From Candidatus Nomurabacteria bacterium RIFCSPLOWO2_01_FULL_41_18 (lineage in GTDB: Bacteria; Patescibacteriota; Minisyncoccia; Phycocordibacterales; UBA9973), in assembly GCA_001785865.1 (NCBI GenBank), contig MFUZ01000002.1, forward strand, positions 22,128 through 86,127: a DNA stretch of 64,000 nt, given 5' to 3'. The position numbers and the translations under genes were made by a program. Of this stretch, positions 1 through 64,000 are shown piece after piece. A model generated the notes under the pieces. The model had not been told where the DNA came from. It worked only from the letters and a program-made list of their open reading frames with translations, and made no database searches. Within the stretch, counting starts at the first letter, position 1; every line of letters starts with the position of its first letter.

Positions 1-704
1 TCGCAAACTTCGTGCCGTATATTTCTTCCAAATTCGACAACTTCATCAGCAATGACATCATGCGCCCAGTGGTGCTCCAACAAAATTCCGTTTTCAATTT
101 CAGAAAGATAATGGATGAGAAGAAAATTCTTTTAGTAAACCTCTCAAAAGGTCGCTTGGGCGATATCAACGCAAATCTGATCGGACTAGTCCTGGTCGGC
201 AAGATCCAAATGGCGGCGCTTTCGCGAGTAGATATGTTTGGAAAACCCATGAATGATTTTTATCTATACATAGACGAGTTTCAAAATGTTACAACAGATT
301 CTATTGCATCTATTTTATCTGAAGCTAGAAAATACCGGCTTTCTTTGAATATTGCCCATCAATACATCACCCAGCTAGAAGAAAAAATAAAAAATGCAGT
401 TTTCGGCAATGTCGGCTCGATGGCAGTGTTTCGTGTCGGCACCGAAGACGCGACATTTCTAGAACCGAAATTCAAGCCGACATTTACTTCTCAAGATATT
501 ACCAAACTGGATAATTACAATGCGTACATGAATATGCTGGTAAATGGCCAGCCCGTCAAACCCTTCAACCTCAAAACAGTCGCGCCGGAAAAAGGTAATC
601 CAGACATCGTGGATTCTCTCAAAGAACTTTCCTATATCAAATATGGGCGAGAAAGAGAGGAAGTAGAAGCCGAAATCATGGGAAGGTATAAGTCGATGGA
701 GTAG
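1..704 (+). CDS. TraG/VirD4/TraD-family type IV secretion coupling ATPase-like protein, C-terminal fragment (gene begins upstream of window)
   Basis: The ORF runs off the 5' edge of the window. The stretch 'FYLYIDEFQNV...RKYRLSLNIAHQYITQLEE...VFGNVGSMAVFRVG' fits the Walker-B/DEF and C-terminal motifs of TraG-D_C coupling proteins. Confidence 0.5.
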   Translation, partial: ANFVPYISSKFDNFISNDIMRPVVLQQNSVFNFRKIMDEKKILLVNLSKGRLGDINANLIGLVLVGKIQMAALSRVDMFGKPMNDFYLYIDEFQNVTTDSIASILSEARKYRLSLNIAHQYITQLEEKIKNAVFGNVGSMAVFRVGTEDATFLEPKFKPTFTSQDITKLDNYNAYMNMLVNGQPVKPFNLKTVAPEKGNPDIVDSLKELSYIKYGREREEVEAEIMGRYKSME

Positions 705-706
705 AT

Positions 707-1279
707 ATGGAAGAAATAGAGGTAAAATTTTTAGACGTAAATAAAGAAGAAATTGAAAAAAAGTTAAAAAAACTTGGGGCGACTTTTGTCGGAGTTTTTG
801 ACTACAGATTAAAACCGTATGATTTTCCTGACTTATTTTTGTCAAAAGATAGGAATGCCTGGATTAGATTAAGAGATGAAGGGGATAGAGTGACTTTAGC
901 GTATAAGGAGCGTCTTGGGGTGGGTGAAAACCCTCTCAAAGATAAAGGAATGAAAGAAATTGAAGTAGAAGTTTCAGATTTTGATAAAACATCAAAAATT
1001 CTTGAAGCCGTAGGTTTTGTTGCTAAAGTTTACGAAGAAAGGCGACGCACCAGATATGTTTTGGATGGCGTAGAGTGCGATATAGATGAGTGGCCACTCA
1101 TTCCTCCTTACATAGAATTTGAAGGAAATTCGATCGAAGAATTGAAAGAAATATCCACTAAACTTGGTTTTTCTTGGGATAATCACGCAGTCGCTTCAGC
1201 TTATCAAGTTCTCCAGCATTATTCTGTTGACCCCCATCTTTATTCCGTTTTTACTTTTGAGAAACAGATCAAAAAATAA
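707..1279 (+). CDS. CYTH-domain protein (CyaB/ThTPase-like triphosphate tunnel metalloenzyme)
   Basis: The N-terminus carries the ExExK signature 'EIEVKF', and the length and charged beta-barrel pattern are typical of CYTH. Confidence 0.65.
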   Translation: MEEIEVKFLDVNKEEIEKKLKKLGATFVGVFDYRLKPYDFPDLFLSKDRNAWIRLRDEGDRVTLAYKERLGVGENPLKDKGMKEIEVEVSDFDKTSKILEAVGFVAKVYEERRRTRYVLDGVECDIDEWPLIPPYIEFEGNSIEELKEISTKLGFSWDNHAVASAYQVLQHYSVDPHLYSVFTFEKQIKK

Positions 1280-1317
1280 ATTTTGCAATTTATTTTTTTT
1301 CTGATAAGATAAAGTTT

Positions 1318-1905
1318 ATGAAAAAACATCCAAAAGAAGAGGTTACATATGTCATGTTAAAGCCAGATGGAGTTCGCAAGGGACTCATCGGGGAAGTTAT
1401 AAAGCGTTTTGAACAGCGTGATTTGAAGATTGTGGCGCTTGAAATGTTTCAACCCGATTTTGACAAAGTGAATGATCATTATCCCAAAAATGAAGAGTGG
1501 ATAACTAGACTTGGTAACAAAACTCTCACCACTTATGAAAAATATGGCTATGATGCAATGAAAGATTTTGGAACTACTGATCCTGTCAAAATTGGTCCGA
1601 ATATACGCAAATGGCTTATAAATTACATGACGTCTGCGCCTCTCGTTAAGATGATAGTTAAAGGCGTGCACGCTGTAGATGTAGTTCGCAAAGTGGCGGG
1701 AGACACCATGCCCTATAAAGCTGATATGGGCACGATTCGTGGAGATTTCTCTATAGATAGCCCTGCGCTCGCTAATATGGAAAAAAGGGCTGTTATGAAT
1801 ATAGTTCACTGTTCTGAAACTCCAGAGGAAGCAGAACATGAGATAAAACACTGGTTTGGAAAAAGTAAAACTCATGACTATAAGAGGTTTGGAGTGGATG
1901 AATAA
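1318..1905 (+). CDS. ndk: nucleoside diphosphate kinase (long form with about 40-aa internal insertion)
   Basis: 'VMLKPDGVRKGLIGEVIKRFEQRDLKIVALEM' and the 'NIVHCSE' catalytic His block match Ndk. An extra segment lies between the HY and YM blocks. Confidence 0.8.
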   Translation: MKKHPKEEVTYVMLKPDGVRKGLIGEVIKRFEQRDLKIVALEMFQPDFDKVNDHYPKNEEWITRLGNKTLTTYEKYGYDAMKDFGTTDPVKIGPNIRKWLINYMTSAPLVKMIVKGVHAVDVVRKVAGDTMPYKADMGTIRGDFSIDSPALANMEKRAVMNIVHCSETPEEAEHEIKHWFGKSKTHDYKRFGVDE

Positions 1906-1908
1906 TCT

Positions 1909-2460
1909 ATGTATGAAGTTGAGGTAAAAGCACATCTCAAAGACAGGAAATCTGTTATAAAAAAACTAGAAAGTTTGGGTTGTAGATTCTCTAAAGAATT
2001 GCACCAAGTTGACCACATTTTTGCTCCCGAAGGAAATCCTTTTCCTTTACCATTTGAAATTCCAATCCTGCGAGTGCGTAAATCTAATAATAAATATTTC
2101 TTTACTTTAAAAATCTCTCAATCTAGTCGACAAGATTGTATTGAAAGAGAAATGGAAATTGTAGAAGGGGAGAAAATGATTGAAATATTGAAATTAATAA
2201 AATATAAAGAATTCGCTGTAGTGGATAAAAAAAGAATTAAAACCAATTTCAAGGATATGGAAATTGTCCTGGATGATGTGAAAGATTTGGGAGAGTTTAT
2301 AGAAGCTGAGAAAATTGTTACACATGAACATCATGAATATAGAAAAAAGATTCAAGAAGAACTGTTTGAGTTTCTTGAGACATTAGGTGTGACCAAAGAG
2401 AACAGAGTTATTGATGGCAAATACGACATTATGCTTTATAACAAACTAAATGAGAGATGA
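1909..2460 (+). CDS. CYTH-domain protein (second copy)
   Basis: N-terminal 'YEVEVKAHL' is the ExExK motif. Size and the LRVRK/FTLK/IEAE pattern are consistent with CYTH. Confidence 0.55.
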   Translation: MYEVEVKAHLKDRKSVIKKLESLGCRFSKELHQVDHIFAPEGNPFPLPFEIPILRVRKSNNKYFFTLKISQSSRQDCIEREMEIVEGEKMIEILKLIKYKEFAVVDKKRIKTNFKDMEIVLDDVKDLGEFIEAEKIVTHEHHEYRKKIQEELFEFLETLGVTKENRVIDGKYDIMLYNKLNER

Positions 2461-2463
2461 TTT

Positions 2464-3063
2464 ATGATAAAAGTTGTTATTTTTGATGCAGATGGAGTGT
2501 TGGTTCATGGTGAAAGAAGATTCAGTAAGACTCTTTCGGAAAAGCATGGAATTTCTTTAGAAACAACACTGCCATTCTTTACTGGACCTTTTCAAGAATG
2601 CTTGGTTGGAAATTTAGATTTAAAAAAAATTATTTTGCCATATTTAAATACTTGGGGTTGGGATAAAGGAGTAGATGTTCTTTTAGACTATTGGTTTTCA
2701 CTTGAAAGTAAAACGGATAAAGAGATAATTAAATATATTAAAGAATTAAGGCAAAAAGGAATAGTATGTTTGCTGGCTACCAATAATGAAAAATATCGTT
2801 TCCAGTATATGATGGATAAAATGGGATTGGTAAATGTATTTGATAAAACATATTCTTCAGCTCACTTGGGTCACAAAAAACCAGAGCAAGCTTTTTTCTT
2901 AAAAATATACAAAGAATTGAGTAATATAAAAAAAGAAGAAATACTTTTTGTTGATGATAGTGTAGAAAACATAGAAGGAGCCAAAAAATTTGGTATTAGG
3001 GTAGAACTTTTTGAATCTATAAAAGATTTAAAGAAAAAACTTTCATTTTTAAACAAAAAATAA
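2464..3063 (+). CDS. HAD-superfamily hydrolase (subfamily IA-like)
   Basis: DxDGV motif 'FDADGVL', a conserved Lys 'HKKPE', and 'VDDS' as motif IV. Confidence 0.75.
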   Translation: MIKVVIFDADGVLVHGERRFSKTLSEKHGISLETTLPFFTGPFQECLVGNLDLKKIILPYLNTWGWDKGVDVLLDYWFSLESKTDKEIIKYIKELRQKGIVCLLATNNEKYRFQYMMDKMGLVNVFDKTYSSAHLGHKKPEQAFFLKIYKELSNIKKEEILFVDDSVENIEGAKKFGIRVELFESIKDLKKKLSFLNKK

Positions 3064-3309
3064 TCAAACTTCATTCAGAAACAAAAAAAAGTGTCTGTCC
3101 AGATTGATTTCTCCAATGAAAAAGTATACAGTTTAAGTAGGGTTATTTCCGGTTATTACCTAGACAATAAATTATGGGAGAGTCGATTGTGTTTAGCCTT
3201 GGCTTCTCGCATCTCTCACCCACTTAGCTAAAAGCTATGGTAATATATCTGAAATAGTCCTAAGAAGTAACCCTCGTACGCGGGGTTTTTTCTTATCAAA
3301 AAGATAATT

Positions 3310-3723
3310 TTGCGGTACAATACCGGTATGGACAGAAAAAAGCTCATAAAACGCCTGATATATCTCATCTTTTTGATTCTTATAGCCAATTTTCTCGGTA
3401 ATACATTCTATTGGCATGTTTCTATATGGTATTACGACATGATCATGCATTTCTTGGGAGGGTTCTGGGTAGGGCTCGTGTCTTTTTATTTTTTTACTTT
3501 CCAGGGTATTTCGTCCAAGCTTATTTTAAGGATCTTATCGCTTGTGCTGATAATCGGGATCGGATGGGAACTGTTTGAGATATTGGTCAATGATGCGTTC
3601 GCCAGGAATTCTTTCAATTCTTTAGATACTCTTTCTGATATCTTTTTTGATCTTGCCGGTGGGTCATTGTCTATTTTGTATTTTCTAAAACGAATTATGT
3701 TTAGCGGAGAAAATAAAGTATAA
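3310..3723 (+). CDS. hypothetical membrane protein
   Basis: A 137-aa ORF with 3-4 predicted hydrophobic helices. No recognisable motif. Confidence 0.4.
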   Translation: MRYNTGMDRKKLIKRLIYLIFLILIANFLGNTFYWHVSIWYYDMIMHFLGGFWVGLVSFYFFTFQGISSKLILRILSLVLIIGIGWELFEILVNDAFARNSFNSLDTLSDIFFDLAGGSLSILYFLKRIMFSGENKV

Positions 3724-3731
3724 TTATCCCA

Positions 3732-5096
3732 ATGGAAAAAACTGCAAAAATTACATTCTGCGGGGGGACTGGCTCTGTGACAGGAGCTAATTTTCTTTTA
3801 GAGGTGGACGGAAAAAAGATCCTGATAGACTGCGGACTCACCCAGGGAATGAATCTGGCTGACAATATCAACTGGGATCCTTTCCCATACGAATCGAAGG
3901 AGATTGATATTCTCTTTATCACCCATGCGCACGTGGATCATTTGGGGCGCGTTCCGAAACTTCTTCACGAAGGATTCCGGGGAAAAATCTATTCCACGAA
4001 GCCCACCAAGTCTCTCGCACTGCCGATGCTCCTCGATACCACCGGCATTCTCTGTAAAAATACAGATCTCGGCCTGGATAAAATTTACACCGAGGAGAAT
4101 GTGAAATTAGCGCTTTCGCTTTGGGAAGGCTTCGATTATCACCAGAAGCTCACGATCACTCCCGATTTGGAAGTTTCCTTTTTGAACGCCGGCCATATCT
4201 TAGGTTCGGCAATGATCAAATTTGTATATAACGGCAAGTCTATCCTCTTTACCGGGGACCTGGGAAATTCTCCGTCAATGATCCTGCCGGACACGGAAAA
4301 GATAACCGGCATAGATTATTTGATCATGGAGTCTGTGTACGGCGACAGGAATCATGAATCGAAAGATGATCGCCGGAAGTTTCTGGAGGCAACCATTGAG
4401 GACAACTATAAAAGGAAGGGGACTCTAGTCATACCCGTTTTCTCCCTCGAACGCTCGCAGGAGCTTCTCTTTGAACTGAATAATTTGGTGGAAAACAAGC
4501 GAGTGCCTGTCATGCCTATTTTTCTAGATTCACCGCTTGCCATTCGTTTGACAGAAGTTTTCAAGCAATATAAAAGTTATTTGAATGAAAATGCACAACA
4601 CGCCATGAAGAGTGACAAATACTTGTTTGATTTTCCCGGATTGCACAATACTCTAAAATCGGAGGAATCCAAAATGATCAATGATGTGCCAAATCCCAAG
4701 ATAGTCATCGCTGGCAGCGGAATGTCTACTGGCGGGCGTATAGTGCACCATGAAAGGCATTACTTGCCGGACCCCAACAACACCCTTCTCTTGACCGGAT
4801 ATCAGGTGGTAGGTAGCCCGGGGCGGCTCATCCAAGAGGGACTCAAGACGGTGCGCATAACAGGAGAAGACGTGATCATTCGTGCTCATATTGTGACTAT
4901 TCTCGGATATTCCGGGCATAAGGATTCAGATGGATTGTTATCTTTTGTCGAGGACACGCAAGAAACAGTAAAAAAAGTTTTTGTAGTGATGGGCGAACCG
5001 AAATCGGCGATGTTCCTAGTCCAGAAACTTCGAGACAATTTAGGGATAGATGCTTCGGCGCCGGAATTGGGGCAGAGTATAGTCTTGCCCTGTTAA
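3732..5096 (+). CDS. MBL-fold metallo-hydrolase, beta-CASP RNA-metabolising family (RNase J/CPSF-like)
   Basis: 'ILIDCG', the 'HAHVDH' zinc motif, and a C-terminal beta-CASP/RNA-specificity region of about 450 aa. Confidence 0.7.
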   Translation: MEKTAKITFCGGTGSVTGANFLLEVDGKKILIDCGLTQGMNLADNINWDPFPYESKEIDILFITHAHVDHLGRVPKLLHEGFRGKIYSTKPTKSLALPMLLDTTGILCKNTDLGLDKIYTEENVKLALSLWEGFDYHQKLTITPDLEVSFLNAGHILGSAMIKFVYNGKSILFTGDLGNSPSMILPDTEKITGIDYLIMESVYGDRNHESKDDRRKFLEATIEDNYKRKGTLVIPVFSLERSQELLFELNNLVENKRVPVMPIFLDSPLAIRLTEVFKQYKSYLNENAQHAMKSDKYLFDFPGLHNTLKSEESKMINDVPNPKIVIAGSGMSTGGRIVHHERHYLPDPNNTLLLTGYQVVGSPGRLIQEGLKTVRITGEDVIIRAHIVTILGYSGHKDSDGLLSFVEDTQETVKKVFVVMGEPKSAMFLVQKLRDNLGIDASAPELGQSIVLPC

Positions 5097-5123
5097 ATAA
5101 TTTTTTTATGTTAAAATAAGAAT

Positions 5124-5744
5124 ATGGATTCTTGGTTAAAAAATAGACATGGACATAATCAAATAAAAATATGCGTCTCCGGGGCGGCAGAAACCGGTCA
5201 TTGCGGGATAAATGCTCTAGACAAGGCTAAAGAACTTGGGCGAGAAATCGCTCGCGCGGGGATGGTACTAGTGACCGGAGCCACGACCGGATTTCCGCTT
5301 TGGGTGGCAATGGGACTGAAGGAAGTGGGAGGCATTTCCATTGGAATATCTCCAGCCGCGTCCGAAAAAGAACACGTGGAAGTATATAAATTGCCGATAG
5401 ATTATATGGATCTCATCATGTATACCGGGTTCGGTTATGCCGGGCGTGACCTACTCCTCACCCGCTCTGCAGACGCGGTCATCTGTGGTTGCGGGCGTAT
5501 CGGCACTATTCATGAGTTCACTATTGCATTCGAGGACAACAAACCTCTCGGTATTTATAAAGGGCCTTGGGAAATGGGAGCAGAACTTGAGGAAATAATA
5601 CGGAAGGGCCACCGTCCAAATGCTAAAATTGTCACTGGCGAGGACCCAAAGAAACTTTTAGCAGATATTCTGGCTTTAGTCAAAGCGGATAAAATAACCG
5701 AATACAGAATTGTTCCGACTGGAGTGGCCACTACTACTGTTTAG
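5124..5744 (+). CDS. TIGR00725/LOG-like Rossmann-fold nucleotide-binding protein
   Basis: The 'LVTGATTGF...MGLKEVGG' and 'ICGCGRIGTIHEF' blocks resemble the LOG/SLOG family. Confidence 0.5.
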   Translation: MDSWLKNRHGHNQIKICVSGAAETGHCGINALDKAKELGREIARAGMVLVTGATTGFPLWVAMGLKEVGGISIGISPAASEKEHVEVYKLPIDYMDLIMYTGFGYAGRDLLLTRSADAVICGCGRIGTIHEFTIAFEDNKPLGIYKGPWEMGAELEEIIRKGHRPNAKIVTGEDPKKLLADILALVKADKITEYRIVPTGVATTTV

Positions 5745-5755
5745 AAAAACCTTTT

Positions 5756-6100
5756 TTATTTAACTGCCTCCAAAACTTTGGCGAAAGTTTTTGGATGATG
5801 CTCAGCAAAATCTGCTAGGATTTTGCGATCAAGTAATATTTTTTTCTTATTTAAGCCATCAATTAGTTTAGAATAAGTTGTGCCGAGTTCACGCGCGCCT
5901 GCGTTTATTTTTATATTCCAAAGTGTTCTATTATGCGACTTTTTGTCCTTTCGGTGTGCGAAAGAATAATTTCCGGAATGCAAAAGAGCATCCTTTGCTT
6001 GGCGTTCTTTCGTGCTTCGTCCGTGACGAAAACCTTTGGTTTGTTTCAGAACACTTCTTCTCCTCTTTAATGCATGTACTCCCTTTTTTACTCTGGTCAT
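5756..6100 (-). CDS. rplT: 50S ribosomal protein L20
   Basis: 'MTRVKKGVHALKRRR...RTLWNIKINAGARELGTTYSKLIDGL...DRKILADFA' matches L20 throughout. Confidence 0.9.
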   Translation of the reverse strand: MTRVKKGVHALKRRRSVLKQTKGFRHGRSTKERQAKDALLHSGNYSFAHRKDKKSHNRTLWNIKINAGARELGTTYSKLIDGLNKKKILLDRKILADFAEHHPKTFAKVLEAVK

Positions 6101-6113
6101 AAAGTTAAATTCT

Positions 6114-6165
6114 ACCTCACCCCTTCGCCCCTCTCCTTGTTAAGGAGAGGGGTTGGGGAGAGGTT
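6114..6165. repeat. family-1 nested palindromic repeat (ACCTCACCCC...CCCCTCTCCTTgttaAGGAGAGGGG...GGGGAGAGGT) between rpmI and rplT
   Basis: A perfect 11-bp stem-loop sits inside an outer inverted repeat. The same architecture recurs at 12 or more other loci. Confidence 0.8.
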
Positions 6166-6363
6166 CTATGTGAATGGTAATAAATGGCTCTTCGGCTTGT
6201 TTTTAATAATAAAATTTTTGCCTTTCTTGCCGGCAAGTTGTTTCGTGCGGGATTGTTTTGCATTGAAATGATTAAAACCTGGTTTACGTGAAAGTATCTT
6301 TCCACTTTTTGTGATTTTTAATCTCTTACTATATGATTTGTTTGTTTTCATACCTTTTCCCAT
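6166..6363 (-). CDS. rpmI: 50S ribosomal protein L35
   Basis: 65 aa, 'MGKGMKTNKSYSKRLKITKSGKILSRKPGFNHF', which is L35-like, in the infC-rpmI-rplT arrangement. Confidence 0.85.
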   Translation of the reverse strand: MGKGMKTNKSYSKRLKITKSGKILSRKPGFNHFNAKQSRTKQLAGKKGKNFIIKNKPKSHLLPFT

Positions 6364-6367
6364 ATAA

Positions 6368-6952
6368 TTACTTCTTTTCTATTGTGGTAATCAAACCTTT
6401 CGGACCTTTCTTATACGCATCGGATATCTTGTAATCTTCGGTGATTAAGTGAAGCACTCTATCCAAACGTTCTTTTAAAAATTTCTCATCCATATATTTC
6501 GCGCGTCCAGCAAGGAAAAGTTCCACTTTGACTCGATGACCTTCCTTGATCCATTTGGAAGCGGTTTTCGCTTTCAATTCCAAATCATGATCTCCCGTTC
6601 CTATCTTGATCTGAATTCCTTTGGTCTCTGTCTTGTTTGCGCCTGCTTTGGCTTTCTTCAATTTCTTACTTGCCTCATACTGATATTTTCCAAAATCCAT
6701 CAGCTTTGCCAAGGGCGGGTTGGCATTTGGGCCTATCTCTATCAAATCTAAACCCTTTCCTTGCGCGAGCTCCAGAGCGTCTTTTATACTTAAAACACCG
6801 AGATTTTTATTTTCACTGTCTAAAACCCGAAGTTCCGTCGCTCGTATTTGGTTGTTTATTCTTTCACGCAATTGATATAAATAGTGCTCACTAAGTCTTT
6901 TGATATCTTTGACTAATAAGAATATAGCGTATTGGGGGCTGAAAGTCAACAC
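6368..6952 (-). CDS. infC: translation initiation factor IF-3
   Basis: 'INNQIRATELRVLDSENKNLGVLSIKDALELAQGKGLDLIEIGPNANPPLAKLMDFGKYQYE' is the IF3 N and C domains. The true start may be non-ATG and internal. Confidence 0.85.
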   Translation of the reverse strand: MLTFSPQYAIFLLVKDIKRLSEHYLYQLRERINNQIRATELRVLDSENKNLGVLSIKDALELAQGKGLDLIEIGPNANPPLAKLMDFGKYQYEASKKLKKAKAGANKTETKGIQIKIGTGDHDLELKAKTASKWIKEGHRVKVELFLAGRAKYMDEKFLKERLDRVLHLITEDYKISDAYKKGPKGLITTIEKK

Positions 6953-6980
6953 ATTGAAATGATATTAAATTAAGCCTATA

Positions 6981-9566
6981 ATGAATAGAATGAAAGAAAT
7001 ATGGAGTCGAAAATTAGACTCATTTAAGGAAGAAATAAAAAAAGTCTCTAGTGCTACGGGGCAATCCTTTGATCTTTCTGAAGATCAGAGAAATAAAACA
7101 CTTAAAGAGTTTAAAAAAACTGATAGAGCAAGGCTTCGAGCGTTTATTTCTATAATAAATAAATTAGACGAAAAAGAAGAGAGTGGCACATCTAACGATG
7201 GTGAAAAGGTAGAAGCAAAATTTTCTAAAGAACTTAAGGTGCTTCGTATTTTGGATTCTGTCGATCTTTTCATAAAACAGTATGAAAAAGGAGAACATTC
7301 TACACTTGAACCAAGGCAAGTGGAGTCATTAGTAAAAATTGCTGCCTTTCTTCGTTCTGGTAAAAGGAGAGGTTATGTGGAATTACCTACAGGTTTGGGT
7401 AAGACTGTCATTTTTGCTGAGCTTATAGAAGCTTTAAAAGATGTGCCTGATATGAAGATTCTTGTTGTTGGAAGTGGAAATATTAATGCAATACAGAATG
7501 TCCAAAAAGTAGAGCGATTTAGTGGGGGAGAAGTTGGACAATATTTTGCTGACAAAAAAGAATTACATGCCAAGGTAACAGTTTGTAACTATAATGGTCT
7601 AAGAAATGCCATTAGTAATGGCAGTTTTAAAAGTGGTGATTTTGATTTGGTTTTATTGGATGAAGTTCACGATGGTTTGGGTAAAATTACTCAAGAATCT
7701 ATTAATAAAACTTTCAAAAAAGAAACAATTATAGGATTTTCTGCTACGGCTACTTATGAATTATTGAAAGGTAGAACTGCATCAGATTTTTTACCTATTG
7801 AAATAGATAAGATGGGGGTTGTAGAGGCAGTCAAGGGGAATTTACTTTCAGCATTTAATGTTGAAATTATAAAAGTTCCGATTGTTTTAGGGGGTATACG
7901 TGTGAGGCACGGTGATTATTTACCCGGTGAATTGGAAAAAAATATCAATACTAAAGAAAGGAATGATTTAATAGTAGATAGTTATATAAGTTTTTATAGA
8001 AGAGAAGGGAGTAAAACTATTGCTTTTTGTACGGGTAGACAACACACCAGAGATCTTGCTAGCGTTTTTGAAGCCAAAGGGATAAAATCAGGAGTTCTTA
8101 CAGGCGAACTTGATATTGATGAGAGGGAGGCTGTTTTACAGAAATGGAAAAATGGAGAAATAGAAGTATTGTGTGGTTCTAAACTTTCATGGCAATCTCT
8201 TGATGAAACAGAGGCAACAATAGGTCTCAACGTAAAACCCAGTCTCTCAGAAAAGGATGTAATACAAAGAGGTGGTCGATTACTTCGTCGTTCGCAAGTG
8301 AGAAATAATAAAAGAGCAACTATTGTAGAGTTTTTAGATGAATGGCGAGAAAATAATAATCGCCCCGTATTTTATTCTGAAGTATTAGAAACTGCGGAAG
8401 CTCAACCAGATAAATGGACAAGTGATGTTTCGGGAACAGGGCTCAGTGAAGCGACACCTGTGCTTCCAGAGATAATTGAGACAGCAAGTGTTTCACCAGT
8501 GGTTGAAATACCTGTAGAAATTAAATCTAGTGCTATTAATACGACTCAAGAAAAGGAAATAACAGACTCTGGAGTTGTGCGTTATTTTGATACAAACCAA
8601 GTTATGGAGATTAGTAACAGAAATCGTAAATTTAGAAACGAGGGGTATTTTGAATATGCACCAAAAGAATGGATGAGTGCCAATATAATTGCTGTTGAAG
8701 TAGGTGCGACCACAAAGGAAGTCGATACTATAATATTTAATGTTGCGAAAGAGATTTCTAGAAATAAATTTGAAAAGAGCTCAGGGGTATATCTTAGTTC
8801 TTTAGGAATAAAAAGGATTTTTTATGGACCAGAAATTCTCGATAAGGTTTATATTCATTTAATTGGTTCAACGAGAATTGAAAAAATTAAAAGTGGAACA
8901 TTGGAAATTGCTAGAAGTTTTGATGAATTAGAAAAAGAATCATTAGAAAAAGACCACGAAACGCAATATGAAAGACAGATAGACTTAGAATATAGAGATT
9001 ACGATTTACTTCCCAGTTTCACTTTGGAAGGAGATAGTTTGGAAGATGAAGAAGAAGGGGTGAACATCGGAGATATTTCTGAATTACATCCTGAGGGGGA
9101 ACAAATAGAAGGGAAACTTAGTGATTTAATTGGTTATCGTTATTCTATTCAAGGAGGTAAAATGGGTAATTATAGAAGTAGTCTTAAGAAACCCAAAATA
9201 GAGAGGATGTTAAAACAAACCGAAAGATATGGACTACATCCTGTTCGTGGTTTAAGAAAGAACAATTTAGATTTTAGAAGTGAAATAGAGGAACAAGAAA
9301 TGGAGAAAATAATGATGGATATAATTTCTTCTCCAGATATTTTAACTGATCGAGAAAGAACAGTAGTATCAATGCTATATTTAAATAATGAGGATGAAAA
9401 AAATACACAAGACATTGTCGGCGAGCATTTTGGAGTTACCGGTTCGTTGATTGGTGGAATACGTCGTAGAGCACTCAGAAAAATAAGAGAAGCTATTGAT
9501 ATATATGAGCGTACAGGTAAAATTGCTCCCGATTATGCTGAAGCTATTAGGAAACCCACTATTTAA
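6981..9566 (+). CDS. SF2 DEAD/DEAH-family helicase (res-subunit-like) fused to C-terminal sigma-70 region-4-like HTH
   Basis: Motif I 'PTGLGKT', motif II 'LLDEVHD', motif III 'FSATAT' and motif VI 'QRGGRLLRR' are present. The C-terminus 'LTDRERTVVSMLYL...QDIVGEHFGVTGSLIGGIRRRALRKIRE' resembles sigma-70 region 4 / LuxR HTH. Confidence 0.7.
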   Translation: MNRMKEIWSRKLDSFKEEIKKVSSATGQSFDLSEDQRNKTLKEFKKTDRARLRAFISIINKLDEKEESGTSNDGEKVEAKFSKELKVLRILDSVDLFIKQYEKGEHSTLEPRQVESLVKIAAFLRSGKRRGYVELPTGLGKTVIFAELIEALKDVPDMKILVVGSGNINAIQNVQKVERFSGGEVGQYFADKKELHAKVTVCNYNGLRNAISNGSFKSGDFDLVLLDEVHDGLGKITQESINKTFKKETIIGFSATATYELLKGRTASDFLPIEIDKMGVVEAVKGNLLSAFNVEIIKVPIVLGGIRVRHGDYLPGELEKNINTKERNDLIVDSYISFYRREGSKTIAFCTGRQHTRDLASVFEAKGIKSGVLTGELDIDEREAVLQKWKNGEIEVLCGSKLSWQSLDETEATIGLNVKPSLSEKDVIQRGGRLLRRSQVRNNKRATIVEFLDEWRENNNRPVFYSEVLETAEAQPDKWTSDVSGTGLSEATPVLPEIIETASVSPVVEIPVEIKSSAINTTQEKEITDSGVVRYFDTNQVMEISNRNRKFRNEGYFEYAPKEWMSANIIAVEVGATTKEVDTIIFNVAKEISRNKFEKSSGVYLSSLGIKRIFYGPEILDKVYIHLIGSTRIEKIKSGTLEIARSFDELEKESLEKDHETQYERQIDLEYRDYDLLPSFTLEGDSLEDEEEGVNIGDISELHPEGEQIEGKLSDLIGYRYSIQGGKMGNYRSSLKKPKIERMLKQTERYGLHPVRGLRKNNLDFRSEIEEQEMEKIMMDIISSPDILTDRERTVVSMLYLNNEDEKNTQDIVGEHFGVTGSLIGGIRRRALRKIREAIDIYERTGKIAPDYAEAIRKPTI

Positions 9567-9616
9567 TATTCTTAGTTTCAACAAATATAATAGATGCTTT
9601 ATGTTAATATAAAGTT

Positions 9617-10066
9617 ATGGCTAATTATGCAGAAAACAGAAAAGCGAGATTTAATTATGAAATTGTGGAAAAATACGAAACGGGTATTGAGCTCTTGGGC
9701 GTGGAAGTGAAATCTGTGCGAGGAGGGCAAATGTCGCTCGAGGGAGCTTTTGTTATTGTTCGTGGAGGAGAAGTGTATTTAATTAATGCGAATATCCCGC
9801 CTTATCAAGCCAAAAATGCTCCCAAAGATTATGACCCACTTCGCAATAGAAGGCTTTTGTTAACCAAAAAAGAAATCACAGAACTTGCCGGAAATGAGAA
9901 AAACAAGAGTTTGACAATTGTGCCTATTTCAGTGTATAATAAAGGAAGAAAAATAAAAGTAGAAATTGCTTTGGTGAAAGGTAAGAAAAAGTTTGATAAA
10001 CGTAGGGCGCTTGAAAAACGTGAGACAGATCGTAGTATTAGGCGCGAAATGAAAAGAGGAGAATAA
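9617..10066 (+). CDS. smpB: SsrA-binding protein SmpB
   Basis: 'RKARFNYEIVEKYETGIELLGVEVKSVRGG...DPLRNRRLLLTKKEI' matches SmpB, and the tmRNA gene follows. Confidence 0.9.
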   Translation: MANYAENRKARFNYEIVEKYETGIELLGVEVKSVRGGQMSLEGAFVIVRGGEVYLINANIPPYQAKNAPKDYDPLRNRRLLLTKKEITELAGNEKNKSLTIVPISVYNKGRKIKVEIALVKGKKKFDKRRALEKRETDRSIRREMKRGE

Positions 10067-10085
10067 CAGATAGAACTTTGAAAAA

Positions 10086-10132
10086 CCTCACCTGCCCTAA
10101 AGGGCATCCTCTCCTGGAAGGAGAGGTTTGGT
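10086..10132. repeat. family-1 palindromic repeat (ACCTCACC..GCCCTAAAGGGC..CCTCTCCTGGAAGGAGAGG..GGTGG)
   Basis: Two adjacent stem-loops with the family-1 end motif, between smpB and ssrA. Confidence 0.7.
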
Positions 10133-10167
10133 GGATAAAAGAAATATTAATTTCTTTTACAATATTT

Positions 10168-10564
10168 GGGGATGCAAGGCATAGACAGTAGGCCTTTTGT
10201 CATCGATGCATACCGAGAATGGACGTAACCTCGTAAAACTTCGTCCAATAGCTTAATTGCAAAATTAGCTTCCAAAGTGAAAGCAGCAGTCTCTCCATAC
10301 TTCGGTATGAATGACTTTGCTTTCGCTTCAGTTTCCGCTTCGGCGTAACTGATGTCTCTCTTATAGACTTCCGATATATAAGATGAGGCACAATATTATC
10401 GGGATAAGGAAATACCCGTTCGAGTATTTCACTAAAACCTAGAACTCGATTAAAAAATATTTGGCTCGTTTAAGAATTTTTTAATTTAAACAAAAAAGCG
10501 TGCTATGTATGTAGACTTCTTTACAAAAACCTTCTGCACTGGGATTCAATTTCCCACATCTCCA
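10168..10564 (+). ncRNA. ssrA: tmRNA (transfer-messenger RNA)
   Basis: The gene lies directly downstream of smpB. The 5' GGGGATG pairs with the 3' CATCTCC followed by A, giving a 7-bp acceptor with a G3:U70 wobble that marks Ala identity. The T-arm is TGGGA-TTCAATT-TCCCA. The internal GCATACCGAG...CCTCGTAAAA block resembles E. coli tmRNA. An Ala-rich tag reading frame ends ...NDFAFASVSASA at TAA 10346-10348. Confidence 0.7.
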
Positions 10565-10626
10565 CTCGACTTATTGTAATTTTTAAACTTGACTTAGAGT
10601 TTTAAGTAGACAATAATTAATACACT

Positions 10627-10935
10627 ATGAGTACAGAACCAGGACCAAATTCAGGGGAAAATATAAACAATCTTTCTCTTGAAGAAATCAAGTTAAGGTT
10701 AGAGGCTTTGAATCAAAAGTTTGATGAGTTGGATGGCCATTCTTTTTCTAGTATCGGAAATCCAGTTGAATTCAAAAAAACACTTGATGGAGTTGTTGTC
10801 AAGAACATTATTTCATCTGGGAGAAATTTTGCCGTTGCTAAAATGAAGGTTGAACGTATGCTAAAAATACTAAATGAAATCTCAGCACTTAAATCAAAAG
10901 AAACACTACTAACTCCTAAAACCCCGAAAGTATAA
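10627..10935 (+). CDS. hypothetical protein
   Basis: A 102-aa ORF with no recognisable motif. Confidence 0.35.
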   Translation: MSTEPGPNSGENINNLSLEEIKLRLEALNQKFDELDGHSFSSIGNPVEFKKTLDGVVVKNIISSGRNFAVAKMKVERMLKILNEISALKSKETLLTPKTPKV

Positions 10936-10982
10936 AGGTAATTTTATTTGGTTTTTTATATTTTTTGTGCTAATCTATAGCA

Positions 10983-12920
10983 ATGGATTTTAATTTTTTA
11001 AATAAGAAAGACGATCAAGGTGGCGGTAGAAACAAAGGCAGAAAAGTGGGCGGATCCAACTTTAAAGGCAGTATCGCGAGCACCATATTTATCTTCATGC
11101 TGATCACAGCTATCTATTTGGCTGTCTCTCCTGAAGGAAAAGCTGTCCCGGAGATACCGATCTCGGATTTGGCCAAAAGTGTCGCTCTGGGAGAAGTAAA
11201 AAAGATCTTAGTCGAAGGGGAGAAGCTCACGATCACTTATCAAAACGACGAAATAAAAAAATCCAAGAAAGAAGTGGGTTCGGCCCTCTCGCAAACTCTC
11301 TTCAATTACGGGGTGACCAGCGAAGCGCTCGGCAAGGCGGAAATAGAGATCAAGAACGAAAGTGGATTTATGTTTGTGCTTATAAACATTCTTCCGTTCC
11401 TATTGCCGATAGTTTTTATTTTGCTTTTCTTTTGGTATCTATCAAGGCAAGTGAAAGGCGCCGGCATGCAAGCACTTTCTTTTGGTCAGTCCAAAGCACG
11501 TATCACTGACCCAAATGATAAAAATAATAGAGTTACTTTCAAAGATGTGGCCGGATGCAAGGAAGCCAAAGAAGAATTGAAAGAAATTGTGGATTTCTTG
11601 AAAAGCCCGAAAAAGTTTTTAGACATCGGCGCTAGGATCCCGAAAGGAGTGATCTTGACTGGAGCTCCGGGCACAGGCAAGACATTGCTTGCGAGAGCCG
11701 TGGCAGGGGAAGCTGGCGTGCCTTTTTTCCATTTATCTGGAAGTGAATTTGTGGAAATGTTTGTCGGCGTGGGAGCTTCACGAGTGCGAGATCTTTTCAA
11801 AATGGCCAAGAAAGCGGCGCCGGCTATTATCTTCGTGGATGAGATAGATGCGATCGGGCGAACCCGCGGAGGAGGCTTTGGTGGAGGCAACGACGAGCGC
11901 GAGCAGACTTTAAACCAAATATTGGTGGAAATGGACGGCTTTGAACCGAACGACAAAGTGATCGTGATGGCAGCGACAAATAGGCCGGACGTGCTTGATC
12001 CAGCACTCATTCGCCCCGGACGTTTTGATAGAAAAGTATTGCTGGATTTGCCTGACAGGGCTGACCGTGAAGAAATATTGAAAATTCATGCAGTAAAAAA
12101 ACCTCTCGCCGAAGATATTAATTTGAAATTAATTGCTGAACGTACCCCAGGATTTTCTGGTGCTGATTTGTATTCATTGATGAACGAAGGCGCGATACTT
12201 GCGGCACGCGAAAATAGGAAAAAAGTTTTCCAATTTGATTTAATTCGAGCTATTGAAAAAGTAATGCTCGGTCCTGAACGCAAAAGCCATTTGCTTTCTA
12301 AAAAAGAAAAAGAAATTACTGCATATCACGAAGCAGGTCATGCTCTAGTGGCTTCGGTGCTTCCTTATGCCGACCCAGTGCATAAAGTTTCTATTATTGC
12401 GCGTGGAAATGCTGGCGGATATACTTTGAAATTGCCTTTAGAAGAGCGACGTTTGCAATCCAAGAAAGAATTTATAGATGATATCGCTATGTCTCTCGGC
12501 GGATATGTGGCAGAGCAAATGATCTTTGGAGACATTACTACTGGACCGTCTAGTGATTTGCAAATGTCTACAAATTTGGCTCGGGCGATGGTCACACGCT
12601 GGGGTATGTCAGATGTAATTGGACCAATTGCGCTAGTCAGTGGGGGAGGTAGAATGCAATATGGAGAAGCTCCTGAACAAGAATATTCTGAAGCTGTTTC
12701 GACGAAAGTGGATGCTGAAGTTTCCAGAATAATAAGTGATGGATTAAAATCTGCTGAAAAAGTTCTTTCCGAACACAGAAAAGCATTTGATGCTATTGCG
12801 CACAAGCTTATAGAAGTGGAAACTTTAGAACAAGAAGAATATGAGAAGATATTAACTGCGCATGGAATAGTTCTAAAGAAGAAAGAAATTATAGCTCCGA
12901 CTGACGCTCAAGTTGCCTAA
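10983..12920 (+). CDS. ftsH: ATP-dependent zinc metalloprotease FtsH
   Basis: An N-terminal TM region, the AAA Walker A '[18 protein letters not shown]', SRH, and the zinc motif 'HEAGHAL'. Confidence 0.95.
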
Positions 12921-12927
12921 AAAATAG

Positions 12928-13410
12928 ATGCTGAATAAGTTTTGGAAATGGTACGAGAAAAATTACAGAGTCATTGCGTCTCTCACGGCCCTGCTTTTTC
13001 TCTTGCAGATAGTGCATTTATACTGGCTTTCGACAGACATTGTATTTTTTAAATTATTTAGGCATGCATTTTGGGATCCGGGTAATTTTTGGACTACTGT
13101 CATCGCACTTGTGGATTATACAGAGATACCGGCGATCATAACGAGCTCTATATTATATATTCACCAATATCGCACAAATAAAGAAAACCGCTTCCATAGT
13201 ATATTATTTCTATTGCTGATCAATTCGCAATGGCTTCACTTGTTTTGGATTACGGATGAAGTGGTGGTGGCGCAATTTACTGGCACAGCTCTGGTTGCTA
13301 TACCCATCTGGCTATCCTGGTGTGCTATTGTCATAGACTATCTTGAACTTCCAGTCATTTATGACACGATCAAAAAAGCTTTTTTGTCTTTAAAGAAAAA
13401 GGTAGTCTAA
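12928..13410 (+). CDS. hypothetical membrane protein
   Basis: A 160-aa polytopic hydrophobic ORF. Confidence 0.4.
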   Translation: MLNKFWKWYEKNYRVIASLTALLFLLQIVHLYWLSTDIVFFKLFRHAFWDPGNFWTTVIALVDYTEIPAIITSSILYIHQYRTNKENRFHSILFLLLINSQWLHLFWITDEVVVAQFTGTALVAIPIWLSWCAIVIDYLELPVIYDTIKKAFLSLKKKVV

Positions 13411-13466
13411 ACGAACTCTAAATTGCGTTTTAGCCTTATTTTGTTATAGTTATTAGGTTTACACAT

Positions 13467-13522
13467 CCGCGTGTAGCTCAGTTTCCGCCAGAGGCGGACC
13501 AGCCTTTGGCTGAGGCTAGTCC
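13467..13522 (+). other. truncated tRNA 5' fragment (GCGTGTAGCTCAGTT) fused to a 29-nt double-hairpin motif (TCCGCCAGAGGCGGA + CCAGCCTTTGGCTG)
   Basis: 15 nt are identical to the 5' acceptor/D-arm of the intact tRNA at 13768. The same double-hairpin motif (here called motif X) is repeated at 13851-13879. Confidence 0.6.
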
Positions 13523-13528
13523 AAATAA

Positions 13529-13777
13529 ATGTTTAGTATCTACATACTAAAAAGTTTAAAAAAAGGAAAAAGATATATTGGTTATACTGGCAAAACGGCT
13601 GAAAAAAGATTAATTGAACACAATTCCAATTCAAATGTTTTCACAAGACAAAATAAACCTTTTGTGTTAATCTATACCGAAGAATACCAGACCAAAGCTG
13701 AAGCAATCAAGAGAGAAAAATTTTTAAAGTCTGGGCAGGGAAGAAAGTTTTTAGATGGTAAAATATCGGGCGTGTAG
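13529..13777 (+). CDS. small stand-alone GIY-YIG nuclease domain protein
   Basis: 'FSIYILKSLKKGKRYIGYTGKTAEKRLIEHN' is a classic GIY-YIG motif. The stop codon TAG overlaps the 5' end of the downstream tRNA. Confidence 0.75.
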   Translation: MFSIYILKSLKKGKRYIGYTGKTAEKRLIEHNSNSNVFTRQNKPFVLIYTEEYQTKAEAIKREKFLKSGQGRKFLDGKISGV

Positions 13778-13840
13778 CTCAGTTGGTAGAGCGCTTAGCT
13801 TATACCTAAGTGGCCCTTGGTTCGAATCCAAGCACGCCCA
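13768..13840 (+). tRNA. tRNA, anticodon loop CTTATAC, predicted anticodon UAU (Ile, AUA-reading)
   Basis: Hand-folded cloverleaf: acceptor GGGCGTG/CACGCCC plus A; D-arm GCTC..GAGC; anticodon stem CTTAG/CTAAG; T-arm CTTGG-TTCGAAT-CCAAG. Confidence 0.7.
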
Positions 13841-13931
13841 CAGCTCAGTTTCCGCCAGAGGCGGACCAGCCTTTGGCTGGGGTTGAGAGCTTATACCTCT
13901 GGGGTCCTTGGTTTGAATCCAAGAGGACGGA
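13841..13931 (+). pseudogene. decayed tRNA copy (D-arm remnant + motif X + anticodon/T arms + 3' acceptor) lacking a matching 5' acceptor strand
   Basis: It aligns to the intact tRNA at 13768 with deletions. It has the same CTTATAC anticodon loop. Motif X is inserted at the same D-loop position as in the 13467 fragment. Confidence 0.5.
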
Positions 13932-13970
13932 CTACGTTGCAGAAAATATCTTTAATGGTATAATTAATTT

Positions 13971-14303
13971 ATGCAAAAAATAATATTCCTTTGCCTTGTC
14001 GTGGCTAAACTTATAAGGGAGCTTATTTATCTATTTATTGGTGTGGCTGTAGTGGTTTTTCTTCAAGGCTTCGGATTTGGCGATGGCATTGACTCGAGTG
14101 GAAAAATATCCTTTATCATTCTGATTGTTGTGTTGATTTTAATATCTTATGCCCTACCTTATCTTCTAAAAAATAAATGGCCAAGCGAGGTTGCTAAAGC
14201 TGAAGCGATTAATGATAAACCACGTAAAGTTTTTACATATTTAGGTGTAGCACTTATAATAATTGCAATTATTGCGTTCTTTATATTTATGCAATCGATA
14301 TAG
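13971..14303 (+). CDS. hypothetical membrane protein
   Basis: 110 aa with 3 hydrophobic helices. Confidence 0.4.
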   Translation: MQKIIFLCLVVAKLIRELIYLFIGVAVVVFLQGFGFGDGIDSSGKISFIILIVVLILISYALPYLLKNKWPSEVAKAEAINDKPRKVFTYLGVALIIIAIIAFFIFMQSI

Positions 14304-14306
14304 TTT

Positions 14307-16457
14307 TTACTCAAAATGAAATTCTCCAGCTTTACTTTTTACTTTAGCTTTCAGCAGGGGATACTTAATTAGTTCAGGATCTTCTTCGATTAGGCGAATG
14401 GCTTCGGTGCGGGCGGCTTCTACCATTTTTATATTTTTAATTGCTTCCATGCCAAGGTCGGTGATGCCCCATTGTTTGGTGCCTCCGAGTTCGCCGGCGC
14501 CACGAAGGGTGAGGTCTAGTTCTGCCAATTCAAAACCATTTTTTGCAGTTTTTAATGCTTTTAGTCTAGCTATTGTTTTTTCACTTTTGGCTTCGGCAAA
14601 GATGTAGCAATATGCTTGATGTGTACTACGAATCACACGTCCGCGGAGCTGGTGCAGTTGTGCCAAACCAAATCTCTCTGCGCCTTCTATGATTATTACA
14701 GTCGCATTTGGGACATTCACCCCGACTTCCACCACAGAAGTAGCGCAAAGTATGTGAATTTTTCCTTCAGTGAATTCTTGCATCACTTCTTCTTTTTTCT
14801 CCTTGCTCATTTTGCTGTGCAGGACTCCAATTTCGTATTCTCGAAATATTTCTTTTTTCAAACGTTTGGCTTCTTCGACTGCAGATTTTACGTTGAGCGC
14901 TAATTCTTTTTCTGGATCAGGTTCAAAAATTCTAGGGCAAATTACATAAAGCTGTCTGCCATTTTTTAATTCTTGTCTTATTTTTTCATAAGTTTCAAGT
15001 CGTTTGTTTGGGGTAATAATTTCTGTAATTATTTGTTTTCTCCCGGCTGGCATTTCATCAAGAAGCGACAAATCCAAGTCCCCATAGATAGTCAGCGCAA
15101 GTGTGCGGGGGATGGGGGTAGCCGTCATTGAGAGTAGGTGAGGAGCAACTCCATCCTTGCGAACAAGTTTTCTTCTCTGCGCTGTGCCAAATCTGTGCTG
15201 TTCATCTATCACCACTAATGCCAAATTTTTAAATTTAACAGTTTTTTGAATCAGGGCATGGGTGCCTATTAGAATTGGAATTTGGCCGTTCGCGACCCAT
15301 TTGAGCAGTTGTGCACGAGAAATTATGGTAGCTTCTTTCGGGTTTATTTTCGATGGGAATTTTTTACAGCCCGAACCTGTGATTAGGCCAATCTGAATTC
15401 CAGTGTGAGTAAAATATTGAATGAAGGAGTAAAAATGCTGATTGGCTAAAATCTCAGTCGGTGCCATATAGGCCGTTTGCAGATTATCCTTTAGTAGGAC
15501 GTACGAAGCTGTGGCAGCCACTGCAGTTTTACCGGAGCCGACATCTCCTTCGAGCAGTCGGGACATTGGGAAATTTTTCGTCATGTCAGCTAGTATTGTT
15601 TCAATCGATTTACTTTGAGAATTTGTTGGTTTAAATGGGAAGCGTTCTAAGAAATCCTGTACGTCTTTCTTTTCTGGTCTAATTTGGAAAGATTTATTTT
15701 TTCTATATTCAAATTTATCGTGTTGGCGTTCCAACTGGATGCAAAAGACCTCTTCAAAGGCGAATCTTTTGCGAGCTGACTCGGCATCATTTTTGTTTTT
15801 TGGTTTATGTATCCAAATCAGGGCCGTTTTTAAAGTTGGCAAGCTATATTTTTTTAAAATATCAGCTGGAATATAATCTTCTAAATTATCCAAACTTTTC
15901 TCTCTCAATATTTTTTCTATAGCGTGATAAAACCATTTGGAAGTGATTCCCCGAGTTTCGGCATAAATGGGGTAAGAGAGACCCTCCCCAAGCCCCTCCC
16001 TTAGCAAGGTGGGGTTTCTAAATAAAGTATCATGCGAATCTATGGGCATGTCCAGCATCTTTTCAAATTCTGGATTGGCTAGATAAATGCCGTTTTTGCC
16101 TTGAGTCACTTTGCCGGTTAATTTTACATTCTCGCCGTCATGAAGCATCTTTGCGAGATACGCCTGATTGAACCAAGTTATTTTTATTTTTCCAGACAAA
16201 TCTTCTATTTGGCCCTCGGCCATGGGAATCTTTGAACGAAAACCTTTTTTAGTTTTCAATTTTGATATTTTTCCATAAACTGTTGCCATATCTCCGGGAA
16301 TTAAATCCACAACTCTTTTTACCTCACTGATATCGCTATAGCGAATAGGGAAGTGAAACAGCAGGTCGGATACTGAAAAAAGCTTGAGTTTATTTAAAGC
16401 TCTTTTTTGGTTTACATCTAGGCGGAATTTTATTTCCAGCTTGTCGTGAAGTTCCAT
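14307..16457 (-). CDS. recG: ATP-dependent DNA helicase RecG
   Basis: A wedge/OB N-terminal region, Walker A 'GDVGSGKTAVAA', 'VVIDEQHRFG', and helicase C motifs, about 716 aa. Confidence 0.9.
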   Translation of the reverse strand: MELHDKLEIKFRLDVNQKRALNKLKLFSVSDLLFHFPIRYSDISEVKRVVDLIPGDMATVYGKISKLKTKKGFRSKIPMAEGQIEDLSGKIKITWFNQAYLAKMLHDGENVKLTGKVTQGKNGIYLANPEFEKMLDMPIDSHDTLFRNPTLLREGLGEGLSYPIYAETRGITSKWFYHAIEKILREKSLDNLEDYIPADILKKYSLPTLKTALIWIHKPKNKNDAESARKRFAFEEVFCIQLERQHDKFEYRKNKSFQIRPEKKDVQDFLERFPFKPTNSQSKSIETILADMTKNFPMSRLLEGDVGSGKTAVAATASYVLLKDNLQTAYMAPTEILANQHFYSFIQYFTHTGIQIGLITGSGCKKFPSKINPKEATIISRAQLLKWVANGQIPILIGTHALIQKTVKFKNLALVVIDEQHRFGTAQRRKLVRKDGVAPHLLSMTATPIPRTLALTIYGDLDLSLLDEMPAGRKQIITEIITPNKRLETYEKIRQELKNGRQLYVICPRIFEPDPEKELALNVKSAVEEAKRLKKEIFREYEIGVLHSKMSKEKKEEVMQEFTEGKIHILCATSVVEVGVNVPNATVIIIEGAERFGLAQLHQLRGRVIRSTHQAYCYIFAEAKSEKTIARLKALKTAKNGFELAELDLTLRGAGELGGTKQWGITDLGMEAIKNIKMVEAARTEAIRLIEEDPELIKYPLLKAKVKSKAGEFHFE
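15980..16008 (-). repeat. partial family-1 repeat embedded in-frame in recG
   Basis: The reverse complement 'CTTGCTAAGGGAGGGGCTTGGGGAGGGTC' matches the 3' half of the 6114 element (CTTGTTAAGGAGAGGGGTTGGGGAGAGGT). It encodes 'REGLGEGLS'. Confidence 0.5.
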
Positions 16458-16476
16458 ATCATGTTATGATATACTC

Positions 16477-16728
16477 ATGGATTCGTTTTTACAATCGCAG
16501 ATTTTCTTCTTTATCTCCTCGATCGGCTTTGTCATTCTAGGGATCATGGCGGGTATATTTTTATTTTATCTTATTCGCGCTATGAACACGTTTAATAGAA
16601 TTATGGATAAAATAGAAAAAGATATAGAAAAAATAGGCGATACTACGAAGGAGATGATAGAAGATCTGAAAGGGAGCTTCATTTTCAATTTTCTTTTTAG
16701 AAAGAAGAGACGGACCCGCAAGGAGTAG
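16477..16728 (+). CDS. hypothetical small membrane protein
   Basis: 83 aa, with an N-terminal TM helix and a charged C-terminus. Confidence 0.35.
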   Translation: MDSFLQSQIFFFISSIGFVILGIMAGIFLFYLIRAMNTFNRIMDKIEKDIEKIGDTTKEMIEDLKGSFIFNFLFRKKRRTRKE

Positions 16729-16739
16729 ATTTGTAATTA

Positions 16740-17153
16740 ATGTTATCTTTAAACGGCATACTATGTATGAATATGACAAAAAATAAAAAAATATCAAAAG
16801 GTAAGATCGTCGCGCTCGGAGCTGGGGCAGTCGCTCTCGGAGCCGCCGCTTATTATTTTTTAGGGCCCAAAGGCAAAGAGCATCAGCAATCCGCGCAAAA
16901 GTGGGTGGTTGAGGCGAAGAAGAAAATAATAAAAAAAATAGAAAAAGAAAAAATAGTTACGAAAGAGGCATACGAAAAGATCGTTGATAATGTCCTTCAT
17001 TCTTATGAGGTGGCGGGGATTTCGCTCGCGGAAGTCGTCAAATCCGCCAAATCATTGAAAGATGATTGGAAGCATATCGCCAAAGAAACAAAAACCAAAG
17101 CTAAAAATACCGTAAAAAATATTACAACCGAAGTAAAGAAGACGAAGAACTAA
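16740..17153 (+). CDS. hypothetical protein (YtxH-like, N-terminal TM, Lys-rich coiled region)
   Basis: The likely start is the internal 'MTKNKKISKGK'. A Gly/Ala-rich TM segment is followed by a K/E-rich region. Confidence 0.4.
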   Translation: MLSLNGILCMNMTKNKKISKGKIVALGAGAVALGAAAYYFLGPKGKEHQQSAQKWVVEAKKKIIKKIEKEKIVTKEAYEKIVDNVLHSYEVAGISLAEVVKSAKSLKDDWKHIAKETKTKAKNTVKNITTEVKKTKN

Positions 17154-17209
17154 CTAGCAAGCGAAGACTTAGCTAAACTCTATAATTTTCTTCGGATTTC
17201 GATTTGTTG

Positions 17210-17298
17210 CGGAGCCGGGCGGATTCGAACCGCCGAGGGGTTTTGAAGCCCCTGCCTCTTTAGCAAAGAGGTACGTTAGACCACTCTGACACGGCTCC
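17210..17298 (-). tRNA. tRNA-Ser (GCU)
   Basis: The reverse complement folds as a class II tRNA: acceptor GGAGCCG, anticodon arm CCTCT-TTGCTAA-AGAGG, a long variable arm, and T-arm GGCGG-TTCGAAT-CCGCC. Confidence 0.8.
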
Positions 17299-17300
17299 GT

Positions 17301-17328
17301 ACGTAATTAAATACGTATTTAATTACGT
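17301..17328. repeat. perfect 28-nt palindrome ACGTAATTAAATACGTATTTAATTACGT between convergent tRNA genes
   Basis: It is its own reverse complement. A related TACGTAATTAATTACGTA copy lies inside pheT at 45347. Confidence 0.7.
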
Positions 17329-17390
17329 AATTACTTTAGCATATATATGCCATTTTTCCATTTTTTCTGTTATACTCCCTCTGTAATTTT

Positions 17391-17477
17391 GGATGAGTGA
17401 CCGAGTGGCTTAAGGTAGCGGTTTACTAAACCGCCGTCCCCTTAAAAGGACCGTGAGTTCGAATCTCACCTCATCCG
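17391..17477 (+). tRNA. class II (long variable arm) tRNA with apparent anticodon ACU (Ser-like; needs software confirmation)
   Basis: Acceptor GGATGAG/CTCATCC plus G. The fold parallels tRNA-Ser. The anticodon arm is GCGGT-TTACTAA-ACCGC and the T-arm is GTGAG-TTCGAAT-CTCAC. Confidence 0.6.
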
Positions 17478-17712
17478 CTTCAAAAATATATCTCATATAT
17501 GGATTACCATATAACAACAGCACTTGAACATTAAACAAATAAATTTGCTTATGCTCCTCACTTGTTGTTATAATGTATTTAGTCGATTATTATTAAATTT
17601 TTAATCGAATTAAGTTTATGATCAAAGGAGAACACTAGAAGCAATTGGGAATGGTTGGTTTAATTTACTTATTTAAAAGAGGCGGCTTGTTTGCTGTCTC
17701 TTTTGTGTTATT

Positions 17713-18936
17713 ATGCAAAAAATGAAAGAACCGCACCCAAAACAAAGTTCCTGCTCGTATTGTGGGGATGCTCCTATCAACCACACCTTTTCTTTTTTCG
17801 AGAGCATATTTTCAATCACTCTCGACAACCAGGCGAAGAGATTCATAAAATATGTTCCCGCGGCAATCAAACATTTTGCCGATTCAGTCCCGGAATTTTT
17901 ATTCCGATCTCTGGTATTTTTTAAACTTGCGAAATTTTCAGACGGTATGGAAAAAGCCAACACATTTCGCTCCAAGATCATCTGGGAAGAAGCGAAGAGG
18001 AGGAGAATCAAAATGGAGCAAGTGATACTTTGGGGCAGACCTCTCGATCATTACCGCGCGATCCTGCCGATCGGTGGCAGACCCAAAAATTTTTATTTTG
18101 AAAGCATCCCTATTCCGCCGGAATTTTCAGAAATGAGCGACAATTGGGACGATAAAGCCACGTTGAAGGATGAATTTCAAAAATACGGGATTCCTGTTCC
18201 GGGCTATTGTGAGCTCTCTCCTTTTTCACTTCTGCGCTTTAATGATGCGGGTAAGATCGAAGATATATTTTCCAAACTGCAAAAACCCCTAATCGTCAAA
18301 CCGCGCGTGGGTTCCCACGGCCGTCATACTGTTACCAACATAAGCACCCTCCCGCAATTGAGAGAAGGCATTAATACTGGGAGACAAATATGCTCTTATC
18401 TCGTAATTGAGGAACACCTAGTAGGCAGTGTCTGCCGGGCGACTTTAGTCGGCGGAAGGCTTGCCGGATTCTACACGGGGTACGCCCCTACTTTGATCGG
18501 GGACGGCAAAAAAACAATCCGGGAGCTCATAAAAGAAAAAGATAAGGAACGTCCGAGCCGGGTCGAGCCCATTCGCATTTCGAAAGAATTACATGATCAC
18601 ATTTTTCGGTCCAGTTTTGTGATGGATGACATATTGCCCGCCCAAGCATCGTTGACGCTCACTCACAGGAACGGCAGACTCTTCGGCGGCAGGACAGAGG
18701 AGATGATTGACAGCCTCCATCCTAGCTTTGTTCCCATCTTGGAGAAAGCGGCAAAAGTTACTGGCTTACCGGTGGTAGGTTTTGATTGCATCATACCGAA
18801 TCCGAAATCCGATCAAGCCTCGCAGAAATGGGGGATCATCGAGTGCAATTCGCTTCCGTTCATTGATTTGCATTACTACGCTCTCGAAGGAAAGCCCCGG
18901 AACATAGCGGGCATGATCTGGGATTTGTGGAACTAG
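17713..18936 (+). CDS. ATP-grasp domain protein (cyanophycin-synthetase N-domain / RimK-like)
   Basis: 'LIVKPRVGSHGRHTV' and 'LPVVGFDCII...IIECNSLP' form an ATP-grasp pattern. The true start is possibly the internal Met near 17947. Confidence 0.55.
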   Translation: MQKMKEPHPKQSSCSYCGDAPINHTFSFFESIFSITLDNQAKRFIKYVPAAIKHFADSVPEFLFRSLVFFKLAKFSDGMEKANTFRSKIIWEEAKRRRIKMEQVILWGRPLDHYRAILPIGGRPKNFYFESIPIPPEFSEMSDNWDDKATLKDEFQKYGIPVPGYCELSPFSLLRFNDAGKIEDIFSKLQKPLIVKPRVGSHGRHTVTNISTLPQLREGINTGRQICSYLVIEEHLVGSVCRATLVGGRLAGFYTGYAPTLIGDGKKTIRELIKEKDKERPSRVEPIRISKELHDHIFRSSFVMDDILPAQASLTLTHRNGRLFGGRTEEMIDSLHPSFVPILEKAAKVTGLPVVGFDCIIPNPKSDQASQKWGIIECNSLPFIDLHYYALEGKPRNIAGMIWDLWN

Positions 18937-18960
18937 AAAAATTTATGCTAACTGGTTTTT

Positions 18961-19602
18961 CTATTTGGTTTCTGAGAAAAACCCCAACTCTCTCGCGAAT
19001 AAAAATTTACAAATTTGAAAGATACCATAAGTGATGAAAAAGGCGGATAGGACATCTATAGAGTAATGGATGTGGCCCAAGAGCACCACAATGGCAAAAA
19101 GGATGGAGAATCCGAGGAAGATGGATTTTAGGTTTTTTTCTTTCCAGAACATGAGTGCGAGAAGGAAGGGCAGGCCGGTGTGTCCGGAAAAGAAAAGGTC
19201 GTTGCCGGTAAAAATGCCGGTAAAAACGGGATGATTTAAAAAAGATGATTCGATGATTATGTGGGTGGGAAAAGCGCTGATGTGGGTCAGGATGACAAAA
19301 AGCGATCTGATCAAGGTGAAGAGCGCGATGCTTTTCATCATAAAGGGCAGCAGATTGGGCCTTTTAAGCCCAACAAAGATACCTACAAAAAGAAGCAAGA
19401 AAGAGCCGTATATGAAAATCCCTTCCACGTCATATGCTCGGATATTGCTCAAGATCAGGTCGGCCACCGGAGTGCTCGGCAGACTGTTTACATAACCGCT
19501 TACAAAAAACTGAGCGACGAGGCTGGTCACGAGCAAAATCAGGCCGCCGAAAAATGATATTAGGAAATTTTTGTTCGAAAAGTAAGTTTTATAAGATTGC
19601 AT
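18961..19602 (-). CDS. PAP2-superfamily membrane phosphatase/transferase
   Basis: A polytopic protein with a 'FFSGHTG' (PSGH-like) motif and a 'HYSIDVL' (SRx5Hx3D-like) motif. Confidence 0.5.
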   Translation of the reverse strand: MQSYKTYFSNKNFLISFFGGLILLVTSLVAQFFVSGYVNSLPSTPVADLILSNIRAYDVEGIFIYGSFLLLFVGIFVGLKRPNLLPFMMKSIALFTLIRSLFVILTHISAFPTHIIIESSFLNHPVFTGIFTGNDLFFSGHTGLPFLLALMFWKEKNLKSIFLGFSILFAIVVLLGHIHYSIDVLSAFFITYGIFQICKFLFARELGFFSETK

Positions 19603-19606
19603 ATGT

Positions 19607-20422
19607 CTATTGTAGCAGATTTTTATTTTTTTCTATAAAAGACTCTATGGCTTTGGACATTTCTTTTACGGCGTTGTGGTGAATATCGTGATCAAAATTT
19701 GGGATACTTACAAATTCAGAATTTTTCATTTTTTTAGAAAAAGCAAGAGCATTCTTTATGGGAACAAATGAATCTTTTTCGCCATGCATGATTAATGTCG
19801 GCACATTTATTTTTTCAAAAGAGTATTCCTGTCCAGGAATAAAAGATTGTCTTAGGGTAAAAAGGTGTGCACGCAGTCCAGTATTTCTCATGTCTGCAAA
19901 ATTTCGTTCAATACTCCAATCGGAATTTTTTATTTTACTGTAGTCAACGTGTCCACGAGGCCTTGGATTAAAAGGCAAGAAACTTATCATACTTGTTAAT
20001 ATTTTTAGAATCGGTCGACCTATTTTTAATATAAATGCATCGTCTTCATAATTTTCAACAGAGGTAAAGATAAGGGCAGTAACGGTTTCTCTATATTGTT
20101 TTATATACTCTCGTGCTATCAGTGTAGCGAAGGAGCTACTAAGTAGAATGAATTTTGAAATTTTAAGATATATTATCAGATCATGAAAATCTTGGACAAA
20201 TTTCTTCACCTCATAATCAGAGTAGTTAGGATATTTCTTTGACATTCCATGTCCACGTATATCGTATGTTACGATATTGTATTTTTCTTCGAATATTTTC
20301 TCGTAGGGAAGCCAGGCGGAAGAAGATCCGGAAACTCCGTGAACAAAAACTAGGGTCAACCTTTCCGGCTTGAATTCATTCGTCCTATAATAAATTCTAT
20401 CTTCAAAATAGTATTCTTTCAT
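19607..20422 (-). CDS. alpha/beta hydrolase
   Basis: 'LVFVHGVSGSSSAW', a nucleophile-elbow region, and 'HGEKDSFVP'. Confidence 0.7.
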   Translation of the reverse strand: MKEYYFEDRIYYRTNEFKPERLTLVFVHGVSGSSSAWLPYEKIFEEKYNIVTYDIRGHGMSKKYPNYSDYEVKKFVQDFHDLIIYLKISKFILLSSSFATLIAREYIKQYRETVTALIFTSVENYEDDAFILKIGRPILKILTSMISFLPFNPRPRGHVDYSKIKNSDWSIERNFADMRNTGLRAHLFTLRQSFIPGQEYSFEKINVPTLIMHGEKDSFVPIKNALAFSKKMKNSEFVSIPNFDHDIHHNAVKEMSKAIESFIEKNKNLLQ

Positions 20423-21603
20423 TATTTATTCAATGCTAAATAATAAACTTCTTCCAATAAACCGATGCTGGTCTCAATATCATAACGCTTGATGTTGGCA
20501 AAACTCGCCTCGCCGTGCTTTTTTCGGAGTTCCGGGTCACCTATCAGTTTAGACACTTGTCGCGCCAAGTCCTCATGGTCCTCCGACTTGAATAGAAATC
20601 CGTTACCGTCGACGAAGTATCGGGAAGCGCTCATTTCCGCATCCGAAATTACGATGGGCTTGCCACAAGCCATGGCCTCCAGGACCACCATCCCTTCGAG
20701 TTCTGCCAATGAGGGTAGAACGAAAATGTCGCTCGCATTGTAGGCTAGGATCTTGTCTTCTTCGTCTATTAGTCCCAAAAAAGTGACATGTTTGCGGACT
20801 CCGAGGCGATCTGTCAGTTTTTCTAGTTTAGGCCGGAGATGTCCGCCTCCTACTATCATCACGTGTGTGTTCGGGTGCTCTTTTATTATCTGAGGGATCG
20901 CTTTGATGAGCGTATCGATGGATTTCTCCGGATACAATCTGCCCACAAAAAGCAGTTTTATTTTATCTGCGGGGATGCCGTATCTCTCATAAAAATCTCC
21001 AATTTTCGCCGGTCCGAACTCTTTTAGATTGATACCGTTGCTGATCACTGCCGAAGGCTGGTTCGGGTCGCTTAATTTCGAGAGCAAACCACGCGCCATC
21101 TCTGTCGGGTAGATGAGCGATTCTGCTTTGCCATAAGTCCAGGCCAAATATTTATTCCAAATTTTGCCGAGCGCGGGCTGGATTATTTTTGGCATATCCA
21201 TGAACAGATTTTCCGGCTGGGAATGCGAATGCGCCACTATTTTTATGTTCAAGGCCTTGGCCGCTTTGATCGCGACTATAGAGCCGGACATAGGGAGGAG
21301 GATGTGAACCACGTCTATCTTTTCGTCGAGGAAAACTTTCTTCAGTTGTTGCACCGTCGGGAAAGCGAGATGCCATCCGCCCGACTTTGGCACTGGCAGG
21401 CTTCGGTATCGATAAGCTTTTACGTCGTCATGATAGCTATGATCTTTGTGTTCTTTAGACCTTGCTCCGATAAAGATGACATGGTGTCCGCGCTCCTTCA
21501 ATAATTTTCCGAAGCGCATCGTCGAAACCACGACCCCAGATTTATTTTCTCCGATCGGATCGCAGACCATCGCGATATTAAGTTTTTTATTTCGCGATTG
21601 CAT
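20422..21603 (-). CDS. glycosyltransferase family 4 (GT-B, RfaG-like)
   Basis: A GT-B fold and the C-terminal 'EGMVVLEAMACGKPIV' motif. Confidence 0.8.
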   Translation of the reverse strand: MQSRNKKLNIAMVCDPIGENKSGVVVSTMRFGKLLKERGHHVIFIGARSKEHKDHSYHDDVKAYRYRSLPVPKSGGWHLAFPTVQQLKKVFLDEKIDVVHILLPMSGSIVAIKAAKALNIKIVAHSHSQPENLFMDMPKIIQPALGKIWNKYLAWTYGKAESLIYPTEMARGLLSKLSDPNQPSAVISNGINLKEFGPAKIGDFYERYGIPADKIKLLFVGRLYPEKSIDTLIKAIPQIIKEHPNTHVMIVGGGHLRPKLEKLTDRLGVRKHVTFLGLIDEEDKILAYNASDIFVLPSLAELEGMVVLEAMACGKPIVISDAEMSASRYFVDGNGFLFKSEDHEDLARQVSKLIGDPELRKKHGEASFANIKRYDIETSIGLLEEVYYLALNK

Positions 21604-22163
21604 TACAAACTTATTTTCTGATTTTTCTTTTTTCTATAATACTGAAAAAGTATGAAGAGTATGATGAATATTCCGACGATGCTTGTCCCCGCAGTGTAAT
21701 AATCCATATATTTACCGATGAGCATGTATGACCCTCCGAAGAATATGCCGAGGAGGATCATGATGAAGGACTGCCCGAGCGAATACAGAGCGCATGTCTT
21801 GAAATATCTTTTATAGGGCACGTGGAGCGCTCCGGCGGCCATGAGTCCCGCCGTGCCTATGCCCCACATTATTTTAGAACCAGCGATAGCTTTCTTGTGA
21901 TTGTTCTCATATAAAATTTTTGCTTTTTCTATTTTTTCTTCACTTATTTTAAAATAACGCAACAAACCTTTCCCAGAATAGCCTATGAAATAATATATTG
22001 CGTCTCCGATGATGTCTCCGGCCACCATCACCGCGAAAACTAGCAGGGGATTGAAAACCCCAAGCGTCGTCAAAAATCCGCATATCACAGATACGATCGG
22101 GCCTTCGATAATGGCGAGTGGAACGACTATGAGGTATTTATATGTGAGCAAAAGTTCAACCAT
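21603..22163 (-). CDS. DedA/SNARE-associated (VTT domain) membrane protein
   Basis: 'YLIVVPLAIIEGPIVSVICGFL' plus polytopic hydrophobicity. Confidence 0.6.
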   Translation of the reverse strand: MVELLLTYKYLIVVPLAIIEGPIVSVICGFLTTLGVFNPLLVFAVMVAGDIIGDAIYYFIGYSGKGLLRYFKISEEKIEKAKILYENNHKKAIAGSKIMWGIGTAGLMAAGALHVPYKRYFKTCALYSLGQSFIMILLGIFFGGSYMLIGKYMDYYTAGTSIVGIFIILFILFQYYRKKKNQKISL

Positions 22164-22206
22164 ATAATATAAAGCATTATATGGTATTTTGGTGATTTAT
22201 AATCTA

Positions 22207-22235
22207 TTGACAGTTAAGTAAAAAAGGAGTATAAT
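22207..22235 (+). promoter_or_regulatory. consensus sigma-70 promoter TTGACA-17-TATAAT
   Basis: An exact -35 and -10 hexamer pair with a 17-nt spacer, about 70 nt upstream of the ORF at 22308 that has the RBS AGGAGAG. Confidence 0.5.
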
Positions 22236-22307
22236 ATATGGAAGTGAACAAATTGTCGGGAAGCGTCTAAAAACACTAGCCCAAAACAAAATAAAAAGGA
22301 GAGAACC

Positions 22308-22742
22308 ATGACAAAAACCAAAAGACTCGTAGGACTCAGGTGTGTTAAGGTCGTTCAGCTTAAGGCGACCAATGGAAAAGAAATGATCGCAACAGCAGGC
22401 AAAATCTTCCCTGGTGGTATTTTTGGCAAAGTCGAACCGGAAGGCAAGTCAATGCCGACTGAAATGACGCAGGTGGTTGTTTATAAGATTACCAAGAATA
22501 ATACCACAGAGCAATTCGTTGAACGGCTGGGAAGCCAAAAGCCTTGGCAGGATTCACAAATCTTGGCGTTTTGCCGCGATTATCCTTACTGGGTTCCCGG
22601 TACTTCTTTCTTGCTCGAAGCGGCAGATGGAACGCTTTTTGTCGTCAGCACTGGCATTGATGCGGTGGTCATCGGTCCCTTTGATCGAGTCAAGACCTAT
22701 CCTGCCGTGGTTGGACGTAATATTGCGGTTCTGAAACTTTAA
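22308..22742 (+). CDS. hypothetical protein
   Basis: 144 aa, with the strong promoter and RBS upstream, and no motif recognised. Confidence 0.45.
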   Translation: MTKTKRLVGLRCVKVVQLKATNGKEMIATAGKIFPGGIFGKVEPEGKSMPTEMTQVVVYKITKNNTTEQFVERLGSQKPWQDSQILAFCRDYPYWVPGTSFLLEAADGTLFVVSTGIDAVVIGPFDRVKTYPAVVGRNIAVLKL

Positions 22743-22902
22743 CAACTATATGATCTTGTTCTCCCTGAAAATATTAGGATCTGCAGTTTGTTTGGCACTC
22801 TTAGTGATAGTTTTAATTGACCTGCGCAAAAATTGGCGAGAGAGTCGTCAAGCAAAAAAAGAAAATGATCGGAATGTGTAATAAACTAATCAGCAAACAA
22901 TC

Positions 22903-22955
22903 AAACCCCGAAAGGAGTGGAAAATGAAAACCGCTCGTTCGGGGTTTTCATTTTG
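22903..22955. terminator. bidirectional rho-independent terminator-like hairpin (AAACCCCGAA...TTCGGGGTTT followed by T-run)
   Basis: A 9-10 bp GC-containing stem with flanking T/A runs, between convergent genes. Confidence 0.5.
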
Positions 22956-23016
22956 CCAATTTTACAGTTGCGTAATGGCAACGGCCGTTGCCATTACGCT
23001 ATTATGTTTTATGCTG

Positions 23017-23688
23017 CTAATGCGCTACGGTGAAGGCGATGATTTTGCGGGCGCCGGATTTCTTTAAAACTTTTCGGGCCTCGTTCAACGTTGCACCAGT
23101 GGTGGTGATGTCATCTATTAAAATTATGTTTCTATTTTTTAATAATTCTTTATTTTTATTTTCATCCTTTATCGCAAAAGAGCCGACAATGTTTTTCAAA
23201 CGTTGCGCCCGGTTTTCGATGCGAGCTTGGTGTTCTGTTTCTTTTGGTTTTATTAGAATATTATTTTCTAATTGCATATTTACGCTATCGCGCATATCAT
23301 TGATTTTCATCAATTCCCTGCAGATCAATTCCGCCTGGTTGTATCCGCGCTCCCGGTATCTTTTTGCTGAGAGGGGAATGGGGATTAAAATTGGGTTACG
23401 AAAGTTTTCCATGACCGACAGTTCCGACAATTCCTCCATTATATTTTCATAAAGAATTTCTGCGAAGACACGGGCGAGCTGTCTCTTGCCTTTGTACTTG
23501 AATATCCATAGAGCCTTCTTGATTGGCGGATGGCGATAGTCAAAGAGGGGGAAAATCCATTTTACGGTTTCTCTTTCTGCTGTTTTTGAGTTTGTGAGGC
23601 ACTCTATGCATAAGTCACCTCCGCCTCGTCCGCAGGAGATGCATTTGGCGGGGAAAATGATGTCTAATATAGTGTTTAAAAACAACAT
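23017..23688 (-). CDS. comFC: ComF family protein (ComFC; zinc-ribbon + phosphoribosyltransferase domain)
   Basis: N-terminal 'CISCGRGGGDLCIEC', and C-terminal PRTase 'IILIDDITTTGATLNEA'. Confidence 0.75.
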   Translation of the reverse strand: MLFLNTILDIIFPAKCISCGRGGGDLCIECLTNSKTAERETVKWIFPLFDYRHPPIKKALWIFKYKGKRQLARVFAEILYENIMEELSELSVMENFRNPILIPIPLSAKRYRERGYNQAELICRELMKINDMRDSVNMQLENNILIKPKETEHQARIENRAQRLKNIVGSFAIKDENKNKELLKNRNIILIDDITTTGATLNEARKVLKKSGARKIIAFTVAH

Positions 23689-23724
23689 AGTGTGCTATAA
23701 TATTAGCACAAAAGAAGATTCCCA

Positions 23725-24864
23725 ATGAACAACATAATGAACAAAATCATAGACAGTATCGGTAGCCTCGCGGGCGGCAAAGAGGACGGAGCTATCGGCA
23801 TTGATATCGGTTCTTCCGCTATCAAGGTAGTGGAAATAAAAAGAAAAGGGGGGAGGACGGTCTTGGAAACATATGGCGCGGTGTCGCTTGGGCCCTATGA
23901 CGGTTTGGATGTGGGCCGGGTAACCAACCTTTCGGTAGAAAAAATAGCTACCGCACTGAAAGAAGTTTTAAAACAGTCGGGAGTAACTGCCACTTCCGGA
24001 GCTTTCTCCATTCCCATACAATCCAGTCTGATCTTCAATATCGACCTGCCGACCACAGTGAAAGAAAGCGAGATGTCGACGATCATCCCGACCGAGGCTC
24101 GCAAGTACATCCCGGTGCCGATCACCGAAGTATCGCTCGATTATTTCCGTCTGCCACAAAAAGAATCCTCTTTCGAGGAGATGAATATGACGAATGAAAA
24201 TTCAGACATCCCGCAAAAGCCGGTAGACAAGACGAGCGTCCTCGTGGTCGCGACCCAAAACGATGCGATAGCAAAATATCGCTCCATTGTTTCGCAGTGT
24301 TCACTATCGGCTTCTTTTTTCGAGATCGAAATATTTTCCTCGATCAGGGCAAATTTTGAGCACGAGCTTTCCCCGGTTCTCCTGATGGACTTCGGCGCTT
24401 CCCGCACCAAGCTTTCCATCGTCGAATTTGGCACAATCAAAAATTATCACACTATCGACAGAGGAGGCGCGGACATCACGGACTCTATTGCGAAATCCTT
24501 AAGCATACCTTTCAGCGAGGCGGAAAAATTAAAAAAAGAATTCGGACTTTTCGGCAATCCGGTCGAAAAAACTTTGCCGGACATCATCAAGATCCATATT
24601 GATTACATCTTTGCCGAAACCAATAACGTGCTACTCGGATACGAAAAGAAATATAACAAGATCATAAGCAAAGTGATATTTACCGGGGGCGGGTCGCTCC
24701 TAAAGGGGCTCTCGGAAGTAGCGGCAAATAATTTTCGCGCCGAGATCGAGACTGGCCATCCTTTCAGCAAAGTGAATGCTCCGGAGTTTTTGAATAAAGT
24801 TCTTGAGACCATGGGCCCCGAATTCGCAGTGGCGCTCGGACTTGCGCTAAGAAAATTACAGTAA
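23725..24864 (+). CDS. pilM: type IV pilus assembly protein PilM
   Basis: Actin-like ATPase fold, 'GIDIGSSAIKVVEI', about 380 aa, at the start of the pilus operon. Confidence 0.8.
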   Translation: MNNIMNKIIDSIGSLAGGKEDGAIGIDIGSSAIKVVEIKRKGGRTVLETYGAVSLGPYDGLDVGRVTNLSVEKIATALKEVLKQSGVTATSGAFSIPIQSSLIFNIDLPTTVKESEMSTIIPTEARKYIPVPITEVSLDYFRLPQKESSFEEMNMTNENSDIPQKPVDKTSVLVVATQNDAIAKYRSIVSQCSLSASFFEIEIFSSIRANFEHELSPVLLMDFGASRTKLSIVEFGTIKNYHTIDRGGADITDSIAKSLSIPFSEAEKLKKEFGLFGNPVEKTLPDIIKIHIDYIFAETNNVLLGYEKKYNKIISKVIFTGGGSLLKGLSEVAANNFRAEIETGHPFSKVNAPEFLNKVLETMGPEFAVALGLALRKLQ

Positions 24865-24966
24865 ACGAGTAAAGTCCGACGCAAGGTCGGACTCCGACCG
24901 AAACGCCGGAGTTATACACATTTTACTTCTTTTATATTTGCTTTTGTAATATAATAGTAGAGTACA

Positions 24967-25608
24967 ATGGAACCGAATTTTCAAACATCATTTATACCCA
25001 AGAAACCAATAGTAGAGGAACATGCAGTTGCAGGCAGATCGATTGGTTTTTTTACTATCATTTCTATTTTTGTCCTGTTTACCGTGCTTCTCGCGACCGG
25101 AGGACTTTTTTTCTATAAAGGGATATTAAAAAAAACAATTGTTGAAAAAGAAAAGAGCCTGACTTTGGCCAAAGAGGATTTTGAACCCGCGAAAATACTT
25201 CAGCTTCAAACATTAGAAAAACGCCTGAATGCAGCGAATGAAATTCTAACTGGCCACATAGCTATCACGCCTGTTTTTCAGGCGCTTTCGGCCATTACCA
25301 TGAAAACCGTTCGATTTACCAAATTTACTTACGGTCTTGAGGATATAAAAGATTCGAAAGTAAATATCAAAATGGCGGGCGTGGCTGTCGGCTATCGCTC
25401 GATCGCGCTCCAGTCCGATCTTTTCACTACTAGAGACGAAGGCAAGAATTTCATCGATCCTGTTTTTTCCAATCTTGCGCTTGATGATAAGGGCAACGTT
25501 CTTTTTGACCTCGAGTTTTCAGTTAATCCCGCTTTTGTAGATTACAAGACTACACTAAATACTGATATAGATACAGAAGAGGAGGGGGGAGAGGAAGATG
25601 CAAGCTAA
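24967..25608 (+). CDS. PilN-like pilus assembly protein
   Basis: Single N-terminal TM helix plus coiled region, positioned after pilM. Confidence 0.5.
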   Translation: MEPNFQTSFIPKKPIVEEHAVAGRSIGFFTIISIFVLFTVLLATGGLFFYKGILKKTIVEKEKSLTLAKEDFEPAKILQLQTLEKRLNAANEILTGHIAITPVFQALSAITMKTVRFTKFTYGLEDIKDSKVNIKMAGVAVGYRSIALQSDLFTTRDEGKNFIDPVFSNLALDDKGNVLFDLEFSVNPAFVDYKTTLNTDIDTEEEGGEEDAS

Positions 25609-26272
25609 TTTTAATTTTATGAGATTTATTACCCCAATCATTTTAATAGGAATCAGCGTTGCGGTCTTTTTAATTTTTGCCAAGCCTTTTTATGATTCCA
25701 CTGACCCTCTTTCCCCTGGAATTATTGTATTAAAAGAGCAAATAACGTCCTATGATAAAGCTCTTGATAATAATAAAGCGTTTGAAAATATAAAAGATAA
25801 GCTGACTGAAACATATAATTCCATCAATCAAGATAATTTAATAAAACTTCAGAAATTTCTGCCTTCCGGAGTTGATAATATCCGCCTCATCCTGGAAATA
25901 GAACAGATAGCTAAACCTTACGGCATGGTCTTGAAGGATGTGAAATATAATGTGACCAAAGAAGAAGAGTCTTCTACGACCGATAAGCCGAAAGCAACAA
26001 CAGGGCAAAGAGGAGCAGTTGCCACTACTCTCACCAATAAAGACTACGGAGTCTGGGATCTCGAGTTTTCTACGACTGGCACTTACAGCAACTTTCTGAA
26101 TTTCACCCGAGATCTGGAGAAGAATCTGCGCCTGGTGGATGTGTCCTCGATCCAATTCTCGTCTGATGTTGCTCTCTCTGCGAACGCTACCGGTTCCATT
26201 TTGCCTGAAACTTACAAATACAGCTTCAAAATCAAAACTTATTGGTTGAAGAATCAAGTAAGTCAAAAATAA
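25598..26272 (+). CDS. PilO-like pilus assembly protein
   Basis: Single N-terminal TM helix, position in the operon, and an overlap with the upstream gene. Confidence 0.45.
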   Translation: MQANFNFMRFITPIILIGISVAVFLIFAKPFYDSTDPLSPGIIVLKEQITSYDKALDNNKAFENIKDKLTETYNSINQDNLIKLQKFLPSGVDNIRLILEIEQIAKPYGMVLKDVKYNVTKEEESSTTDKPKATTGQRGAVATTLTNKDYGVWDLEFSTTGTYSNFLNFTRDLEKNLRLVDVSSIQFSSDVALSANATGSILPETYKYSFKIKTYWLKNQVSQK

Positions 26273-26273
26273 A

Positions 26274-26645
26274 ATGCCAAAAATGAAAAACATATTAATA
26301 TTTATAGCGATCGCGGCGATTTTCGTGGCTATCTATTTCTTCTATATCAGAAAGTCTTCAGATTCTGACAAGAATTTGGTTTCTGCTCCCGCGACTACCG
26401 CCCTTCCCGCAGCTGGATCGCCTGCTACTGGGGTTGCAGACTCAAAAATAGCTCAGGAATTCTTGAACTTGCTCCTTAGTGTTAAAAATATTAAATTAGA
26501 CGATTCTATTTTTTCGGACGAAGCTTTTGTGAGCCTGCATGATTCTAGCATCACGCTTACGCCGGACGGAAATGAAGGCAGGGTAAACCCATTTGCTCCG
26601 ATCGGCACCGACGCAGTAACAGCGGACAATCCGCCTTCAAATTAG
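26274..26645 (+). CDS. hypothetical small membrane-anchored protein (possible PilP analogue)
   Basis: N-terminal TM helix and a Pro/Ala-rich linker. Assigned by position only. Confidence 0.3.
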   Translation: MPKMKNILIFIAIAAIFVAIYFFYIRKSSDSDKNLVSAPATTALPAAGSPATGVADSKIAQEFLNLLLSVKNIKLDDSIFSDEAFVSLHDSSITLTPDGNEGRVNPFAPIGTDAVTADNPPSN

Positions 26646-26647
26646 CT

Positions 26648-28396
26648 ATGAGTTTTTTAGAAGAATTAGCTAAAGAAAATATAATTTCGAAGAGCCAGAT
26701 AGGCGAATTCAAGACTCTAGCCCAAGAGAAATATGCGGGGGACATAGAAGAGGCCTTGATCGGAGCCGGCATCCCAGAAGAAAAAATACTCCAAGCCAAA
26801 GGACAGTATTTGAACATGCCGATAAAGAAGGTAAACATCAAAGACACTTCTTTTGAAGCATTGAAATATATTTCCGAAGATTCAGCGGTGCATTATCACT
26901 TTGCTCCGATCAACATTCAGGATGGGGTTTTGGAAGTAGGGGTCACAAATCCGGAAAATATCCAGGCCATGGACGCGCTCCAATTCATTTCTGCCAAACT
27001 AGGCATCCCATTCAAGATATATCTAATATCCAAAACCGATTACGAAGTCATCATGCAGACCTACAAAGGCATCTCGAGCCAGGTGGAGGAAGCGCTACAT
27101 GAGCTTAATCAGGAAGAAGCCAAAGAGCTGAGCGAAGAAAATTTAAGCAAAGAGATCAAAAATATCAAAAAGGGAGAGAAGGGTGAGGAAGCAAAGATAG
27201 TTGAAGATGCGCCGATAATCAAAATGGTGGCTGTGATCCTGCGCAATGCCATCGAAGGAGGCGCTTCCGATATCCATATTGAGTATACCGGAGAGAAAGT
27301 GAAGGTGCGCTTCCGCGTGGATGGAGTCCTGCATACTAGCATCGTATTGCCGTCCTCCGTTTATACCGGAATAGTGGCGCGTATAAAAATCTTGGCAAAA
27401 TTGAGGCTGGACGAAAAAAGAAAACCACAAGACAATTCCTTCAGCACCACTTTTGATGGACGCAAGATAGATTTCCGTGTGTCTACCATGCCCGCATACT
27501 ACGGCGAGAAAGTTGTTATGCGTATCTTGGATACTGAAAAGGGGGTCAAGCCTCTAGATCAGCTCGGCTTGTCGGAAACCAATTTGAATATGATCCGGGA
27601 GGCCATCAAGCGCCCTTACGGTCTTATTTTGATTACCGGTCCGACCGGCTCCGGAAAATCCACAACTTTGTATTCGATGATGAACGAGCTTAATAAAGAA
27701 GAAAGCAACATCGTCTCCTTGGAGGACCCAGTCGAGTATCACATGCCTGACATCAACCAATCTCAAATGATGTCGGAGATTGGTTATACGTTTGCTTCCG
27801 CTTTGCGCTCCATTCTGCGTCAAGACCCAGATATAATCATGGTCGGAGAAATACGCGACAAAGAAACAGCACAGCTTGCCATTCAGGCGGCTTTGACCGG
27901 GCATCTGGTTATTTCCACTCTCCACACCAACAATGCGATCGGCGCGATCCCAAGGCTCGTAGACATGGGCGTCGATCCGTATCTGATTGCGCCGACCCTG
28001 ATCCTGTCCGTAGCTCAGCGTCTCGCCAGGATGACTTGCCCTAGTTCGCGCAAGCTTGTGCCGATGGAAGCGACCATCAAAGCGCAGATCGATCAGCAAT
28101 TGAAAGATCTACCGGATGAATTTAAAAAGGAACTCGGGATAAAAGGGGAAAGGTATGAGACTGTGCCTTCTGGCGAATGTCCTTCCGGTACGAGAGGTCG
28201 TATCGCAATTTTTGAAATGTTCAAAATAGACAAAGAGATGCAAGATGTAATATTGAAGAGCCCAACAAACGGAGAGATTTATAAGGTGGCTCGCAAGCAC
28301 GGCATGCTAACGATGAAGGAAGATGCCATATTTAAATCATTAAAAGGTGTCATTCCTTTTACTGAAGTTTATAATTTTAACACTGAAAGCGAGTAA
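26648..28396 (+). CDS. pilB: type IV pilus assembly ATPase PilB (GspE family)
   Basis: Walker A 'ITGPTGSGKSTTLYSM', Asp/His boxes and a C-terminal tetracysteine-like region. Confidence 0.9.
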   Translation: MSFLEELAKENIISKSQIGEFKTLAQEKYAGDIEEALIGAGIPEEKILQAKGQYLNMPIKKVNIKDTSFEALKYISEDSAVHYHFAPINIQDGVLEVGVTNPENIQAMDALQFISAKLGIPFKIYLISKTDYEVIMQTYKGISSQVEEALHELNQEEAKELSEENLSKEIKNIKKGEKGEEAKIVEDAPIIKMVAVILRNAIEGGASDIHIEYTGEKVKVRFRVDGVLHTSIVLPSSVYTGIVARIKILAKLRLDEKRKPQDNSFSTTFDGRKIDFRVSTMPAYYGEKVVMRILDTEKGVKPLDQLGLSETNLNMIREAIKRPYGLILITGPTGSGKSTTLYSMMNELNKEESNIVSLEDPVEYHMPDINQSQMMSEIGYTFASALRSILRQDPDIIMVGEIRDKETAQLAIQAALTGHLVISTLHTNNAIGAIPRLVDMGVDPYLIAPTLILSVAQRLARMTCPSSRKLVPMEATIKAQIDQQLKDLPDEFKKELGIKGERYETVPSGECPSGTRGRIAIFEMFKIDKEMQDVILKSPTNGEIYKVARKHGMLTMKEDAIFKSLKGVIPFTEVYNFNTESE

Positions 28397-28401
28397 AATT
28401 T

Positions 28402-28486
28402 CCCCCTCCTTAATAAGGAGGGGAACAAGGGGAGGTTCTTAAAGAATTTACCTCTCCCCAGCCCTCTCCTTGTAAAGGAGAGGGGG
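28402..28486. repeat. two tandem family-1 palindromic units (CCCCCTCCTTAATAAGGAGGGG; CCCTCTCCTTGTAAAGGAGAGGG)
   Basis: Perfect stem-loops in the pilB-to-response-regulator spacer. Confidence 0.8.
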
Positions 28487-28499
28487 AAAGTAGTATAAT

Positions 28500-28910
28500 A
28501 TGCTTTATATGGAAGGACAAAAAAGAAAAATTTTTATAGTTGACGACGACAGTTTCCTTTTAGACATGTATGCGCTCAAATTTAGCCAAAACAATTTCGA
28601 AGTTTACACTGCCATGAGTGGAGAGGAGGCGATAGAGAAATTGAAAGGCGGGCTCAATCCGGATGTCGTGCTGGCAGATATAATCATGCCTGGCATTAAT
28701 GGTTTTGAGATGCTGGCGCAGTTAAATTCGGAAAATTTATCCTCGAACTCTTTGAAGATAGTTTTGTCCAACAAGAGCCAGCAGTCGGATATAGAAGAGA
28801 GTAAGAAGCTCGGGGTGGCAGGTTATATTGTCAAAGCGAATTCTACCCCAGCGGAGGTTATCAATCAGGTCATTAGTATCGTATCGGCGAAAGTCGGGGC
28901 TCCTAAATAA
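28500..28910 (+). CDS. response regulator receiver-domain protein (CheY/PilH-like)
   Basis: 'IFIVDDDSFLLDMY...VVLADIIMPGINGFEM...KIVLSNK' is a REC domain with no output domain. Confidence 0.8.
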   Translation: MLYMEGQKRKIFIVDDDSFLLDMYALKFSQNNFEVYTAMSGEEAIEKLKGGLNPDVVLADIIMPGINGFEMLAQLNSENLSSNSLKIVLSNKSQQSDIEESKKLGVAGYIVKANSTPAEVINQVISIVSAKVGAPK

Positions 28911-28915
28911 AAAAT

Positions 28916-29974
28916 ATGAATTATAAAGAAAAACTTGAAGAACTTATCCTGACTGTCATCCGCGAAGGCGGATCGGATCTGCATTTGGGCACCGGGCGCG
29001 TGCCAGTCATCCGCGTCGCTGGGGAACTCATATCCTTGGTAAAGCATCCGGTTTTTACTGAAGAAGATACAATGGGAGTTTTAAGCGAGGTTTTGGAAAA
29101 GAAGATCTTAGATAGATTTCTTGAAAATCAAGAAGCGGATTTTTCCTATGATTATCGGGGCGAAGCACGCCTCCGCGGGAATGCTTTTTTTCAGAAGGGA
29201 CTTATTTGCATAGTTTTTCGGCTGGTGCCGAAGGTAAAAACTATGGCTGAATTGCATCTGCCTCCCATTCTGGCCGACTTGGCTCGAAAGAAGCAAGGCT
29301 TTTTCCTGGTAGTCGGTCCGGTAGGGCAAGGAAAATCAACCACTCTTTCTGCGATGGTGGACTTGATCAACAATGAGCAAGCGCGCAATATTATCACCAT
29401 CGAAGATCCGATTGAACATGTGTATGTTCCTAATAAATCCATAATCAATCAGCGAGAAGTCGGCATCGATACCAGCGATTTTCATGTGGCACTCAAATCT
29501 GTTTTCCGCGAGGACGTAAATGTGATCTTGATCGGCGAAATGCGCACCCCGGAAACAGTGGCCACGGCTGTGACTGCAGCGGAGACAGGGCACCTCGTGC
29601 TCTCGACTCTTCATACGAACAACGCCGCTCAGACCATAGATAGAATAATAGATTCTTTTCCAGGCGAACAACAGGATCAGATTCGCACCCAGCTTGCATC
29701 CAGTCTTCTTGGCATTTTCTCGCAAAGACTCATCCCTAGGATCACTGGCGGGCTCATTCCGGCTTATGAGCTCCTCCTCAACAACAACGCAGTCTCGAAT
29801 CTGATCCGGGAGAAACGCACGCATGAGATAGACGTCGTCATAGAAACCGGCTCGGGGTCCGGGATGATCGATCTAAACCATTCGCTGACGGAACTAGTGC
29901 GCGCCGGAGAAATATCGATAGAAAATGCCTACCAATATTCTCTCAATCCAAAGGGTTTAGAAAGAATGATTTAG
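28916..29974 (+). CDS. pilT: twitching motility ATPase PilT
   Basis: Walker A 'VVGPVGQGKSTTLSAM' and PilT-type Asp/His boxes, about 350 aa. Confidence 0.9.
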   Translation: MNYKEKLEELILTVIREGGSDLHLGTGRVPVIRVAGELISLVKHPVFTEEDTMGVLSEVLEKKILDRFLENQEADFSYDYRGEARLRGNAFFQKGLICIVFRLVPKVKTMAELHLPPILADLARKKQGFFLVVGPVGQGKSTTLSAMVDLINNEQARNIITIEDPIEHVYVPNKSIINQREVGIDTSDFHVALKSVFREDVNVILIGEMRTPETVATAVTAAETGHLVLSTLHTNNAAQTIDRIIDSFPGEQQDQIRTQLASSLLGIFSQRLIPRITGGLIPAYELLLNNNAVSNLIREKRTHEIDVVIETGSGSGMIDLNHSLTELVRAGEISIENAYQYSLNPKGLERMI

Positions 29975-30016
29975 GCTTTATAACTTTATGAACTTTCAAC
30001 TTTATAACCCATAGCC

Positions 30017-31225
30017 ATGTTATTCAAATACAAAGCAATAGATGGAGGGGGTGGAAATAAGGAAGGGGAAATCGACGCGCCAAATCGCGATATGGCGATA
30101 AGTGGTTTGCAGAGGAGGGGGTTGGTGATCATTTCCATCAAGGACGAAAAAGAAAACAAATCCATTTTTGAGATTTCTTTTTTTGAGAAAGTTTCAAATA
30201 AGGACGTGGTGATCTTGTCCCGCCAGATCGCTACTTTGTTTGAAGCGCAAGTCTCTGCTCTTAAAGCTTTCACTATGCTTGCTACCAATACTGAGAACAA
30301 ACTACTCGGCAAGAAGCTAAACATGGTGGGCGATGATCTTCGGGCGGGTATTTCCATTTCCGGGGCGCTCGCTAGGCACCCAGATGTGTTTTCCAATTTT
30401 TACGTGAACATGGTCAAAGTGGGAGAGGAAACAGGAAAGCTAAACGAGACCTTCTTGCATTTGGCGGAATATCTGGATCGCCAGTATGCGCTCACTTCAA
30501 AGACGAGGAATGCGCTCATTTACCCTGTATTCGTGATCGTGACTTTCATAGTGGTGATGACCCTCATGTTCGTGATAGTGATCCCGAAACTTTCCGCGAT
30601 CATCCTCGATTCCGGGCAGGAAGTGCCCATCTATACAAAAATAGTTATCTTTATTTCAAATCTCTTCGTGCATTACGGCTTCTTTCTCTTGATATTTGTG
30701 GTCTTGCTTGGCCTCTGGTCTTGGAGGCTTGCGATCACCGAGAGGGGGAAAGAGTATCTGGATTCATTAAAGCTCTCTCTGCCAGCTGTAGGTAATCTGT
30801 ATAAAAAATTATATCTCTCCCGCATCACCGACAACTTGAATACGATGCTTATCTCCGGTGTGCCGATCGTCCGATCCATAGATATTACCGCAGAAGTAGT
30901 CGGTAGCCGCGTATATAGGAATCTCTTGAAAGAAGTGGCAGACGGGGTCAAATCCGGCTTGGCGCTTTCAGTCGCCTTCGATAAGCACAAGCAAGAAATC
31001 CCAAACATCCTGGTGCAGATGGTGCAGGTGGGTGAAGAAACAGGCGCGCTCGGAACTATATTAAAAACGCTGACTGATTTCTATAAACGCGAGGTGGATG
31101 ACGCCATTGATACCTTGGTGGGCTTGATAGAGCCAGTTATGATAGTGGTTCTCGGTTTGGGGGTAGGTTTATTGCTTGTTTCGATACTGATGCCGATTTA
31201 CAATTTGGCAGGAGGGATTAGTTAA
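30017..31225 (+). CDS. pilC: type IV pilus inner-membrane platform protein PilC (GspF family)
   Basis: A duplicated GspF domain with 3 TM segments, about 400 aa. Confidence 0.9.
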   Translation: MLFKYKAIDGGGGNKEGEIDAPNRDMAISGLQRRGLVIISIKDEKENKSIFEISFFEKVSNKDVVILSRQIATLFEAQVSALKAFTMLATNTENKLLGKKLNMVGDDLRAGISISGALARHPDVFSNFYVNMVKVGEETGKLNETFLHLAEYLDRQYALTSKTRNALIYPVFVIVTFIVVMTLMFVIVIPKLSAIILDSGQEVPIYTKIVIFISNLFVHYGFFLLIFVVLLGLWSWRLAITERGKEYLDSLKLSLPAVGNLYKKLYLSRITDNLNTMLISGVPIVRSIDITAEVVGSRVYRNLLKEVADGVKSGLALSVAFDKHKQEIPNILVQMVQVGEETGALGTILKTLTDFYKREVDDAIDTLVGLIEPVMIVVLGLGVGLLLVSILMPIYNLAGGIS

Positions 31226-31226
31226 T

Positions 31227-31312
31227 CACCACCCCGTAGCCCCTCCTCAATAAGGAGGGGAGGAATCCCTCTCCTCCTTTGGAAGGAGGAGTGCCCGAAG
31301 GGCGAGGTGGTG
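31227..31312. repeat. family-1 nested palindrome (CACCACC...CCCCTCCTCAATAAGGAGGGG...CTCCTCCTTTGGAAGGAGGAG...GCCCGAAGGGC...GGTGGTG)
   Basis: An outer 7-bp inverted repeat encloses three inner hairpins, immediately after the pilC stop. Confidence 0.8.
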
Positions 31313-31435
31313 CCTGTGGATAACTCACTTGTGCATATGTTTTGATGTATATGTTATAATTCAGCTATTAAAAATAAGTCGAAATTTCCGCCATAGGCGG
31401 ATAAGGTTATAAATTATTAATAATTAATTTTTATT

Positions 31436-31801
31436 ATGAAAATGAATTTGAAAAAAGGTTTTACGCTTATAGAACTCTTGGTGGTCGTTGCAATTATCGG
31501 TATTTTGGCTTCAGTTGTTTTGGCATCGCTAAATACGGCTAGACAAAAAGGTCAAACTGCCGCTTTCAAGGCAGAAATGTCTGGCTTGCGTGCAAACATA
31601 GTTCTCTACTGTGACGGTGTTGCCGATGGTGATGCTAATATAACCACTATTCCCGGAGGTACTACTTTCACAATGCCAGTAGCGGGTGTTGATTGCTTAG
31701 CGGCTGGAACTACTGTTAACCCTACTATTATTGCTGGGAAAGGGGGAACTTGTACTGCTGCTACTGTTACGGAATCTTTGATTACATTTACTGGTTGTTA
31801 A
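31436..31801 (+). CDS. pilA: type IV pilin (major pilin candidate)
   Basis: The prepilin signal 'KKGFTLIELLVVVAIIGILASVVLASL' has the G|FTLIE cleavage/methylation motif. It is Cys-containing and 121 aa long. Confidence 0.8.
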   Translation: MKMNLKKGFTLIELLVVVAIIGILASVVLASLNTARQKGQTAAFKAEMSGLRANIVLYCDGVADGDANITTIPGGTTFTMPVAGVDCLAAGTTVNPTIIAGKGGTCTAATVTESLITFTGC

Positions 31802-31902
31802 TGAGAGCAAGCGAGTAGAGTCCTTGATATTAGGGAAAAAGTCATCCACAAGATGGCTTTTTCTTTTACCATTTTGTTTTTTAATCGTGCTATAATAAAT
31901 GA

Positions 31903-32733
31903 ATGTTTTCATTGTTAACGGTTATCTTTTTTGCTCTCGGCCTCATCATCGGCAGTTTTTTAAATGTGGTAATTTTACGGCTGAACACAAAGAAAACACT
32001 CGGCGGGAGGAGTGCTTGCATGGTGTGTCAGAGAGAGCTCCGTTGGTACGAGCTCATTCCTGTTTTCAGTTTTTTTACCCTACAGGGCAGATGTCGCACT
32101 TGCAAAACCAAGATCTCCATTCAGTATCCGCTGGTAGAGCTCACCTCTGGGATCATTTTCGCGCTCATATTTTTAAAGTTTTCCACATTGAGCGGGTTCG
32201 TATCCCAGGCAAACGATTGGTATGTTTGGTTTAGTCCGGAGTTCTTGATCCCTTTTTTATTCTATGCAACTGCTTTTTCTATCCTGCTTGTCATCGCAGT
32301 CTACGACTTGCGTCACAAAATAATTCCTGACTTACTAGCATTCATTTTCGGAGTGCTCGCTTTTATCGGTCTTTTCTTATTTTCTAGTTATAATTTATAT
32401 TTGCATGTTCCTTCCGTTTGGGAATTTTTAGCTGGACCGTTCATTGCCCTGCCTTTTGCTTTTTTTTGGCTCGTATCCCGTGGCAGGTGGATGGGTCTGG
32501 GAGATGCCAAGCTCGGGCTCGGTATCGGCTGGCTACTTGGCCTCACGGGTGCGCTTTCGGGCCTGGTGATCGCTTTTTGGGTGGGGGCCATAGTCGGAGT
32601 TGCCCTCATTATTATTTCCAAAAGCAGACGAAAAGGCAGAATGGGGATGAAAAGCGAAATTCCATTTGCTCCGTTTTTGGTCCTGGGAACATTCCTCGCA
32701 TTTATGTGCGGGTTTAACTTTTTTGGATTATGA
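31903..32733 (+). CDS. pilD: prepilin peptidase PilD (A24 family)
   Basis: The N-terminal tetracysteine 'CMVCQREL...CRTCKTKI' and a polytopic A24 core. Confidence 0.85.
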   Translation: MFSLLTVIFFALGLIIGSFLNVVILRLNTKKTLGGRSACMVCQRELRWYELIPVFSFFTLQGRCRTCKTKISIQYPLVELTSGIIFALIFLKFSTLSGFVSQANDWYVWFSPEFLIPFLFYATAFSILLVIAVYDLRHKIIPDLLAFIFGVLAFIGLFLFSSYNLYLHVPSVWEFLAGPFIALPFAFFWLVSRGRWMGLGDAKLGLGIGWLLGLTGALSGLVIAFWVGAIVGVALIIISKSRRKGRMGMKSEIPFAPFLVLGTFLAFMCGFNFFGL

Positions 32734-33440
32734 AAAAATTATTTAAAATAGAAAAGAATAAGAGACTTGCCCGCTGTCAGGCGGGGATGACCCATTCGAT
32801 TAACTCAGGCCTTCGCTCTGAGACTCAGGCTCGAAGAGGTCATCCCGAGTATTCCCGAGGGATGACCTATGTGGAGCTCATCGTCGTCTTGAGTATTTTT
32901 GCAGTGATGTCTACAATTGTGATGTTCAGCTACAACAAATTTCAGGCGAAAGTGGACGTCAAGAATCTAGCGAGCGATATTGCTTTGAAAATTATCGAGG
33001 CGCAAAAGTCCGCGGTAAATGGTGTTTTGCCTTTCGGCTACACTCCCGACGTCGATCCTTGGAAGCCGTCTTATGGGATTTATTTTAATAAATCTTTAAA
33101 TCCGGATCCAGATAATAACAATACTCCCTTCAATGAAGAATTTACTTATTTTGCTGATTTAGATCAAGGTGGCGATTTAGATAATCTTGAGGTCTTAAAT
33201 TTTACTAAAATTATAAAAGGCGATACCATATCTAGTATAGAAGAATGTGATAGTGGTGGTTGTAGCTCAATTGGGGGGGATGATTTAACTATTATTTTTA
33301 CTAGACCAGATTCCAGTGCAGTTTTTTCCAGTGGCACAAGTGGTTCAGATTATATTCAAATCACTGTAGAATCCCATAGGTCGTCTGATATTAAAGCAAA
33401 AATCAAGATTTATCCTTCTGGCAGGGTGCAAATAGATTAG
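32730..33440 (+). CDS. pilin-like protein with an unusually long (about 45-aa) leader containing a repeat-element insertion
   Basis: The prepilin motif 'RG|MTYVELIVVLSIFAVM' is preceded by 'MKKLFKIEKNKRLARCQAGMTHSINSGLRSETQARRGHPEYS', and that leader is encoded by a palindromic repeat. Confidence 0.6.
   Translation: MKKLFKIEKNKRLARCQAGMTHSINSGLRSETQARRGHPEYSRGMTYVELIVVLSIFAVMSTIVMFSYNKFQAKVDVKNLASDIALKIIEAQKSAVNGVLPFGYTPDVDPWKPSYGIYFNKSLNPDPDNNNTPFNEEFTYFADLDQGGDLDNLEVLNFTKIIKGDTISSIEECDSGGCSSIGGDDLTIIFTRPDSSAVFSSGTSGSDYIQITVESHRSSDIKAKIKIYPSGRVQID
32770..32867. repeat. palindromic MITE-like element (GGGATGACC...CTCAGGCCTTCGCTCTGAGACTCAGGCTCGAAGAGG...GGTCATCCC) inside the pilin-like leader
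   Basis: Nested inverted repeats. It shares the CAGGCTCGAAGAGGT module with the ligA insertion at 35800. Confidence 0.6.
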
Positions 33441-33476
33441 CTTTTAGGTTTTGGCTCATAGCTTGTAGAATACAAA

Positions 33477-34142
33477 ATGCAAAACAAGATTAAAAAAATA
33501 AATACTGGTCGTCAGATCCTGAACTTGTCGAAGGGCTATACGATAATCGAAACGATGATCTCCGTTTCGCTTTTTCTTGTTATTGTCATGGCGGGCATGG
33601 GTGCGCTCCTCAATTCTAATTTGCTTCATCAAAAATCTCGAGACATGCGCTCCATTATGGATAATTTAAGCTTCATTATGGAAGACTTGTCGAAGAACTT
33701 GAGGACTGGGTACAATTATCATTGTGTTGATGATCTTTCTAATGATTTTACTATACCAGCAAGTGGTGAAGATTGTTTTGGAATTGCGTTTGAACATCAG
33801 GATGGTGAAGAAAGCGATCCAAGTGATCAGTGGGTTTATATCATAGGTAATGATGGTAAGATTTATAAATCAACGGAAAATGCTGCTGGTAGCGAAAATT
33901 TTGTTCAACTTACTCCCGACGAAATCGAGATTGATACAACCAAGTCCGGGTTTTCAGTAACAGGCGCAGAACCGCCTGATATCTGCGAGCCCCCAACTTG
34001 TATCCCTCGGACCGTAACAGGGAATAAGGAGCAGCCTTTTGTTATAATTAGATTAACCGGAACCATAACTTCAAAAAATACTATTGAAACACCTTTTTCT
34101 TTACAGACCTCAGTTTCACAACGAGCCATAGATAAAAGATAA
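33477..34142 (+). CDS. minor pilin / pseudopilin
   Basis: Prepilin-type N-terminus 'KGYTIIETMISVSLFLVIVMAG'. Confidence 0.6.
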   Translation: MQNKIKKINTGRQILNLSKGYTIIETMISVSLFLVIVMAGMGALLNSNLLHQKSRDMRSIMDNLSFIMEDLSKNLRTGYNYHCVDDLSNDFTIPASGEDCFGIAFEHQDGEESDPSDQWVYIIGNDGKIYKSTENAAGSENFVQLTPDEIEIDTTKSGFSVTGAEPPDICEPPTCIPRTVTGNKEQPFVIIRLTGTITSKNTIETPFSLQTSVSQRAIDKR

Positions 34143-34149
34143 TAAAAAA

Positions 34150-34707
34150 ATGAAATTATTTTTTAAAAAATTTAATACTTCTAATCAGGGATTTACTCTA
34201 GTGGAGACACTTGTGGCCATTTCAATTTTTACTGTGTCAATCCTGGGCATGATGTCCGTCTTGGCCTCCGGCGTTTCTAGTACTAGTTATGCCAGGCAGA
34301 AGATATTAGCCGGATATTTAGCGCAGGAGGGCATAGAATATGTGCGGAATATGCGGGATACTTATATGTTATACCCTTTAGGAGCAAACGATTGGGATGG
34401 TTTTAATAATGAATTTACTTCTTGCAAGCCAACGCCTGGCAATCCCAAAGGTTGTGGTTTTAATGTCACTGATTTTCCTTATGATTTTACTGTGTGTCAA
34501 TCTAATGGTGGAAATTGCGAATTGTATTTAGATGACGAGGGATATAACATTACCAGTGGAGAAGAAACTGGTTTTATCCGCAGAGTTTGGGTGGAAGAAA
34601 TCGAACCAGATAAAGAAGCAAAAATTTTTTCCAAAGTTGAATGGACACAGGGTTCTGGCAATAAAGAAGTCATTTTTTCAGAGAATTTATTTAATTGGGT
34701 GGAATAA
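34150..34707 (+). CDS. minor pilin / pseudopilin
   Basis: Prepilin-type N-terminus 'QGFTLVETLVAISIFTVSILGMMS'. Confidence 0.6.
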   Translation: MKLFFKKFNTSNQGFTLVETLVAISIFTVSILGMMSVLASGVSSTSYARQKILAGYLAQEGIEYVRNMRDTYMLYPLGANDWDGFNNEFTSCKPTPGNPKGCGFNVTDFPYDFTVCQSNGGNCELYLDDEGYNITSGEETGFIRRVWVEEIEPDKEAKIFSKVEWTQGSGNKEVIFSENLFNWVE

Positions 34708-35240
34708 TTATGATACTAGAAATAAAAAAACAGAAAAATGAGGCCTGCCCGCAATGCTTAAAGCATAGCTTTTGCAGGCGAGGATTCGTAATGCTTTTTG
34801 CAGTTACTCTGTCGGCGCTCGTCTTGGCTATGGCCTTAGGAGTATCCGACATAGCGTTTAGAGAATTGCAATTTGGCACTTCAGCCAGAGATACCAACGA
34901 GGCATTTTTTGCCGCCGATATCGGCTATGAATGCGCGCTCTATTACGACCAGCCTTCCACAAGGCTTTTTCCTCATTTTACTGAAGATCCTTCTCCTCCT
35001 TCCGTACCTAATCCAGAATGCGCTGGTTACGGAGTTGTTGTTTTTCCTACTGATACAAATGAATGGGAATTTACTTTACATGATCTGGGTCAGACAGAAC
35101 AAGCTTGCGCTAAGGTAACTGTTGATAAGTCGACCCCAAACACTATTATTACTTCCAACGGATATAATGTTGGTAATCAGAACTGCGAGCCAGTAGCAAA
35201 TAGTGTAGAACGACAACTAGAAATAACATATCGAAGATAA
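34695..35240 (+). CDS. PilX-like minor pilin / pilus-associated protein
   Basis: Hydrophobic N-terminal segment 'VMLFAVTLSALVLAMALGVS'. The probable start is the internal Met at about 34710. Confidence 0.4.
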   Translation: MGGIIMILEIKKQKNEACPQCLKHSFCRRGFVMLFAVTLSALVLAMALGVSDIAFRELQFGTSARDTNEAFFAADIGYECALYYDQPSTRLFPHFTEDPSPPSVPNPECAGYGVVVFPTDTNEWEFTLHDLGQTEQACAKVTVDKSTPNTIITSNGYNVGNQNCEPVANSVERQLEITYRR

Positions 35241-37412
<2,172 letters not shown>

Positions 37413-37425
37413 GTTGAATATGAAC

Positions 37426-37515
37426 GGAGGCGTCGGATAGTGGTTTATTCCACCACCTTGGAAAGGTGGCAGGCTCGAAAGGGTCTCGTGAGTTCAAATC
37501 TCACCGCCTCCGCCA
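37426..37515 (+). tRNA. tRNA-Ser (GGA), CCA encoded
   Basis: Acceptor GGAGGCG/CGCCTCC plus G plus CCA, anticodon arm CCACC-TTGGAAA-GGTGG, a long variable arm and T-arm GTGAG-TTCAAAT-CTCAC. Confidence 0.85.
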
Positions 37516-38379
37516 ATGAAAAATATTTTCAAAAAAATATTACTGCTAAATAAAAAAGAAGGAGAAACCCCGCTAGAAGCTCTAGAGAATTTTCGCAGAA
37601 AGAAAAGCAAGAAAAATAAAAAATATAAAGATGTGAAGATGACTTATGCTGGACGTCTAGACCCCATGGCGAGTGGACTTTTACTTGTGTTAGCAGGCGG
37701 AGAAACAAAAAATAAAGAAAAATATTTAGCTTTAGAAAAAGAGTATGAATTCAGTGTGCTTTTTGGTTTTGCGACAGATACATATGATATTTTAGGAAGA
37801 GCACAATATTCCAACATTCTAAAGAACATTAGAACGATAAGATCAAAAAGTGAGTTAGAAAAAAAGATAAAAGAGAATTTGAAATCTTTTGTCGGTAAAT
37901 TTAAACAAAAATACCCGATGTATTCATCAAAAACAGTTCATGGTAAGCCACTTTTTACCTATGCGAGAGCGGGAAAGGCGGTAGAAAGTCCAGAGCATGA
38001 GGTGAATGTAAAGAGTTTGAAGTTTCTTAAAATAAGTAAAATAAATAATACAAAACTTTTAGCTAATATTGAAAAAAGAATAAAAAAAGTAAAAGGGGAC
38101 TTTCGACAGAAAGAAATCTTAAAAATTTGGCGGAGATATCTCAAGGCAAATCAGATAAAAAATTCCTCCGCTTTCCTCCACGCTACGCGTGGACCCTTCC
38201 GCGTTCAGAATTCTTTATCTGATTTGCCTGTATTTTTCATTGCTGATTTTTACATCAAATGTGGTAGTGGGACTTATGTGAGAAGTATCGCTAACGACTT
38301 AGGAAGAAAGATTAAAATCCCAGCACTTGCCCTCTCTATCAAAAGAACAAAAATTGGCAAGTGGAGGCAAGTGGAGTAG
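37516..38379 (+). CDS. truB: tRNA pseudouridine(55) synthase TruB (with in-frame family-2 insertion)
   Basis: 'AGRLDPMASGLLLVLAGGETK' is the catalytic Asp motif. The gene starts directly after the tRNA CCA. Confidence 0.8.
   Translation: MKNIFKKILLLNKKEGETPLEALENFRRKKSKKNKKYKDVKMTYAGRLDPMASGLLLVLAGGETKNKEKYLALEKEYEFSVLFGFATDTYDILGRAQYSNILKNIRTIRSKSELEKKIKENLKSFVGKFKQKYPMYSSKTVHGKPLFTYARAGKAVESPEHEVNVKSLKFLKISKINNTKLLANIEKRIKKVKGDFRQKEILKIWRRYLKANQIKNSSAFLHATRGPFRVQNSLSDLPVFFIADFYIKCGSGTYVRSIANDLGRKIKIPALALSIKRTKIGKWRQVE
38156..38217. repeat. family-2 palindromic element in-frame in truB (encodes KNSSAFLHATRGPFRVQNS)
   Basis: GAATTCCTCCGC...TTCCTCCACGCTACGCGTGGACCCTTCCGCGTTCAGAATTC. Confidence 0.75.
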
Positions 38380-38388
38380 AATATAACA

Positions 38389-39315
38389 ATGCTATTTTCA
38401 GCCTTGATTACGATAGTAGGTCTTTCGCTTTTTGAGGCAGTTTCGTCTGTGGATAACGCTATTATCAATGCGGAAGTGCTTTCTACGATGGGTGCCAAGG
38501 CAAGGCGCTGGTTTCTAACTTGGGGAATGTTTATAGCGGTGTTTCTCGTTCGCGGACTTTTGCCTTTTATAATAATCTGGGCTTTTAATACGTCGCTTAA
38601 CCCTATGCAGATTTTATCAGCTGCATGGTCTTCCGATCCTTTAGTTTTGGAGTCTATAGAAAAATCAGCTCCCATACTCTTGGTGGCGGGCGGAGTGTTT
38701 CTGCTTTTTCTTTTTTTACACTGGTTATTTTTGGAAGAGAAGCATCTGGGACTACCGATTGCTGAGAAATTTTTTATGTCCAAAGGAGTCTGGTTTTATG
38801 CGACGGTTTCTATTTTGCTTGCAATCATATCATGGTTTGCTCTAAAAGAAAGTAACTTGATGGGTTTTGGTGCTGTGGTTGGTTCTAGTCTATTTTTCAT
38901 TACCCACGGTTTCAAACAAAATGCTGAAGAGCAAGAAAGGAAGTTGCTGGGTAGTGCGCATTCAGACTTGAGCAAGCTTTTTTTCTTGGAAATAATTGAT
39001 ACGACATTTTCTATCGATGGCGTTCTAGGAGCTTTTGCCTTTACACTTTCCGTGCCTCTCATTTTGCTCGGCAATGGCTTTGGCGCTCTACTAGTACGAC
39101 AAATTACAATAAGTAATATAGAACGTATTAAAAGATATGTTTATTTAAAAAATGGCGCGATGTACTCGATACTCGTTTTGGGTGTTATTATGATATTACA
39201 TAGTTTTGGTTTTCACATTCCGGAATACTTATCTCCGCTTGCCACGTTTATCATAATTGGATTTTTCTTTTGGAAATCAAAAACACACCTTCAATTAAAT
39301 TTAAGTAGAATTTAA
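38389..39315 (+). CDS. TerC/DUF475-family integral membrane protein
   Basis: 'FEAVSSVDNAIINAEVL' and a repeated polytopic architecture. Confidence 0.5.
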   Translation: MLFSALITIVGLSLFEAVSSVDNAIINAEVLSTMGAKARRWFLTWGMFIAVFLVRGLLPFIIIWAFNTSLNPMQILSAAWSSDPLVLESIEKSAPILLVAGGVFLLFLFLHWLFLEEKHLGLPIAEKFFMSKGVWFYATVSILLAIISWFALKESNLMGFGAVVGSSLFFITHGFKQNAEEQERKLLGSAHSDLSKLFFLEIIDTTFSIDGVLGAFAFTLSVPLILLGNGFGALLVRQITISNIERIKRYVYLKNGAMYSILVLGVIMILHSFGFHIPEYLSPLATFIIIGFFFWKSKTHLQLNLSRI

Positions 39316-39319
39316 ATAA

Positions 39320-42283
39320 ATGAAAGATTCTAAAAAATCCTTTAAAGAAGAATGTAAAAAGTTAAATAAAGCCCAAAAAGAAGCGGTGGATACTATAGAT
39401 GGCCCTGTAATGGTGGTCGCAGGTCCGGGAACGGGGAAGACTCAGATATTAGCGCTCCGTGTAGCAAATATTTTGACCAAGACAGACATCAAAGCAGACA
39501 GTGTTCTGTGTCTTACTTTTACAAACTCTGGTGTAAAAGCTATGCGCGAGCGTTTGCGAACGTACATCGGAGTCGAAGCATCCAAAGTACACATTTCTAC
39601 TTTTCATAGTTTTGGCATGAATATGATCGAGAAGTATTTCCGTGTTCTAGATTTGTATGAAATGCCCCAATTAATGGATGAGGCTGATTCTGTGGCGCTC
39701 TCCGATGCGATTTTAAATGACAATGAATGGAATTATATCCGTCCAAAATCAGACGCTTCTAGATATTTTAACGACTTAAAGAGTTTAATTTCACTTTTGA
39801 AACGTGAGCGGGTAGACGGAGAGACTTTTGGAGACTTGATAAAAAAAGAAATCAGTAATTTGAAGTCTAATCCGGAAAACATTTCTTCGCGCGGTGCGAC
39901 AAAGGGAGAGCTCAAAAAAGATGTACAAAAAAAGATAGAAGGGCTAGAACGCACACAGGAAGCTCTGAAATTCTACGAATTTTATGAAGAAGTAAAAAGA
40001 GAGAAAAACTTGATTGATTATGATGATGTGCTGGAGAATTTGGTAAAAATTGTAGAGATCTCAGAAGAAGTATCTTTTGATATAAAAGAAAAATACCAAT
40101 ATATTTTGATAGATGAACATCAAGATTCATCAGGTGTGCAAAATGAATTTTTGGAAAAAGTGTGGAAAAAAGAAGAAAAGCCGAATATTTTCGTAGTAGG
40201 GGATGACCGTCAGCTTATTTATGGTTTCGGCGGGGCATCACTCTCTTATTTTGAGAATTTTAAACACGTTTTTGGAAAAGCTAAATTGATAACCCTAGAA
40301 GAAAATTATCGTTCTACAGAAAATATTCTAAATATATCTCACAGCCTGCTTCAAAGCTCTATCACCGAGGGGAAATTGAAGACTAATCATGATGAAAACC
40401 ATCCAATTCGTTTGGTTGAAGCTAGTTATCCACGAGATGAAGTCATTGCTTGTGCGCTAGAAATACAAGATAAAATAAAGCACAAAGGAAATATAAATGA
40501 AATGGCAATTCTGGTACCTAAAAACAGACATGTGCGTAGCGCTCTAACTATCTTGCGGAACATGGGGATACAGGTGGCAGGAGGAGAGAAGCTGAATTTT
40601 TTTGAGTCCGACGAAGCGCAAGCAATTCTTCGAGTTTTAAAAATAATCGCATATCCAGCAGATGGAGTTGCTGTATCCGAATCTTTTTTTGATAAGTTTT
40701 CAGAAATTTCGCCCCTAGAAGCGCACAAGTTTGTAAAAGAGAATTATATGCGAGAATTTTCTATTCTTGATGTTTCCAAAGATAACCCAAATCTTTTTGG
40801 AAACGAAAATCCTGTAAAAATTTGGATAGAAAAACTGAAATCTTGGATAGAAAAGTCTGCTGATTTGAATTTATATTCGTTATTACAACATGTTGGTTCA
40901 GAATTTTTGCTTGATACTGCAAAAAATCATGAGGATTTGGTTGTGAGAGTAGAAGTGGTGCGTACGCTTTTGCATTTAGCACTTGGACAGCTAGAAAAGA
41001 ACCCAAAAGTTACTTTGAAAGAATTTTTAGAATTTATTAACCGTCTAGAATCTTATGGCGAGCATATTCCACTTGCGGTATTTTCGAGAGATGAGGGGGT
41101 AAAAGTGCTTACTTTACACGGCGCAAAAGGCTTGGAATTTGATTACGTTTGGATTGCGCATATGGATGAAAAGTCTTTGTCTGGTGGCAGATACGGTGGT
41201 TTTACACTTCCAGAAGTTTTAGAGGAAAAAGTTGAGAAGAAAGATGAAGAAGTTTTAAAACGTCAGTTGTACGTGGCTATTACTCGAGCGAAAAGATTCT
41301 GCACTCTTTCTTATGCATTAAAATCATACACTGGAGGAGATCAACAACTTGCAAGTATCGTGGCAAATTTGGATGAACATTTTGAAAAACAAAATGCAAG
41401 TGAAACAGAGAAAATAATTTTGAAACATAATCCAAAGATATACATCGCGGATTCTGATGTAGGGAAGAATGAGAAAAAAAATACTACAATATCAGATCTT
41501 CAAAAATTAGTGGCAAAAGATTACGAAGATAGAAAAGTGTCAGTATCTCTTTTGAACAATTTTTTTGAGTGTCCGTGGAAATGGTATTTTAGAAATTTAC
41601 TTCAATTGCCAGAAGAAAAAAGTGAAAGTCTAGATTTTGGGAATAAAGTTCATTCTGCTGTTGATAAAATTTTGAAATTTACCCCGCCTAGCTCAGGCGG
41701 GGTAAGAAAAATACCCAATCAAAAAGAACTAGAAGAGATAACAAATAATGATAAAGAAGTCTTGAAAATTATTTCCAAATGGGTGAAAGACAGGCTGCCA
41801 GAGATAGAATCAAAAAGAGAGAATGAAAAAAGTATTTCAGTTAATGATGAAAGATTTTCTAATTTAAATATTTACGGAAAATTAGACTTGATAGAGAATT
41901 TGAATGATAAGAATGTGCGAGTTACGGATTTTAAAACCGGAAGTGTTAAAAAGAAGGGAGATATAGAAAAGATAGATAAAGAGGGTAGAATGAGCACATA
42001 TATGAGGCAACTTGCTATGTATTCATATTTGATTAAGCAAAGTCCAAAATGGAAAGTGGACGTCACCGAATCACGTTTGGAATTTTTGGAAGCAAAAAAT
42101 GAAAAGGAAAGTATTTATGATACAGTTATTCAGAAAGAACAAATAGATTTACTTATTCAAGATATAAAAGATTATGATGATTTAGTTAAAAAAGGGGAAT
42201 GGGTAAACCGTCCCTGCAATTGTAATTCTTATGGTAAGAATACAGAATGTGAATATTGCAAAATGGCAGGGATTTATAAATAA
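39320..42283 (+). CDS. UvrD/AddA-type SF1 helicase fused to C-terminal PD-(D/E)XK nuclease with Cys cluster
   Basis: Walker A 'AGPGTGKTQILALRVANIL', 'LIDEHQDSS' and UvrD C-terminal motifs. The C-terminus carries 'DFKTGS' and a 'CNCNSYGKNTECEYC' cluster. Confidence 0.75.
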   Translation: MKDSKKSFKEECKKLNKAQKEAVDTIDGPVMVVAGPGTGKTQILALRVANILTKTDIKADSVLCLTFTNSGVKAMRERLRTYIGVEASKVHISTFHSFGMNMIEKYFRVLDLYEMPQLMDEADSVALSDAILNDNEWNYIRPKSDASRYFNDLKSLISLLKRERVDGETFGDLIKKEISNLKSNPENISSRGATKGELKKDVQKKIEGLERTQEALKFYEFYEEVKREKNLIDYDDVLENLVKIVEISEEVSFDIKEKYQYILIDEHQDSSGVQNEFLEKVWKKEEKPNIFVVGDDRQLIYGFGGASLSYFENFKHVFGKAKLITLEENYRSTENILNISHSLLQSSITEGKLKTNHDENHPIRLVEASYPRDEVIACALEIQDKIKHKGNINEMAILVPKNRHVRSALTILRNMGIQVAGGEKLNFFESDEAQAILRVLKIIAYPADGVAVSESFFDKFSEISPLEAHKFVKENYMREFSILDVSKDNPNLFGNENPVKIWIEKLKSWIEKSADLNLYSLLQHVGSEFLLDTAKNHEDLVVRVEVVRTLLHLALGQLEKNPKVTLKEFLEFINRLESYGEHIPLAVFSRDEGVKVLTLHGAKGLEFDYVWIAHMDEKSLSGGRYGGFTLPEVLEEKVEKKDEEVLKRQLYVAITRAKRFCTLSYALKSYTGGDQQLASIVANLDEHFEKQNASETEKIILKHNPKIYIADSDVGKNEKKNTTISDLQKLVAKDYEDRKVSVSLLNNFFECPWKWYFRNLLQLPEEKSESLDFGNKVHSAVDKILKFTPPSSGGVRKIPNQKELEEITNNDKEVLKIISKWVKDRLPEIESKRENEKSISVNDERFSNLNIYGKLDLIENLNDKNVRVTDFKTGSVKKKGDIEKIDKEGRMSTYMRQLAMYSYLIKQSPKWKVDVTESRLEFLEAKNEKESIYDTVIQKEQIDLLIQDIKDYDDLVKKGEWVNRPCNCNSYGKNTECEYCKMAGIYK

Positions 42284-42288
42284 AATTT

Positions 42289-42549
42289 ATGGCACATTTT
42301 AATTCCAAAGAGGAGGAAGAACAAGAAGGTCAAACGCAAAGAGAATTACAACTCAAACTTGAACTTGAGCTCGATATGGAGCTTAGAAAAGAACAGGAAT
42401 TAGAAAAAGAAGAAGAACGTAAAAAGGAACAGGAGAAGTCGTTGGAGTTAGAACTTGAAATAGAAGAGGAGCGAAAATTGGAACAAGAACTCGCAGTAGA
42501 AGAGGAAATAGAAAAGGAAGAAGAAAGAAAAAAAGACGACGACGATTAA
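42289..42549 (+). CDS. hypothetical highly acidic E/K-repeat protein (low complexity)
   Basis: 86 aa of ELE/KEE repeats. It may be spurious or a coiled-coil partner. Confidence 0.25.
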   Translation: MAHFNSKEEEEQEGQTQRELQLKLELELDMELRKEQELEKEEERKKEQEKSLELELEIEEERKLEQELAVEEEIEKEEERKKDDDD

Positions 42550-42622
42550 GAAATACCGGTGGGTGGTTTCTAGAAAAATTCAAAATCTTGTAATTTTGTC
42601 TTTTTGTCGCTAATATAGCTAT

Positions 42623-43552
42623 ATGCTTGATGACCAACACGAAATCATTCTTTTCTACAAATATGTCTTTATAAATAATCCGGGAGAGGTGAAAGCCTGG
42701 CAGGAAGAGATGTGTAAGAGATTAAGCCTAAAAGGAAGGTGTATTGTCGCTATCGAGGGAATAAATGCTACTTTTGAGGGGACGAAAGAAAATATAGAGG
42801 AGTATATAAGAGAACTTGAAAAAGAAAAAAGATTTTTAAACATACACTATAAGAAAAGTACAGGGACGGGGAATGCATTTCCAAAACTTTCTATAAAAGT
42901 TCGTAAAGAAATTGTGTCGCTACATTTGGGAACTTGCGACATAGATCCTAATCAAATCACCGGAATACATTTAAAACCTGAAAAGCTTCACGAATGGATC
43001 AAGACCGGGCGTGAATTTTATATCGTGGATATGCGAAATGCTTACGAACACAAAGTGGGGCATTTTGAAAATTCAATTTTGCCACCGATTGAAAATTTCA
43101 GAGATTTGCCGAAAGTTGTGGAGCAAATTGCGCATTTGAAAAATAAAACTGTGCTCACTGTATGCACTGGTGGCGTGCGTTGTGAGAAAGCTTCTGGATT
43201 TTTGGTTACGCAGGGGTTTACGGATGTGTATCAGCTCGATGGGGGAATAGTGAGCTATATGGAAAAATATCCAAATGAAGATTTTCAGGGAAAGCTGTAT
43301 GTTTTTGATGGACGGGTAACTATGGCTTTCTACACAGATGATGTTAAGCATAAAATAGTAGGCAAGTGTGACAGTTGCAAAGAACAATCTGAAAATTATG
43401 TAAATTGCGCGAATCCAGTTTGTCACAGACACTTTATAAATTGTGAAAAATGTCTTAGTGAAAATGACAGGAAAGCATTTTGCCCTGGGGGTTGTGTATT
43501 ATCTCGTCATGGACGCAAAATTAGCCCAGTTGAGGCGGATTTGGTAAGATAA
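42623..43552 (+). CDS. trhO: rhodanese-domain tRNA uridine(34) hydroxylase TrhO/YceA (UPF0176) with Cys-rich C-terminal extension
   Basis: 'ILFYKYVFINNPGEV...LKGRCIVAIEGINATFEG' and the rhodanese 'CTGGVRCEKASGFL'. Confidence 0.8.
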   Translation: MLDDQHEIILFYKYVFINNPGEVKAWQEEMCKRLSLKGRCIVAIEGINATFEGTKENIEEYIRELEKEKRFLNIHYKKSTGTGNAFPKLSIKVRKEIVSLHLGTCDIDPNQITGIHLKPEKLHEWIKTGREFYIVDMRNAYEHKVGHFENSILPPIENFRDLPKVVEQIAHLKNKTVLTVCTGGVRCEKASGFLVTQGFTDVYQLDGGIVSYMEKYPNEDFQGKLYVFDGRVTMAFYTDDVKHKIVGKCDSCKEQSENYVNCANPVCHRHFINCEKCLSENDRKAFCPGGCVLSRHGRKISPVEADLVR

Positions 43553-43558
43553 TAAAAC

Positions 43559-44344
43559 ATGAAAAAAGAAACAAAAAAGGCTACAGAACATCCACTTTCT
43601 ATATTGGCGAATCAGGCTTATGAAGCTTTTGCGGAGATGGGTTTTGAAATTGGAACCGGGCCGGAACTTGAAAGTGACTGGTATAATTTTTATGTCTTGA
43701 ATTTTCCAAAGGATCACCCAGCACTTGATATGCAGGACACTTTTTGGATCAAAGACCCGAAGAAGCTTGTTGAAAATTCTTCCGCATTCCTCCAACCTTC
43801 GGTCGGAACCTTCCGCGGAGAGAATTCTCAACAAGCTTCTTCTCTCGTACTTCGAACGCACACCACAACTGTCACAGCTCGTGAACTTGAAAAGGCTGGC
43901 AAAGAGGGCAGACTGCCCGCTGCTTTTATTTCTGTGGGTAAGGTTTTCCGAAATGAGGCAACTGACATCACTCACGAAATGCAATTTTTTCAGATAGATG
44001 GAGCGATGGTAGGCGAAAATATTTCTCTTGCTGATTTGAAAGGAGTACTCACGAATTTTTACAAAAAAATGCTTGGAGAAAATACCGAAATAGAATTTAG
44101 GCCAAGTTTTTTTCCTTTTACCGAACCATCCATTGAAGTTTTCGCTAAATTTAATGGCAAGTGGCTGGAAATGATGGGTGCAGGAATGCTTCATCCGAAT
44201 GTTTTGCGTAACATTGGTCTTGACCCATCGAAAGTCCAAGGTTTTGCTTTTGGCGGAGGGCTGGACCGTATTGCGATGATCAAATGGAATATTCCCGATG
44301 TGCGTTTGTTTTATCAAGGAGATCTAAGGCTCAATCAGTTTTAA
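43559..44344 (+). CDS. pheS: phenylalanine--tRNA ligase alpha subunit (short form, with in-frame family-2 insertion)
   Basis: 'DTFWI...LRTHTT', and class II motifs 'FISVGKVFRNEATDITHEMQFFQIDG' and 'GFAFGGGLDRIAM'. Confidence 0.9.
   Translation: MKKETKKATEHPLSILANQAYEAFAEMGFEIGTGPELESDWYNFYVLNFPKDHPALDMQDTFWIKDPKKLVENSSAFLQPSVGTFRGENSQQASSLVLRTHTTTVTARELEKAGKEGRLPAAFISVGKVFRNEATDITHEMQFFQIDGAMVGENISLADLKGVLTNFYKKMLGENTEIEFRPSFFPFTEPSIEVFAKFNGKWLEMMGAGMLHPNVLRNIGLDPSKVQGFAFGGGLDRIAMIKWNIPDVRLFYQGDLRLNQF
43756..43845. repeat. family-2 palindromic element, extended about 90-bp form with 27-nt terminal inverted repeats, in-frame in pheS (encodes PKKLVENSSAFLQPSVGTFRGENSQQASSLV)
   Basis: GAAGAAGCTTGTTGAAAATTCTTCCGC...GCGGAGAGAATTCTCAACAAGCTTCTTC. 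It lies between conserved DTFWI and LRTHT blocks, where other PheS proteins have about 5 aa. Confidence 0.8.
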
Positions 44345-44350
44345 TACTTT

Positions 44351-46198
44351 ATGAAAATTTCTTACAATTGGCTTAAATGGTATATACCGGAAGCTCCTAC
44401 AGCAGAGAAACTTGTAGATATTTTCAATTATCATCTTTGTGAAGTTGAAACTTTAACTCCCATCCTTGGGGAGGAGGGGGTAGGGGGTGGTGATTATGTT
44501 TTGGATTTAAAAATTTTACCAAATCGCGCGCATGATTTACTTTCGCATCAAGGCCTTGCTCGCGAGCTTGCATCGCTTCTAAATATTCCATATGTTGACC
44601 CGACCCCGAAATACAAAATTCCCACCTCCGCTAAAGCTACGGCGGGCAAGCCTGAATTGAAAATTTATGTGAAAACATCTCTTTGCCGGAGATATATGGG
44701 AAGAATTGTGAGAAATATAAAGGTGGGACCATCACCACAATGGGTGGTCGATCACTTAGAATCAATAGGGCAGAGAAGCATAAATAATATGGTGGATGCT
44801 GCGAATATTGTTATGTATGACTGTGGTCAGCCAACTCACGTTTTTGATTTGGACAAAGTGAAAAATGAAATAATCATTCGTGATGCCAAAGATGGGGAGG
44901 ATTTGACTACACTTGATAATAAAGCAGTAAAATTAAAAAACTCAAATGTAGTAATTGCTGATTCTAAAAATGCTCTGGCTATCGCCGGCATAAAGGGCGG
45001 GAAAATTGCCGAGGTAGGCAATAATACGAAAAATATAATTCTTGAGGTTGCCAACTTTGATCCTACATCTGTTCGAAAGACAGCTCAAGCCTTAAATATT
45101 TTTACTGATGCGAGAAAGCGATTTGAAAATGATTTATCTCCAGAATTAGCGTCTTATGCAATGTTGGAGCTTTCTGCACTTATTTTTGAAATGTGCCCGG
45201 AGGCTGTTTTTGAGGATGTTGTAGATGTTTACCCGAACTCTCAAGAGGGCGGGTTTATCCGAAAACTTTCTTTTTCAACTGATAGAATTTCAAAGATTTT
45301 AGGTTTAAAGGTTTCCGATAAAGAGATAGAAGATATTTTAAAAAGGTACGTAATTAATTACGTAATTAAAGAAAACAAGTTTGAAATTACTATTCCTCCT
45401 ATGCGCCTAGATCTAGTGATAGAAGAAGATATGGCAGAAGAGATAGGCAGGATTTTGGGATACGATAAAGTAAAAGGGAATATTCCTAAAATAAACTTCA
45501 AACCAAAACAGAATGAAACTTATTCAAAGATAACTTCTGCGAGAAATAAATTGCTTGCGGATGGGTATAGCGAGGTTATGACCTATTCTTTTTGTGATAA
45601 GGGAGAGATTGAAGTGCAAAACAGCGCTTCTGATAAAAAGTTTTTGCGGACGAATCTAACTGACGGACTGAAAGAAAGCATAAAATTAAACCGCTTAAAT
45701 GCTCCGTTTTTAGGAATTGAACAGGTCAAGGTTTTTGAAATTGGAACTATGTTCAAGAAAAGTGGGGAAGAAATGCATGTGGCGTATGGAGATAAAAAAG
45801 GGATTAAAGAAGAAAAATTAGAAGAATTTAGCGAAAAGCTGGAGAAAAATTCTTTGACTTTCCTCCAGCCTTCGGCCGGAACCTTCCGTCCGAAAAATTC
45901 TTCTCCAGCTTTTCGCATGTGGTCACTTTTTCCTTTTATTGCGCGAGACATTGCTGTGTTTGTTCCTGAAAATGTAAAAAGTTCTAAAGTATTAAAAATT
46001 ATTAAAGACAATGCAGGGGATATGGTGGTAAGAGGTCCGGAGCTTTTTGATGAATTCAAAAAGGAAGGCAAAGTTTCCTATGCGTTTAGAATAGTTTTTC
46101 AATCTTATGACCGCACCCTGACAGACGGAGAGGTGAATGAAATCATGAATAAAATAACTGACAAAATTAAAGCAAATAATGGTTGGCAGGCGAGATAA
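44351..46198 (+). CDS. pheT: phenylalanine--tRNA ligase beta subunit (short form, with repeat insertions)
   Basis: N-terminal 'MKISYNWLKWYIP', a B3/B4 domain, and a C-terminal FDX-ACB-like region. Confidence 0.85.
   Translation: MKISYNWLKWYIPEAPTAEKLVDIFNYHLCEVETLTPILGEEGVGGGDYVLDLKILPNRAHDLLSHQGLARELASLLNIPYVDPTPKYKIPTSAKATAGKPELKIYVKTSLCRRYMGRIVRNIKVGPSPQWVVDHLESIGQRSINNMVDAANIVMYDCGQPTHVFDLDKVKNEIIIRDAKDGEDLTTLDNKAVKLKNSNVVIADSKNALAIAGIKGGKIAEVGNNTKNIILEVANFDPTSVRKTAQALNIFTDARKRFENDLSPELASYAMLELSALIFEMCPEAVFEDVVDVYPNSQEGGFIRKLSFSTDRISKILGLKVSDKEIEDILKRYVINYVIKENKFEITIPPMRLDLVIEEDMAEEIGRILGYDKVKGNIPKINFKPKQNETYSKITSARNKLLADGYSEVMTYSFCDKGEIEVQNSASDKKFLRTNLTDGLKESIKLNRLNAPFLGIEQVKVFEIGTMFKKSGEEMHVAYGDKKGIKEEKLEEFSEKLEKNSLTFLQPSAGTFRPKNSSPAFRMWSLFPFIARDIAVFVPENVKSSKVLKIIKDNAGDMVVRGPELFDEFKKEGKVSYAFRIVFQSYDRTLTDGEVNEIMNKITDKIKANNGWQAR
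44460..44492. repeat. degenerate family-1 fragment in-frame in pheT (encodes LGEEGVGGG)
   Basis: The reverse complement CACCACCCCCTACCCCCTCCTCCCCAAGGATGGG aligns to the 31227 element CACCACCCCGTAGCCCCTCCTCAATAAGGAGGGG. Confidence 0.5.
45347..45368. repeat. TACGTAATTAATTACGTA palindrome inside pheT (encodes RYVINYVIK)
   Basis: A perfect 18-nt palindrome related to the intergenic 28-nt palindrome at 17301. Confidence 0.55.
45842..45905. repeat. family-2 palindromic element in-frame in pheT (encodes KNSLTFLQPSAGTFRPKNSS)
   Basis: GAGAAAAATTCTTTGAC TTTCCTCCAGCCTTCGGCCGGAACCTTCC GTCCGAAAAATTCTTCTC. Confidence 0.8.
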
Positions 46199-48397
<2,199 letters not shown>

Positions 48398-48398
48398 A

Positions 48399-48704
48399 TT
48401 ACTTTTCTCCTTTTAGTATTATTTTTTTCTCAAATCCTCCTTTCTCAGCAAGTTTCTTCTTTCTGATTTCTTCTACATTTGCAAACTCTGGGAGTTTTTT
48501 AAAAGCTTCAATAACTTCTAAAATATCTGCTAATTCTTCAATATTTTCTGCTGCTAAAAATTCCCCTACTTCTTCGGCGAGTTTCTCTAACAATTTTTCC
48601 TTGTATTCCTCTGGAGTGGCCATTATTTTCTGATAGGGAATACCTTTGGTATCTAAATGTTGAGGTATTTTATCCCTAACTAATTTTTGGTAACCTTCTT
48701 TCAT
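48399..48704 (-). CDS. MazG/HisE-like nucleoside triphosphate pyrophosphohydrolase domain protein
   Basis: 'KLVRDKIPQ...EEYKEKLLEKLAEEVGEF...EELADILEVIEA' is an all-alpha NTP-PPase pattern, about 100 aa. Confidence 0.55.
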   Translation of the reverse strand: MKEGYQKLVRDKIPQHLDTKGIPYQKIMATPEEYKEKLLEKLAEEVGEFLAAENIEELADILEVIEAFKKLPEFANVEEIRKKKLAEKGGFEKKIILKGEK

Positions 48705-48707
48705 AAT

Positions 48708-50516
48708 CTACTTCTTATTCTTTATCTCCTCCAAAAGTTTTTTGAGGAGTTCTTCTTTTGATACATACGACTTACTAGTCTCAGCACCTTCCTCACCTTT
48801 GTTCGTCGGCATTTGACCGCTGTCCCTAGATTCTAAAGTGAGTTTCCCAGTCTCTATTTCTTTATCACCGACTACTATCCAATACGGGATTTTATTATTT
48901 TTTGCATCACGGACTTTTGTGCCGAGGTTTAGGTCTGCATCATCAAATTCTGCGCGAATATTATTTTCTTTCAGGGTTTCAAAAATCTGTTTTGCATATT
49001 CATTATGATTTGCACGCACAGGGATTACCTTAACTTGCACTGGCGAGAGCCAGAGAGGGAAACAGCCAGCAGTGTGCTCAATCAAAACCGCAAGAAATCT
49101 TTCGATTGAGCCCATGATAGCGGCATGAATCATCACTATGCGTTCTTGTTCACCTTTTTCATTAATACAAAACAAATCAAATCTTTCTGGCATATTCATA
49201 TCCAGCTGAATAGTGGCTACTTGATGTTCTCGTCCGATAGCATCTTTTGCCATAAAGTCTATTTTTGGTCCATAAAAAGCAGCTTCACCCACAGCTTCTA
49301 TTGCTTTCTCTCCACTTTTTTCAATTATTTTTCTGAGGGAATTTTCTGAATTTATCCAAACTTCTTCAGTACCCAAATACTTTTCCATATTTTTTGGGTC
49401 ATGAAGAGAAAGGCGGGGTTTCAAAACGAATCCAAAAGTTCCATAAAAAGTTTTGACAATATTGTAAATTTTTTCCATCTCAGAACTTGCATCTTTTAGT
49501 CTGCAGAATACATGAGCATCGTCTTGAGTAATAGAACGCACTCTGGAAATACCACCCAATTCTCCAGTCTGTTCATCACGATAAACCTTGGTTGTTTCTG
49601 CGTATCTTTGAGGAAGTTCTTTGTAGCTCCACTGTTTTCTGTTGTAAATTTGGGTGTGATGCGGACAATTCATTGGTTTCATAGCAAAAACATGTTCTTC
49701 ACGAGTATCTATTTTAAACAAATCATCTTTAAATTTTTCCCAATGTCCTGATTTTTCATAAAGTTCCTTTTTTGTTATGTGGGGAATGTCTACTCGCTCG
49801 TATCCAGCTTTCTTGCGAAGTTCCCAAACGAAATTATCTAGTAAATCTCTAACCAATGTCCCTTTTGGAGTGAAAAGAGGAAGCCCCGCTCCGACGAGTT
49901 CCGAGAAAGTAAACAAATCCAATTCCTTACCCAATTTTTTATGATCTCTTTTCTCAGCCTCTTCTCTTTGTTTTAAATATGATCCCAATTCTTCTTTGGT
50001 TTCAAAAGCGAGTCCATATATACGTGTGAGCATTTTGTTTTTTTCATTTCCGCGCCAATATGCCCCAGCCACGCGGTCCAGCTTGAAGGAGTCAGGATCT
50101 ATTTCTTTTGCCGGATTTTCCAAATGTCCACCACGGCACAAATCGGTAAATCCACCACAAGTGTAAGTGGTTATTTTTTCACCACGCTCGGCTATTTCAT
50201 TTATGAGTTCGGCTTTGTATTCGTTTTTGAAAAATTCCAAGGCTTCGCCCTTACTTATTTCTTTGTGTTCCCACTCTGTCCATTTCGGCAGTTTCTTTCG
50301 CATTTTATCCTCTATTTTTTTCAAATCCGTATCAGTTATTTTTTCTCCACAAAAATCGATATCGTAATAAAAGCCGTTTTCTATGGCCGGACCGAGGGTG
50401 AGCTTGATTTTATCGAATTTATATATTTCTCCGACTGAGGCTGCCAGTAGATGTGCCAGAGTATGTCTCGTATTCTCTATTTTGTCCGTTTTTTGCATGT
50501 TTTCATGATAACACAT
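48708..50516 (-). CDS. thrS: threonine--tRNA ligase
   Basis: Class II core 'MNCPHHTQIY', 'HAAIMGSIERFLAVLIEH', N-terminal editing/TGS-less form, and an anticodon-binding C-terminus. Confidence 0.95.
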   Translation of the reverse strand: MCYHENMQKTDKIENTRHTLAHLLAASVGEIYKFDKIKLTLGPAIENGFYYDIDFCGEKITDTDLKKIEDKMRKKLPKWTEWEHKEISKGEALEFFKNEYKAELINEIAERGEKITTYTCGGFTDLCRGGHLENPAKEIDPDSFKLDRVAGAYWRGNEKNKMLTRIYGLAFETKEELGSYLKQREEAEKRDHKKLGKELDLFTFSELVGAGLPLFTPKGTLVRDLLDNFVWELRKKAGYERVDIPHITKKELYEKSGHWEKFKDDLFKIDTREEHVFAMKPMNCPHHTQIYNRKQWSYKELPQRYAETTKVYRDEQTGELGGISRVRSITQDDAHVFCRLKDASSEMEKIYNIVKTFYGTFGFVLKPRLSLHDPKNMEKYLGTEEVWINSENSLRKIIEKSGEKAIEAVGEAAFYGPKIDFMAKDAIGREHQVATIQLDMNMPERFDLFCINEKGEQERIVMIHAAIMGSIERFLAVLIEHTAGCFPLWLSPVQVKVIPVRANHNEYAKQIFETLKENNIRAEFDDADLNLGTKVRDAKNNKIPYWIVVGDKEIETGKLTLESRDSGQMPTNKGEEGAETSKSYVSKEELLKKLLEEIKNKK

Positions 50517-50530
50517 TTTTAAATTTTAAA

Positions 50531-50606
50531 AACCCCTCCTAGCCTCCCCTTGTCAGGGGAGGGAAAATTCAGCAAGTCCCCCTTGATAAGAGGGATTAGG
50601 GGGTTG
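50531..50606. repeat. family-1 palindromic repeat (CCTCCCCTTGTCAGGGGAGG etc.) in thrS/rpmF divergent spacer
   Basis: CT/GA-rich stem-loops of the same type. Confidence 0.65.
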
Positions 50607-50640
50607 TATTTTAGTTTCAATATGCTAGTATAAGCCTATT

Positions 50641-50871
50641 ATGGTAGTACGAATGAGGAGCACAAAATCACATACAGGAAACAGGCGTTCGCATCATGCC
50701 CTAGAGAGTACGAGTTTTGCCAAGTGCGAAAATTGCCAGGTTTTAAAAAGACGCCATACGGTATGCGCGTCTTGCGGGTACTACCGGGGAACAAAAGTTT
50801 TGGATTTGGTAAAGAAAACTGAAAAGAAGCAAAAGAAAGAAAAGGCAAAAAAGGCAGAAGCAAAGAATTAG
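50641..50871 (+). CDS. rpmF: 50S ribosomal protein L32 (with Lys-rich C-terminal tail)
   Basis: 'RSTKSHTGNRRSHHALE...CENCQVLKRRHTVCASCGYYRG' is L32 with the C4 zinc ribbon. Confidence 0.85.
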   Translation: MVVRMRSTKSHTGNRRSHHALESTSFAKCENCQVLKRRHTVCASCGYYRGTKVLDLVKKTEKKQKKEKAKKAEAKN

Positions 50872-50940
50872 TTATGACTCCCTTTGCGCCATAGTGCGCT
50901 CAGGATGCTCATAAATTATATTCTCTACGTTCATTAATTT

Positions 50941-51885
50941 ATGGCAAATCGGCACCTTTCAAGATCAATAGTTCTTCAGACGCTTTTTGAGTGGGATTTC
51001 TTACCCGCAGAAAAAAAAGTGGATGTTTCTTCAGCTGAAGAGATAAAAAATGCGTTGCGCCGAAACATGAAAGAATTTGCGCCCGGTCTCGAAGACGACG
51101 CTTTTGTTTTCTCGCTTCTAGATGAAATTCTTAAAAAACAAGTTACGATAGATGAGATAATAGAAAAAGCTGCGCCAGACTGGCCGATAGATAAAATATC
51201 AATAGTTGATAGAAATATTCTAAGGATTGGATTGACTGAACTTCTTTTCGGCGACAGGTCCCAAGTGCCTCCCAAAGTGGCGATCAATGAAGCGATCGAG
51301 CTCGCGAAAACTTTCGGCGGAGAGAACTCAAGTAAATTCGTAAATGGTGTGCTCGGGGCAGTATACAAGGAGATAGGTGAGCCAGACAAAGGACATCAAA
51401 AAACCTCGGGTAAAAAAAGAGAACACGCGGAGTCCAAGAAATCGGAACAAGTAGATGTGGCGAAACTGCCGGTGGAAAACCTCGGGGGTGCGCTCGTATA
51501 TGCAAAACTGGATGGCAATATTTTGTTTGGGCTGGTGCACGACGTATTCGGCTACTGGACCTTGTCAAAGGGTAAAGTTGAGGCGGGGGAGGACATAAGA
51601 GAAGGCACCTCAAAAGCGATCAAGAAAGAGATCGGGCTCGATATTCAAATAGAAGAAAAGCTCGGGACCAATGAATATGTGGCCAGCCATCCCCAAAAAG
51701 GCAAAAGCCTAAAAAAAGTAGAATATTTTCTAGCTTCGAGCGAGTACAAGGAGTTGGAGCTGGAGAAGTCAGGAGGGCTAGACGGTGCGAGGTGGTTTGA
51801 GATGAAGGAAATTCCGGAGCTTCGCATTTATAACGATATCATCCCACTTATTGCCAAGGCAGTTGAAATTATAAGCAAAAAATAA
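50941..51885 (+). CDS. nusB: NusB antitermination factor fused to C-terminal NUDIX-like hydrolase domain
   Basis: NusB blocks 'RHLSRSIVLQTLFEWDF', 'VDRNILRIGLTELLF' and 'INEAIELAKTFGGENSSKFVNGVL'. The C-terminal 'GKVEAGEDIREGTSKAIKKEIGL' is a degenerate Nudix box. Confidence 0.7.
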   Translation: MANRHLSRSIVLQTLFEWDFLPAEKKVDVSSAEEIKNALRRNMKEFAPGLEDDAFVFSLLDEILKKQVTIDEIIEKAAPDWPIDKISIVDRNILRIGLTELLFGDRSQVPPKVAINEAIELAKTFGGENSSKFVNGVLGAVYKEIGEPDKGHQKTSGKKREHAESKKSEQVDVAKLPVENLGGALVYAKLDGNILFGLVHDVFGYWTLSKGKVEAGEDIREGTSKAIKKEIGLDIQIEEKLGTNEYVASHPQKGKSLKKVEYFLASSEYKELELEKSGGLDGARWFEMKEIPELRIYNDIIPLIAKAVEIISKK

Positions 51886-51889
51886 CTTT

Positions 51890-52585
51890 ATGATTGATTT
51901 TTCCAATTTCGAGAAAAAAACAAAAATAACTTTTAAAGATAAAAAGCTGTTGGAACAGGCATTTATCCATCGTTCCTACATAAATGAAAATCCGGGGACC
52001 AGGCTTTCGCACAATGAGCGGCTGGAGTTTTTGGGTGATGCGATTCTGGAACTTATCGTGACAGATTTTCTTTATAAAAAATATCCTAGTTATACCGAAG
52101 GCGAGTTGACCGCTTTGCGCTCGGCCTTGGTTAATGCTGTCATTATTTCTGAAATTGCCTCTAATATCGGCATGAATGAGTACTTGCTTTTATCTAAAGG
52201 TGAGGCGAAAGATAACGGCAAAGCCAGGTCATATATCCTCGCGAATACTTACGAGGCATACATAGGGGCTTTGTATCTGGATCAGGGGATTGAGGTCGTG
52301 GGGAAATTTGTCCACAAAACTATTTTACCCAAGACAGAAGAAATAGTATCAAAAAAACTTTGGCGCGATGCGAAGTCTTTAGTTCAAGAGAAAGCACAGG
52401 AATTCGTAAACTTTACGCCCGCCTACAAAGTACTCCATGAGTCAGGGCCGGATCACGACAAGCATTTTACCATTGGTATTTATTTCGGTTCAAACATGAT
52501 AGCCGAAGGCAAAGGTCAGTCCAAACAAGAAGCAGAACAAAAAGCGGCCGAAGCGGCATTAAAGGTAAAAAATTGGCTGGATTAG
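51890..52585 (+). CDS. rnc: ribonuclease III
   Basis: Signature 'ERLEFLGDAILELIVTDFLY' and a C-terminal dsRBD. Confidence 0.9.
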   Translation: MIDFSNFEKKTKITFKDKKLLEQAFIHRSYINENPGTRLSHNERLEFLGDAILELIVTDFLYKKYPSYTEGELTALRSALVNAVIISEIASNIGMNEYLLLSKGEAKDNGKARSYILANTYEAYIGALYLDQGIEVVGKFVHKTILPKTEEIVSKKLWRDAKSLVQEKAQEFVNFTPAYKVLHESGPDHDKHFTIGIYFGSNMIAEGKGQSKQEAEQKAAEAALKVKNWLD

Positions 52586-52592
52586 ATAAATT

Positions 52593-54740
52593 ATGCGACT
52601 CAAGACTTTAGAATTAAATGGCTTTAAATCTTTTTCCCAAAAAACAGTTTTGGAATTTGATAATCCTATCGTTTGCGTGGTGGGTCCGAATGGATCTGGA
52701 AAATCAAACGTGGTAGAGGCTATCCGTTATGTCCTGGGCGAGCAGTCCATGAAATCTATGCGTGGAAAATCCGGCCTTGACCTTATCTTTAAGGGTTCAA
52801 AGAATCTGCCTAAAGGATCCCACGCAACTGTGAAAATATATTTTAATAATTCCGATAAAATTTTTAAACTTGAAAATGACGGGGGCGACAATATAAATTT
52901 GAATTATGACACTATCAGCATTTCACGCGAAGTTTTTTCGGATGGATTAAATAAATACAGCCTCAATGGCACAGATGTGAGATTGAAAGATATTCACAAT
53001 CTTTTGGCATCAGTGAATATTGGCTCAAGCGGGCATCACATCATTTCACAGGGTGAAGCTGACAGGATTTTGAATGCAAGCTCTAAAGATAGGAAGGAAA
53101 TGGTAGAAGATGCACTCGGGCTTAAAATTTTCCAATATAAAATAAAAGAGTCTGTCAGAAAACTGGAAAAAACAGAAAACAACATGAAAGAAGTGGTGAT
53201 GCTACGTAGGGAGAACGCTCCACACCTTAATTTTCTAAAGAAACAAGTAGAGAAATTTGAGAAGGTTAAAGAAATGCAATCAGAGCTTGCAAATCTCTAC
53301 AGAGAGTATTTAAAAAAAGAAAGTTTGTATTTAGAAAAAGAAAAAAATAGTTTGCTTGTTGAAAGACGGGAAATTTCAAATGAACTTAAAACTATTTTGC
53401 CAAAAATTTCTGACAGTGGAGAGAGCGAGTCTGCAAAAGGAAGCGAAAAAATAGAAGAGTTGAAGAAAGTTGAACAGAAACTCAATGAAATCCGCGGATT
53501 AAAAGGCGAGATGGAGAGAAAACTCGGGCGCATTGAAGGAATGATAGAGGCCAAGCAAAATAGGGTCAAGATTTCTGGCCGATGTCCGACGTGCGGAAAA
53601 GAACTAGGAGATGTAAGCCTCGAGCAGATAGAAAACAGTCAAAATAATGAGAAAGAATTGGTGGAATTAAAAAATTCGCAAGCTAGTATTTCAGCCGAAA
53701 TAAAAGAAATAGAAAATAAAGAGAAAGAATTAACTATTCAAATAGAGACAATAAAAAAAGAAATAAACAAAGAGCTGGAAGCTTTGCGTGATCTAGAAAA
53801 AGAGAAATTTAAATTTAAAGTCAGGCACCAGGAGCTCGCTTCGGCTTTAGAGCTTGTGAATATAAAAGAAGGAAGTTTGAAAGTAAGAACCGAAGCTTTT
53901 TCCAACGAAATAAAAGAAGGTGTGGCGCTTATCGGGCAGGAGATTTTGGCTTATAAGGATTATCAAACCAAAGAGCATGTAGATATAAATATTCAAGAAG
54001 AGCAAAAGAAAAAAATAGACCGTATAAAAATAAAATTGGAAGATGCGGGTATGGGTAACAGCGCTGAACTGATGAAAGAATTTAGAGAAGTCTCTGAGAG
54101 GGATCAATTTTTAACAAAAGAATTAGAAGATTTAACTAAAAGTATAGAATCTTTGCAAAAACTCATAGCAGAACTGAAAGAAAAAATAGATATAGAATTC
54201 AAAGAAGGCGTCAAAAAAATAAATAAAGAATTTCAAGAATTTTTCGCATTAATGTTTGGTGGGGGGACAGGGTCTCTTTCTGTGGTTGAAAATAAGAGAA
54301 GATCGCCTCAACGGCGATCCGCCGAAGAGGCGGACGAAGAGTTTGATGAAGATTCTTTTGTAGAAGATGAAGAAGCAATTCCAGAGCAGGGGATAGAAAT
54401 AAATGTTTCTTTGCCTCACAAGAAAGTCAAAGAGCTCCATGCGCTCTCAGGCGGAGAGAGATCTCTCACATCCATCGCGCTTCTCTTTGCTATGTCGCAA
54501 GTAAATCCGCCACCATTTTTGGTGCTCGACGAGACAGATGCGGCACTTGATGAGTCAAATTCGCGAAAATATGGGGATATGTTGGAAAAACTTTCCAAAC
54601 ATTCCCAGCTTATCGTCGTGACTCATAACCGCGAGACAATGTCCCGCGCTGGTGTGCTCTACGGGGTGACAATAGGCGCAAATGGAGCCTCCAAACTCCT
54701 CTCTGTAAAGTTCGAAGAGGCGACCCAGATTGCGAAGTAG
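52593..54740 (+). CDS. smc: short SMC-family chromosome segregation ATPase with central CxxC (zinc-hook-like) motif
   Basis: N-terminal 'VVGPNGSGKSNVVEAIRYVLGEQS...LIFKGS', C-terminal signature 'LSGGERSLTSIALLFAM...LVLDETDAALDESN', long coiled coils, and 'CPTCGKEL' at the apex. Confidence 0.75.
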   Translation: MRLKTLELNGFKSFSQKTVLEFDNPIVCVVGPNGSGKSNVVEAIRYVLGEQSMKSMRGKSGLDLIFKGSKNLPKGSHATVKIYFNNSDKIFKLENDGGDNINLNYDTISISREVFSDGLNKYSLNGTDVRLKDIHNLLASVNIGSSGHHIISQGEADRILNASSKDRKEMVEDALGLKIFQYKIKESVRKLEKTENNMKEVVMLRRENAPHLNFLKKQVEKFEKVKEMQSELANLYREYLKKESLYLEKEKNSLLVERREISNELKTILPKISDSGESESAKGSEKIEELKKVEQKLNEIRGLKGEMERKLGRIEGMIEAKQNRVKISGRCPTCGKELGDVSLEQIENSQNNEKELVELKNSQASISAEIKEIENKEKELTIQIETIKKEINKELEALRDLEKEKFKFKVRHQELASALELVNIKEGSLKVRTEAFSNEIKEGVALIGQEILAYKDYQTKEHVDINIQEEQKKKIDRIKIKLEDAGMGNSAELMKEFREVSERDQFLTKELEDLTKSIESLQKLIAELKEKIDIEFKEGVKKINKEFQEFFALMFGGGTGSLSVVENKRRSPQRRSAEEADEEFDEDSFVEDEEAIPEQGIEINVSLPHKKVKELHALSGGERSLTSIALLFAMSQVNPPPFLVLDETDAALDESNSRKYGDMLEKLSKHSQLIVVTHNRETMSRAGVLYGVTIGANGASKLLSVKFEEATQIAK

Positions 54741-54743
54741 AGG

Positions 54744-54786
54744 AACCCCCTCCCAACCTCCCCCTTGTTAAGGGGGAGGGGAAAAC
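54744..54786. repeat. family-1 palindromic repeat (CCTCCCCCTTGTTAAGGGGGAGG)
   Basis: A perfect 9-bp stem with a GTTA loop directly after the smc stop. Confidence 0.75.
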
Positions 54787-54811
54787 ATAGTTTTTCACCC
54801 TAAAACTGCCT

Positions 54812-54846
54812 AATCCCATCAAAATCGAGCTGATTTTGATGGGATT
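54812..54846. terminator. bidirectional terminator hairpin (15-bp stem AATCCCATCAAAATC/GATTTTGATGGGATT)
   Basis: A perfect long stem between convergent smc and dacA-capA. Confidence 0.6.
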
Positions 54847-54863
54847 GGTGGATTTATGTATAT

Positions 54864-56789
54864 TTATGGAGTTGGGAACTTCACCTTCTCCTCCTTACCT
54901 TCCATAATTTGATCCGGCTGAAAGGCGGAGTTTAGCTCCATTGTATTTTTTTTCACCGCTATCTCGCCATTTCGACTCAATTTCATTTCGAGAAGCATAC
55001 CCTGCATGGTCGGCTCACTCCAAGACTGGTCAAAGATGAAGTTTCCGAGCGAATAAATAATGTAGCTCATGCACGAACTTTGAGTGCAACCTTTTCTGCT
55101 GTAAACTTCAGTGTCTTCGATGACATGCGGATGGTGCCCGATGACTACTTTGGCGCCGGCGTCTACGGCTTTATGCGCTAGATATTCCTGTCTAGCATTG
55201 TGCTTTGGTTTATACTCGTCGCCGAAATGAAAGGAAACCAAAAGATAGTCCACTTGCTTTGCGGCATTTGCTACTATTTCATCAAAGCGTGGATCGCTCG
55301 CTAGTAGCTGGCCTGCTTTATCTGTGCCTGCCTCCATCCAAGTGGGTCCGACGTCAGAGAAGCCCAAAAATCCGATCTTCATCCCGTATTTTTCAATGAT
55401 TGCCGGAGTTTCAGCTTCTTCTTTGGTGTTGCCGCCACCGGTGTAAAGTATTTCGTTTTCCGTGAGGCGCGAGAGGGAATCAATATACGCTAACCGCCCC
55501 CAATCTCCGATGTGATTATTGGCGACCGAGAGCACACTGATGCCTGCTCCTTTCAAGGCCGGAATTGTCTCGGGATCCATCCTAAATGAATACAAATTTC
55601 GAAGGTCGGCGCCCTTGTTCGATGCCGGCCCCTCCAAATTAGCAAAGACAATGTCGGATTTTTTCAATATGTCTCTCAATACCTTCGATTTTTCAAAAAG
55701 CTTGGAGTAATCCCCATTGAAGTTTTTCCTGACTGAATTTTTGACTCCGCGGTCCATCATTATATCGCCTCCGAAAGTGAGTGTTATAAAATTCGGATCC
55801 TTTATGTTCGGCGTTCCTATCTTTTCTTCTACCCAATTCGTGCTTGCGTCCGCTGGTCCTCCGTAGTAAATATTTTTCTTCAAGTAGTTTAAGATATTTT
55901 CTACATCACTCCGGCGGTCAGGGCTTTGGAGCAAAGTGATTGCGATCGGGCGAACGCCGGTTTCTCCGAGCGGCAGGTTGAAAAGGGAGACCACCGTCTG
56001 TTTGGCCGGATCGGTGTATCCGCTCTTTCCGCCGAAGTAACCGTCCTTATCCAAGAACTGGCTGATATTAGACCAGCTGTGGGTCTTGTTCGAATAACTG
56101 CGCGTGGTGGTGATATCAAGGAGGCCACTCCTTTGTTCTTTCAAGTATCCAGTCAGTTTGAAAAGATCGGAAACGGTAGATTGGTTCTGTGCAGAGAGCC
56201 CACTTGGGTCCTCATACGTAGTCGAAGACATTTTTAGGTTTTCCGCCTGCTGATTCATCTTGGCGATGAATGTCTCTCTGTCAAAATGCTCTGCCAGGGC
56301 TTCGGCCGCATCATTGCTTGATTCGAGCAAGAGAGGGTAGAGAAGCTCCTTCGTCTGTATTTTCTCTCTATCTCGAAGATTGCCGTTTGAACCGTAAGTT
56401 GCCAAGGATCTTTTGCTTATTTCTACGACGTCATCCGGGGGCGAGATTAGATCGGCCACTAGCGCGGTCATGAGTTTGGACACGGAGGCGATTGGGAATT
56501 TCTTGTCTTGATTTTTAGCGAGTATCACTTCGCCAGTATTCAAGTCGCCGACCAGATAAGCAGCCGCTCCTACCTTGGGCTCTTCCTCCCCATTGTTTAG
56601 ATAGAAATATTTTGGTTTCGCATCTTTTGCTGAAATGAAAGATTGCGAGACTGTGGCGGTATTGCTTTTAGATTCCCATATTTTTGCAAAATCTGTATTT
56701 TTGAAAGCAAGAGTGGTGAGTGCAACAAGCGAAATACCCAGTATCACTGGAAACATACCCCACACCAATAATCCGATTTTTTTTCTCAT
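54864..56789 (-). CDS. fusion of D-alanyl-D-alanine carboxypeptidase (S11/PBP5-like) and CapA-family metallophosphoesterase
   Basis: The N-terminal half has SxxK 'ASVSKLM', SxN 'SSND' and 'GKSGYT'. The C-terminal half has 'GGDIMMDR', 'NLEGP' and 'GHHPHVIE', which are CapA motifs. Confidence 0.7.
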   Translation of the reverse strand: MRKKIGLLVWGMFPVILGISLVALTTLAFKNTDFAKIWESKSNTATVSQSFISAKDAKPKYFYLNNGEEEPKVGAAAYLVGDLNTGEVILAKNQDKKFPIASVSKLMTALVADLISPPDDVVEISKRSLATYGSNGNLRDREKIQTKELLYPLLLESSNDAAEALAEHFDRETFIAKMNQQAENLKMSSTTYEDPSGLSAQNQSTVSDLFKLTGYLKEQRSGLLDITTTRSYSNKTHSWSNISQFLDKDGYFGGKSGYTDPAKQTVVSLFNLPLGETGVRPIAITLLQSPDRRSDVENILNYLKKNIYYGGPADASTNWVEEKIGTPNIKDPNFITLTFGGDIMMDRGVKNSVRKNFNGDYSKLFEKSKVLRDILKKSDIVFANLEGPASNKGADLRNLYSFRMDPETIPALKGAGISVLSVANNHIGDWGRLAYIDSLSRLTENEILYTGGGNTKEEAETPAIIEKYGMKIGFLGFSDVGPTWMEAGTDKAGQLLASDPRFDEIVANAAKQVDYLLVSFHFGDEYKPKHNARQEYLAHKAVDAGAKVVIGHHPHVIEDTEVYSRKGCTQSSCMSYIIYSLGNFIFDQSWSEPTMQGMLLEMKLSRNGEIAVKKNTMELNSAFQPDQIMEGKEEKVKFPTP

Positions 56790-58816
56790 AATAAAATATA
56801 ATCTATTGTTTTTCGTTCCAAATCAACCCCTTTTACTTTTATTTTGACTTTATCTCCTAATTTATATTTCTTTTTTCTCTTTTGTCCGACCAATTCCAAT
56901 TTTTTCTCATTGAAAATATAAAAGTCGTCTTTCATATCTCTCACTCGCACCAAGCCTTCGCATTTTGTTTCTGTTTCTTCCACATAGATGCCCCATTCTG
57001 TGATTCCACTTATTACTCCTTCAAAACTTTCACCTGTGCGTTTTGACATATATTCCACCTGTTTGTATTTTATAGAAGCTCGTTCAGCATCTGATGCACG
57101 TTTTTCCTGTTCGGAAGAAATTCGCGCAGTCTTTTCATATTCTAACAAATGTTCTTTACTTACTTTTTTCCCAGACAAATAATCAGTGAGAAGTCTGTGT
57201 ACTATTATATCTGGATACCGCCTAATAGGAGAAGTGAAATGTGTATAATATTCAAATGCCAGACCATAATGCCCGATGTTCTTTGTGGAATAAATCGCTT
57301 TCGCCATTGACCTGATGACTGCTCTATTTACTGTTCCTTCTTCATTTTTACCCTCTAATTTTTTTAGAAGTTTATTTATTTCATGACTTGAAATAATTCC
57401 GTTTACCAAAGATATTTTATGTCCTAAACTTCGCAAAAAATATGCGAGGTCTGCCATTTTTTCTTTACTTGGAAGATCATGAATGCGATAAAGAGAAAGA
57501 TTTTTGGAAAGTATTTCAGCAACTTTTTTGTTTGCCAAAAGCATGAATTCTTCAACTAGTCTATTTGAATCACCGCGTTCTTTGGTGATGACTTTTATCG
57601 GCACTCCCGTAGGGTCTAAAACAAATTTTACTTCTTCTTGCTCGAGCGATATGGCACCATTTTTAAATCTTTCAGTGGTTAAGAGTTTTGCTAAATTATT
57701 TAAAATTGCTAATTCTTTGTGTAGGGGATCGCCAGTCTTTTTGATTGCCTCGCCCGTGGCCGGTCTATGGCCGAGGGATTCTTCTGCCTCTTCATAAGTA
57801 AATCTTTTCTGCGAATGTATTACTGTGCGTCCGTACCACTCGCTTTTTACTTTTGCATTTTTATCAATAACAAAAACTGCGCTCATGGTGAGTCTGTCTT
57901 TATTTGGCACCAGGCTACACAAATCATTTGAAAGTTCTTCTGGAAGCATGGGTATGGTTCTGTCTACTAGGTATACCGAAGTTCCACGCTCACGTGCCTC
58001 CTTATCAAGAGCACTACCCACCTTTACATAGTGCGAAACGTCGGCGATGTGGATGCCTATTTCGAAAACCTCATCCCCCGCCTTCCCCTGGAAAGGGGAA
58101 GGGGCTTTCCCCCTCTCCTCTCCAGGAGAGGGTTGGGGTGAGGTTATTCTCCTAAAAGAAATCGCATCATCAAAGTCTTTTGCATCTGCTGGATCAATGG
58201 TAAAGGTTAAAATTTTTCTAAAATCACGGCGTCCCGCATAATCACTTTCTTTTATGCCACCCTTTTTTATTTCTTCTGCTTCTCTGTATACTTTTTCTGG
58301 TAATTTTGAATCAAACCCTTTTTCTATTGCGATGGCGTGCATTTCCGCGTCATTATCTCCAGGTGTGCCTAAAATTTTAGTTACTTTTCCTTCTGGAGCT
58401 TTGCGAGGGTCCGTCCAAGAGACTATTTCTGCAAAAACTTTCTGTCCAGCTTTGGCCCCGTTCAACATATTTTCAGGAATTAAAATATCCGTATACATTT
58501 TCGTATCGTCAGGTTTTAAGAAGAACATGCTACCTTGTAATTCCAAAACTCCAGCAAAACCAATTTTTGCCCGAGAAATTATTTTTGATACTTCTGCTGT
58601 CTGCCTATTTTTTCCTTTTGGATGCAGAACAATCTCTACAGTGTCTCCATGCAGTGCAGTATTGAGGTGTTTTGAATCAATTTCTGGATCCTGATTATTA
58701 TTTTTTCCCTGCCTACCGGCAGGCAGGTCGCCAACAGCTACATATCCTGTTCCTTTTGAAGTAATGGATATAATACCCTCTAATCTGTTGCTGGGGTTAT
58801 TTTTTGAGTTTTTCAC
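56786..58816 (-). CDS. rnr: ribonuclease R (RNB family 3'-5' exoribonuclease with C-terminal S1 domain), carrying an in-frame repeat insertion
   Basis: Cold-shock-like N-terminus, an RNB domain with 'DDAISF...GIHIADVSHYV', and a C-terminal S1 domain 'GVISGITEWGIYVE'. Confidence 0.9.
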   Translation of the reverse strand: MKNSKNNPSNRLEGIISITSKGTGYVAVGDLPAGRQGKNNNQDPEIDSKHLNTALHGDTVEIVLHPKGKNRQTAEVSKIISRAKIGFAGVLELQGSMFFLKPDDTKMYTDILIPENMLNGAKAGQKVFAEIVSWTDPRKAPEGKVTKILGTPGDNDAEMHAIAIEKGFDSKLPEKVYREAEEIKKGGIKESDYAGRRDFRKILTFTIDPADAKDFDDAISFRRITSPQPSPGEERGKAPSPFQGKAGDEVFEIGIHIADVSHYVKVGSALDKEARERGTSVYLVDRTIPMLPEELSNDLCSLVPNKDRLTMSAVFVIDKNAKVKSEWYGRTVIHSQKRFTYEEAEESLGHRPATGEAIKKTGDPLHKELAILNNLAKLLTTERFKNGAISLEQEEVKFVLDPTGVPIKVITKERGDSNRLVEEFMLLANKKVAEILSKNLSLYRIHDLPSKEKMADLAYFLRSLGHKISLVNGIISSHEINKLLKKLEGKNEEGTVNRAVIRSMAKAIYSTKNIGHYGLAFEYYTHFTSPIRRYPDIIVHRLLTDYLSGKKVSKEHLLEYEKTARISSEQEKRASDAERASIKYKQVEYMSKRTGESFEGVISGITEWGIYVEETETKCEGLVRVRDMKDDFYIFNEKKLELVGQKRKKKYKLGDKVKIKVKGVDLERKTIDYILL
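58068..58145. repeat. family-1 nested palindrome inserted in-frame in rnr next to the RNB catalytic Asp motif (encodes RRITSPQPSPGEERGKAPSPFQGKAGDE)
   Basis: AACCTCATCCCC...CCTTCCCCTGGAAAGGGGAAGG...CCCTCTCCTCTCCAGGAGAGGG...GGGGTGAGGTT. Confidence 0.8.
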
Positions 58817-58881
58817 CTAGTTAATATAGCATAAAAATTGAAATACATTGCCTTTTTTGTAATTTATGTTAAGCTGAGACC

Positions 58882-59202
58882 ATGTTAAAAATAAGATTAC
58901 AGAGAATAGGAAGAAAGAACGATCCGGCTTTTCGCGTGGTTTTGACTGATTCTAAAAACAGCACCAAGAGCGGAAGATTTTTGGAAATACTCGGCACTTA
59001 CAATCCAAAGGTTTTAGACAAGAAACTTAGAGTAAGTTTTGCCGATGACAGGATAAAACACTGGCTTTCTAAGGGAGCGAAGCTTTCTGATACTATGCAC
59101 AACTTTTTGGTGCAAAATAAAGTAATAGAAGGTAAAAAAGTGAATGTTTTACCAAAGAAAAAGCCAACAGTCGCAAGGAAAGAATTAAAAGCAAAGAAAT
59201 AA
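58882..59202 (+). CDS. rpsP: 30S ribosomal protein S16
   Basis: 'MLKIRLQRIGRKNDPAFRVVLTDSKNSTKSGRFLEILGTYNP'. Confidence 0.9.
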   Translation: MLKIRLQRIGRKNDPAFRVVLTDSKNSTKSGRFLEILGTYNPKVLDKKLRVSFADDRIKHWLSKGAKLSDTMHNFLVQNKVIEGKKVNVLPKKKPTVARKELKAKK

Positions 59203-59204
59203 TT

Positions 59205-59261
59205 CACCTCACCCGGCCATTGGCCACCCTCTCCTGTCAGGAGAGGGGCTGGGGGTGAGGT
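59205..59261. repeat. family-1 nested palindrome (CACCTCACCC..GGCCATTGGCC..CCCTCTCCTGTCAGGAGAGGG..GGGGGTGAGGT) after rpsP
   Basis: The outer 10-bp inverted repeat encloses two perfect inner palindromes. It probably acts as a terminator. Confidence 0.8.
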
Positions 59262-59357
59262 TCTTGTTGCGATAAAATTTTATTTAGTTATAATACAAGA
59301 AGCAGTTACGTCGGAACACTGCATGATTTATTAAGGTAAGTAATATTTATAAAAGTT

Positions 59358-59702
59358 ATGGAAAACGATGCAGACAAGGTATTTTTGGAGTATGTAGTCA
59401 AGGCGCTAGTAGACAATCCTAATGACATAAAGATCGATCGCACAGTGGATGAAATGGGAGTGCTTATCACTCTCACTGTCAACCCAGCGGACATGGGCAA
59501 GATTATCGGCAGAATGGGCAACACCGCGAAAGCAATTCGCACCCTACTTAGAATCATCGGCATGAAGAACAATGCTCGGGTAAATTTGAAAATCAATGAG
59601 CCGGAAGGAAGCACTCGACCAGAGCGCCCAATGGGCTCGGCTAGCGCTCCAAGCTCGCTCAAGACCGTGGATCAAGCAATGGAAGACTTGAAGGGGATAT
59701 AA
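59358..59702 (+). CDS. KH-domain RNA-binding protein (UPF0109/YlqC-like)
   Basis: 'VKALVDNPNDIKIDRTVDEMGVLITLTVNPADMGKIIGRMGNTAKAIRTLL', in the conserved position between rpsP and trmD. Confidence 0.7.
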   Translation: MENDADKVFLEYVVKALVDNPNDIKIDRTVDEMGVLITLTVNPADMGKIIGRMGNTAKAIRTLLRIIGMKNNARVNLKINEPEGSTRPERPMGSASAPSSLKTVDQAMEDLKGI

Positions 59703-59710
59703 AATAAGAA

Positions 59711-60364
59711 ATGCGTTTTCATGTAGTTACTATTTTTCCGGAGATGTTCGATTCTTATCTGAAGGAGTCTATTTTAGGGCGGGCAATAAAAGATAAAAAG
59801 ATTTCTATAAAGTTCTATAATCCTAGAGACTTTATTAAAGCACCTAAAAATAATTACAAGCCAGTAGACGATAAACCTTACGGAGGTGGGCCGGGTATGG
59901 TGATGAAAGCCGAGCCACTGCTCAAAGCAGTGGCGAAGGCCCTCGGCATAGCGAAGGGCAAAAAAGTAAAGATTATTTTGTTTTCAACTTCCGGGAAAAA
60001 GTTTGAAACAAGTTATGCAAAAAAAATAATTAAACAAAAATATACTGACATCGTTTTAATTTCTGGACGCTATGAAGGCATAGATGCTAGGGTGCAGAAA
60101 ATTCTCAAAGCAGAAGAGATTTCAATAGGGGATTATGTGCTGACAGGTGGGGAGCTTCCAGCTATGGTTTTAATAGATTCCATTTCTCGCCAGATTCCGG
60201 GAGTTTTAGGAAAATATGAATCACTAGAAGAAGAAAGAGTCTCAAGTAGTGAAGTTTACACTCGTCCAGAAGTTTTAAAATACAAAGGTAAAAATTATAA
60301 AGTTCCAAAAGTCTTGCTTTCCGGAAATCATGCTAAAATCAACGAATGGAAGAAAAAGAAGTAA
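59711..60364 (+). CDS. trmD: tRNA (guanine37-N1)-methyltransferase TrmD
   Basis: 'MRFHVVTIFPEMFDSYLKESILGRA', a SPOUT fold, and 'ISIGDYVLTGGELPAMVLIDSISR'. Confidence 0.9.
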   Translation: MRFHVVTIFPEMFDSYLKESILGRAIKDKKISIKFYNPRDFIKAPKNNYKPVDDKPYGGGPGMVMKAEPLLKAVAKALGIAKGKKVKIILFSTSGKKFETSYAKKIIKQKYTDIVLISGRYEGIDARVQKILKAEEISIGDYVLTGGELPAMVLIDSISRQIPGVLGKYESLEEERVSSSEVYTRPEVLKYKGKNYKVPKVLLSGNHAKINEWKKKK

Positions 60365-60370
60365 AAATAT

Positions 60371-61042
60371 ATGAATGAATTTCAATCACAGAATCCTGAC
60401 TTATTTAATCCTTATCAAGTAATTAATGAAGGAGATATAATTCCAGGTATTAAGCCCCCACTCCCTTTAGAGTCTAGAGAATTTTATAAGAAAATACGTC
60501 CGTCTGGCGAAGATGGTGTAGCTAGAGATATAAAAAGGGGAATACCAGAAAATGTTAAATTGAGAGAATTTTTTACACCATTTGTCGGACAAATCATTGT
60601 AGATATAGGACCCGGAGATACAATAACTGGTTATGAGATAGCATTACTTTCGAGTGCTAATTCGTATGTTGGAGTTGAACCTTATTATTTTACTGAATGT
60701 GTAATTAAATTTACCAAACAGAATTTAGATTCTTTAAGAAAAAAATCAGCAAGAATTCCTCACACAATAGTTGAAGCAGATGCTTTAAGTTTTTTGAGAC
60801 GGTTGCCTGACAGAAGTGTCAGTTTGTTTGCCAGCCAGTTAGAGGGAGTTATGAAAGAAGAATATAGGATTGACGTAGAAAAAGAAATTCAAAGAGTTTT
60901 ACATCCGCAAGGTGCATTTATAGGGTATGATTCCAAATTGAGTTTAGATAGGAATACGTTCCAATATGATTTATTTGACAAAGAATCAAGTGATGATGCG
61001 GGTTTGTATTTCCAATTAGAAAAATATAAGTTAAAAACTTAA
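60371..61042 (+). CDS. hypothetical protein, class I SAM-dependent methyltransferase-like
   Basis: 'VDIGPGDTITG' could be motif I, 'VGVEP' motif II, and 'LHPQGAFIG'. This is a weak assignment. Confidence 0.4.
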   Translation: MNEFQSQNPDLFNPYQVINEGDIIPGIKPPLPLESREFYKKIRPSGEDGVARDIKRGIPENVKLREFFTPFVGQIIVDIGPGDTITGYEIALLSSANSYVGVEPYYFTECVIKFTKQNLDSLRKKSARIPHTIVEADALSFLRRLPDRSVSLFASQLEGVMKEEYRIDVEKEIQRVLHPQGAFIGYDSKLSLDRNTFQYDLFDKESSDDAGLYFQLEKYKLKT

Positions 61043-61097
61043 TTTCTAACCCATGATGTTTATCTAATAATTCCGCATATGCTAGAATATTGGATAT

Positions 61098-61703
61098 ATG
61101 AAAAAATATGAGTATAAGGAAAGGCTAAAAGATTTTTTAAATTCTGACACTAAAGGGGCAAAAATTGCCGTGGTTGCTCTTTGTGTATTAGCTGTTGCTT
61201 CAGTACCTATAATTGTGATTGGGGTAGGAGCTTTGGGTAATGCAGTGCAAGTATTTAAAATGTTCAAGGGCTCCAAAGAATATTCCAATAAGCAAATCAG
61301 TAGCGTTATTTACAGCATGAAGCGTCAAAAGCTTATAGAATATATATACGACAAGAATGGAAAAACTATAGTAAAAATTACTAAAAAAGGAGAAAGTAGA
61401 TTAAGAGCTTTCGATATTGATCTTATGAAGATCAACAAGCCCAAAAGATGGGATGGCAAATGGAGATTGGTAATGTTTGATATTCCCATGAGATTTACAA
61501 AAGGGCGAGAAGCCCTACGACATCACTTGAAAGAACTAAATTTTTTCCAATTTCAAAAATCTGCTTGGGTTTGTCCCTACCCCTGTGAAGATGAAATAAT
61601 ATTTATCGCTGATTTCTTTGGAATAGGGAAGTATGTGGAAGTTTTGACTGCAGAAAGTATTTTAAGAGATGAAAAATTAAAGAAACATTTTCATTTGTCT
61701 TAA
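61098..61703 (+). CDS. hypothetical membrane-anchored protein with PaaX-C/Cas2-fold-like C-terminal domain
   Basis: An N-terminal TM helix, and 'WDGKWRLVMFDIPMRFTKGREALRHHLKELNFFQFQKSAWVCP', which resembles the PaaX C-terminal / Cas2-like fold. Confidence 0.4.
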   Translation: MKKYEYKERLKDFLNSDTKGAKIAVVALCVLAVASVPIIVIGVGALGNAVQVFKMFKGSKEYSNKQISSVIYSMKRQKLIEYIYDKNGKTIVKITKKGESRLRAFDIDLMKINKPKRWDGKWRLVMFDIPMRFTKGREALRHHLKELNFFQFQKSAWVCPYPCEDEIIFIADFFGIGKYVEVLTAESILRDEKLKKHFHLS

Positions 61704-61942
61704 ATCTATCCCTTATCCAAAATCCTAGCATATGCACAAAAATTGGATATTAGGAATAGAAAACCTTCTTGTTTTTAATAATCCCCAACGTGTATTTGAC
61801 AAAAAAAGGGAAATAGAGTAGGGTGAATAGGATTCATTGATTGAGTATCGGATGCAATCTTGGTTGTCTATTACCAGGTTTTTAACTTAATCATCTAAAT
61901 AAATTTAGAAAACTAAGGAACTTAGTGACTGTAGTTTTCTTA

Positions 61943-61979
61943 TCCCTCACTTGCAATCAAGTGAGGGATGGGATTTTTA
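61943..61979 (+). terminator. hairpin + T-run (TCCCTCACTTG-CAAT-CAAGTGAGGGA TGGGATTTTTAT) in the rpoB leader; attenuator-like
   Basis: An 11-bp perfect stem followed by TTTTT, 30 nt upstream of the rpoB start. Confidence 0.45.
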
Positions 61980-62007
61980 TAATCACTTCGTTCTTTAAAA
62001 ATCACTC

Positions 62008-64000
62008 ATGCATACGATAAGCAGTCGTCCCAAGAAGTATTTTTCCAGATATAAAAAGCCTTTAACCGAATTTCCAAATCTGATCGAAGCTCAGATGAAG
62101 TCTTTTGACTGGCTGGTGAAAACCGGCATTGGAGAAGTTTTCAAAGAATTCTCTGCCATCAGCGATTACTCAGCAAAAAAGTTTCAGCTTGAATTCACAT
62201 CTTATTCCTTGGGTGAGTCCAAGACTGGAGAAAATGACTCAAAAATAAACAAACTATCCTATCAAGGATTGCTGAAAGCTCGGGTAAAATTGACTAATAA
62301 AATTTTAGGTACGGTAAAGGAGCAGGAGATCTTCATGTCCGAATTTCCTCTGATGACTGCGCACGGAACTTTCATCATAAACGGAGTAGAGCGCGTCATT
62401 GTGCCACAGCTCGCTAGGAGCTTCGGGGTTTTCTTTACTGAATCAGAAAGTAAAGGAAATAGATATTTCGGCGCTAAAATCATTCCTGCCCGCGGAGTTT
62501 GGATCGAAATAGAGTCGGAATCAGATGGTGCGATCTATGTGCGCATAGACAAGAAACGAAAATTTCCTGCCACAGCGCTCTTGCGAGCGCTCGGCTATGA
62601 GAGCAATGAAGCTATACTGAAGGCTTTTTCCTCTAGTCCCATTTTCGAGGAGACGATCAAAACTTGCCTTTCTAAGGACGGAGTCAAAAGCGTGAGCGAT
62701 TCATATATTGAAATTTACAAGCGCCTTCGAGACGGGGATATGGCCACTGCCGAAAATGCAAAGGAGTTCATCAATTCTCTATTTACCGCAGAGAGATATG
62801 ATCTTTCTCCGGTCGGCCGTTTTAGATTCAATAAACGCTTTGATAAGGCTACTGATGAGGCTTCACTAGCCAGGAGGACCATATCCAAGGACGATCTAGT
62901 GACAGTGATCATGCATATCATCACCTTGAACAACACTCCAGACGCGAAGAGCGACGACATAGACCATTTGGGTCAGAGGCGTGTGCGATTTGTAGGTGAA
63001 ATCTTGCAACAGAAAGTACGCACCGGAATGATGCAGATCAAGAGAAACATCCAAGACAGAATGTCGATTATCGATGTGGATACGGCGATGCCGATTGCGA
63101 TCATCAACCAGCGCCCGCTCCAAGCCCGTATCAAAGAATTTTTTACCACCAACCAGCTCTCTCAATTCATGGCGCAAGAGAATGTGCTTTACGAAATAGA
63201 GCATTTGCGTACACTCTCCGCGCTCGGACCAGGCGGTCTCACTCGCGAGCGAGCTGGTCTAGAAGTCCGCGATGTGCATCCTTCCCACTATGGGCGAGTC
63301 TGCCCGATTCATACGCCGGAAGGCCCGAACATCGGACTCATCTTACACCTTTCGACTTACGCCAAGATAAATGAATTTGGAATTATCGAAACTCCATACA
63401 TCAAAGTCAAAAATGGAAAGCTGACCAACGAAGTCGTGTATCTAAATGCGCTGGAAGAGGAAAAATACAACATCGCTCATGCAGGAATTCCTTATGACTC
63501 TAATGGAAATATAACCGAAGAAAAAGTAGAAGCCAGGATCAAGACCGAACCGGGCGCAGTCAGCAAGAAAGAAGTGGATTTTATCGACGTTGCTCCAAAC
63601 CAGGCCTTTTCCGTGGCGACTTCGATGATTCCGTTTTTGGAACACAACAACGCGAATCGGGCGCTCATGGGATCAAACATGCAGAAGCAGGCTGTGCCGT
63701 GCGTATTGCCAGAAGCTCCGCTTATTGCGACAGGAATGGAAGAAATGGCGGCGCGATATTCAGGCAGATTGATCGTGTCCGAAGAGGATGGCGTCGTTTC
63801 TTACTTGGATGCCAAGAAGATCACAGTCAAAGGAAAATCTGAAAAAGCTTCGAAGACGTATGATCTCGTCAATTTCATGAGGAATAACAACTTTGCTGTG
63901 TTTCATCAGCGTCCACTCGTCAATGTCGGCGACAAGGTAAAGAAGGGCGATGTCTTGGCGGATACGAGCAGTACAGTAGGCGGGCAAATTTCTCTCGGTC
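62008..64000 (+). CDS. rpoB: DNA-directed RNA polymerase subunit beta (N-terminal about 660 aa; continues beyond window)
   Basis: 'MHTISSRPKKYFSRYKKPL...FPNLIEAQMKSFDWL', 'GTFIINGVERVIVPQLARS', 'RVCPIHTPEGPNIGLI' and 'ANRALMGSNMQKQAVP', with no stop before the window end. Confidence 0.95.
   Translation, partial: MHTISSRPKKYFSRYKKPLTEFPNLIEAQMKSFDWLVKTGIGEVFKEFSAISDYSAKKFQLEFTSYSLGESKTGENDSKINKLSYQGLLKARVKLTNKILGTVKEQEIFMSEFPLMTAHGTFIINGVERVIVPQLARSFGVFFTESESKGNRYFGAKIIPARGVWIEIESESDGAIYVRIDKKRKFPATALLRALGYESNEAILKAFSSSPIFEETIKTCLSKDGVKSVSDSYIEIYKRLRDGDMATAENAKEFINSLFTAERYDLSPVGRFRFNKRFDKATDEASLARRTISKDDLVTVIMHIITLNNTPDAKSDDIDHLGQRRVRFVGEILQQKVRTGMMQIKRNIQDRMSIIDVDTAMPIAIINQRPLQARIKEFFTTNQLSQFMAQENVLYEIEHLRTLSALGPGGLTRERAGLEVRDVHPSHYGRVCPIHTPEGPNIGLILHLSTYAKINEFGIIETPYIKVKNGKLTNEVVYLNALEEEKYNIAHAGIPYDSNGNITEEKVEARIKTEPGAVSKKEVDFIDVAPNQAFSVATSMIPFLEHNNANRALMGSNMQKQAVPCVLPEAPLIATGMEEMAARYSGRLIVSEEDGVVSYLDAKKITVKGKSEKASKTYDLVNFMRNNNFAVFHQRPLVNVGDKVKKGDVLADTSSTVGGQISLG

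Follow-up and report, generated by a model that had tools for sequence, protein, structure and literature searches.

The 64,000-nt stretch of DNA analysed here (the window) carries a family of short palindromic repeats that, judged by sequence, appear to be new copies in a known class of G/C-rich repeats, the class II intrastrand triplex motif (BoxC = PIT = TM). This class has been known for about 30 years, and to our knowledge neither a function nor a spreading mechanism has been established for it. We consider it likely that the repeats as a whole are structure-forming DNA of the TM class.

To take a census, we scanned the 64-kb window for perfect stems of at least 7 with loops of 3-8. The scan returned 12 perfect G/C-rich hairpins at nine loci, each with a pyrimidine arm, a loop (3-5) and a purine arm (stems 8-11); besides these, there are two degenerate copies, in recG and pheT, and one remnant in ligA (Table 1). 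With a classifier set at G+C of at least 0.6, 11 pyrimidine-first hairpins were counted in the window versus none in 30 dinucleotide shuffles, and the opposite, purine-first type was absent. A pyrimidine-first palindrome is pyrimidine-first on either strand, and so its orientation is uninformative. The initial annotation had proposed a GA/CT-rich palindromic family at about one copy per 5 kb; these counts confirm the family and bear out the density. At up to one mismatch, GGGGTGAGGT has 10 matches, versus 1.5 expected, and nine of the 10 fall at family loci.

Table 1. Members of the repeat family in the window and their parts. The 12 hairpins of the scan start at 6128, 10108, 28403, 28462, 31240, 31271, 35754, 50543, 54757, 58081, 58111 and 59227.
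Feature	Position	Strand	Context	Parts
Double triplex motif, palindromic	6114..6164	.	between rpmI stop (6166) and rplT start (6100)	third arm ACCTCACCCC 6114-6123; hairpin CCCCTCTCCTTgttAAGGAGAGGGG 6128-6152; third arm GGGGAGAGGT 6155-6164
Composite	10085..10134	.	between smpB and tmRNA gene	outer stem CCTCACC/GGTGG; small hairpin GCCCTAAAGGGC 10094-10105; pyrimidine/purine hairpin 10108-10126
Degenerate in-frame motif	15981..16014	- (coding strand)	recG	ACCCTCCCC / CCCCTCCCTTagcAAGGTGGGG, one stem mismatch
Single motif	28401..28437	+	6 nt past pilB stop	hairpin 28403-28423; third arm GGGGAGGTT 28429-28437
Single motif, inverted orientation	28450..28484	-		third arm ACCTCTCCCC 28450-28459; hairpin 28462-28484
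Composite	31227..31312	.	2 nt past pilC stop	outer arms CACCACCCC / GAGGTGGTG; inside them hairpins 31240-31260 and 31271-31291, small hairpin GCCCGAAGGGC 31294-31304 (positions hand-counted)
Remnant	35598..35611	+	ligA site 1	linker and third arm CAGGGGGGTGAGGT ('QGGEV') kept
In-frame motif	35754..35824	+	ligA site 2	hairpin 35754-35778; third arm GAGGTGAGGT 35815-35824
Nested unrelated insert, ~34 nt	~35783-35816		ligA site 2 copy, between hairpin and third arm	
Degenerate in-frame copy	44457..44492	+	pheT	peptide 'TPILGEEGVGGG'
Composite	50532..50603	.	between divergent thrS and rpmF	third arm ACCCCTCCT; hairpin 50543-50562; second hairpin ~50579-50603
Single motif	54744..54781	-	4 nt past smc stop	third arm AACCCCCTCCC 54744-54754; hairpin 54757-54779
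In-frame composite	58068..58145	. (gene on -)	rnr	outer arms AACCTCATCCCC / GGGGTGAGGTT; hairpins 58081-58102 and 58111-58132
Composite	59205..59261	.	3 nt past rpsP stop	outer arms CACCTCACCC / GGGGGTGAGGT; small hairpin GGCCATTGGCC; hairpin 59227-59247

In nine of the 12 hairpins a third arm, 0-6 nt away, mirrors the purine arm, either as a full match or, at 58081, at 8/9 positions; in the other three it lies beyond a nested hairpin or insert. The third arm of the 6114 locus is mirror-compatible at 11/11 positions on both strands. An outer inverted repeat (ACCTCACCCC / GGGGTGAGGT) had been described around the hairpins, and folding as RNA bears out its presence: at 6114, 10086, 31227, 58068 and 59205, outer stems surround between one and three inner hairpins. 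As to its identity, it is the G-rich third arm mirroring the purine arm; a pair of third arms, one for each strand and with the hairpin in common, is a better description of it than transposon ends. Inverted ends are seen at five loci, and double units (inverted pairs) at 6114, 58068 and 59205. The units measure 35-85 nt, and their linkers vary from copy to copy (TTCG, CAG, GTAG, CTAG, AA and others). Where a 12-14-nt hairpin separates the purine arm from the third arm, a composite is a weak candidate for triplex formation.

BoxC, PIT and TM are names for one class II intrastrand triplex motif (Holder et al. 2015, PMC4666352), and published TM_ECO sequences such as CCCTCTCCCTGTGGGAGAGGGCCGGGGTGAGGGC have the same layout as the window units (PMC4666352). 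Shared features are a C-rich arm of ~9 nt, a loop of 3-7 nt, a complementary G-rich arm, a linker of 2-5 nt and then a mirrored G-rich arm containing TGA/AGA. Like the published elements, the window units are dispersed far above chance and are frequently found as inverted pairs (Hoyne & Maher 2000 and 2002; PMC4666352); they also have no tie to transposase genes, vary in their loci among close strains and are abundant in cyanobacteria. The window units differ in arm sequence and register (CCCCTCTCC / GGAGAGGGG / GGGGTGAGG), in their host, a small-genome member of the Nomurabacteria (CPR), and in that many are composite, carrying additional small hairpins or inserts nested within them. They also include in-frame copies in essential genes, whereas the E. 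coli K-12 motif is reported to be strictly intergenic (PMC4666352). The TM_ECO consensus (CCCTCNCCC N3-6 GGGNGAGGG N3 GGGNGAGGG) has no match in the window; the units belong with the wider G/C-rich TM class rather than with the E. coli subfamily. The earlier idea that the stems could form triplexes agrees with the published class by layout, given the mirror third arm at nine of 12 hairpins (PMC4666352), and the window units may adopt such a fold. Stable single-strand triplex folding in vitro (CD/NMR) has been demonstrated only for TM_ECO oligonucleotides, and in E. coli no triplex was observed in double-stranded DNA or in vivo (PMC4666352).

The family is dispersed and is not a local duplication. 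Hairpin units occur at >120 loci in other genomes and in >120 viral contigs (>240 loci in total); GGG[ATG]GAGG lies within 45 nt of 123 of the 137 hairpin matches in other genomes, and the third arm accompanies 106/135 viral-contig matches. Hosts of the composite include Cyanobacteria, Chloroflexi, many CPR lineages, Bacteroidota, Armatimonadota and others, as well as one contig of a metagenome bin labelled Bathyarchaeia. The GTGCCCGAAGGGCG module of the 31227 composite recurs in cyanobacterial copies. One and the same composite is common to very distant phyla and to phages, and the elements are demonstrably dispersed and non-coding in origin.

Within the window, six of the seven intergenic loci sit 1-20 nt past a stop codon (rpmI, smpB, pilB, pilC, smc and rpsP), much as first noted. 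This placement, the very stable stems (-17 to -59 kcal/mol) and the likeness of the purine arms to Shine-Dalgarno sequences would suit intergenic copies acting as functional RNA hairpins (terminator or attenuator, 3'-end stabiliser, AGGAGG sequestration), with the coding copies as by-products. We regard this as very unlikely. Spacers in this genome are very short, so any intergenic element adjoins a stop codon. The terminator role suggested initially gains no support: no T-tracts follow the hairpins, T-runs are missing from the flanks of the inspected copies, and a terminator scan of 45-64 kb flagged only the secondary hairpin at 50579-50603. Copies lie within operons (infC-rpmI-rplT and the pilus cluster) and in both orientations, and four relatives (L001, L003, L124 and L126) lack the intergenic ones in their syntenic spacers. 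There is no Rfam family match, and in E. coli neither promoter nor terminator activity was seen for PIT elements (Hoyne & Maher 2002, cited in PMC4666352).

Four to five of the ~12 loci lie in-frame within essential genes, and the copies reported in ligA, rnr, recG and pheT are confirmed. The rnr composite translates to 26-27 residues ('ITSPQPSPGEERGKAPSPFQGKAGDEV') and the recG copy to 'NPTLLREGLGEGL', and the pheT product is 6 aa longer at the copy than the L001/L003 orthologues. The pyrimidine and purine arms rarely yield stop codons; they translate to Pro/Leu/Ser and Gly/Glu/Arg/Lys. The insert sites are contiguous in solved structures (LigA 4lh6, residues 166/167; RNase R 8cdu), and diverse inserts occupy the matching loop in 63/108 LigA and 61/120 RNase R homologues; the host loops are insertion hot spots across Nomurabacteria. 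In other CPR genomes, the motif was found within Dus, MurG, UvrC, FemAB and LigA. Other repeat families occupy the same loops. The further copy initially placed in a pilin leader (32770) was rejected as a member of the family: this is a different element, a hairpin of mixed sequence, and all that it has in common with the nested insert of the ligA copy is the 16-nt TCAGGCTCGAAGAGGT module.

The coding copies could instead have been selected as Pro/Gly-rich protein linkers that resemble hairpins by chance. Their peptides are indeed flexible and of low complexity, and in a structure model the ligA insert is coil of low confidence (pLDDT ~32, residues 181-190). However, these nucleotide palindromes are also present outside coding DNA, their stems are perfect, and about half of the homologues have no insert at all. 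The window and L124 agree at 98% of nucleotides in the ligA copy (0.95 at third positions), versus 72% (0.50) gene-wide, so that third positions are 95% conserved inside the element and 50% outside. At ligA site 1 the hairpin is exactly absent in the window and present in relatives L124/L125. The hairpin scan, this loss and the third-position identity bring the linker explanation close to refutation, and we consider it extremely improbable.

What we infer about spreading draws on two filled/empty pairs at 80-90% identity and on a single pair of strains. In the latter, strain contig L247 matches the window at 100% over 1440 + 1493 nt around a patch in rnr; within the patch, a different 42-nt motif replaces the window composite, and the adjoining 88 nt contain 18 mismatches. 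The replaced patch in this near-identical strain spans ~130-170 nt. The 59205 composite is identical in L247. Elsewhere, motif alleles take the place of native loops, with 37 nt standing where there are otherwise 34 nt and 45 nt where there are 21 nt. Clean empty sites, which the initial annotation had suggested looking for, were not what we saw: motif-less alleles hold a native loop rather than a simple insertion point. Its suggestion of recent activity or structural selection fits both the rnr strain swap and the ligA copy. Presence and absence states are spread near-randomly on neighbor-joining trees, for which poor resolution of the trees may be partly responsible.

None of the window copies is flanked by consistent direct repeats that would indicate target-site duplication. 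The units are small, non-coding and dispersed like MITEs, with apparent terminal inverted repeats at the five loci, but they lack target-site duplications and a parent insertion sequence, one-ended half-units are common, and the window sequence is conserved across phyla. The MITE reading is not supported: direct repeats are missing, and filled alleles replace native sequence.

REP/REPIN elements have a cognate RAYT transposase that recognises them. The window units share with them a short, G/C-rich palindromic form, frequent inverted pairs, nesting into mosaics and the lack of target duplication; they differ in their strict pyrimidine/purine stems and mirror arm, in not being only extragenic, and in that the window has no RAYT. 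The units might nevertheless be non-autonomous and depend on a Y1/HUH (IS200/RAYT-like) single-stranded DNA transposase, encoded elsewhere in the genome, that would recognise the hairpin plus the conserved arm and mobilise them in trans. That mechanism would fit the hairpin with its conserved flanking arm, the lack of target duplication and the structure formed only by single-stranded DNA. One phage contig (terminase, portal and head genes) has five near-identical copies in 7.3 kb, resembling a burst, and relatives L001 and L003 encode a hairpin-flanked 224-aa Y1_Tnp protein (PF01797, 29.1 bits vs a cut-off of 23). The flanking hairpin (ACAGAGCCTTAGACTCTGT) is a different one, however; neither it nor the Y1_Tnp protein has a counterpart in the window, and L001 and L003 hold only 1 and 0 motifs, respectively, in 22 kb. 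No conserved GTAG/CGTC tag was found (31236 and L001 are the only places with GTAG), native sequence is replaced in motif alleles and not added to, and for TM in E. coli Holder et al. (PMC4666352) found no association with mobile elements. Trans-mobilisation of this kind thus seems to us unlikely.

A second comparison is with the Rickettsia palindromic elements (RPEs) reportedly described by Ogata et al. in 2000 and 2002. These too are short palindromes in-frame in housekeeping genes of a reduced genome, translated, located in surface loops and with no known transposase involved. The likeness is in behaviour only: RPEs are 100-150 nt long, A/T-rich and Rickettsia-specific, without pyrimidine/purine arms or a mirror third arm, whereas the window units are 35-85 nt long and common to phyla and phages.

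A further possibility is that motifs are kept as fragile, recombination-prone sites that generate useful variation, including in surface loops (adaptive instability, Holder et al.). One end of the replaced rnr patch coincides with a motif, the same loops are hypervariable among homologues, the window encodes a type IV pilus/DNA-uptake-like cluster, and in E. coli, rearrangement is greater at TM loci than at controls (PMC4666352). Against this, the patch comes from a single strain pair, tolerant loops are expected to be hypervariable under any weakly selected insertion, other repeat families share them, and there is no sign that loop variation in LigA or RNase R is useful. Retention for such a benefit strikes us as highly improbable.

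Of the mechanisms considered, we tentatively favor one in which the units are selfish or neutral structure-forming DNA rather than terminators, with turnover linked to replication or repair and not to cut-and-paste transposition. As single-stranded DNA, a unit could fold back twice. Turnover would take the form of short-patch replacement anchored in similar flanks, exact hairpin loss or the nesting of more hairpins. The window contains no transposase, integrase or reverse transcriptase. A bolder version, which we think unlikely, makes the unit a transposase-free element that propagates itself in prokaryotes and phages alike: folded as a single strand, it would cause breaks or stalled replication, and repair, templated by another copy or by taken-up DNA, would write the unit into similar flanks. 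Target sites would share short pyrimidine-rich and GGTG/GAGG-like similarity, and in CPR bacteria, which have nearly no intergenic space, the surface loops of essential enzymes (among them LigA, RNase R, RecG, PheT, Dus, MurG and UvrC) would be rewritten continually. The novelty in CPR is that the motif is translated in essential genes at recurrent hot spots. The strain- and genome-level pairs provide dated, base-resolved cases of replacement, hairpin loss and nesting, natural experiments that could let the question of mechanism be tested.

The units have practical consequences as well. The low-complexity segments that they contribute to CPR proteins can confuse annotation and alignment, and they break assemblies: one contig ends within the copy at 31227.

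Among the perfect hairpins of the window (stem of at least 7, loop of 3-8), 12 G/C-rich ones have a 5' arm that is all pyrimidine and a 3' arm that is all purine; a separate classifier, with a G+C of at least 0.6, counts 11 of the 12. Pyrimidine-first hairpins do not occur at all in 30 dinucleotide-preserving shuffles, and the opposite class, with the purine arm first, is absent from the window. Because a pyrimidine-first palindrome reads pyrimidine-first on either strand, orientation is uninformative. The sequence GGGGTGAGGT is found with at most one mismatch at 10 sites in the window, against 1.5 expected, and all but one of these sites fall at family loci. At 6114, 10086, 31227, 58068 and 59205 (the composite loci), the predicted fold has outer stems around one to three inner hairpins. 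The coordinates and sequences of the initial annotation are correct on inspection, except at 32770, where there is a mixed-sequence hairpin that has only the 16-nt module TCAGGCTCGAAGAGGT in common with a piece nested in the ligA copy. This supposed copy in a pilin leader belongs to a third small module, one of whose two encoded peptides is SGLRSETQARRG. The features are collected in the table below. The triplex-motif repeats also appear to break assemblies: an independently assembled contig of the same population, L252, starts at window position 31232, inside the 31227 composite.

Coordinates of repeats and RNA genes in the window
Feature	Position	Location or source
Pyrimidine-first hairpin (start)	6128	
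Pyrimidine-first hairpin (start)	10108	
Pyrimidine-first hairpin (start)	28403	
Pyrimidine-first hairpin (start)	28462	
Pyrimidine-first hairpin (start)	31240	
Pyrimidine-first hairpin (start)	31271	
Pyrimidine-first hairpin (start)	35754	
Pyrimidine-first hairpin (start)	50543	
Pyrimidine-first hairpin (start)	54757	
Pyrimidine-first hairpin (start)	58081	
Pyrimidine-first hairpin (start)	58111	
Pyrimidine-first hairpin (start)	59227	
Family 2	36585-36672	ligA
Family 2	38144-38229	truB
Family 2	43759-43842	pheS
Family 2	45831-45916	pheT
Third small module ...TCAGGCTCTGAGA..TCAGGCTCGAAGAGGT	32784-32846	N-terminal region of ORF 32730-33440
Third small module ...TCAGGCTCTGAGA..TCAGGCTCGAAGAGGT	35783-35819	nested in ligA triplex motif
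tmRNA gene	10168-10567	directly past smpB and the 10085 composite; Rfam
tRNA gene	13768-13840	Rfam
tRNA gene	17391-17477	Rfam
tRNA gene	37426-37512	Rfam

Beside nine of the 12 hairpins, at a distance of 0-6 nt, lies a further purine-rich arm that is the mirror image of the stem's purine arm, with at most one incompatible position (T being permitted opposite A); it is on one strand, or on both strands at 6128. An example of such a unit is CCCCTCTCC-ttgttaa-GGAGAGGGG-tt-GGGGAGAGG. In the other three cases, the third arm is separated from the hairpin by a nested insert or a small additional hairpin. The outer arms that the initial annotation described as an inverted repeat enclosing nested units are thus present, and are better read as third arms on both strands that share one hairpin.

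Exactly this layout was described by Holder et al. 2015 as a G/C-rich class II intrastrand triplex motif, in a paper that we reached by a full-text search with sequence words (PMC4666352). The same element had earlier been named BoxC and then PIT element (Hoyne and Maher), and the Escherichia coli copies in Table 1 of that paper include CCCTCTCCCTGTGGGAGAGGGCCGGGGTGAGGGC (PMC4666352). As a single strand, the motif folds in vitro into a stable triplex, with no triplex signal from duplex DNA or in vivo; in E. coli K-12 all copies lie between genes, mobile elements showed no link to the motif, and rearrangement between strains is more frequent at motif-bearing loci than at control loci (PMC4666352). 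Neither promoter nor terminator activity had been detected in previous studies, and G/C-rich motifs are abundant in cyanobacteria (PMC4666352). The window contains no match to the exact E. coli consensus, TM_ECO, and its copies therefore belong to the wider class rather than to the E. coli subfamily. The three-arm layout is alike, but the exact consensus differs and copies in the window are also found in-frame in genes. The assignment of the window repeats to the intrastrand triplex motif class is well supported.

With one genome taken per species, the query CCCTCTCCT-N3-5-AGGAGAGGG matches at least 120 loci in other genomes. Among the 137 genome matches listed, GGG[ATG]GAGG lies within 45 nt in 123 and within 8 nt in 86. 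The matches listed include 38 in Cyanobacteria, 23 in Chloroflexi, 18 in CPR lineages, 12 in Bacteroidota, 10 in Ignavibacteria and 8 in Armatimonadota, and others in Proteobacteria, Nitrospirota, Melainabacteria, Verrucomicrobia and one contig of a metagenome bin labelled Bathyarchaeia. The accessory hairpin of the 31227 copy, GTGCCCGAAGGGCG, recurs in cyanobacterial copies. Small dispersed repeats of cyanobacteria, reportedly described by Elhai et al. in 2008, may be a further relative. Viral contigs contribute at least 120 loci as well, with the third arm in 106 of the 135 matches listed. One of them, the IMG/VR contig L131 (7283 nt), encodes a phage head module (terminase, portal, head and neck proteins) and has five almost identical copies of the triplex motif. 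The AACCTCACCCCC arm is on the same side in each of them, and two are inside ORFs (terminase and minor-head). Given matches across phyla and in viral contigs, the family is neither local to the window nor lineage-specific, and the restriction to the window that the initial annotation had considered is not seen.

The host is a CPR/Patescibacteria genome from groundwater, and in the window a type IV pilus cluster accompanies housekeeping genes. Of the seven intergenic loci, six lie 1-20 nt past a stop codon (of rpmI, smpB, pilB, pilC, smc and rpsP), and the seventh is between the divergent thrS and rpmF. Since the spacers would measure just 20-40 nt without the repeats, as they do in relatives, nearness to stop codons is unavoidable and is no evidence of function. 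A role as terminators, suggested earlier from these positions, is not supported, given the lack of T-tracts, the presence of copies inside operons, the unconserved positions of the intergenic copies and the negative data from E. coli. At gathering thresholds, the only Rfam matches in the window are one tmRNA and three tRNAs, so that the triplex-motif copies match no Rfam family. Two ORFs have no evident link to the repeats: 61098-61703, with a PaaX central (Cas2-like) domain, and 12-704 at the start of the window, with a weak TraG-D_C match.

As the initial annotation had claimed, the reading frames of ligA, rnr, recG and pheT run uninterrupted through their copies; predicted peptides of the inserts include ITSPQPSPGEER and SLTRRGVGR. 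The HMMER match of Enterococcus faecalis LigA is split exactly at the ligA insert, and in structure 4lh6 the residues at the insert point (166 and 167) are adjacent. An AlphaFold model of mediocre quality (mean pLDDT 59) renders the insert as a low-confidence coil flanked by confident strands, a hint that it may be disordered. Across 120 LigA homologues, site 1 (a remnant in the window, at 35598-35611) is basal in about half, with at least 17 full motifs (e.g. PPSPLQGEGQGGEVN) and nine remnants (xGGEVN); site 2 (the in-frame copy at 35754-35824) is basal in 45, with 21 inserts of the SLTRRG..GEV type and 42 others. The rnr insert corresponds to a 22-residue gap in Bacillus subtilis RNase R (8cdu). 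Between DDAISF and YEIGIHIADV, the loop is basal, with 7 residues, in 59 of 120 RNase R homologues; in the other 61 it holds inserts of great diversity, among which many are of motif type (ILPPLLNKERGLGGEV). The version in the window is unique among them. In a crude test, matches inside ORFs of at least 150 codons number 9 of 18 in CPR versus 5 of 38 in cyanobacteria, among the matches listed. Pfam-confirmed host genes in other CPR genomes include those for Dus, MurG, UvrC, FemAB, LigA and M1 peptidase. In L124, a contig of a relative, a triplex-motif pair (11357-11439) occupies the ligA zinc-finger loop where the window has a family-2 element; thus, permissive loops are shared between different repeat families. 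The triplex-motif elements have one to five of the six frames open (mean about 3.5), versus a rough expectation of about two for random sequence of about 50 nt, and this would help them to survive. They are not 'stop-free in all frames': the third arm has TGA in one frame, and loops often have TAA or TAG.

The ligA site-2 copy, including a 34-nt nested insert, is 98% identical between the window and L124 (third codon positions 0.95), versus 72% for the whole gene (third positions 0.50), which implies either conservation at the DNA level or recent exchange of the segment. At site 1, L124 and L125 have the full unit; the window retains only the linker and third arm (CAGGGGGGTGAGGT), with the hairpin exactly missing. 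The initial annotation had proposed a search for clean empty sites. Instead, in two filled/empty pairs of 80-90% identity, the motif allele takes the place of the native loop and is not an insertion into it (37 nt in place of 34 nt in ligA, L001 versus L003; 45 nt in place of 21 nt in rnr, L253 versus L254), and in the ligA pair the pyrimidine arm overlies native Pro-Leu-x-Leu codons. L001 also has, at ligA site 1 (10309-10331), a locus-specific perfect palindrome, ACTTGGCGGTttaACCGCCAAGT, where L003 has native non-palindromic sequence of nearly the same length, which suggests that palindromes can arise from native sequence by conversion in these genomes.

A comparison at strain level is with L247, a contig of a near-identical strain from another sample; 1440 nt on one side of the rnr loop and 1493 nt on the other match the window at 100% identity. 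Where the window has the 83-nt composite, the loop of L247 holds a different motif of 42 nt, and all 18 mismatches lie within the 88 nt just upstream of the motif. The segment replaced spans about 130-170 nt, stops at the motif's 3' end (L247 1495-1624, window 58064-58236) and looks like short-patch recombination with a diverged donor. The intergenic 59205 copy does not differ between the two. Five further contigs from the population of the window hold no polymorphism (99.99-100% identity to the window); L247 alone differs. On neighbor-joining trees, insert states change 43 times at ligA site 1 (44.5 with shuffled labels), 40 times at site 2 (47.9) and 29 times in RNase R (40.1); this nearly random distribution hints at high turnover, on trees poorly resolved for sequences of about 75% identity. 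The motif count in syntenic relatives is 0-1 per 22 kb, and the spacers that hold a copy in the window hold none there. From these few comparisons, we tentatively and with some doubt suggest that copies turn over through replacement of short patches, deletion of hairpins and nesting rather than through cut-and-paste transposition.

We prefer to regard the repeats as selfish or neutral structure-forming DNA, which would persist where it is harmless; as the genome is almost without spacer DNA, such sites would be those just past stop codons and in tolerant protein loops. A MITE was rejected, as no target-site duplications flank any copy and the 64-kb window encodes no transposase (nor any integrase or reverse transcriptase). 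In L001 (1275-2000) and L003 (about 1760-2480), a 224-aa IS200-like Y1 transposase homologue (PF01797, 29 bits) is encoded between pilB and a pilin gene, with the hairpin ACAGAGCCTTAGACTCTGT inverted on both sides of the gene and once within it, an arrangement that resembles a RAYT with its REPs. The window lacks this gene and has two triplex motifs at the corresponding spacer. A REP/RAYT system was rejected for the window, where neither the Y1_Tnp protein nor its flanking hairpin has a match. It is possible that a single-strand transposase encoded outside the window mobilises the units in trans. Relatives do have Y1_Tnp, but the hairpin that flanks it there is a different one.

The class of element is already in the literature, and Rickettsia is a known case of in-frame palindromic repeats. 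The literature searched holds nothing specific on palindromic or in-frame repeats of CPR/Patescibacteria; within it, the triplex motif in CPR bacteria, its in-frame copies at hot spots that recur in essential genes and the base-resolved examples of replacement appear to be undescribed.

The second family has a common centre of about 40 nt (TTCCTCCAGCCTTCGGCYGGAACCTTCC; three matches, none in shuffles) between arms of 22-24 nt that are different at each locus and are 91-100% inverted copies of the local coding flank. All lie in frame and are translated. Insertion seems to make an inverted duplicate of the flank, a behaviour that we know of in no other element. At the start of gyrB (46207-46282), there is also an inverted repeat with 22-nt arms (ACCCCGTAGTAGATTTTGCCAA / TTGGCAAAATTCACTACGGGGT) and an unrelated 32-nt centre, which overlaps a strong promoter-like match, TTGGCA-18-TATAAT (11/12).

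Follow-up and report, generated by a model that had tools for sequence, protein, structure and literature searches.

An SF2 helicase-like protein with a sigma-70 region 4 domain in Candidatus Nomurabacteria

The window analyzed here, a 64-kb stretch of chromosome from an uncultivated Candidatus Nomurabacteria bacterium, carries on its forward strand an 861-codon open reading frame at 6981..9566, and all of the motifs quoted for its product in the initial annotation are present. Public databases describe the protein only as a "hypothetical protein" or a "Helicase ATP-binding domain-containing protein". The ATG at 6990, which would give a product of 858 aa, is probably the true start, since the orthologues (which begin MKE...) and the NCBI entry OGI68246.1 (858 aa) all begin at this fourth codon. 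A promoter-like TTGAAA-17-TATAAT sequence at 6954..6982 (+) agrees with 11 of 12 consensus positions, with a -10 hexamer overlapping the annotated start codon (ATG, 6981), so the mRNA would be leaderless or near-leaderless, starting at ATG 6990. This site is a consensus match only, and promoter-consensus sites are no more frequent in the region as a whole than in shuffled sequence. If the joining of a helicase to a sigma-like domain described below were an artefact, it would have to come from chance similarity or from a false fusion created by sequencing or assembly error. That explanation is effectively refuted: the identical 861-aa product occurs on 14 contigs from independent assemblies, 8 orthologue clusters with 47-64% identity share the same uninterrupted architecture, and the statistics of the sigma-like domain are far beyond chance.

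The protein opens with a helical extension (residues 1-100, 6981..7280; pairwise identity 0.49) that has no family match and is kept across a wider Patescibacterial helicase clade. The SF2 motor follows (residues 101-470, 7281..8390; pairwise identity 0.69), with RecA1/ResIII at residues 108-257 and RecA2/Helicase_C at residues 339-437. It is complete, as had been proposed, with motif I (PTGLGKT, residues 136-142, 7386-7406), motif II (DEVH, residues 227-230, 7659-7670), motif III (SAT, residues 254-256, 7740-7748), and motif VI (QRGGRLLRR, residues 429-437, 8265-8291) all on the forward strand, intact, and invariant in the 8 orthologues, while motif Ia is unusual (VVGSGNINAIQN) throughout the orthologue group. 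Pfam scores of 75.6 bits for ResIII and 50.6 bits for Helicase_C both exceed the cutoffs. Judged by its sequence, the protein is a member of the SF2 helicase/translocase superfamily (ResIII plus Helicase_C), and it is predicted to be an ATPase.

In sequence the motor core lies nearest to the SauUSI motor (E=1.5e-15, the closest PDB sequence), then to XPB and RadD, and it has the motif set Q, I, Ia, II (DEVH), III (SAT), and VI in common with SauUSI, archaeal/bacterial XPB, and RadD. Matched over its full core, the motor is closest to DNA enzymes, namely these three and fungal mitochondrial-type DNA helicases, and Foldseek matches of the core are all SF2 cores, DEAD-box structures among them. 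The likeness stops at the motor, however. The XPB/Rad25 model NF045503, whose cutoff is 610 bits, gives 48.5 with the RecA2 domain alone aligning, the RadD model NF053632 scores 33 bits against 720, with structural likeness confined to the generic core, and the protein lacks the SauUSI PLD nuclease and target-recognition domain, the XPB DRD/ThM, and the RadD zinc finger and C-terminal domain. Features of Mfd (CarD_TRCF, the TRCF/TRG motor) find no Pfam or NCBIfam match in the protein.

The proximity to SauUSI, together with matches of the motor core to the PADLOC model of a type IV methyl-directed restriction enzyme (52.9 bits) and to PbeA, might suggest a DNA-targeting motor in anti-phage defence or restriction, one of the roles that the initial annotation had offered. 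In comparisons with SauUSI-like proteins, PbeA, and DISARM DrmD, however, the motor alone aligns, and the protein contains no PLD, nuclease, methyltransferase, or sensor domain. No defence genes lie adjacent, the neighbours being core housekeeping genes that differ from one orthologue to the next, and no relatives were found in the viral contigs scanned. We consider a defence function very improbable.

The motor is joined to the C-terminal half by a variable, low-complexity acidic linker that is predicted to be disordered (residues 471-532, 8391..8576, +; pairwise identity 0.24). Beyond it lies a conserved middle block (residues 533-640, 8577..8900, +; pairwise identity 0.56), which holds an NQNRKFRNEGY motif and a single copy of a winged-HTH-like module that we call AP-x-GW. 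The module spans about 65 aa (residues ~559-628) in the order helix-helix-helix-strand-strand-helix and is modeled by AF2 at pLDDT 78-88. No Pfam family matches it, and hhalign aligns it with the tandem repeats of two other helicases, L088 and L089, at 96.8% probability (E=2.5e-10); it is a new, undescribed HTH-like repeat module. A strongly conserved acidic/aromatic segment, IDLEYRDYDLLPSFTLEGDSLEDEEEGVNIGDISELHP... (residues 666-722, 8976..9146, +; pairwise identity 0.63), is predicted to be disordered, with pLDDT below 50, and may serve as an interaction or autoinhibitory peptide; acidic/aromatic stretches also precede the sigma-like domain in two clade members, P0043 and P0047. Both the middle module and the acidic segment are more conserved than the sigma-like domain, and the NQNRKFRNEGY block and the acidic segment, as the most conserved parts of the tail, could be its real functional core. 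Neither the module nor the segment was mentioned in the initial annotation. The AF2 model of the whole protein, made from 8 sequences (pLDDT 56, pTM 0.36), is too poor for inter-domain contacts, and the AF2 model of the C-terminal half is good only for its two folded domains.

The second of these folded domains is a genuine sigma-70 region 4 (hereafter sigma4). With its preceding helix it occupies residues 765-845 (9273..9515, +), and the Pfam Sigma70_r4 core covers residues 787-837 (9339-9491, +), with the sigma4-like segment LTDRERTVVSMLYL...GIRRRALRKIRE at residues 788-837. The Pfam score of 29.8 bits (E=4e-7) clears the gathering cutoff of 24.1, so the assignment to sigma-70 region 4 withstands the profile search, and 7 of the 8 orthologues match the same family at E<=10, the best at 4.6e-13. 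A profile of the 8 orthologue C-terminal halves retrieves SigA/RpoD sigma4 from the PDB (E=5e-9) and aligns with 21 sigma factors by hhalign over 90 columns at 99% probability (E=4.5e-18). Structure prediction agrees, in that all of the top 50 Foldseek matches for the AF2 model of the C-terminal half are sigma region 4, with TM scores of 0.65-0.85 against isolated sigma4 domains. The alternative of a LuxR-type HTH falls away, as there is no GerE match in Pfam at E<=10 and every structural match is sigma4.

Region 4 is the only part of a sigma factor that we find. No Sigma70_r2 or Sigma70_r3 match appears in Pfam even at E<=10, in the hhalign comparison with 21 sigma factors the alignment is confined to region 4, and no second sigma-like ORF occurs within the 64-kb window. 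Two candidates for further sigma regions within the tail, the acidic block (SFTLEGDSLEDEEEGVNIGDISEL) as region 3.2 and the middle HTH as region 3, were rejected on this alignment and on the blank Pfam results for r2 and r3. The four-helix region 4 (4.1, the 4.2 HTH, and the preceding helix) is thus homologous to that of the sigma-70 family (SigA/RpoD and others, primary and groups 1-3), but here it is joined to a helicase instead of to sigma regions 2 and 3, and because those regions are absent the protein is not a sigma factor.

In bacterial transcription initiation, sigma region 4 is chiefly known for reading the -35 element and for contacting the beta flap and activators. The initial annotation had taken the domain for a sequence-specific promoter-type HTH, and this part of its description is not borne out. 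At the positions of E. coli sigma70 R584, E585, R586, R588, and Q589, which sigma4/-35 structures have established as the -35-reading residues, the window protein reads G, S, L, G, and G. Conservation at these five positions is 95-100% among 21 real sigma factors and only 36-45% in the helicase family, whereas the sigma4 scaffold positions are kept at 73-100% in that family, including the L-x-x-R-E signature, T572, G581, A594, and the K/R-x-R positions. The region 4.2 "recognition" helix itself (VTGSLIGGIRR, residues 819-829, 9435..9467, +) is arginine-rich at its end and is the least conserved folded segment among the orthologues, at 21% pairwise identity compared with 69% for the motor.

The architecture is as unusual as had been supposed. 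The exact family amounts to about 3 clusters among 1.84 billion representatives, its members are always chromosomal, and its hosts are Parcubacteria (Candidatus Nomurabacteria and Taylorbacteria). Scans of genome and metagenome contigs with generic Walker-A-type patterns picked up ordinary helicases for the most part and, among the matches listed, not one true orthologue; the only informative relatives from these scans were L007, L014, and L087-L089. Our literature search turned up nothing relevant on helicase-sigma fusions, in Patescibacteria or in general, and no usable paper on Mfd in Patescibacteria. The combination of a motor with sigma4 is rare and uncharacterised.

Across the wider helicase clade, the C-terminal tails are interchangeable arrays of HTH-like modules. 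The AP-x-GW module is repeated 4-5 times in L088 and L089, related repeats occur in L014 and P0010, and L007 has a different one. The helicases with AP-x-GW...HPEWF...YSPEL repeats (L088, L089, L014, and P0010) share the N-terminal extension and the motor clade with the window protein at 27-34% identity; they have 4-5 repeats and no sigma4, whereas the window family has one divergent repeat, the acidic segment, and sigma4. Other members of the same clade (P0012, P0013, P0043, and P0047) do carry sigma4, and distant clade members keep the canonical primary-sigma recognition helix VTRERIRQIEAKA. In other proteins, sigma4 domains occur as arrays of 7-10 copies, which indicates that sigma4 is used as a generic HTH module. 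In P0012, which rests on a single 3.8-kb contig, full-tail hhalign spans sigma regions 2.2-4.2, and a weakly region-2-like segment, RFSTYIGRKL, sits at the collinear position. With sigma4 removed, this segment reaches 15% probability (P=0.002), a hint only, and Pfam sees neither r2 nor r3 in P0012, so that the idea of a helicase joined to an almost whole sigma factor survives only as that hint. A region-3-like segment in P0013 is not significant.

If the helicase took the place of region 2 and opened promoters in the manner of XPB/TFIIH, while sigma4 held both the polymerase and the promoter, the protein would be an ATP-dependent sigma-like initiation factor. The XPB-like affinities of the motor, the canonical recognition helix of the distant clade members, and the possible region-2 remnant in P0012 are consistent with this, and the relatives that combine canonical sigma4 with possible sigma2 remnants could even be such factors. 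For the window family, however, we regard the idea as highly doubtful, given the loss of the -35 readers, the missing regions 2 and 3, an XPB score far below its cutoff, and a rare, patchy distribution unlike that of a general initiation factor.

Our preferred reading, to which we give a tentative probability of roughly 45%, is that the protein is a lineage-specific housekeeping SF2 ATP-dependent DNA translocase or helicase with a C-terminal HTH-type tether, in which sigma4 would act as a low-specificity clamp and not as a promoter reader. The AP-x-GW module, the acidic disordered segment, and the descendant of sigma-70 region 4 would together make up the tether; sigma4, with low nucleic-acid specificity, would keep the motor on DNA, and the motor would pull or unwind DNA relative to this anchor, with the outcome, for example, that DNA-protein complexes or branched DNA are remodelled or cleared. 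We infer the low-specificity clamp because the fold, the scaffold, and the arginine-rich helix end are kept while the -35 readers are lost. Since the tails of the clade are swappable HTH-like arrays, and the middle domain of the window protein is one such repeat, the tail is by parsimony a nucleic-acid tether. The closest solved or curated motors, which are dsDNA translocases and repair helicases, also count toward this reading, as do the intact motor motifs, the sigma4 arrays of other proteins, the poorly conserved recognition helix, and gene neighbourhoods that are housekeeping in character and vary between orthologues. The tethering role of the tail, the physiological process, and the choice of DNA over RNA as substrate are at this stage predictions from sequence comparison.

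The genomic context of the family could be taken to favor RNA instead. Its gene neighbourhoods are housekeeping (infC/smpB-ssrA, grpE/dnaK, NUDIX, alr/gyrB) and often translation-related (infC-rpmI-rplT, smpB-tmRNA, ribosomal proteins, rpsA), the RecA2 domain scores weakly against the models of DbpA, SrmB, RhlB, and CshA, and the Foldseek list includes DEAD-box structures. An RNA helicase with HTH-like RNA-binding tails, serving ribosome biogenesis, RNA decay, or trans-translation, would fit these observations. The context is weak evidence, however, because the neighbours differ between orthologues and no neighbourhood is conserved. RecA1 is of the ResIII/DEVH type, the DEAD-box signature motifs are absent, and the best full-core matches are to DNA enzymes. 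Sigma4 and winged HTH domains, moreover, typically bind dsDNA. An RNA helicase seems to us distinctly unlikely.

The main competitor of the DNA tether is that sigma4 binds not DNA but the beta flap-tip helix of core RNA polymerase, making the protein a remodeler in the manner of RapA or Mfd. If so, the ATPase would sit at the RNA-exit/upstream-DNA side and, competing with sigma, could recycle, dislodge, or restart the polymerase. What the protein carries is a true sigma region 4 (4.1, 4.2, and the preceding helix) and not a generic HTH, and a scaffold kept at 73-100% with its DNA-reading positions lost is what one would expect of a domain conserved for protein docking. Two glycines within the recognition helix and the absence of every base-contacting residue suggest that ordinary HTH-DNA binding is weakened too, which favors docking. 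There is also a precedent in RapA, an SF2 ATPase that docks on core RNA polymerase at the flap-tip helix, the hydrophobic patch to which sigma region 4 also binds, and that thereby competes with sigma (PMC8501970). By analogy, a helicase with sigma4 could reach the same site. The region-2-like segment of P0012 and one orthologue that lies immediately after an rpoA/ribosomal-protein cluster and grpE can be counted on the same side.

The parallel with RapA/HepA goes no further than a shared SF2 ATPase and, possibly, a shared site. RapA touches the flap through its ATPase lobes and not through a sigma4 domain, and the window protein lacks the RapA N-terminal domain and SNF2 membership (11.3 bits for PF18766, whose cutoff of 26.7 some distant clade members pass). 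In place of sigma4, relatives in the same clade have generic HTH-like repeat arrays unconnected with RNA polymerase. The region-2 hint in P0012 fades once its sigma4 is removed, and since the kept scaffold residues double as the core of the fold, their conservation is no proof of flap binding. A transcription-coupled remodeler, another role offered in the initial annotation, is possible. We judge polymerase docking possible, if on the unlikely side. Were it to hold, the tail would be a piece of a sigma factor taken over for docking, plugging an ATP-driven SF2 motor onto the beta flap in reduced-genome Patescibacteria, and the protein would belong to a new kind of polymerase remodeler that competes with sigma and acts like RapA or Mfd but is built differently.

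Whichever partner sigma4 binds, its fusion to a motor recurs in several divergent Patescibacterial lineages, with the DNA-reading residues degenerate in one of them, and this recurrence and degeneracy suggest that sigma4 has been put to new use as a portable docking domain. The analysis also defines the AP-x-GW repeat as a new HTH-like module absent from Pfam. If sigma4 is a mere DNA tether, then these uncultivated lineages rebuild the accessory tails of their helicases from transcription-factor parts; if it docks on RNA polymerase, it would represent a previously unknown coupling between a motor and transcription in bacteria with minimal genomes.

The open reading frame at 6981-9566 (+) encodes 861 aa and, as the initial annotation had it, joins a helicase motor to a C-terminal match to sigma-70 region 4 (sigma4); every motif quoted for it is in place, PTGLGKT (136-142), DEVH (227-230), SAT (254-256) and QRGGRLLRR (429-437) in the motor and LTDRERTVVSMLYL...GIRRRALRKIRE (788-837) at the C-terminus. 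The match reaches 29.8 bits against the curated Pfam Sigma70_r4 cutoff of 24.1 (E=4e-7), so the similarity is no sub-threshold resemblance. The assignment goes beyond one borderline score because orthologue-profile, Pfam, profile-profile and Foldseek results concur. Eight full-length orthologues (47-64% identity) supplied C-terminal halves for a profile, which matched sigma4 of SigA/RpoD in solved structures (E=5e-9). Individually, 7 of the 8 reach Pfam Sigma70_r4 at E<=10 (the best at 4.6e-13), and a profile-profile alignment to 21 full-length sigma factors gave 99% probability over 90 columns (E=4.5e-18). Structure prediction agrees: in the AF2 model of the C-terminal half, sigma4 has a pLDDT of 81-86, the best 50 Foldseek PDB matches are all sigma region 4, and isolated sigma4 domains superpose with TM 0.65-0.85 and rmsd 1.8-2.7 Å. 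Sigma regions 2 and 3 were undetectable in the protein and its orthologues, by Pfam and by profile-profile comparison with the 21 sigma factors; for this reason the protein is not a sigma factor, and an ATP-dependent sigma-like initiation factor is a very improbable reading of it.

To see which residues sigma4 has kept, we aligned the fused domains with the 21 genuine sigma factors and also, for numbering only, with residues 540-613 of E. coli sigma70. Scaffold positions L551, R554, E555, T572, G581, A594, K597 and R599 are retained in 73-100% of 11 family sequences. The five positions that we take, from established structural and genetic knowledge, to read the -35 hexamer (R584, E585, R586, R588 and Q589) show 95-100% conservation among the sigma factors, against just 36-45% within the family; the window protein has G, S, L, G and G there, followed by an arginine-rich IRRRALRKIR, which argues against the sequence-specific promoter-type HTH initially proposed. 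Some orthologues have a near-canonical recognition helix (P0003 TRERIRGI, P0008 TERIRQI), and two distant helicase-sigma4 proteins, P0012 and P0013, carry the canonical primary-sigma VTRERIRQIEAKA; the domain was likely canonical originally and decayed within the lineage of the window protein.

Conservation along the protein was expressed as mean pairwise identity for seven parts across the eight orthologues. The motor (residues 101-470) stands at 0.69, a strongly conserved acidic/aromatic segment (666-722), disordered by AF2 prediction, at 0.63, a conserved middle block (533-632) at 0.56, the N-terminal helical extension (1-100) at 0.49, a mostly helical stretch by model prediction (633-665) at 0.29 and a variable acidic linker (471-532) at 0.24. 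On these identities sigma4 ranks as the least conserved folded part (region 4.1 0.35, last helix 0.37), and its region 4.2 recognition helix, at 0.21, is lowest of all. The acidic segment 666-722 is a candidate interaction peptide, or could be autoinhibitory by mimicking DNA.

The motor has all of its catalytic motifs intact (Pfam ResIII 75.6 bits, Helicase_C 50.6 bits). By sequence, its nearest solved match is the SauUSI motor, from a type IV restriction enzyme (E=1.5e-15), with XPB next; structural comparison, which used a low-confidence model, matched it to RadD, XPB, DEAD-box proteins and SauUSI. RadD is also among the matches in a scan of curated family models, every cutoff of which the motor misses by a wide margin, and it is best described from these comparisons as an unclassified ResIII-type SF2 motor; that the protein is an RNA helicase seems improbable. 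Motif Ia is atypical (residues 160-173, nt ~7458-7499), reading VVGSGNINAIQN in 8/8 orthologues, whereas all more distant clade members have VVPT..L..Q.

Among the matches listed, all clade relatives share the N-terminal extension and motor, while their tails differ. AP-x-GW arrays follow the motor in L088, L089, L014 and P0010, whereas the Saccharibacteria protein L007 has ~50-aa repeats of another kind and P0011, from Magasanikbacteria, yet other repeats; an AP-x-GW module, acidic linker and sigma4 make up the tail in P0043, P0047 and the window family, and sigma4 lies at the extreme C-terminus of P0012 and P0013. Since tails vary behind a common extension and motor, the alignments indicate that the helicase-sigma4 fusion recurs in several divergent Patescibacterial lineages and that sigma4 belongs to a set of tail modules that can replace one another. 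The Saccharibacteria helicase (L007 9755-12187, from an uncultured Candidatus Saccharibacteria) ends in five repeats of the form FLSFEDTKKEV..LGIKT..EY...HPNW....L....GWKG.DDFF, without a Pfam match, and a ruvB-like gene lies convergent with it just downstream. The unrelated metagenomic proteins P0032 (589 aa), P0034 (938 aa) and P0046 (982 aa) have 7-10 tandem Sigma70_r4 copies or sigma4 with a DnaA C-terminal HTH, and sigma4 can thus be regarded as a generic HTH building block with unusual uses outside sigma factors. In one of the three, the DnaA HTH is joined to a sigma factor with regions 2, 3 and 4.

Residues ~564-640 fold confidently in the AF2 model (pLDDT 78-88) as helix-helix-helix-strand-strand-helix, a predicted winged-HTH-like unit. 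Metagenomic helicases of the same clade, L088 (924 aa) and L089 (783 aa), carry 4-5 tandem 68-aa repeats after the motor, of the form AP-x-GW...LA..LG...HPEWF...YSPEL, and window residues ~559-628 constitute one copy (hhalign, 96.8% probability, E=2.5e-10). Pfam has no family for this module, and the matches of the repeat proteins are confined to generic HTH models, all below threshold. When 1.84 billion representative proteins were searched exhaustively by profile, the middle module alone matched other large proteins and the whole C-terminal half was found in only 3 clusters at E<1e-30. Full-text literature searches turned up no account of a helicase joined to sigma4, and the public annotation is "hypothetical protein"; the architecture is indeed unusual. 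The components are of known kinds; the novelty lies in how they are combined, in the recurrence of this combination in Patescibacteria, in the decayed -35 readers and in the AP-x-GW module.

The orthologues and NCBI record OGI68246.1 (858 aa, "hypothetical protein", Candidatus Nomurabacteria) begin at the fourth codon, and the ATG at 6990 is therefore probably the true start. A promoter-like TTGAAA-17-TATAAT (6954-6982, a consensus match) overlaps the upstream ATG, and since the annotated ATG at 6981 lies within the TATAAT hexamer while the orthologue and NCBI start is at 6990, a leaderless mRNA or one with a very short leader is suggested. The gene is flanked by infC-rpmI-rplT (minus strand), with a gap of only 28 bp to the divergent infC start, and by smpB-tmRNA-ftsH. 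Rfam places a full-length tmRNA directly 3' of smpB (10168-10567, +, 113.6 bits), although ARAGORN found none in the window, and the helicase gene is thus immediately 5' of the smpB-ssrA pair. A perfect 12/12 sigma-70 consensus, TTGACA-18-TATAAT (9911-9940, +), lies within smpB ~230 nt upstream of the tmRNA gene and may be the ssrA promoter.

The window is ordinary Patescibacterial chromosome, with recG, ligA, an addA-like gene, pheT, gyrB, thrS, RNase R and type IV pilus genes. An artefact is scarcely credible, as 14 contigs from independent assemblies carry a gene for the identical protein. Elsewhere in the window, a nucleoside diphosphate kinase gene between CYTH-domain genes, followed by a HAD hydrolase gene (707-3063, +), may form a nucleotide or polyphosphate metabolism cluster. 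Two tRNAs, both confirmed as such by Rfam, have unusual anticodons: tRNA-Ile(TAT) (13768-13841, +), which overlaps a small GIY-YIG ORF (13529-13777) at its 3' end, and tRNA-Ser(ACT) (17391-17478, +), with A at position 34 and divergent from tRNA-Ser(GCT) (17209-17298). Two strain variants with the identical helicase (L001 and L002) differ downstream of smpB, one having an S-adenosylmethionine synthetase gene and a LAGLIDADG endonuclease ORF absent from the other. A third such contig, L003 (ENA ERZ27254845 k141_144576), repeats the infC-rpmI-rplT block and its upstream genes, inverted, downstream of smpB (173-757 and 6218-7286), either through strain-level inversion or duplication or as a chimeric assembly.

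Orthologue neighborhoods (one orthologue is from Candidatus Taylorbacteria, the window's own cluster from Candidatus Nomurabacteria) vary from grpE/dnaK after an rpoA-ribosomal cluster to NUDIX genes or alr/gyrB, with no conserved partner gene among those compared. No defence island surrounds the helicase gene or its orthologues, no relative was detected in the viral contigs searched, and the PADLOC match is confined to the motor core; the defence helicase raised initially finds no backing here, and a defence component is a very unlikely role.

Parsimony across the clade tails and the loss of base-reading residues lead us to favor, at a probability of about 0.45, a housekeeping SF2 DNA translocase that would be kept on its substrate by HTH-type tail modules, with sigma4 acting as a low-specificity clamp instead of a promoter reader. 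If sigma4 was instead retained for its other conserved function, contact with the beta flap-tip helix of RNA polymerase, then the protein would be a RapA/Mfd-like remodeler competing with sigma, which we think unlikely, though less so than the other alternatives. RapA, likewise an SF2 ATPase, provides a precedent, docking on the flap patch also used by sigma region 4 and competing with sigma (PMC8501970). The scaffold is retained while the DNA readers are lost, but the residues that remain also form the core of the fold; P0012 has a weak, collinear region-2-like segment, but Pfam does not confirm it, and none of the favorable points is decisive. If docking on RNA polymerase is true, the protein would be of considerably greater interest.

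What the first reader, a model, noticed from the sequence alone, without database searches (positions are those of the whole stretch)
13467..13931. GIY-YIG nuclease gene lies inside a broken tRNA locus, with every tRNA remnant interrupted at the same D-loop position by a 29-nt double hairpin
The order is a tRNA 5' fragment (GCGTGTAGCTCAGTT), then motif X, then a 50-nt spacer, then an 82-aa GIY-YIG ORF whose TAG stop lies inside an intact tRNA with anticodon loop CTTATAC at 13768-13840, then a decayed copy of the same tRNA (CAGCTCAGTT, motif X, the same anticodon loop, T-arm and 3' acceptor, but no matching 5' acceptor). Motif X is two small hairpins, TCCGCCagaGGCGGA and CCAGCCtttGGCTGG, inserted after ...AGCTCAGTT in both remnants and absent from the intact copy. 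This looks like the footprint of a site-specific selfish element, plausibly a GIY-YIG homing-endonuclease-like cassette that targets the D-loop region of this tRNA gene. It could also be repeated duplication and repair at a tRNA integration hotspot.
Basis: partly seen in the sequence, partly recalled or inferred. Interest (0 to 1): 0.75.

Follow-up and report, generated by a model that had tools for sequence, protein, structure and literature searches.

The report
Nuclease cassette that replaces tRNA genes
A tiny nuclease gene, inserted into a tRNA gene together with a working replacement tRNA, has left hairpin-interrupted pieces of older tRNA copies on both sides; the same design recurs at many tRNA genes in hundreds of ultra-small (CPR) bacteria and I found no description of it.

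Summary
At 13467-13931 the order is: a 17-nt tRNA 5' fragment, a 30-nt double hairpin (X), an 82-aa GIY-YIG ORF, an intact tRNA-Ile(UAU), then a decayed tRNA copy carrying X at the same D-loop position.

Comparative data turn this into a family. In about 59 of 90 homologous loci the ORF abuts a same-strand tRNA gene, across 13 amino-acid types. The stop codon is usually tRNA U8-A9-G10. The leader copies that tRNA's 5' part, cleanly split by one to three X hairpins.

Close relatives with the same flanking genes (L214, L216) have a plain tRNA-Ile with no ORF and no X. That tRNA matches the window's 3' remnant except at 1 nt. The window holds parts of three tRNA-Ile alleles.

X is not tRNA-specific. 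It is an exact 30-nt, duplication-free insertion that is present or absent among close orthologs of housekeeping genes, where it is read as SAxGGPAxGW. It is about 200-fold enriched at GIY-YIG cassettes.

Best reading: a mobile endonuclease cassette that carries a replacement tRNA, like fungal mitochondrial mORFs, plus a second mini-element. Nuclease targeting and the link between X and the nuclease are inferred, not shown.

The parts
13423..13450 (+). Candidate promoter of the original tRNA gene: TTGCGT, 16 nt, TATAGT
   Evidence: Read directly from the sequence. The block is conserved in L012 as TTGCAT-N16-TATAGT. The consensus scan did not call it, so this is a weak inference.
13467..13483 (+). 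Displaced 5' fragment of a tRNA-Ile(UAU) gene, positions 1-17 (CCGCGTG allele)
   Evidence: Identical to positions 1-17 of the intact tRNA-Ile of relative L011. 15 of its 17 nt are identical to the window's own tRNA (D5).
13484..13513 (+). X copy 1: 30-nt double hairpin (TCCGCCagaGGCGGA + CCAGCCtttGGCTGA) inserted between tRNA positions 17 and 18
   Evidence: RNA fold gives -17.8 kcal/mol, z -4.5. Syntenic relatives keep both stems through compensatory changes.
13514..13528 (+). Decayed continuation of the tRNA 5' copy (GGCTAGTCC, compare G18-C25) plus a short spacer before the ATG
   Evidence: Homologous to GGTTAATTAA in L012 and AGCTCAATCC in L001.
13529..13777 (+). 82-aa stand-alone GIY-YIG nuclease ORF; its stop codon TAG is tRNA U8-A9-G10
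   Evidence: Pfam GIY-YIG at E 6.6e-15. 238 homologs found. dN/dS is 0.05-0.31 within the Ile clade. AlphaFold2 model has pLDDT 92; nearest folds are UPF0213 and Slx1.
13768..13841 (+). Intact tRNA-Ile(UAU), GGGCGTG/CACGCCC allele, the functional copy
   Evidence: ARAGORN. Rfam tRNA at 75.9 bits. Its acceptor and anticodon stems differ from both flanking remnants.
13842..13850 (+). Positions 9-17 (AGCTCAGTT) of the resident tRNA-Ile, now a pseudogene
   Evidence: (D1).
13851..13880 (+). X copy 2, again between tRNA positions 17 and 18
13881..13931 (+). 3' remainder of the resident tRNA-Ile (CCGTCCT/AGGACGG allele), with a 5-nt deletion that removes the D-stem 3' strand
   Evidence: From AGCTTATACC to GGACGGAC it differs by 1 nt from the uninterrupted tRNA-Ile of the empty sites L214 and L216. 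Its 3' end is the same as in the L012 tRNA.

Best explanation
The locus is a tRNA-gene-resident mobile endonuclease cassette overlaid by a second, much smaller mobile element.

**Cassette.** It consists of a leader, an 82-aa bare GIY-YIG nuclease ORF, and a complete tRNA that starts inside or just after the ORF's last codons. It sits inside what used to be the resident tRNA-Ile(UAU) gene and is probably transcribed from that gene's promoter. Because it brings its own working tRNA, the essential function survives. The resident gene is left as a 5' piece upstream and a 3' piece downstream.

**Inferred spread.** The nuclease breaks or nicks a cassette-free tRNA allele. Recombinational repair from a cassette-bearing allele then copies in the ORF with adjacent tRNA sequence. 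Repeated rounds, with exchange between strains, would leave the mosaic of three tRNA-Ile alleles seen here.

**Motif X.** X is a separate 30-nt, frame-neutral double-hairpin element. It inserts exactly, without target duplication, preferentially after TT. In this family it occupies essentially every non-functional tRNA copy beside the nuclease gene and never the functional one.

**Shown:** the architecture, its recurrence, the empty sites, the allele mosaic, X's independent insertion polymorphism, and purifying selection on the ORF.

**Inferred:** that the nuclease causes cassette spread, where it cuts, and why X accumulates there.
For: **Recurrence**
- A genome scan found 272 relatives; 80 loci were kept.
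- In about 59 of 90 loci held, a same-strand tRNA begins between 24 nt before and 80 nt after the end of the stop codon. The most common arrangement is a 10-nt overlap, so that the TAG stop is tRNA U8-A9-G10.
- 41 of 59 leaders begin with an exact copy of the adjacent tRNA's first 8 nt (chance is about 0.002 per locus). The copy continues as tRNA sequence cleanly split by X.

**Not tied to one tRNA**
- Cassettes occur at Ile, Asn, Ala, Val, Phe, Thr, Pro, Met, Lys, Arg, Gln, His and Ser genes.
- The nearest protein neighbour sits at a different isotype in 12 of 27 cases.

**Empty sites**
- L214 and L216 have FtsH, the membrane-protein gene and a plain tRNA-Ile, with RecG beyond; L215 has a plain tRNA-Ile right after the membrane-protein gene. 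None has the ORF or X.
- The L214/L216 tRNA is the uninterrupted form of the window's 3' remnant, differing at 1 nt.

**Allele mosaic**
- The window's 5' fragment equals the L011 tRNA, and its 3' remnant equals the L012/L214 tRNA. The intact tRNA is a third allele.
- The L011 leader carries the L001 allele.

**Related arrangements**
- 3' remnants carrying X occur in other loci (L006, L045, L049, L073 and others).
- Tandem cassettes occur (L020, L026).

**The protein looks active**
- The GIY, YIG, Arg, His-Asn and Glu positions are invariant in 20 sequences.
- dN/dS is 0.05-0.31 at dS of 0.6-1.8.
- The model is a complete GIY-YIG fold.

**X as an independent element**
- TsaD orthologs 85-90% identical differ by presence or absence of the 10-aa insert, at three different sites.
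- At the DNA level it is an exact 30-nt insertion with no duplication.
- The flank preference is TTT | (G/C/A)A.

**X is tied to the cassette**
- 69 strict double hairpins lie in the 200 nt before the ATG and 19 just downstream, against 3 in the remaining ~143 kb of flanks.

**Known precedent**
- In fungal mitochondria, mobile endonuclease ORFs carry a foreign copy of the displaced gene end and leave the native end as a pseudogene (PMC3630166).
Against: - No cleavage activity or target is known for this protein. It has no DNA-binding domain, so how it would recognise more than ten different tRNA genes is unexplained.
- The functional tRNA inside the cassette is itself an uninterrupted potential target.
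- The cassette has been stably inherited at the FtsH/RecG locus across Nomurabacteria with saturated synonymous divergence and strong purifying selection. That fits a host-retained gene as well as an active parasite.
- Empty sites could in principle result from precise loss by recombination between the 5' copy and the tRNA, rather than being ancestral.
- ORF-less versions exist (L099, L117, L150, L159). tRNA replacement and X decoration therefore do not strictly need the ORF in cis.
- The single-step event that produced the 41-nt repeat flanking ORF + tRNA in the window could not be reconstructed.
Confidence: 0.58

Rival explanations
1. Partnership between the nuclease and X, analogous to RAYT/REP. 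The GIY-YIG protein is the trans-acting, structure-specific nuclease that mobilises the X hairpins. The copy of X next to the ORF is the master or recognition site. Solo X copies in protein genes and tRNA pseudo-copies are its non-autonomous progeny. The tRNA context is where the autonomous unit can reside harmlessly. This extends the best explanation rather than excluding it.
For: - Strict double hairpins are about 200-fold enriched at the cassette, and the stem order is biased relative to the ORF: 26 units have the TCCGCC hairpin followed by the CCAGCC hairpin, 3 the reverse.
- In this 64-kb window the only two X copies flank the nuclease/tRNA unit.
- The nearest folds include Slx1, a nuclease that acts on branched and stem-loop DNA.
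- X inserts exactly and without duplication, as hairpin-dependent single-strand mechanisms do.
- X is strongly oriented with the coding strand: 40 of 46 copies in long reading frames.
Against: - Co-occurrence of solo X copies and the nuclease gene within the same genomes was not tested.
- Only 5 of 86 exact X copies from metagenomes were next to a GIY-YIG gene.
- No known GIY-YIG enzyme transposes hairpins.
- The enrichment could arise because X is tolerated only in dead tRNA copies.
Confidence: 0.3
2. Host-retained gene with local duplication. The small GIY-YIG protein is a conserved host factor, for example in repair or RNA/DNA quality control, that is simply co-transcribed with a tRNA. The tRNA fragments arose by local tandem duplication and decay at a recombination-prone tRNA locus. 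X then inserted into the dead copies. There is no nuclease-driven mobility.
For: - Synteny FtsH - ORF - tRNA-Ile - RecG has been stable for a long time.
- dN/dS is 0.05-0.31.
- Tandem arrays are compatible with unequal crossing-over between the 5' copy and the tRNA.
- The closest solved relatives are UPF0213 proteins of unknown function, which are not known to be mobile.
Against: - Empty sites exist in close relatives.
- The ORF is associated with 13 different tRNA types, and isotypes are interleaved in the protein tree.
- The remnants flanking one cassette come from different alleles than the functional tRNA. Simple in-situ duplication does not produce that.
Confidence: 0.15
3. RNA-level device. 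The leader (tRNA 5' mimic plus hairpins) is a functional part of the transcript. By pairing with the 3' acceptor strand of the downstream tRNA it would delay tRNA folding and RNase P cleavage. RNase P cleavage would otherwise cut off the ORF's stop codon, which lies at tRNA positions 8-10. The leader would thereby gate nuclease translation. A more radical form is that the leader acts as a guide RNA that directs the nuclease to tRNA genes.
For: - The exact 8-nt identity of the leader to the adjacent tRNA is widespread.
- The stop codon is inside the tRNA in most loci.
- Two of three single-base differences keep G-U pairing with the 3' strand (L001, L070; sequences).
- A guide would explain how near-identical proteins serve many tRNA types.
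Against: - In the window and in L011 the leader's acceptor copy does not match the adjacent tRNA.
- The extent of the 5' copy and the position of X vary widely.
- No Rfam family matches the leaders and no structure beyond the hairpins was found.
- An 82-aa catalytic domain is very small for RNA-guided cleavage.
- No transcript data are available.
Confidence: 0.08
4. Artefact: assembly collapse of tandem tRNA genes, or chance similarity of short tRNA-like strings.
For: None beyond the repetitive nature of the locus.
Against: The same architecture is seen in dozens of independent assemblies from different projects. There is an exact 29-nt repeat with 0 expected by chance.
Confidence: 0.01

Closest known systems
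Mobile endonuclease ORFs (mORFs) of fungal mitochondria that carry a foreign copy of the displaced gene end (Allomyces macrogynus atp6; Glomus atp6, atp9, cox2, nad3), as described in PMC3630166
   Same: - An endonuclease ORF (LAGLIDADG, or GIY-YIG in atp9) is inserted in a host gene.
- A foreign copy of the displaced part sits next to the ORF and restores the gene.
- The native part is left nearby as a pseudogene of a different allele.
- Related genomes show empty sites.
   Different: - Here the host gene is a tRNA in a bacterium, and the duplicated part is the 5' end or the whole gene rather than a C-terminus.
- The nuclease is only 82 aa, a catalytic domain alone.
- The remnants are systematically interrupted by a second element.
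Free-standing GIY-YIG homing endonucleases of phage T4, notably SegB in the tRNA gene cluster (PMC2330249)
   Same: A GIY-YIG gene embedded among tRNA genes, spreading by break repair with co-conversion of flanking tRNA sequence.
   Different: - Seg proteins are more than 200 aa and have DNA-binding domains.
- They lie between genes and do not duplicate their target.
- The family here is essentially absent from viral contigs.
Double-hairpin elements of Allomyces mitochondrial DNA (Paquin, Laforest and Lang 2000; cited in PMC4478555 and PMC7218506) and yeast mitochondrial GC clusters
   Same: - Short G+C-rich elements folding into two stem-loops in an A+T-rich genome.
- Stems kept by compensatory changes.
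- Presence/absence between relatives taken as evidence of mobility.
- They co-exist with mobile endonuclease ORFs.
   Different: - X is bacterial and of fixed 30-nt length.
- It is frame-neutral and mostly found inside protein genes and tRNA pseudo-copies.
- Details of the 2000 paper are from my memory and from secondary citations, not read here.
Rickettsia palindromic elements (RPE; Ogata et al. 2000, from my own knowledge; mentioned in PMC1779305)
   Same: Palindromic elements inserted in frame in housekeeping protein genes of a reduced genome and translated as extra peptide segments.
   Different: RPEs are about 100-150 bp, and no associated nuclease gene is known. X is 30 nt and tightly linked to a GIY-YIG gene.
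REP/REPIN elements and their RAYT transposases (PMC2817692, PMC3116915)
   Same: Dispersed small GC-rich palindromes, with the presumed mobilising gene itself flanked by the palindromes.
   Different: RAYTs are HUH tyrosine transposases and REPs are extragenic. Here the associated protein is GIY-YIG and the element is largely intragenic.
UPF0213 / COG2827 stand-alone GIY-YIG proteins (PDB 1ywl, 1zg2)
   Same: Closest solved relatives by sequence (E 2.7e-8 and 8.8e-8) and by fold. They have the same single-domain size.
   Different: No tRNA linkage or mobility is described for them, to my knowledge. Sequence identity is only about 30%.
Group I introns in tRNA-Asn of Patescibacteria, inserted at position 35/36 (PMC13011429)
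   Same: - Same phylum and same target gene class.
- In the tRNA-Asn cassettes the leader copy usually ends at about position 35.
- In at least 14 loci the tRNA after the ORF continues past position 35 into intron-like sequence; Rfam confirmed a group I intron in the two loci tested, L010 and L041.
   Different: There is no ribozyme between the leader and the ORF. That paper reports HNH, not GIY-YIG, intron ORFs and does not mention these cassettes.

Membership tests
GIY-YIG nuclease superfamily | Sequence match to the GIY-YIG catalytic domain profile | tested here: met
   Pfam PF01541 at E 6.6e-15, 55.6 bits against a cut-off of 22.6.
GIY-YIG nuclease superfamily | Conserved catalytic motif residues (Tyr of GIY, Tyr-x-Gly of YIG, Arg, His/Asn, Glu) | tested here: met
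   Y5, Y16, G18, R27, H31, N32, E51 and E63 are invariant in 20 diverse members. Their assignment to catalytic roles is by analogy, not tested.
GIY-YIG nuclease superfamily | Three-stranded sheet flanked by helices (beta-beta-alpha-alpha-beta-alpha) | tested here: met
   AlphaFold2 model with pLDDT 92.1 and elements E2-9, E15-20, H24-33, H37-42, E45-53, H56-67, H69-79. Best PDB matches are UPF0213, Slx1, I-TevI and UvrC.
Homing endonuclease gene (free-standing) | Presence/absence polymorphism at the same genomic site in related genomes | tested here: met
   Empty tRNA-Ile sites in L214, L216 and L215 versus occupied sites in the window, L011 and L012.
Homing endonuclease gene (free-standing) | Co-conversion or mosaicism of flanking target sequence | tested here: met
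   Three tRNA-Ile alleles are combined in the window, and the L011 leader carries the L001 allele.
Homing endonuclease gene (free-standing) | Site-specific cleavage of the element-free allele | not testable with these tools
   Needs biochemistry.
Homing endonuclease gene (free-standing) | DNA-binding module giving a long recognition site | tested here: not met
   The whole protein is one 82-aa catalytic domain.
mORF with duplicated host-gene segment (fungal mitochondrial type) | Endonuclease ORF inside a host gene, a functional replacement segment adjacent to it, and the native segment left as a pseudogene | tested here: met
   The window holds a 5' fragment, the ORF, an intact tRNA of another allele, and a native 3' remnant equal to the empty-site tRNA.
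Mini palindromic insertion elements (DHE / RPE type), for motif X | Many dispersed copies with conserved structure | tested here: met
   At least 118 stretches carry one exact stem variant in metagenomes. There are 91 units in GIY-YIG loci, with varied but paired stems.
Mini palindromic insertion elements (DHE / RPE type), for motif X | Insertion polymorphism between orthologous genes | tested here: met
   TsaD orthologs occur with and without the element, at three sites. At the DNA level it is an exact 30-nt insertion.
Mini palindromic insertion elements (DHE / RPE type), for motif X | In-frame residence in protein-coding genes | tested here: met
   46 of 86 copies have a stop-free frame extending at least 150 nt on each side, and 37 of those encode SAxGGPAxGW. 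Hosts include DnaJ, PGK, TsaD, ArgRS and GluRS.
REP/RAYT system | HUH (Y1) transposase gene flanked by the palindromes | tested here: not met
   The flanked gene is GIY-YIG, not HUH.
Intrinsic terminator, for motif X | GC hairpin followed by a T-run | tested here: not met
   0 terminator-like sites in 13300-14050. X is followed by GG or GA and often lies inside reading frames.
tRNA intron (group I, or bulge-helix-bulge type) | A ribozyme core or splice motif, with removal restoring a functional tRNA | tested here: not met
   No Rfam intron or ribozyme match at X. Removing X from either remnant leaves a tRNA without an acceptor 5' strand or a D-stem.
Integrase-mediated island at a tRNA gene | Tyrosine or serine integrase gene within the element, and att repeats at the tRNA 3' end | tested here: not met
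   The 326-nt stretch between the two copies of the 41-nt repeat (367-nt repeat period) holds only the GIY-YIG ORF and the tRNA. The duplication is at the tRNA 5' side.

The most novel reading that the evidence does not exclude
X and the 82-aa GIY-YIG protein form a previously unrecognised two-part mobile system of CPR bacteria.

- The minimal structure-specific nuclease has its gene parked in tRNA genes, kept harmless by carrying a spare tRNA.
- It mobilises a 30-nt, frame-neutral double hairpin in trans into tRNA copies and into housekeeping protein genes across the genome.
- That would make X the smallest known autonomous/non-autonomous element pair, and a generator of 10-residue protein insertions.
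- A still more radical variant is that the tRNA-derived leader guides the nuclease to its targets.
Probability: 0.25. Interest if true: 0.9.

Novelty: new variant of a known kind. Interest (0 to 1): 0.78.

Why it matters
**A new bacterial strategy for a selfish nuclease gene.** If correct, this shows how a selfish nuclease gene can live inside essential tRNA genes: it replaces the target instead of splicing out of it. Until now that strategy has been documented mainly for protein genes of fungal mitochondria.

**tRNA allele turnover.** It explains tRNA allele turnover and tRNA pseudo-fragments in the streamlined genomes of the Candidate Phyla Radiation.

**Annotation.** The cassettes and X copies are an annotation hazard. 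They produce spurious ORF extensions, missed tRNA pseudogenes, and 10-residue inserts in conserved proteins.

**An apparently undescribed mobile element.** A 30-nt element inserts in frame into housekeeping genes, and I found no description of it. Its tight association with the nuclease gene gives a directly testable hypothesis for how such mini-palindromes move. That question is still open for Rickettsia RPEs and mitochondrial GC clusters.

**A possible tool.** The bare 82-aa nuclease could also be of interest as a minimal structure-specific enzyme.

Tried and rejected
- **Hammerhead ribozyme.** Relatives' X contains CUGAUGA or CUGACGA. The window's copy breaks that core, the differences are compensatory for the hairpin stems, and Rfam finds no ribozyme.
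- **X as a terminator.** Rejected: no terminator-like site is found.
- **X as a removable tRNA intron, or the remnants as split tRNA halves.** Rejected: the remnants lack essential parts, and the 5' and 3' pieces come from different alleles.
- **One long 9-bp hairpin formed by the complementary loops.** This is the RNA minimum-free-energy fold. However, the two loops do not covary, and fully complementary loops are under-represented (5 observed against 12.8 expected). The double hairpin is what is conserved.
- **Other hairpins in the window.** Those at 31387 and 54318 are single and unrelated.
- **Phage carriage.** Only 2 distant protein relatives and 1 X copy were found in viral contigs.
- **Defence-system or curated family names.** PADLOC returned nothing, and NCBIfam only a sub-threshold group I intron endonuclease hit.
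- **Promoter.** The consensus scan did not support the conserved TTGCGT-N16-TATAGT block.
- **Literature.** Nine full-text searches found no description of GIY-YIG/tRNA cassettes or of the 30-nt element in CPR. The library covers only open-access papers.
- **Single-step history.** I could not reconstruct one event that yields the 41-nt repeat around ORF + tRNA. Several multi-step paths fit.
Full report
**1. What is in the window**

The elements, in order:

- CCGCGTGTAGCTCAGTT at 13467-13483, which is tRNA positions 1-17.
- A 30-nt double hairpin, X, at 13484-13513.
- About 15 nt of decayed tRNA-like sequence and spacer.
- An 82-aa ORF at 13529-13777 that matches Pfam GIY-YIG at E 6.6e-15.
- An intact tRNA-Ile(UAU) at 13768-13841 (75.9 bits). 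Its U8-A9-G10 is the ORF's TAG stop.
- AGCTCAGTT, a second X (13851-13880), and the anticodon-to-3'-end part of a tRNA-Ile, ending at 13931.

X occurs nowhere else in the 64 kb, and none is expected by chance. The region contains no terminator-like site.

**2. The arrangement is a family trait**

The ORF has 238 close homologs, nearly all from Patescibacteria (CPR). The identical protein is from a Candidatus Nomurabacteria genome.

Contexts of homologs and a scan of one genome per species give the following picture. That scan found 272 relatives, of which 80 loci were kept.

- In about 59 of 90 loci a same-strand tRNA starts between 24 nt before and 80 nt after the end of the stop codon. The most frequent arrangement is a 10-nt overlap, where the stop is tRNA U8-A9-G10.
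- The tRNAs are of 13 amino-acid types: Ile, Asn, Ala, Val, Phe, Thr, Pro, Met, Lys, Arg, Gln, His and Ser.
- In 41 of 59 loci the leader begins with an exact copy of the adjacent tRNA's first eight bases. It continues as a copy of the tRNA's 5' part.
- That copy is cleanly interrupted by one to three 30-nt double hairpins at positions 8/9, 13/14, 17/18 or 29/30.
- The window's form (AGCTCAGTT | X | GG) is shared with cassettes at Ile, Met, Ala, Phe, Pro, Asn, Thr and Val genes.

Several other loci also have a downstream 3' tRNA remnant carrying X. Others show tandem cassettes, or the reverse order with the intact tRNA upstream of the ORF and an X-interrupted copy downstream of it. The rule is that the ORF lies within a set of same-isotype tRNA copies. 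One copy is intact and the others carry X.

Many loci where ARAGORN finds no tRNA have tRNA-Asn positions 1-35 followed by intron-like sequence. Rfam confirmed a group I intron in the two loci tested, L010 and L041. This matches the 35/36 intron site reported for this phylum (PMC13011429). That paper does not mention these cassettes.

**3. It is an insertion**

Homologs of the membrane-protein gene just upstream (12928-13410) led to close relatives with the same neighbourhood.

- In L214 and L216 the order is FtsH, the membrane-protein gene and a plain tRNA-Ile(UAU), with RecG beyond. There is no GIY-YIG ORF, no X and no fragment. L215 is similar, with a plain tRNA-Ile and no ORF directly after the membrane-protein gene.
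- The L214/L216 tRNA is, apart from one base, the uninterrupted version of the window's 3' remnant.
- The remnant is therefore the resident gene. It has lost positions 1-8 and five bases, and it has gained X.

**4. Allele mosaic**

- The window's 5' fragment is identical to positions 1-17 of the intact tRNA of the closest relative, L011 (83% protein identity).
- The 3' remnant is the L012/L214 allele.
- The functional tRNA (GGGCGTG/CACGCCC acceptor stem) is a third allele.
- L011 in turn carries the L001 allele in its leader.

In-place duplication does not give this pattern. Repeated replacement with exchange between lineages does.

In a neighbour-joining tree of the proteins the Ile and Ala cassettes form clades. 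Asn cassettes are interleaved with Pro, Thr, Val, Lys, Met and Phe cassettes. The nearest neighbour sits at another isotype in 12 of 27 cases. The protein is short, so the tree is weakly resolved.

**5. The protein**

- Twenty diverse members keep the GIY, YIG, Arg, His-Asn and Glu positions invariant.
- Within the Ile clade dN/dS is 0.05-0.31 at near-saturated dS.
- The AlphaFold2 model (pLDDT 92) is one complete GIY-YIG domain and nothing else.
- Its nearest solved relatives are the UPF0213 proteins 1ywl and 1zg2.
- By fold the nearest are UPF0213, Slx1, I-TevI's catalytic domain and UvrC's N-terminal domain.

The gene therefore encodes a maintained, probably active nuclease. It has no module for reading a long DNA sequence. 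This argues against classical sequence-specific homing and for recognition of structure, or for some other specificity factor.

**6. Motif X is a second element**

Of 86 copies examined:

- Five are GIY-YIG leaders.
- About six lie in or beside tRNA remnants next to an intact tRNA with no ORF nearby.
- Most of the rest lie in protein genes, and some in repeats or short unassigned stretches.
- 46 sit in long open frames, and 37 of those are in one orientation and phase. They are read as SAxGGPAxGW, usually after Phe.

Hosts include DnaJ, PGK, TsaD, ArgRS, GluRS, MiaB, Ddl and UvrD.

TsaD orthologs that are 85-90% identical differ by presence or absence of the 10-residue insert, at three different sites. 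At the DNA level the insert is exactly 30 nt, with no target duplication. The flanks show a preference for TTT | (G/C/A)A.

It is nevertheless tied to the cassette. In 201 kb of GIY-YIG loci, 69 strict double hairpins lie in the 200 nt before the ATG and 19 lie just downstream. Only 3 lie in the other ~143 kb of flanks. In the leaders I inspected they sit inside tRNA-derived sequence, not in the A+T-rich spacer.

Syntenic Ile loci keep both stems through compensatory changes: TCCGCC/GGCGGA versus TCAGCC/GGCTGA, and CCAGCC/GGCTGG versus TGAGCC/GGCTCA.

**7. Mechanism**

What is shown:
- a cassette inserted in a tRNA gene;
- a replacement tRNA that comes with it;
- displaced remnants;
- turnover of alleles;
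- an independent mini-element that fills the dead copies.

What I infer, with about 0.6 confidence, is a homing-type cycle. The nuclease damages a cassette-free allele. Repair from a cassette-bearing allele copies in the ORF plus adjacent tRNA sequence. The old gene parts remain as remnants.

This mirrors fungal mitochondrial mORFs, which carry a foreign copy of the displaced gene end (PMC3630166). T4 SegB shows GIY-YIG-driven inheritance of a tRNA region (PMC2330249).

Why X occupies the dead copies is open. The options are:
- mobilisation by the neighbouring nuclease, as RAYT transposases are thought to mobilise REP palindromes (about 0.3);
- tolerance only in dead tRNA copies;
- selection because X breaks homology or the nuclease's target.

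A host-retained gene with local duplication (0.15) fits the long vertical history but not the empty sites, the isotype switches or the allele mosaic. An RNA-level role for the tRNA-mimicking leader (0.08) is attractive because the stop codon lies inside the tRNA. However, the leader mismatches its tRNA in the window and in L011.

**8. Novelty**

Nine full-text searches found no description of these cassettes or of the 30-nt element. One paper lists GIY-YIG domain proteins among genes exchanged by Patescibacteria (PMC12455944).

Each component has an analogue elsewhere: mORFs, the Seg endonucleases, Allomyces double-hairpin elements, Rickettsia palindromic elements, and REP palindromes with their RAYT transposases. 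I therefore rate it a new variant of known kinds. It is widespread, and it links two open questions: how selfish nucleases persist in essential genes, and how mini-palindromes move.

Noticed in passing
Loci L091-L170 (metagenome contigs); e.g. L169 482-511, L119 (three copies), L101, L111: The 30-nt double hairpin occurs in frame inside housekeeping genes (TsaD, DnaJ, PGK, ArgRS, GluRS, MiaB, Ddl, UvrD and others), where it is read as SAxGGPAxGW. It is present or absent among 85-90% identical orthologs, as an exact 30-nt insertion with no target duplication.
   Followed up: partly
window 10168-10567 (+): Rfam finds a tmRNA here (113.6 bits), which ARAGORN did not report.
   Followed up: no
window 17209-17298 (-) and 17391-17478 (+): Two divergently oriented tRNA-Ser genes. 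ARAGORN reads the second one's anticodon as ACT (A34), which is unusual. The first (GCT) does not reach Rfam's gathering score, while the second scores 52.7 bits.
   Followed up: no
window 13755-13886, 13810-13983, 13817-13963 (+): Mechanical ORFs of 43-57 aa run across the tRNA and X (e.g. ...AQFPPEADQPLAG...). Database proteins P0111 and P0100 carry N- or C-terminal extensions that are translations of X and tRNA fragments. These are likely gene-calling artefacts.
   Followed up: partly
L002 1786-3246 (-): A large serine recombinase gene (Resolvase/Recombinase/Zn_ribbon_recom) lies directly downstream of the cassette's tRNA-Ile in this relative, where RecG lies in others.
   Followed up: no
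L020 about 1200-1800; L026: Tandem cassettes: the first ORF is followed by another tRNA 5' copy + X + second ORF before the intact tRNA (Val in L020, Asn in L026).
   Followed up: partly
L099 (around the X at 963-992): An ORF-less version. An intact tRNA-Ser(CGA) sits between the 5' fragment and the hairpin-riddled 3' remnant of a different tRNA-Ser allele. Similar solo remnants occur next to tRNA-Pro (L117), tRNA-Gln (L150) and tRNA-Met (L159).
   Followed up: partly
L010, L038, L041, L043, L048, L055, L056, L065, L066, L079 (downstream of the ORF): The tRNA after the GIY-YIG ORF is a tRNA-Asn whose sequence after position 35 continues as intron-like sequence. Rfam confirmed a group I intron in the two loci tested (L010 94.9 bits, L041 83 bits). 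In tRNA-Asn cassettes the leader's tRNA copy also tends to end at about position 35.
   Followed up: partly
L068 and L087 leaders/remnants: A different hairpin insert (CCTGCCTGCCGGCAGGCAGG-like, a longer stem-loop) also interrupts tRNA copies. This suggests more than one hairpin element family.
   Followed up: no
L085, about 300 nt downstream of the tRNA-Asn: A second, more divergent GIY-YIG-like reading frame lies between the intact tRNA and a 3' tRNA remnant.
   Followed up: no
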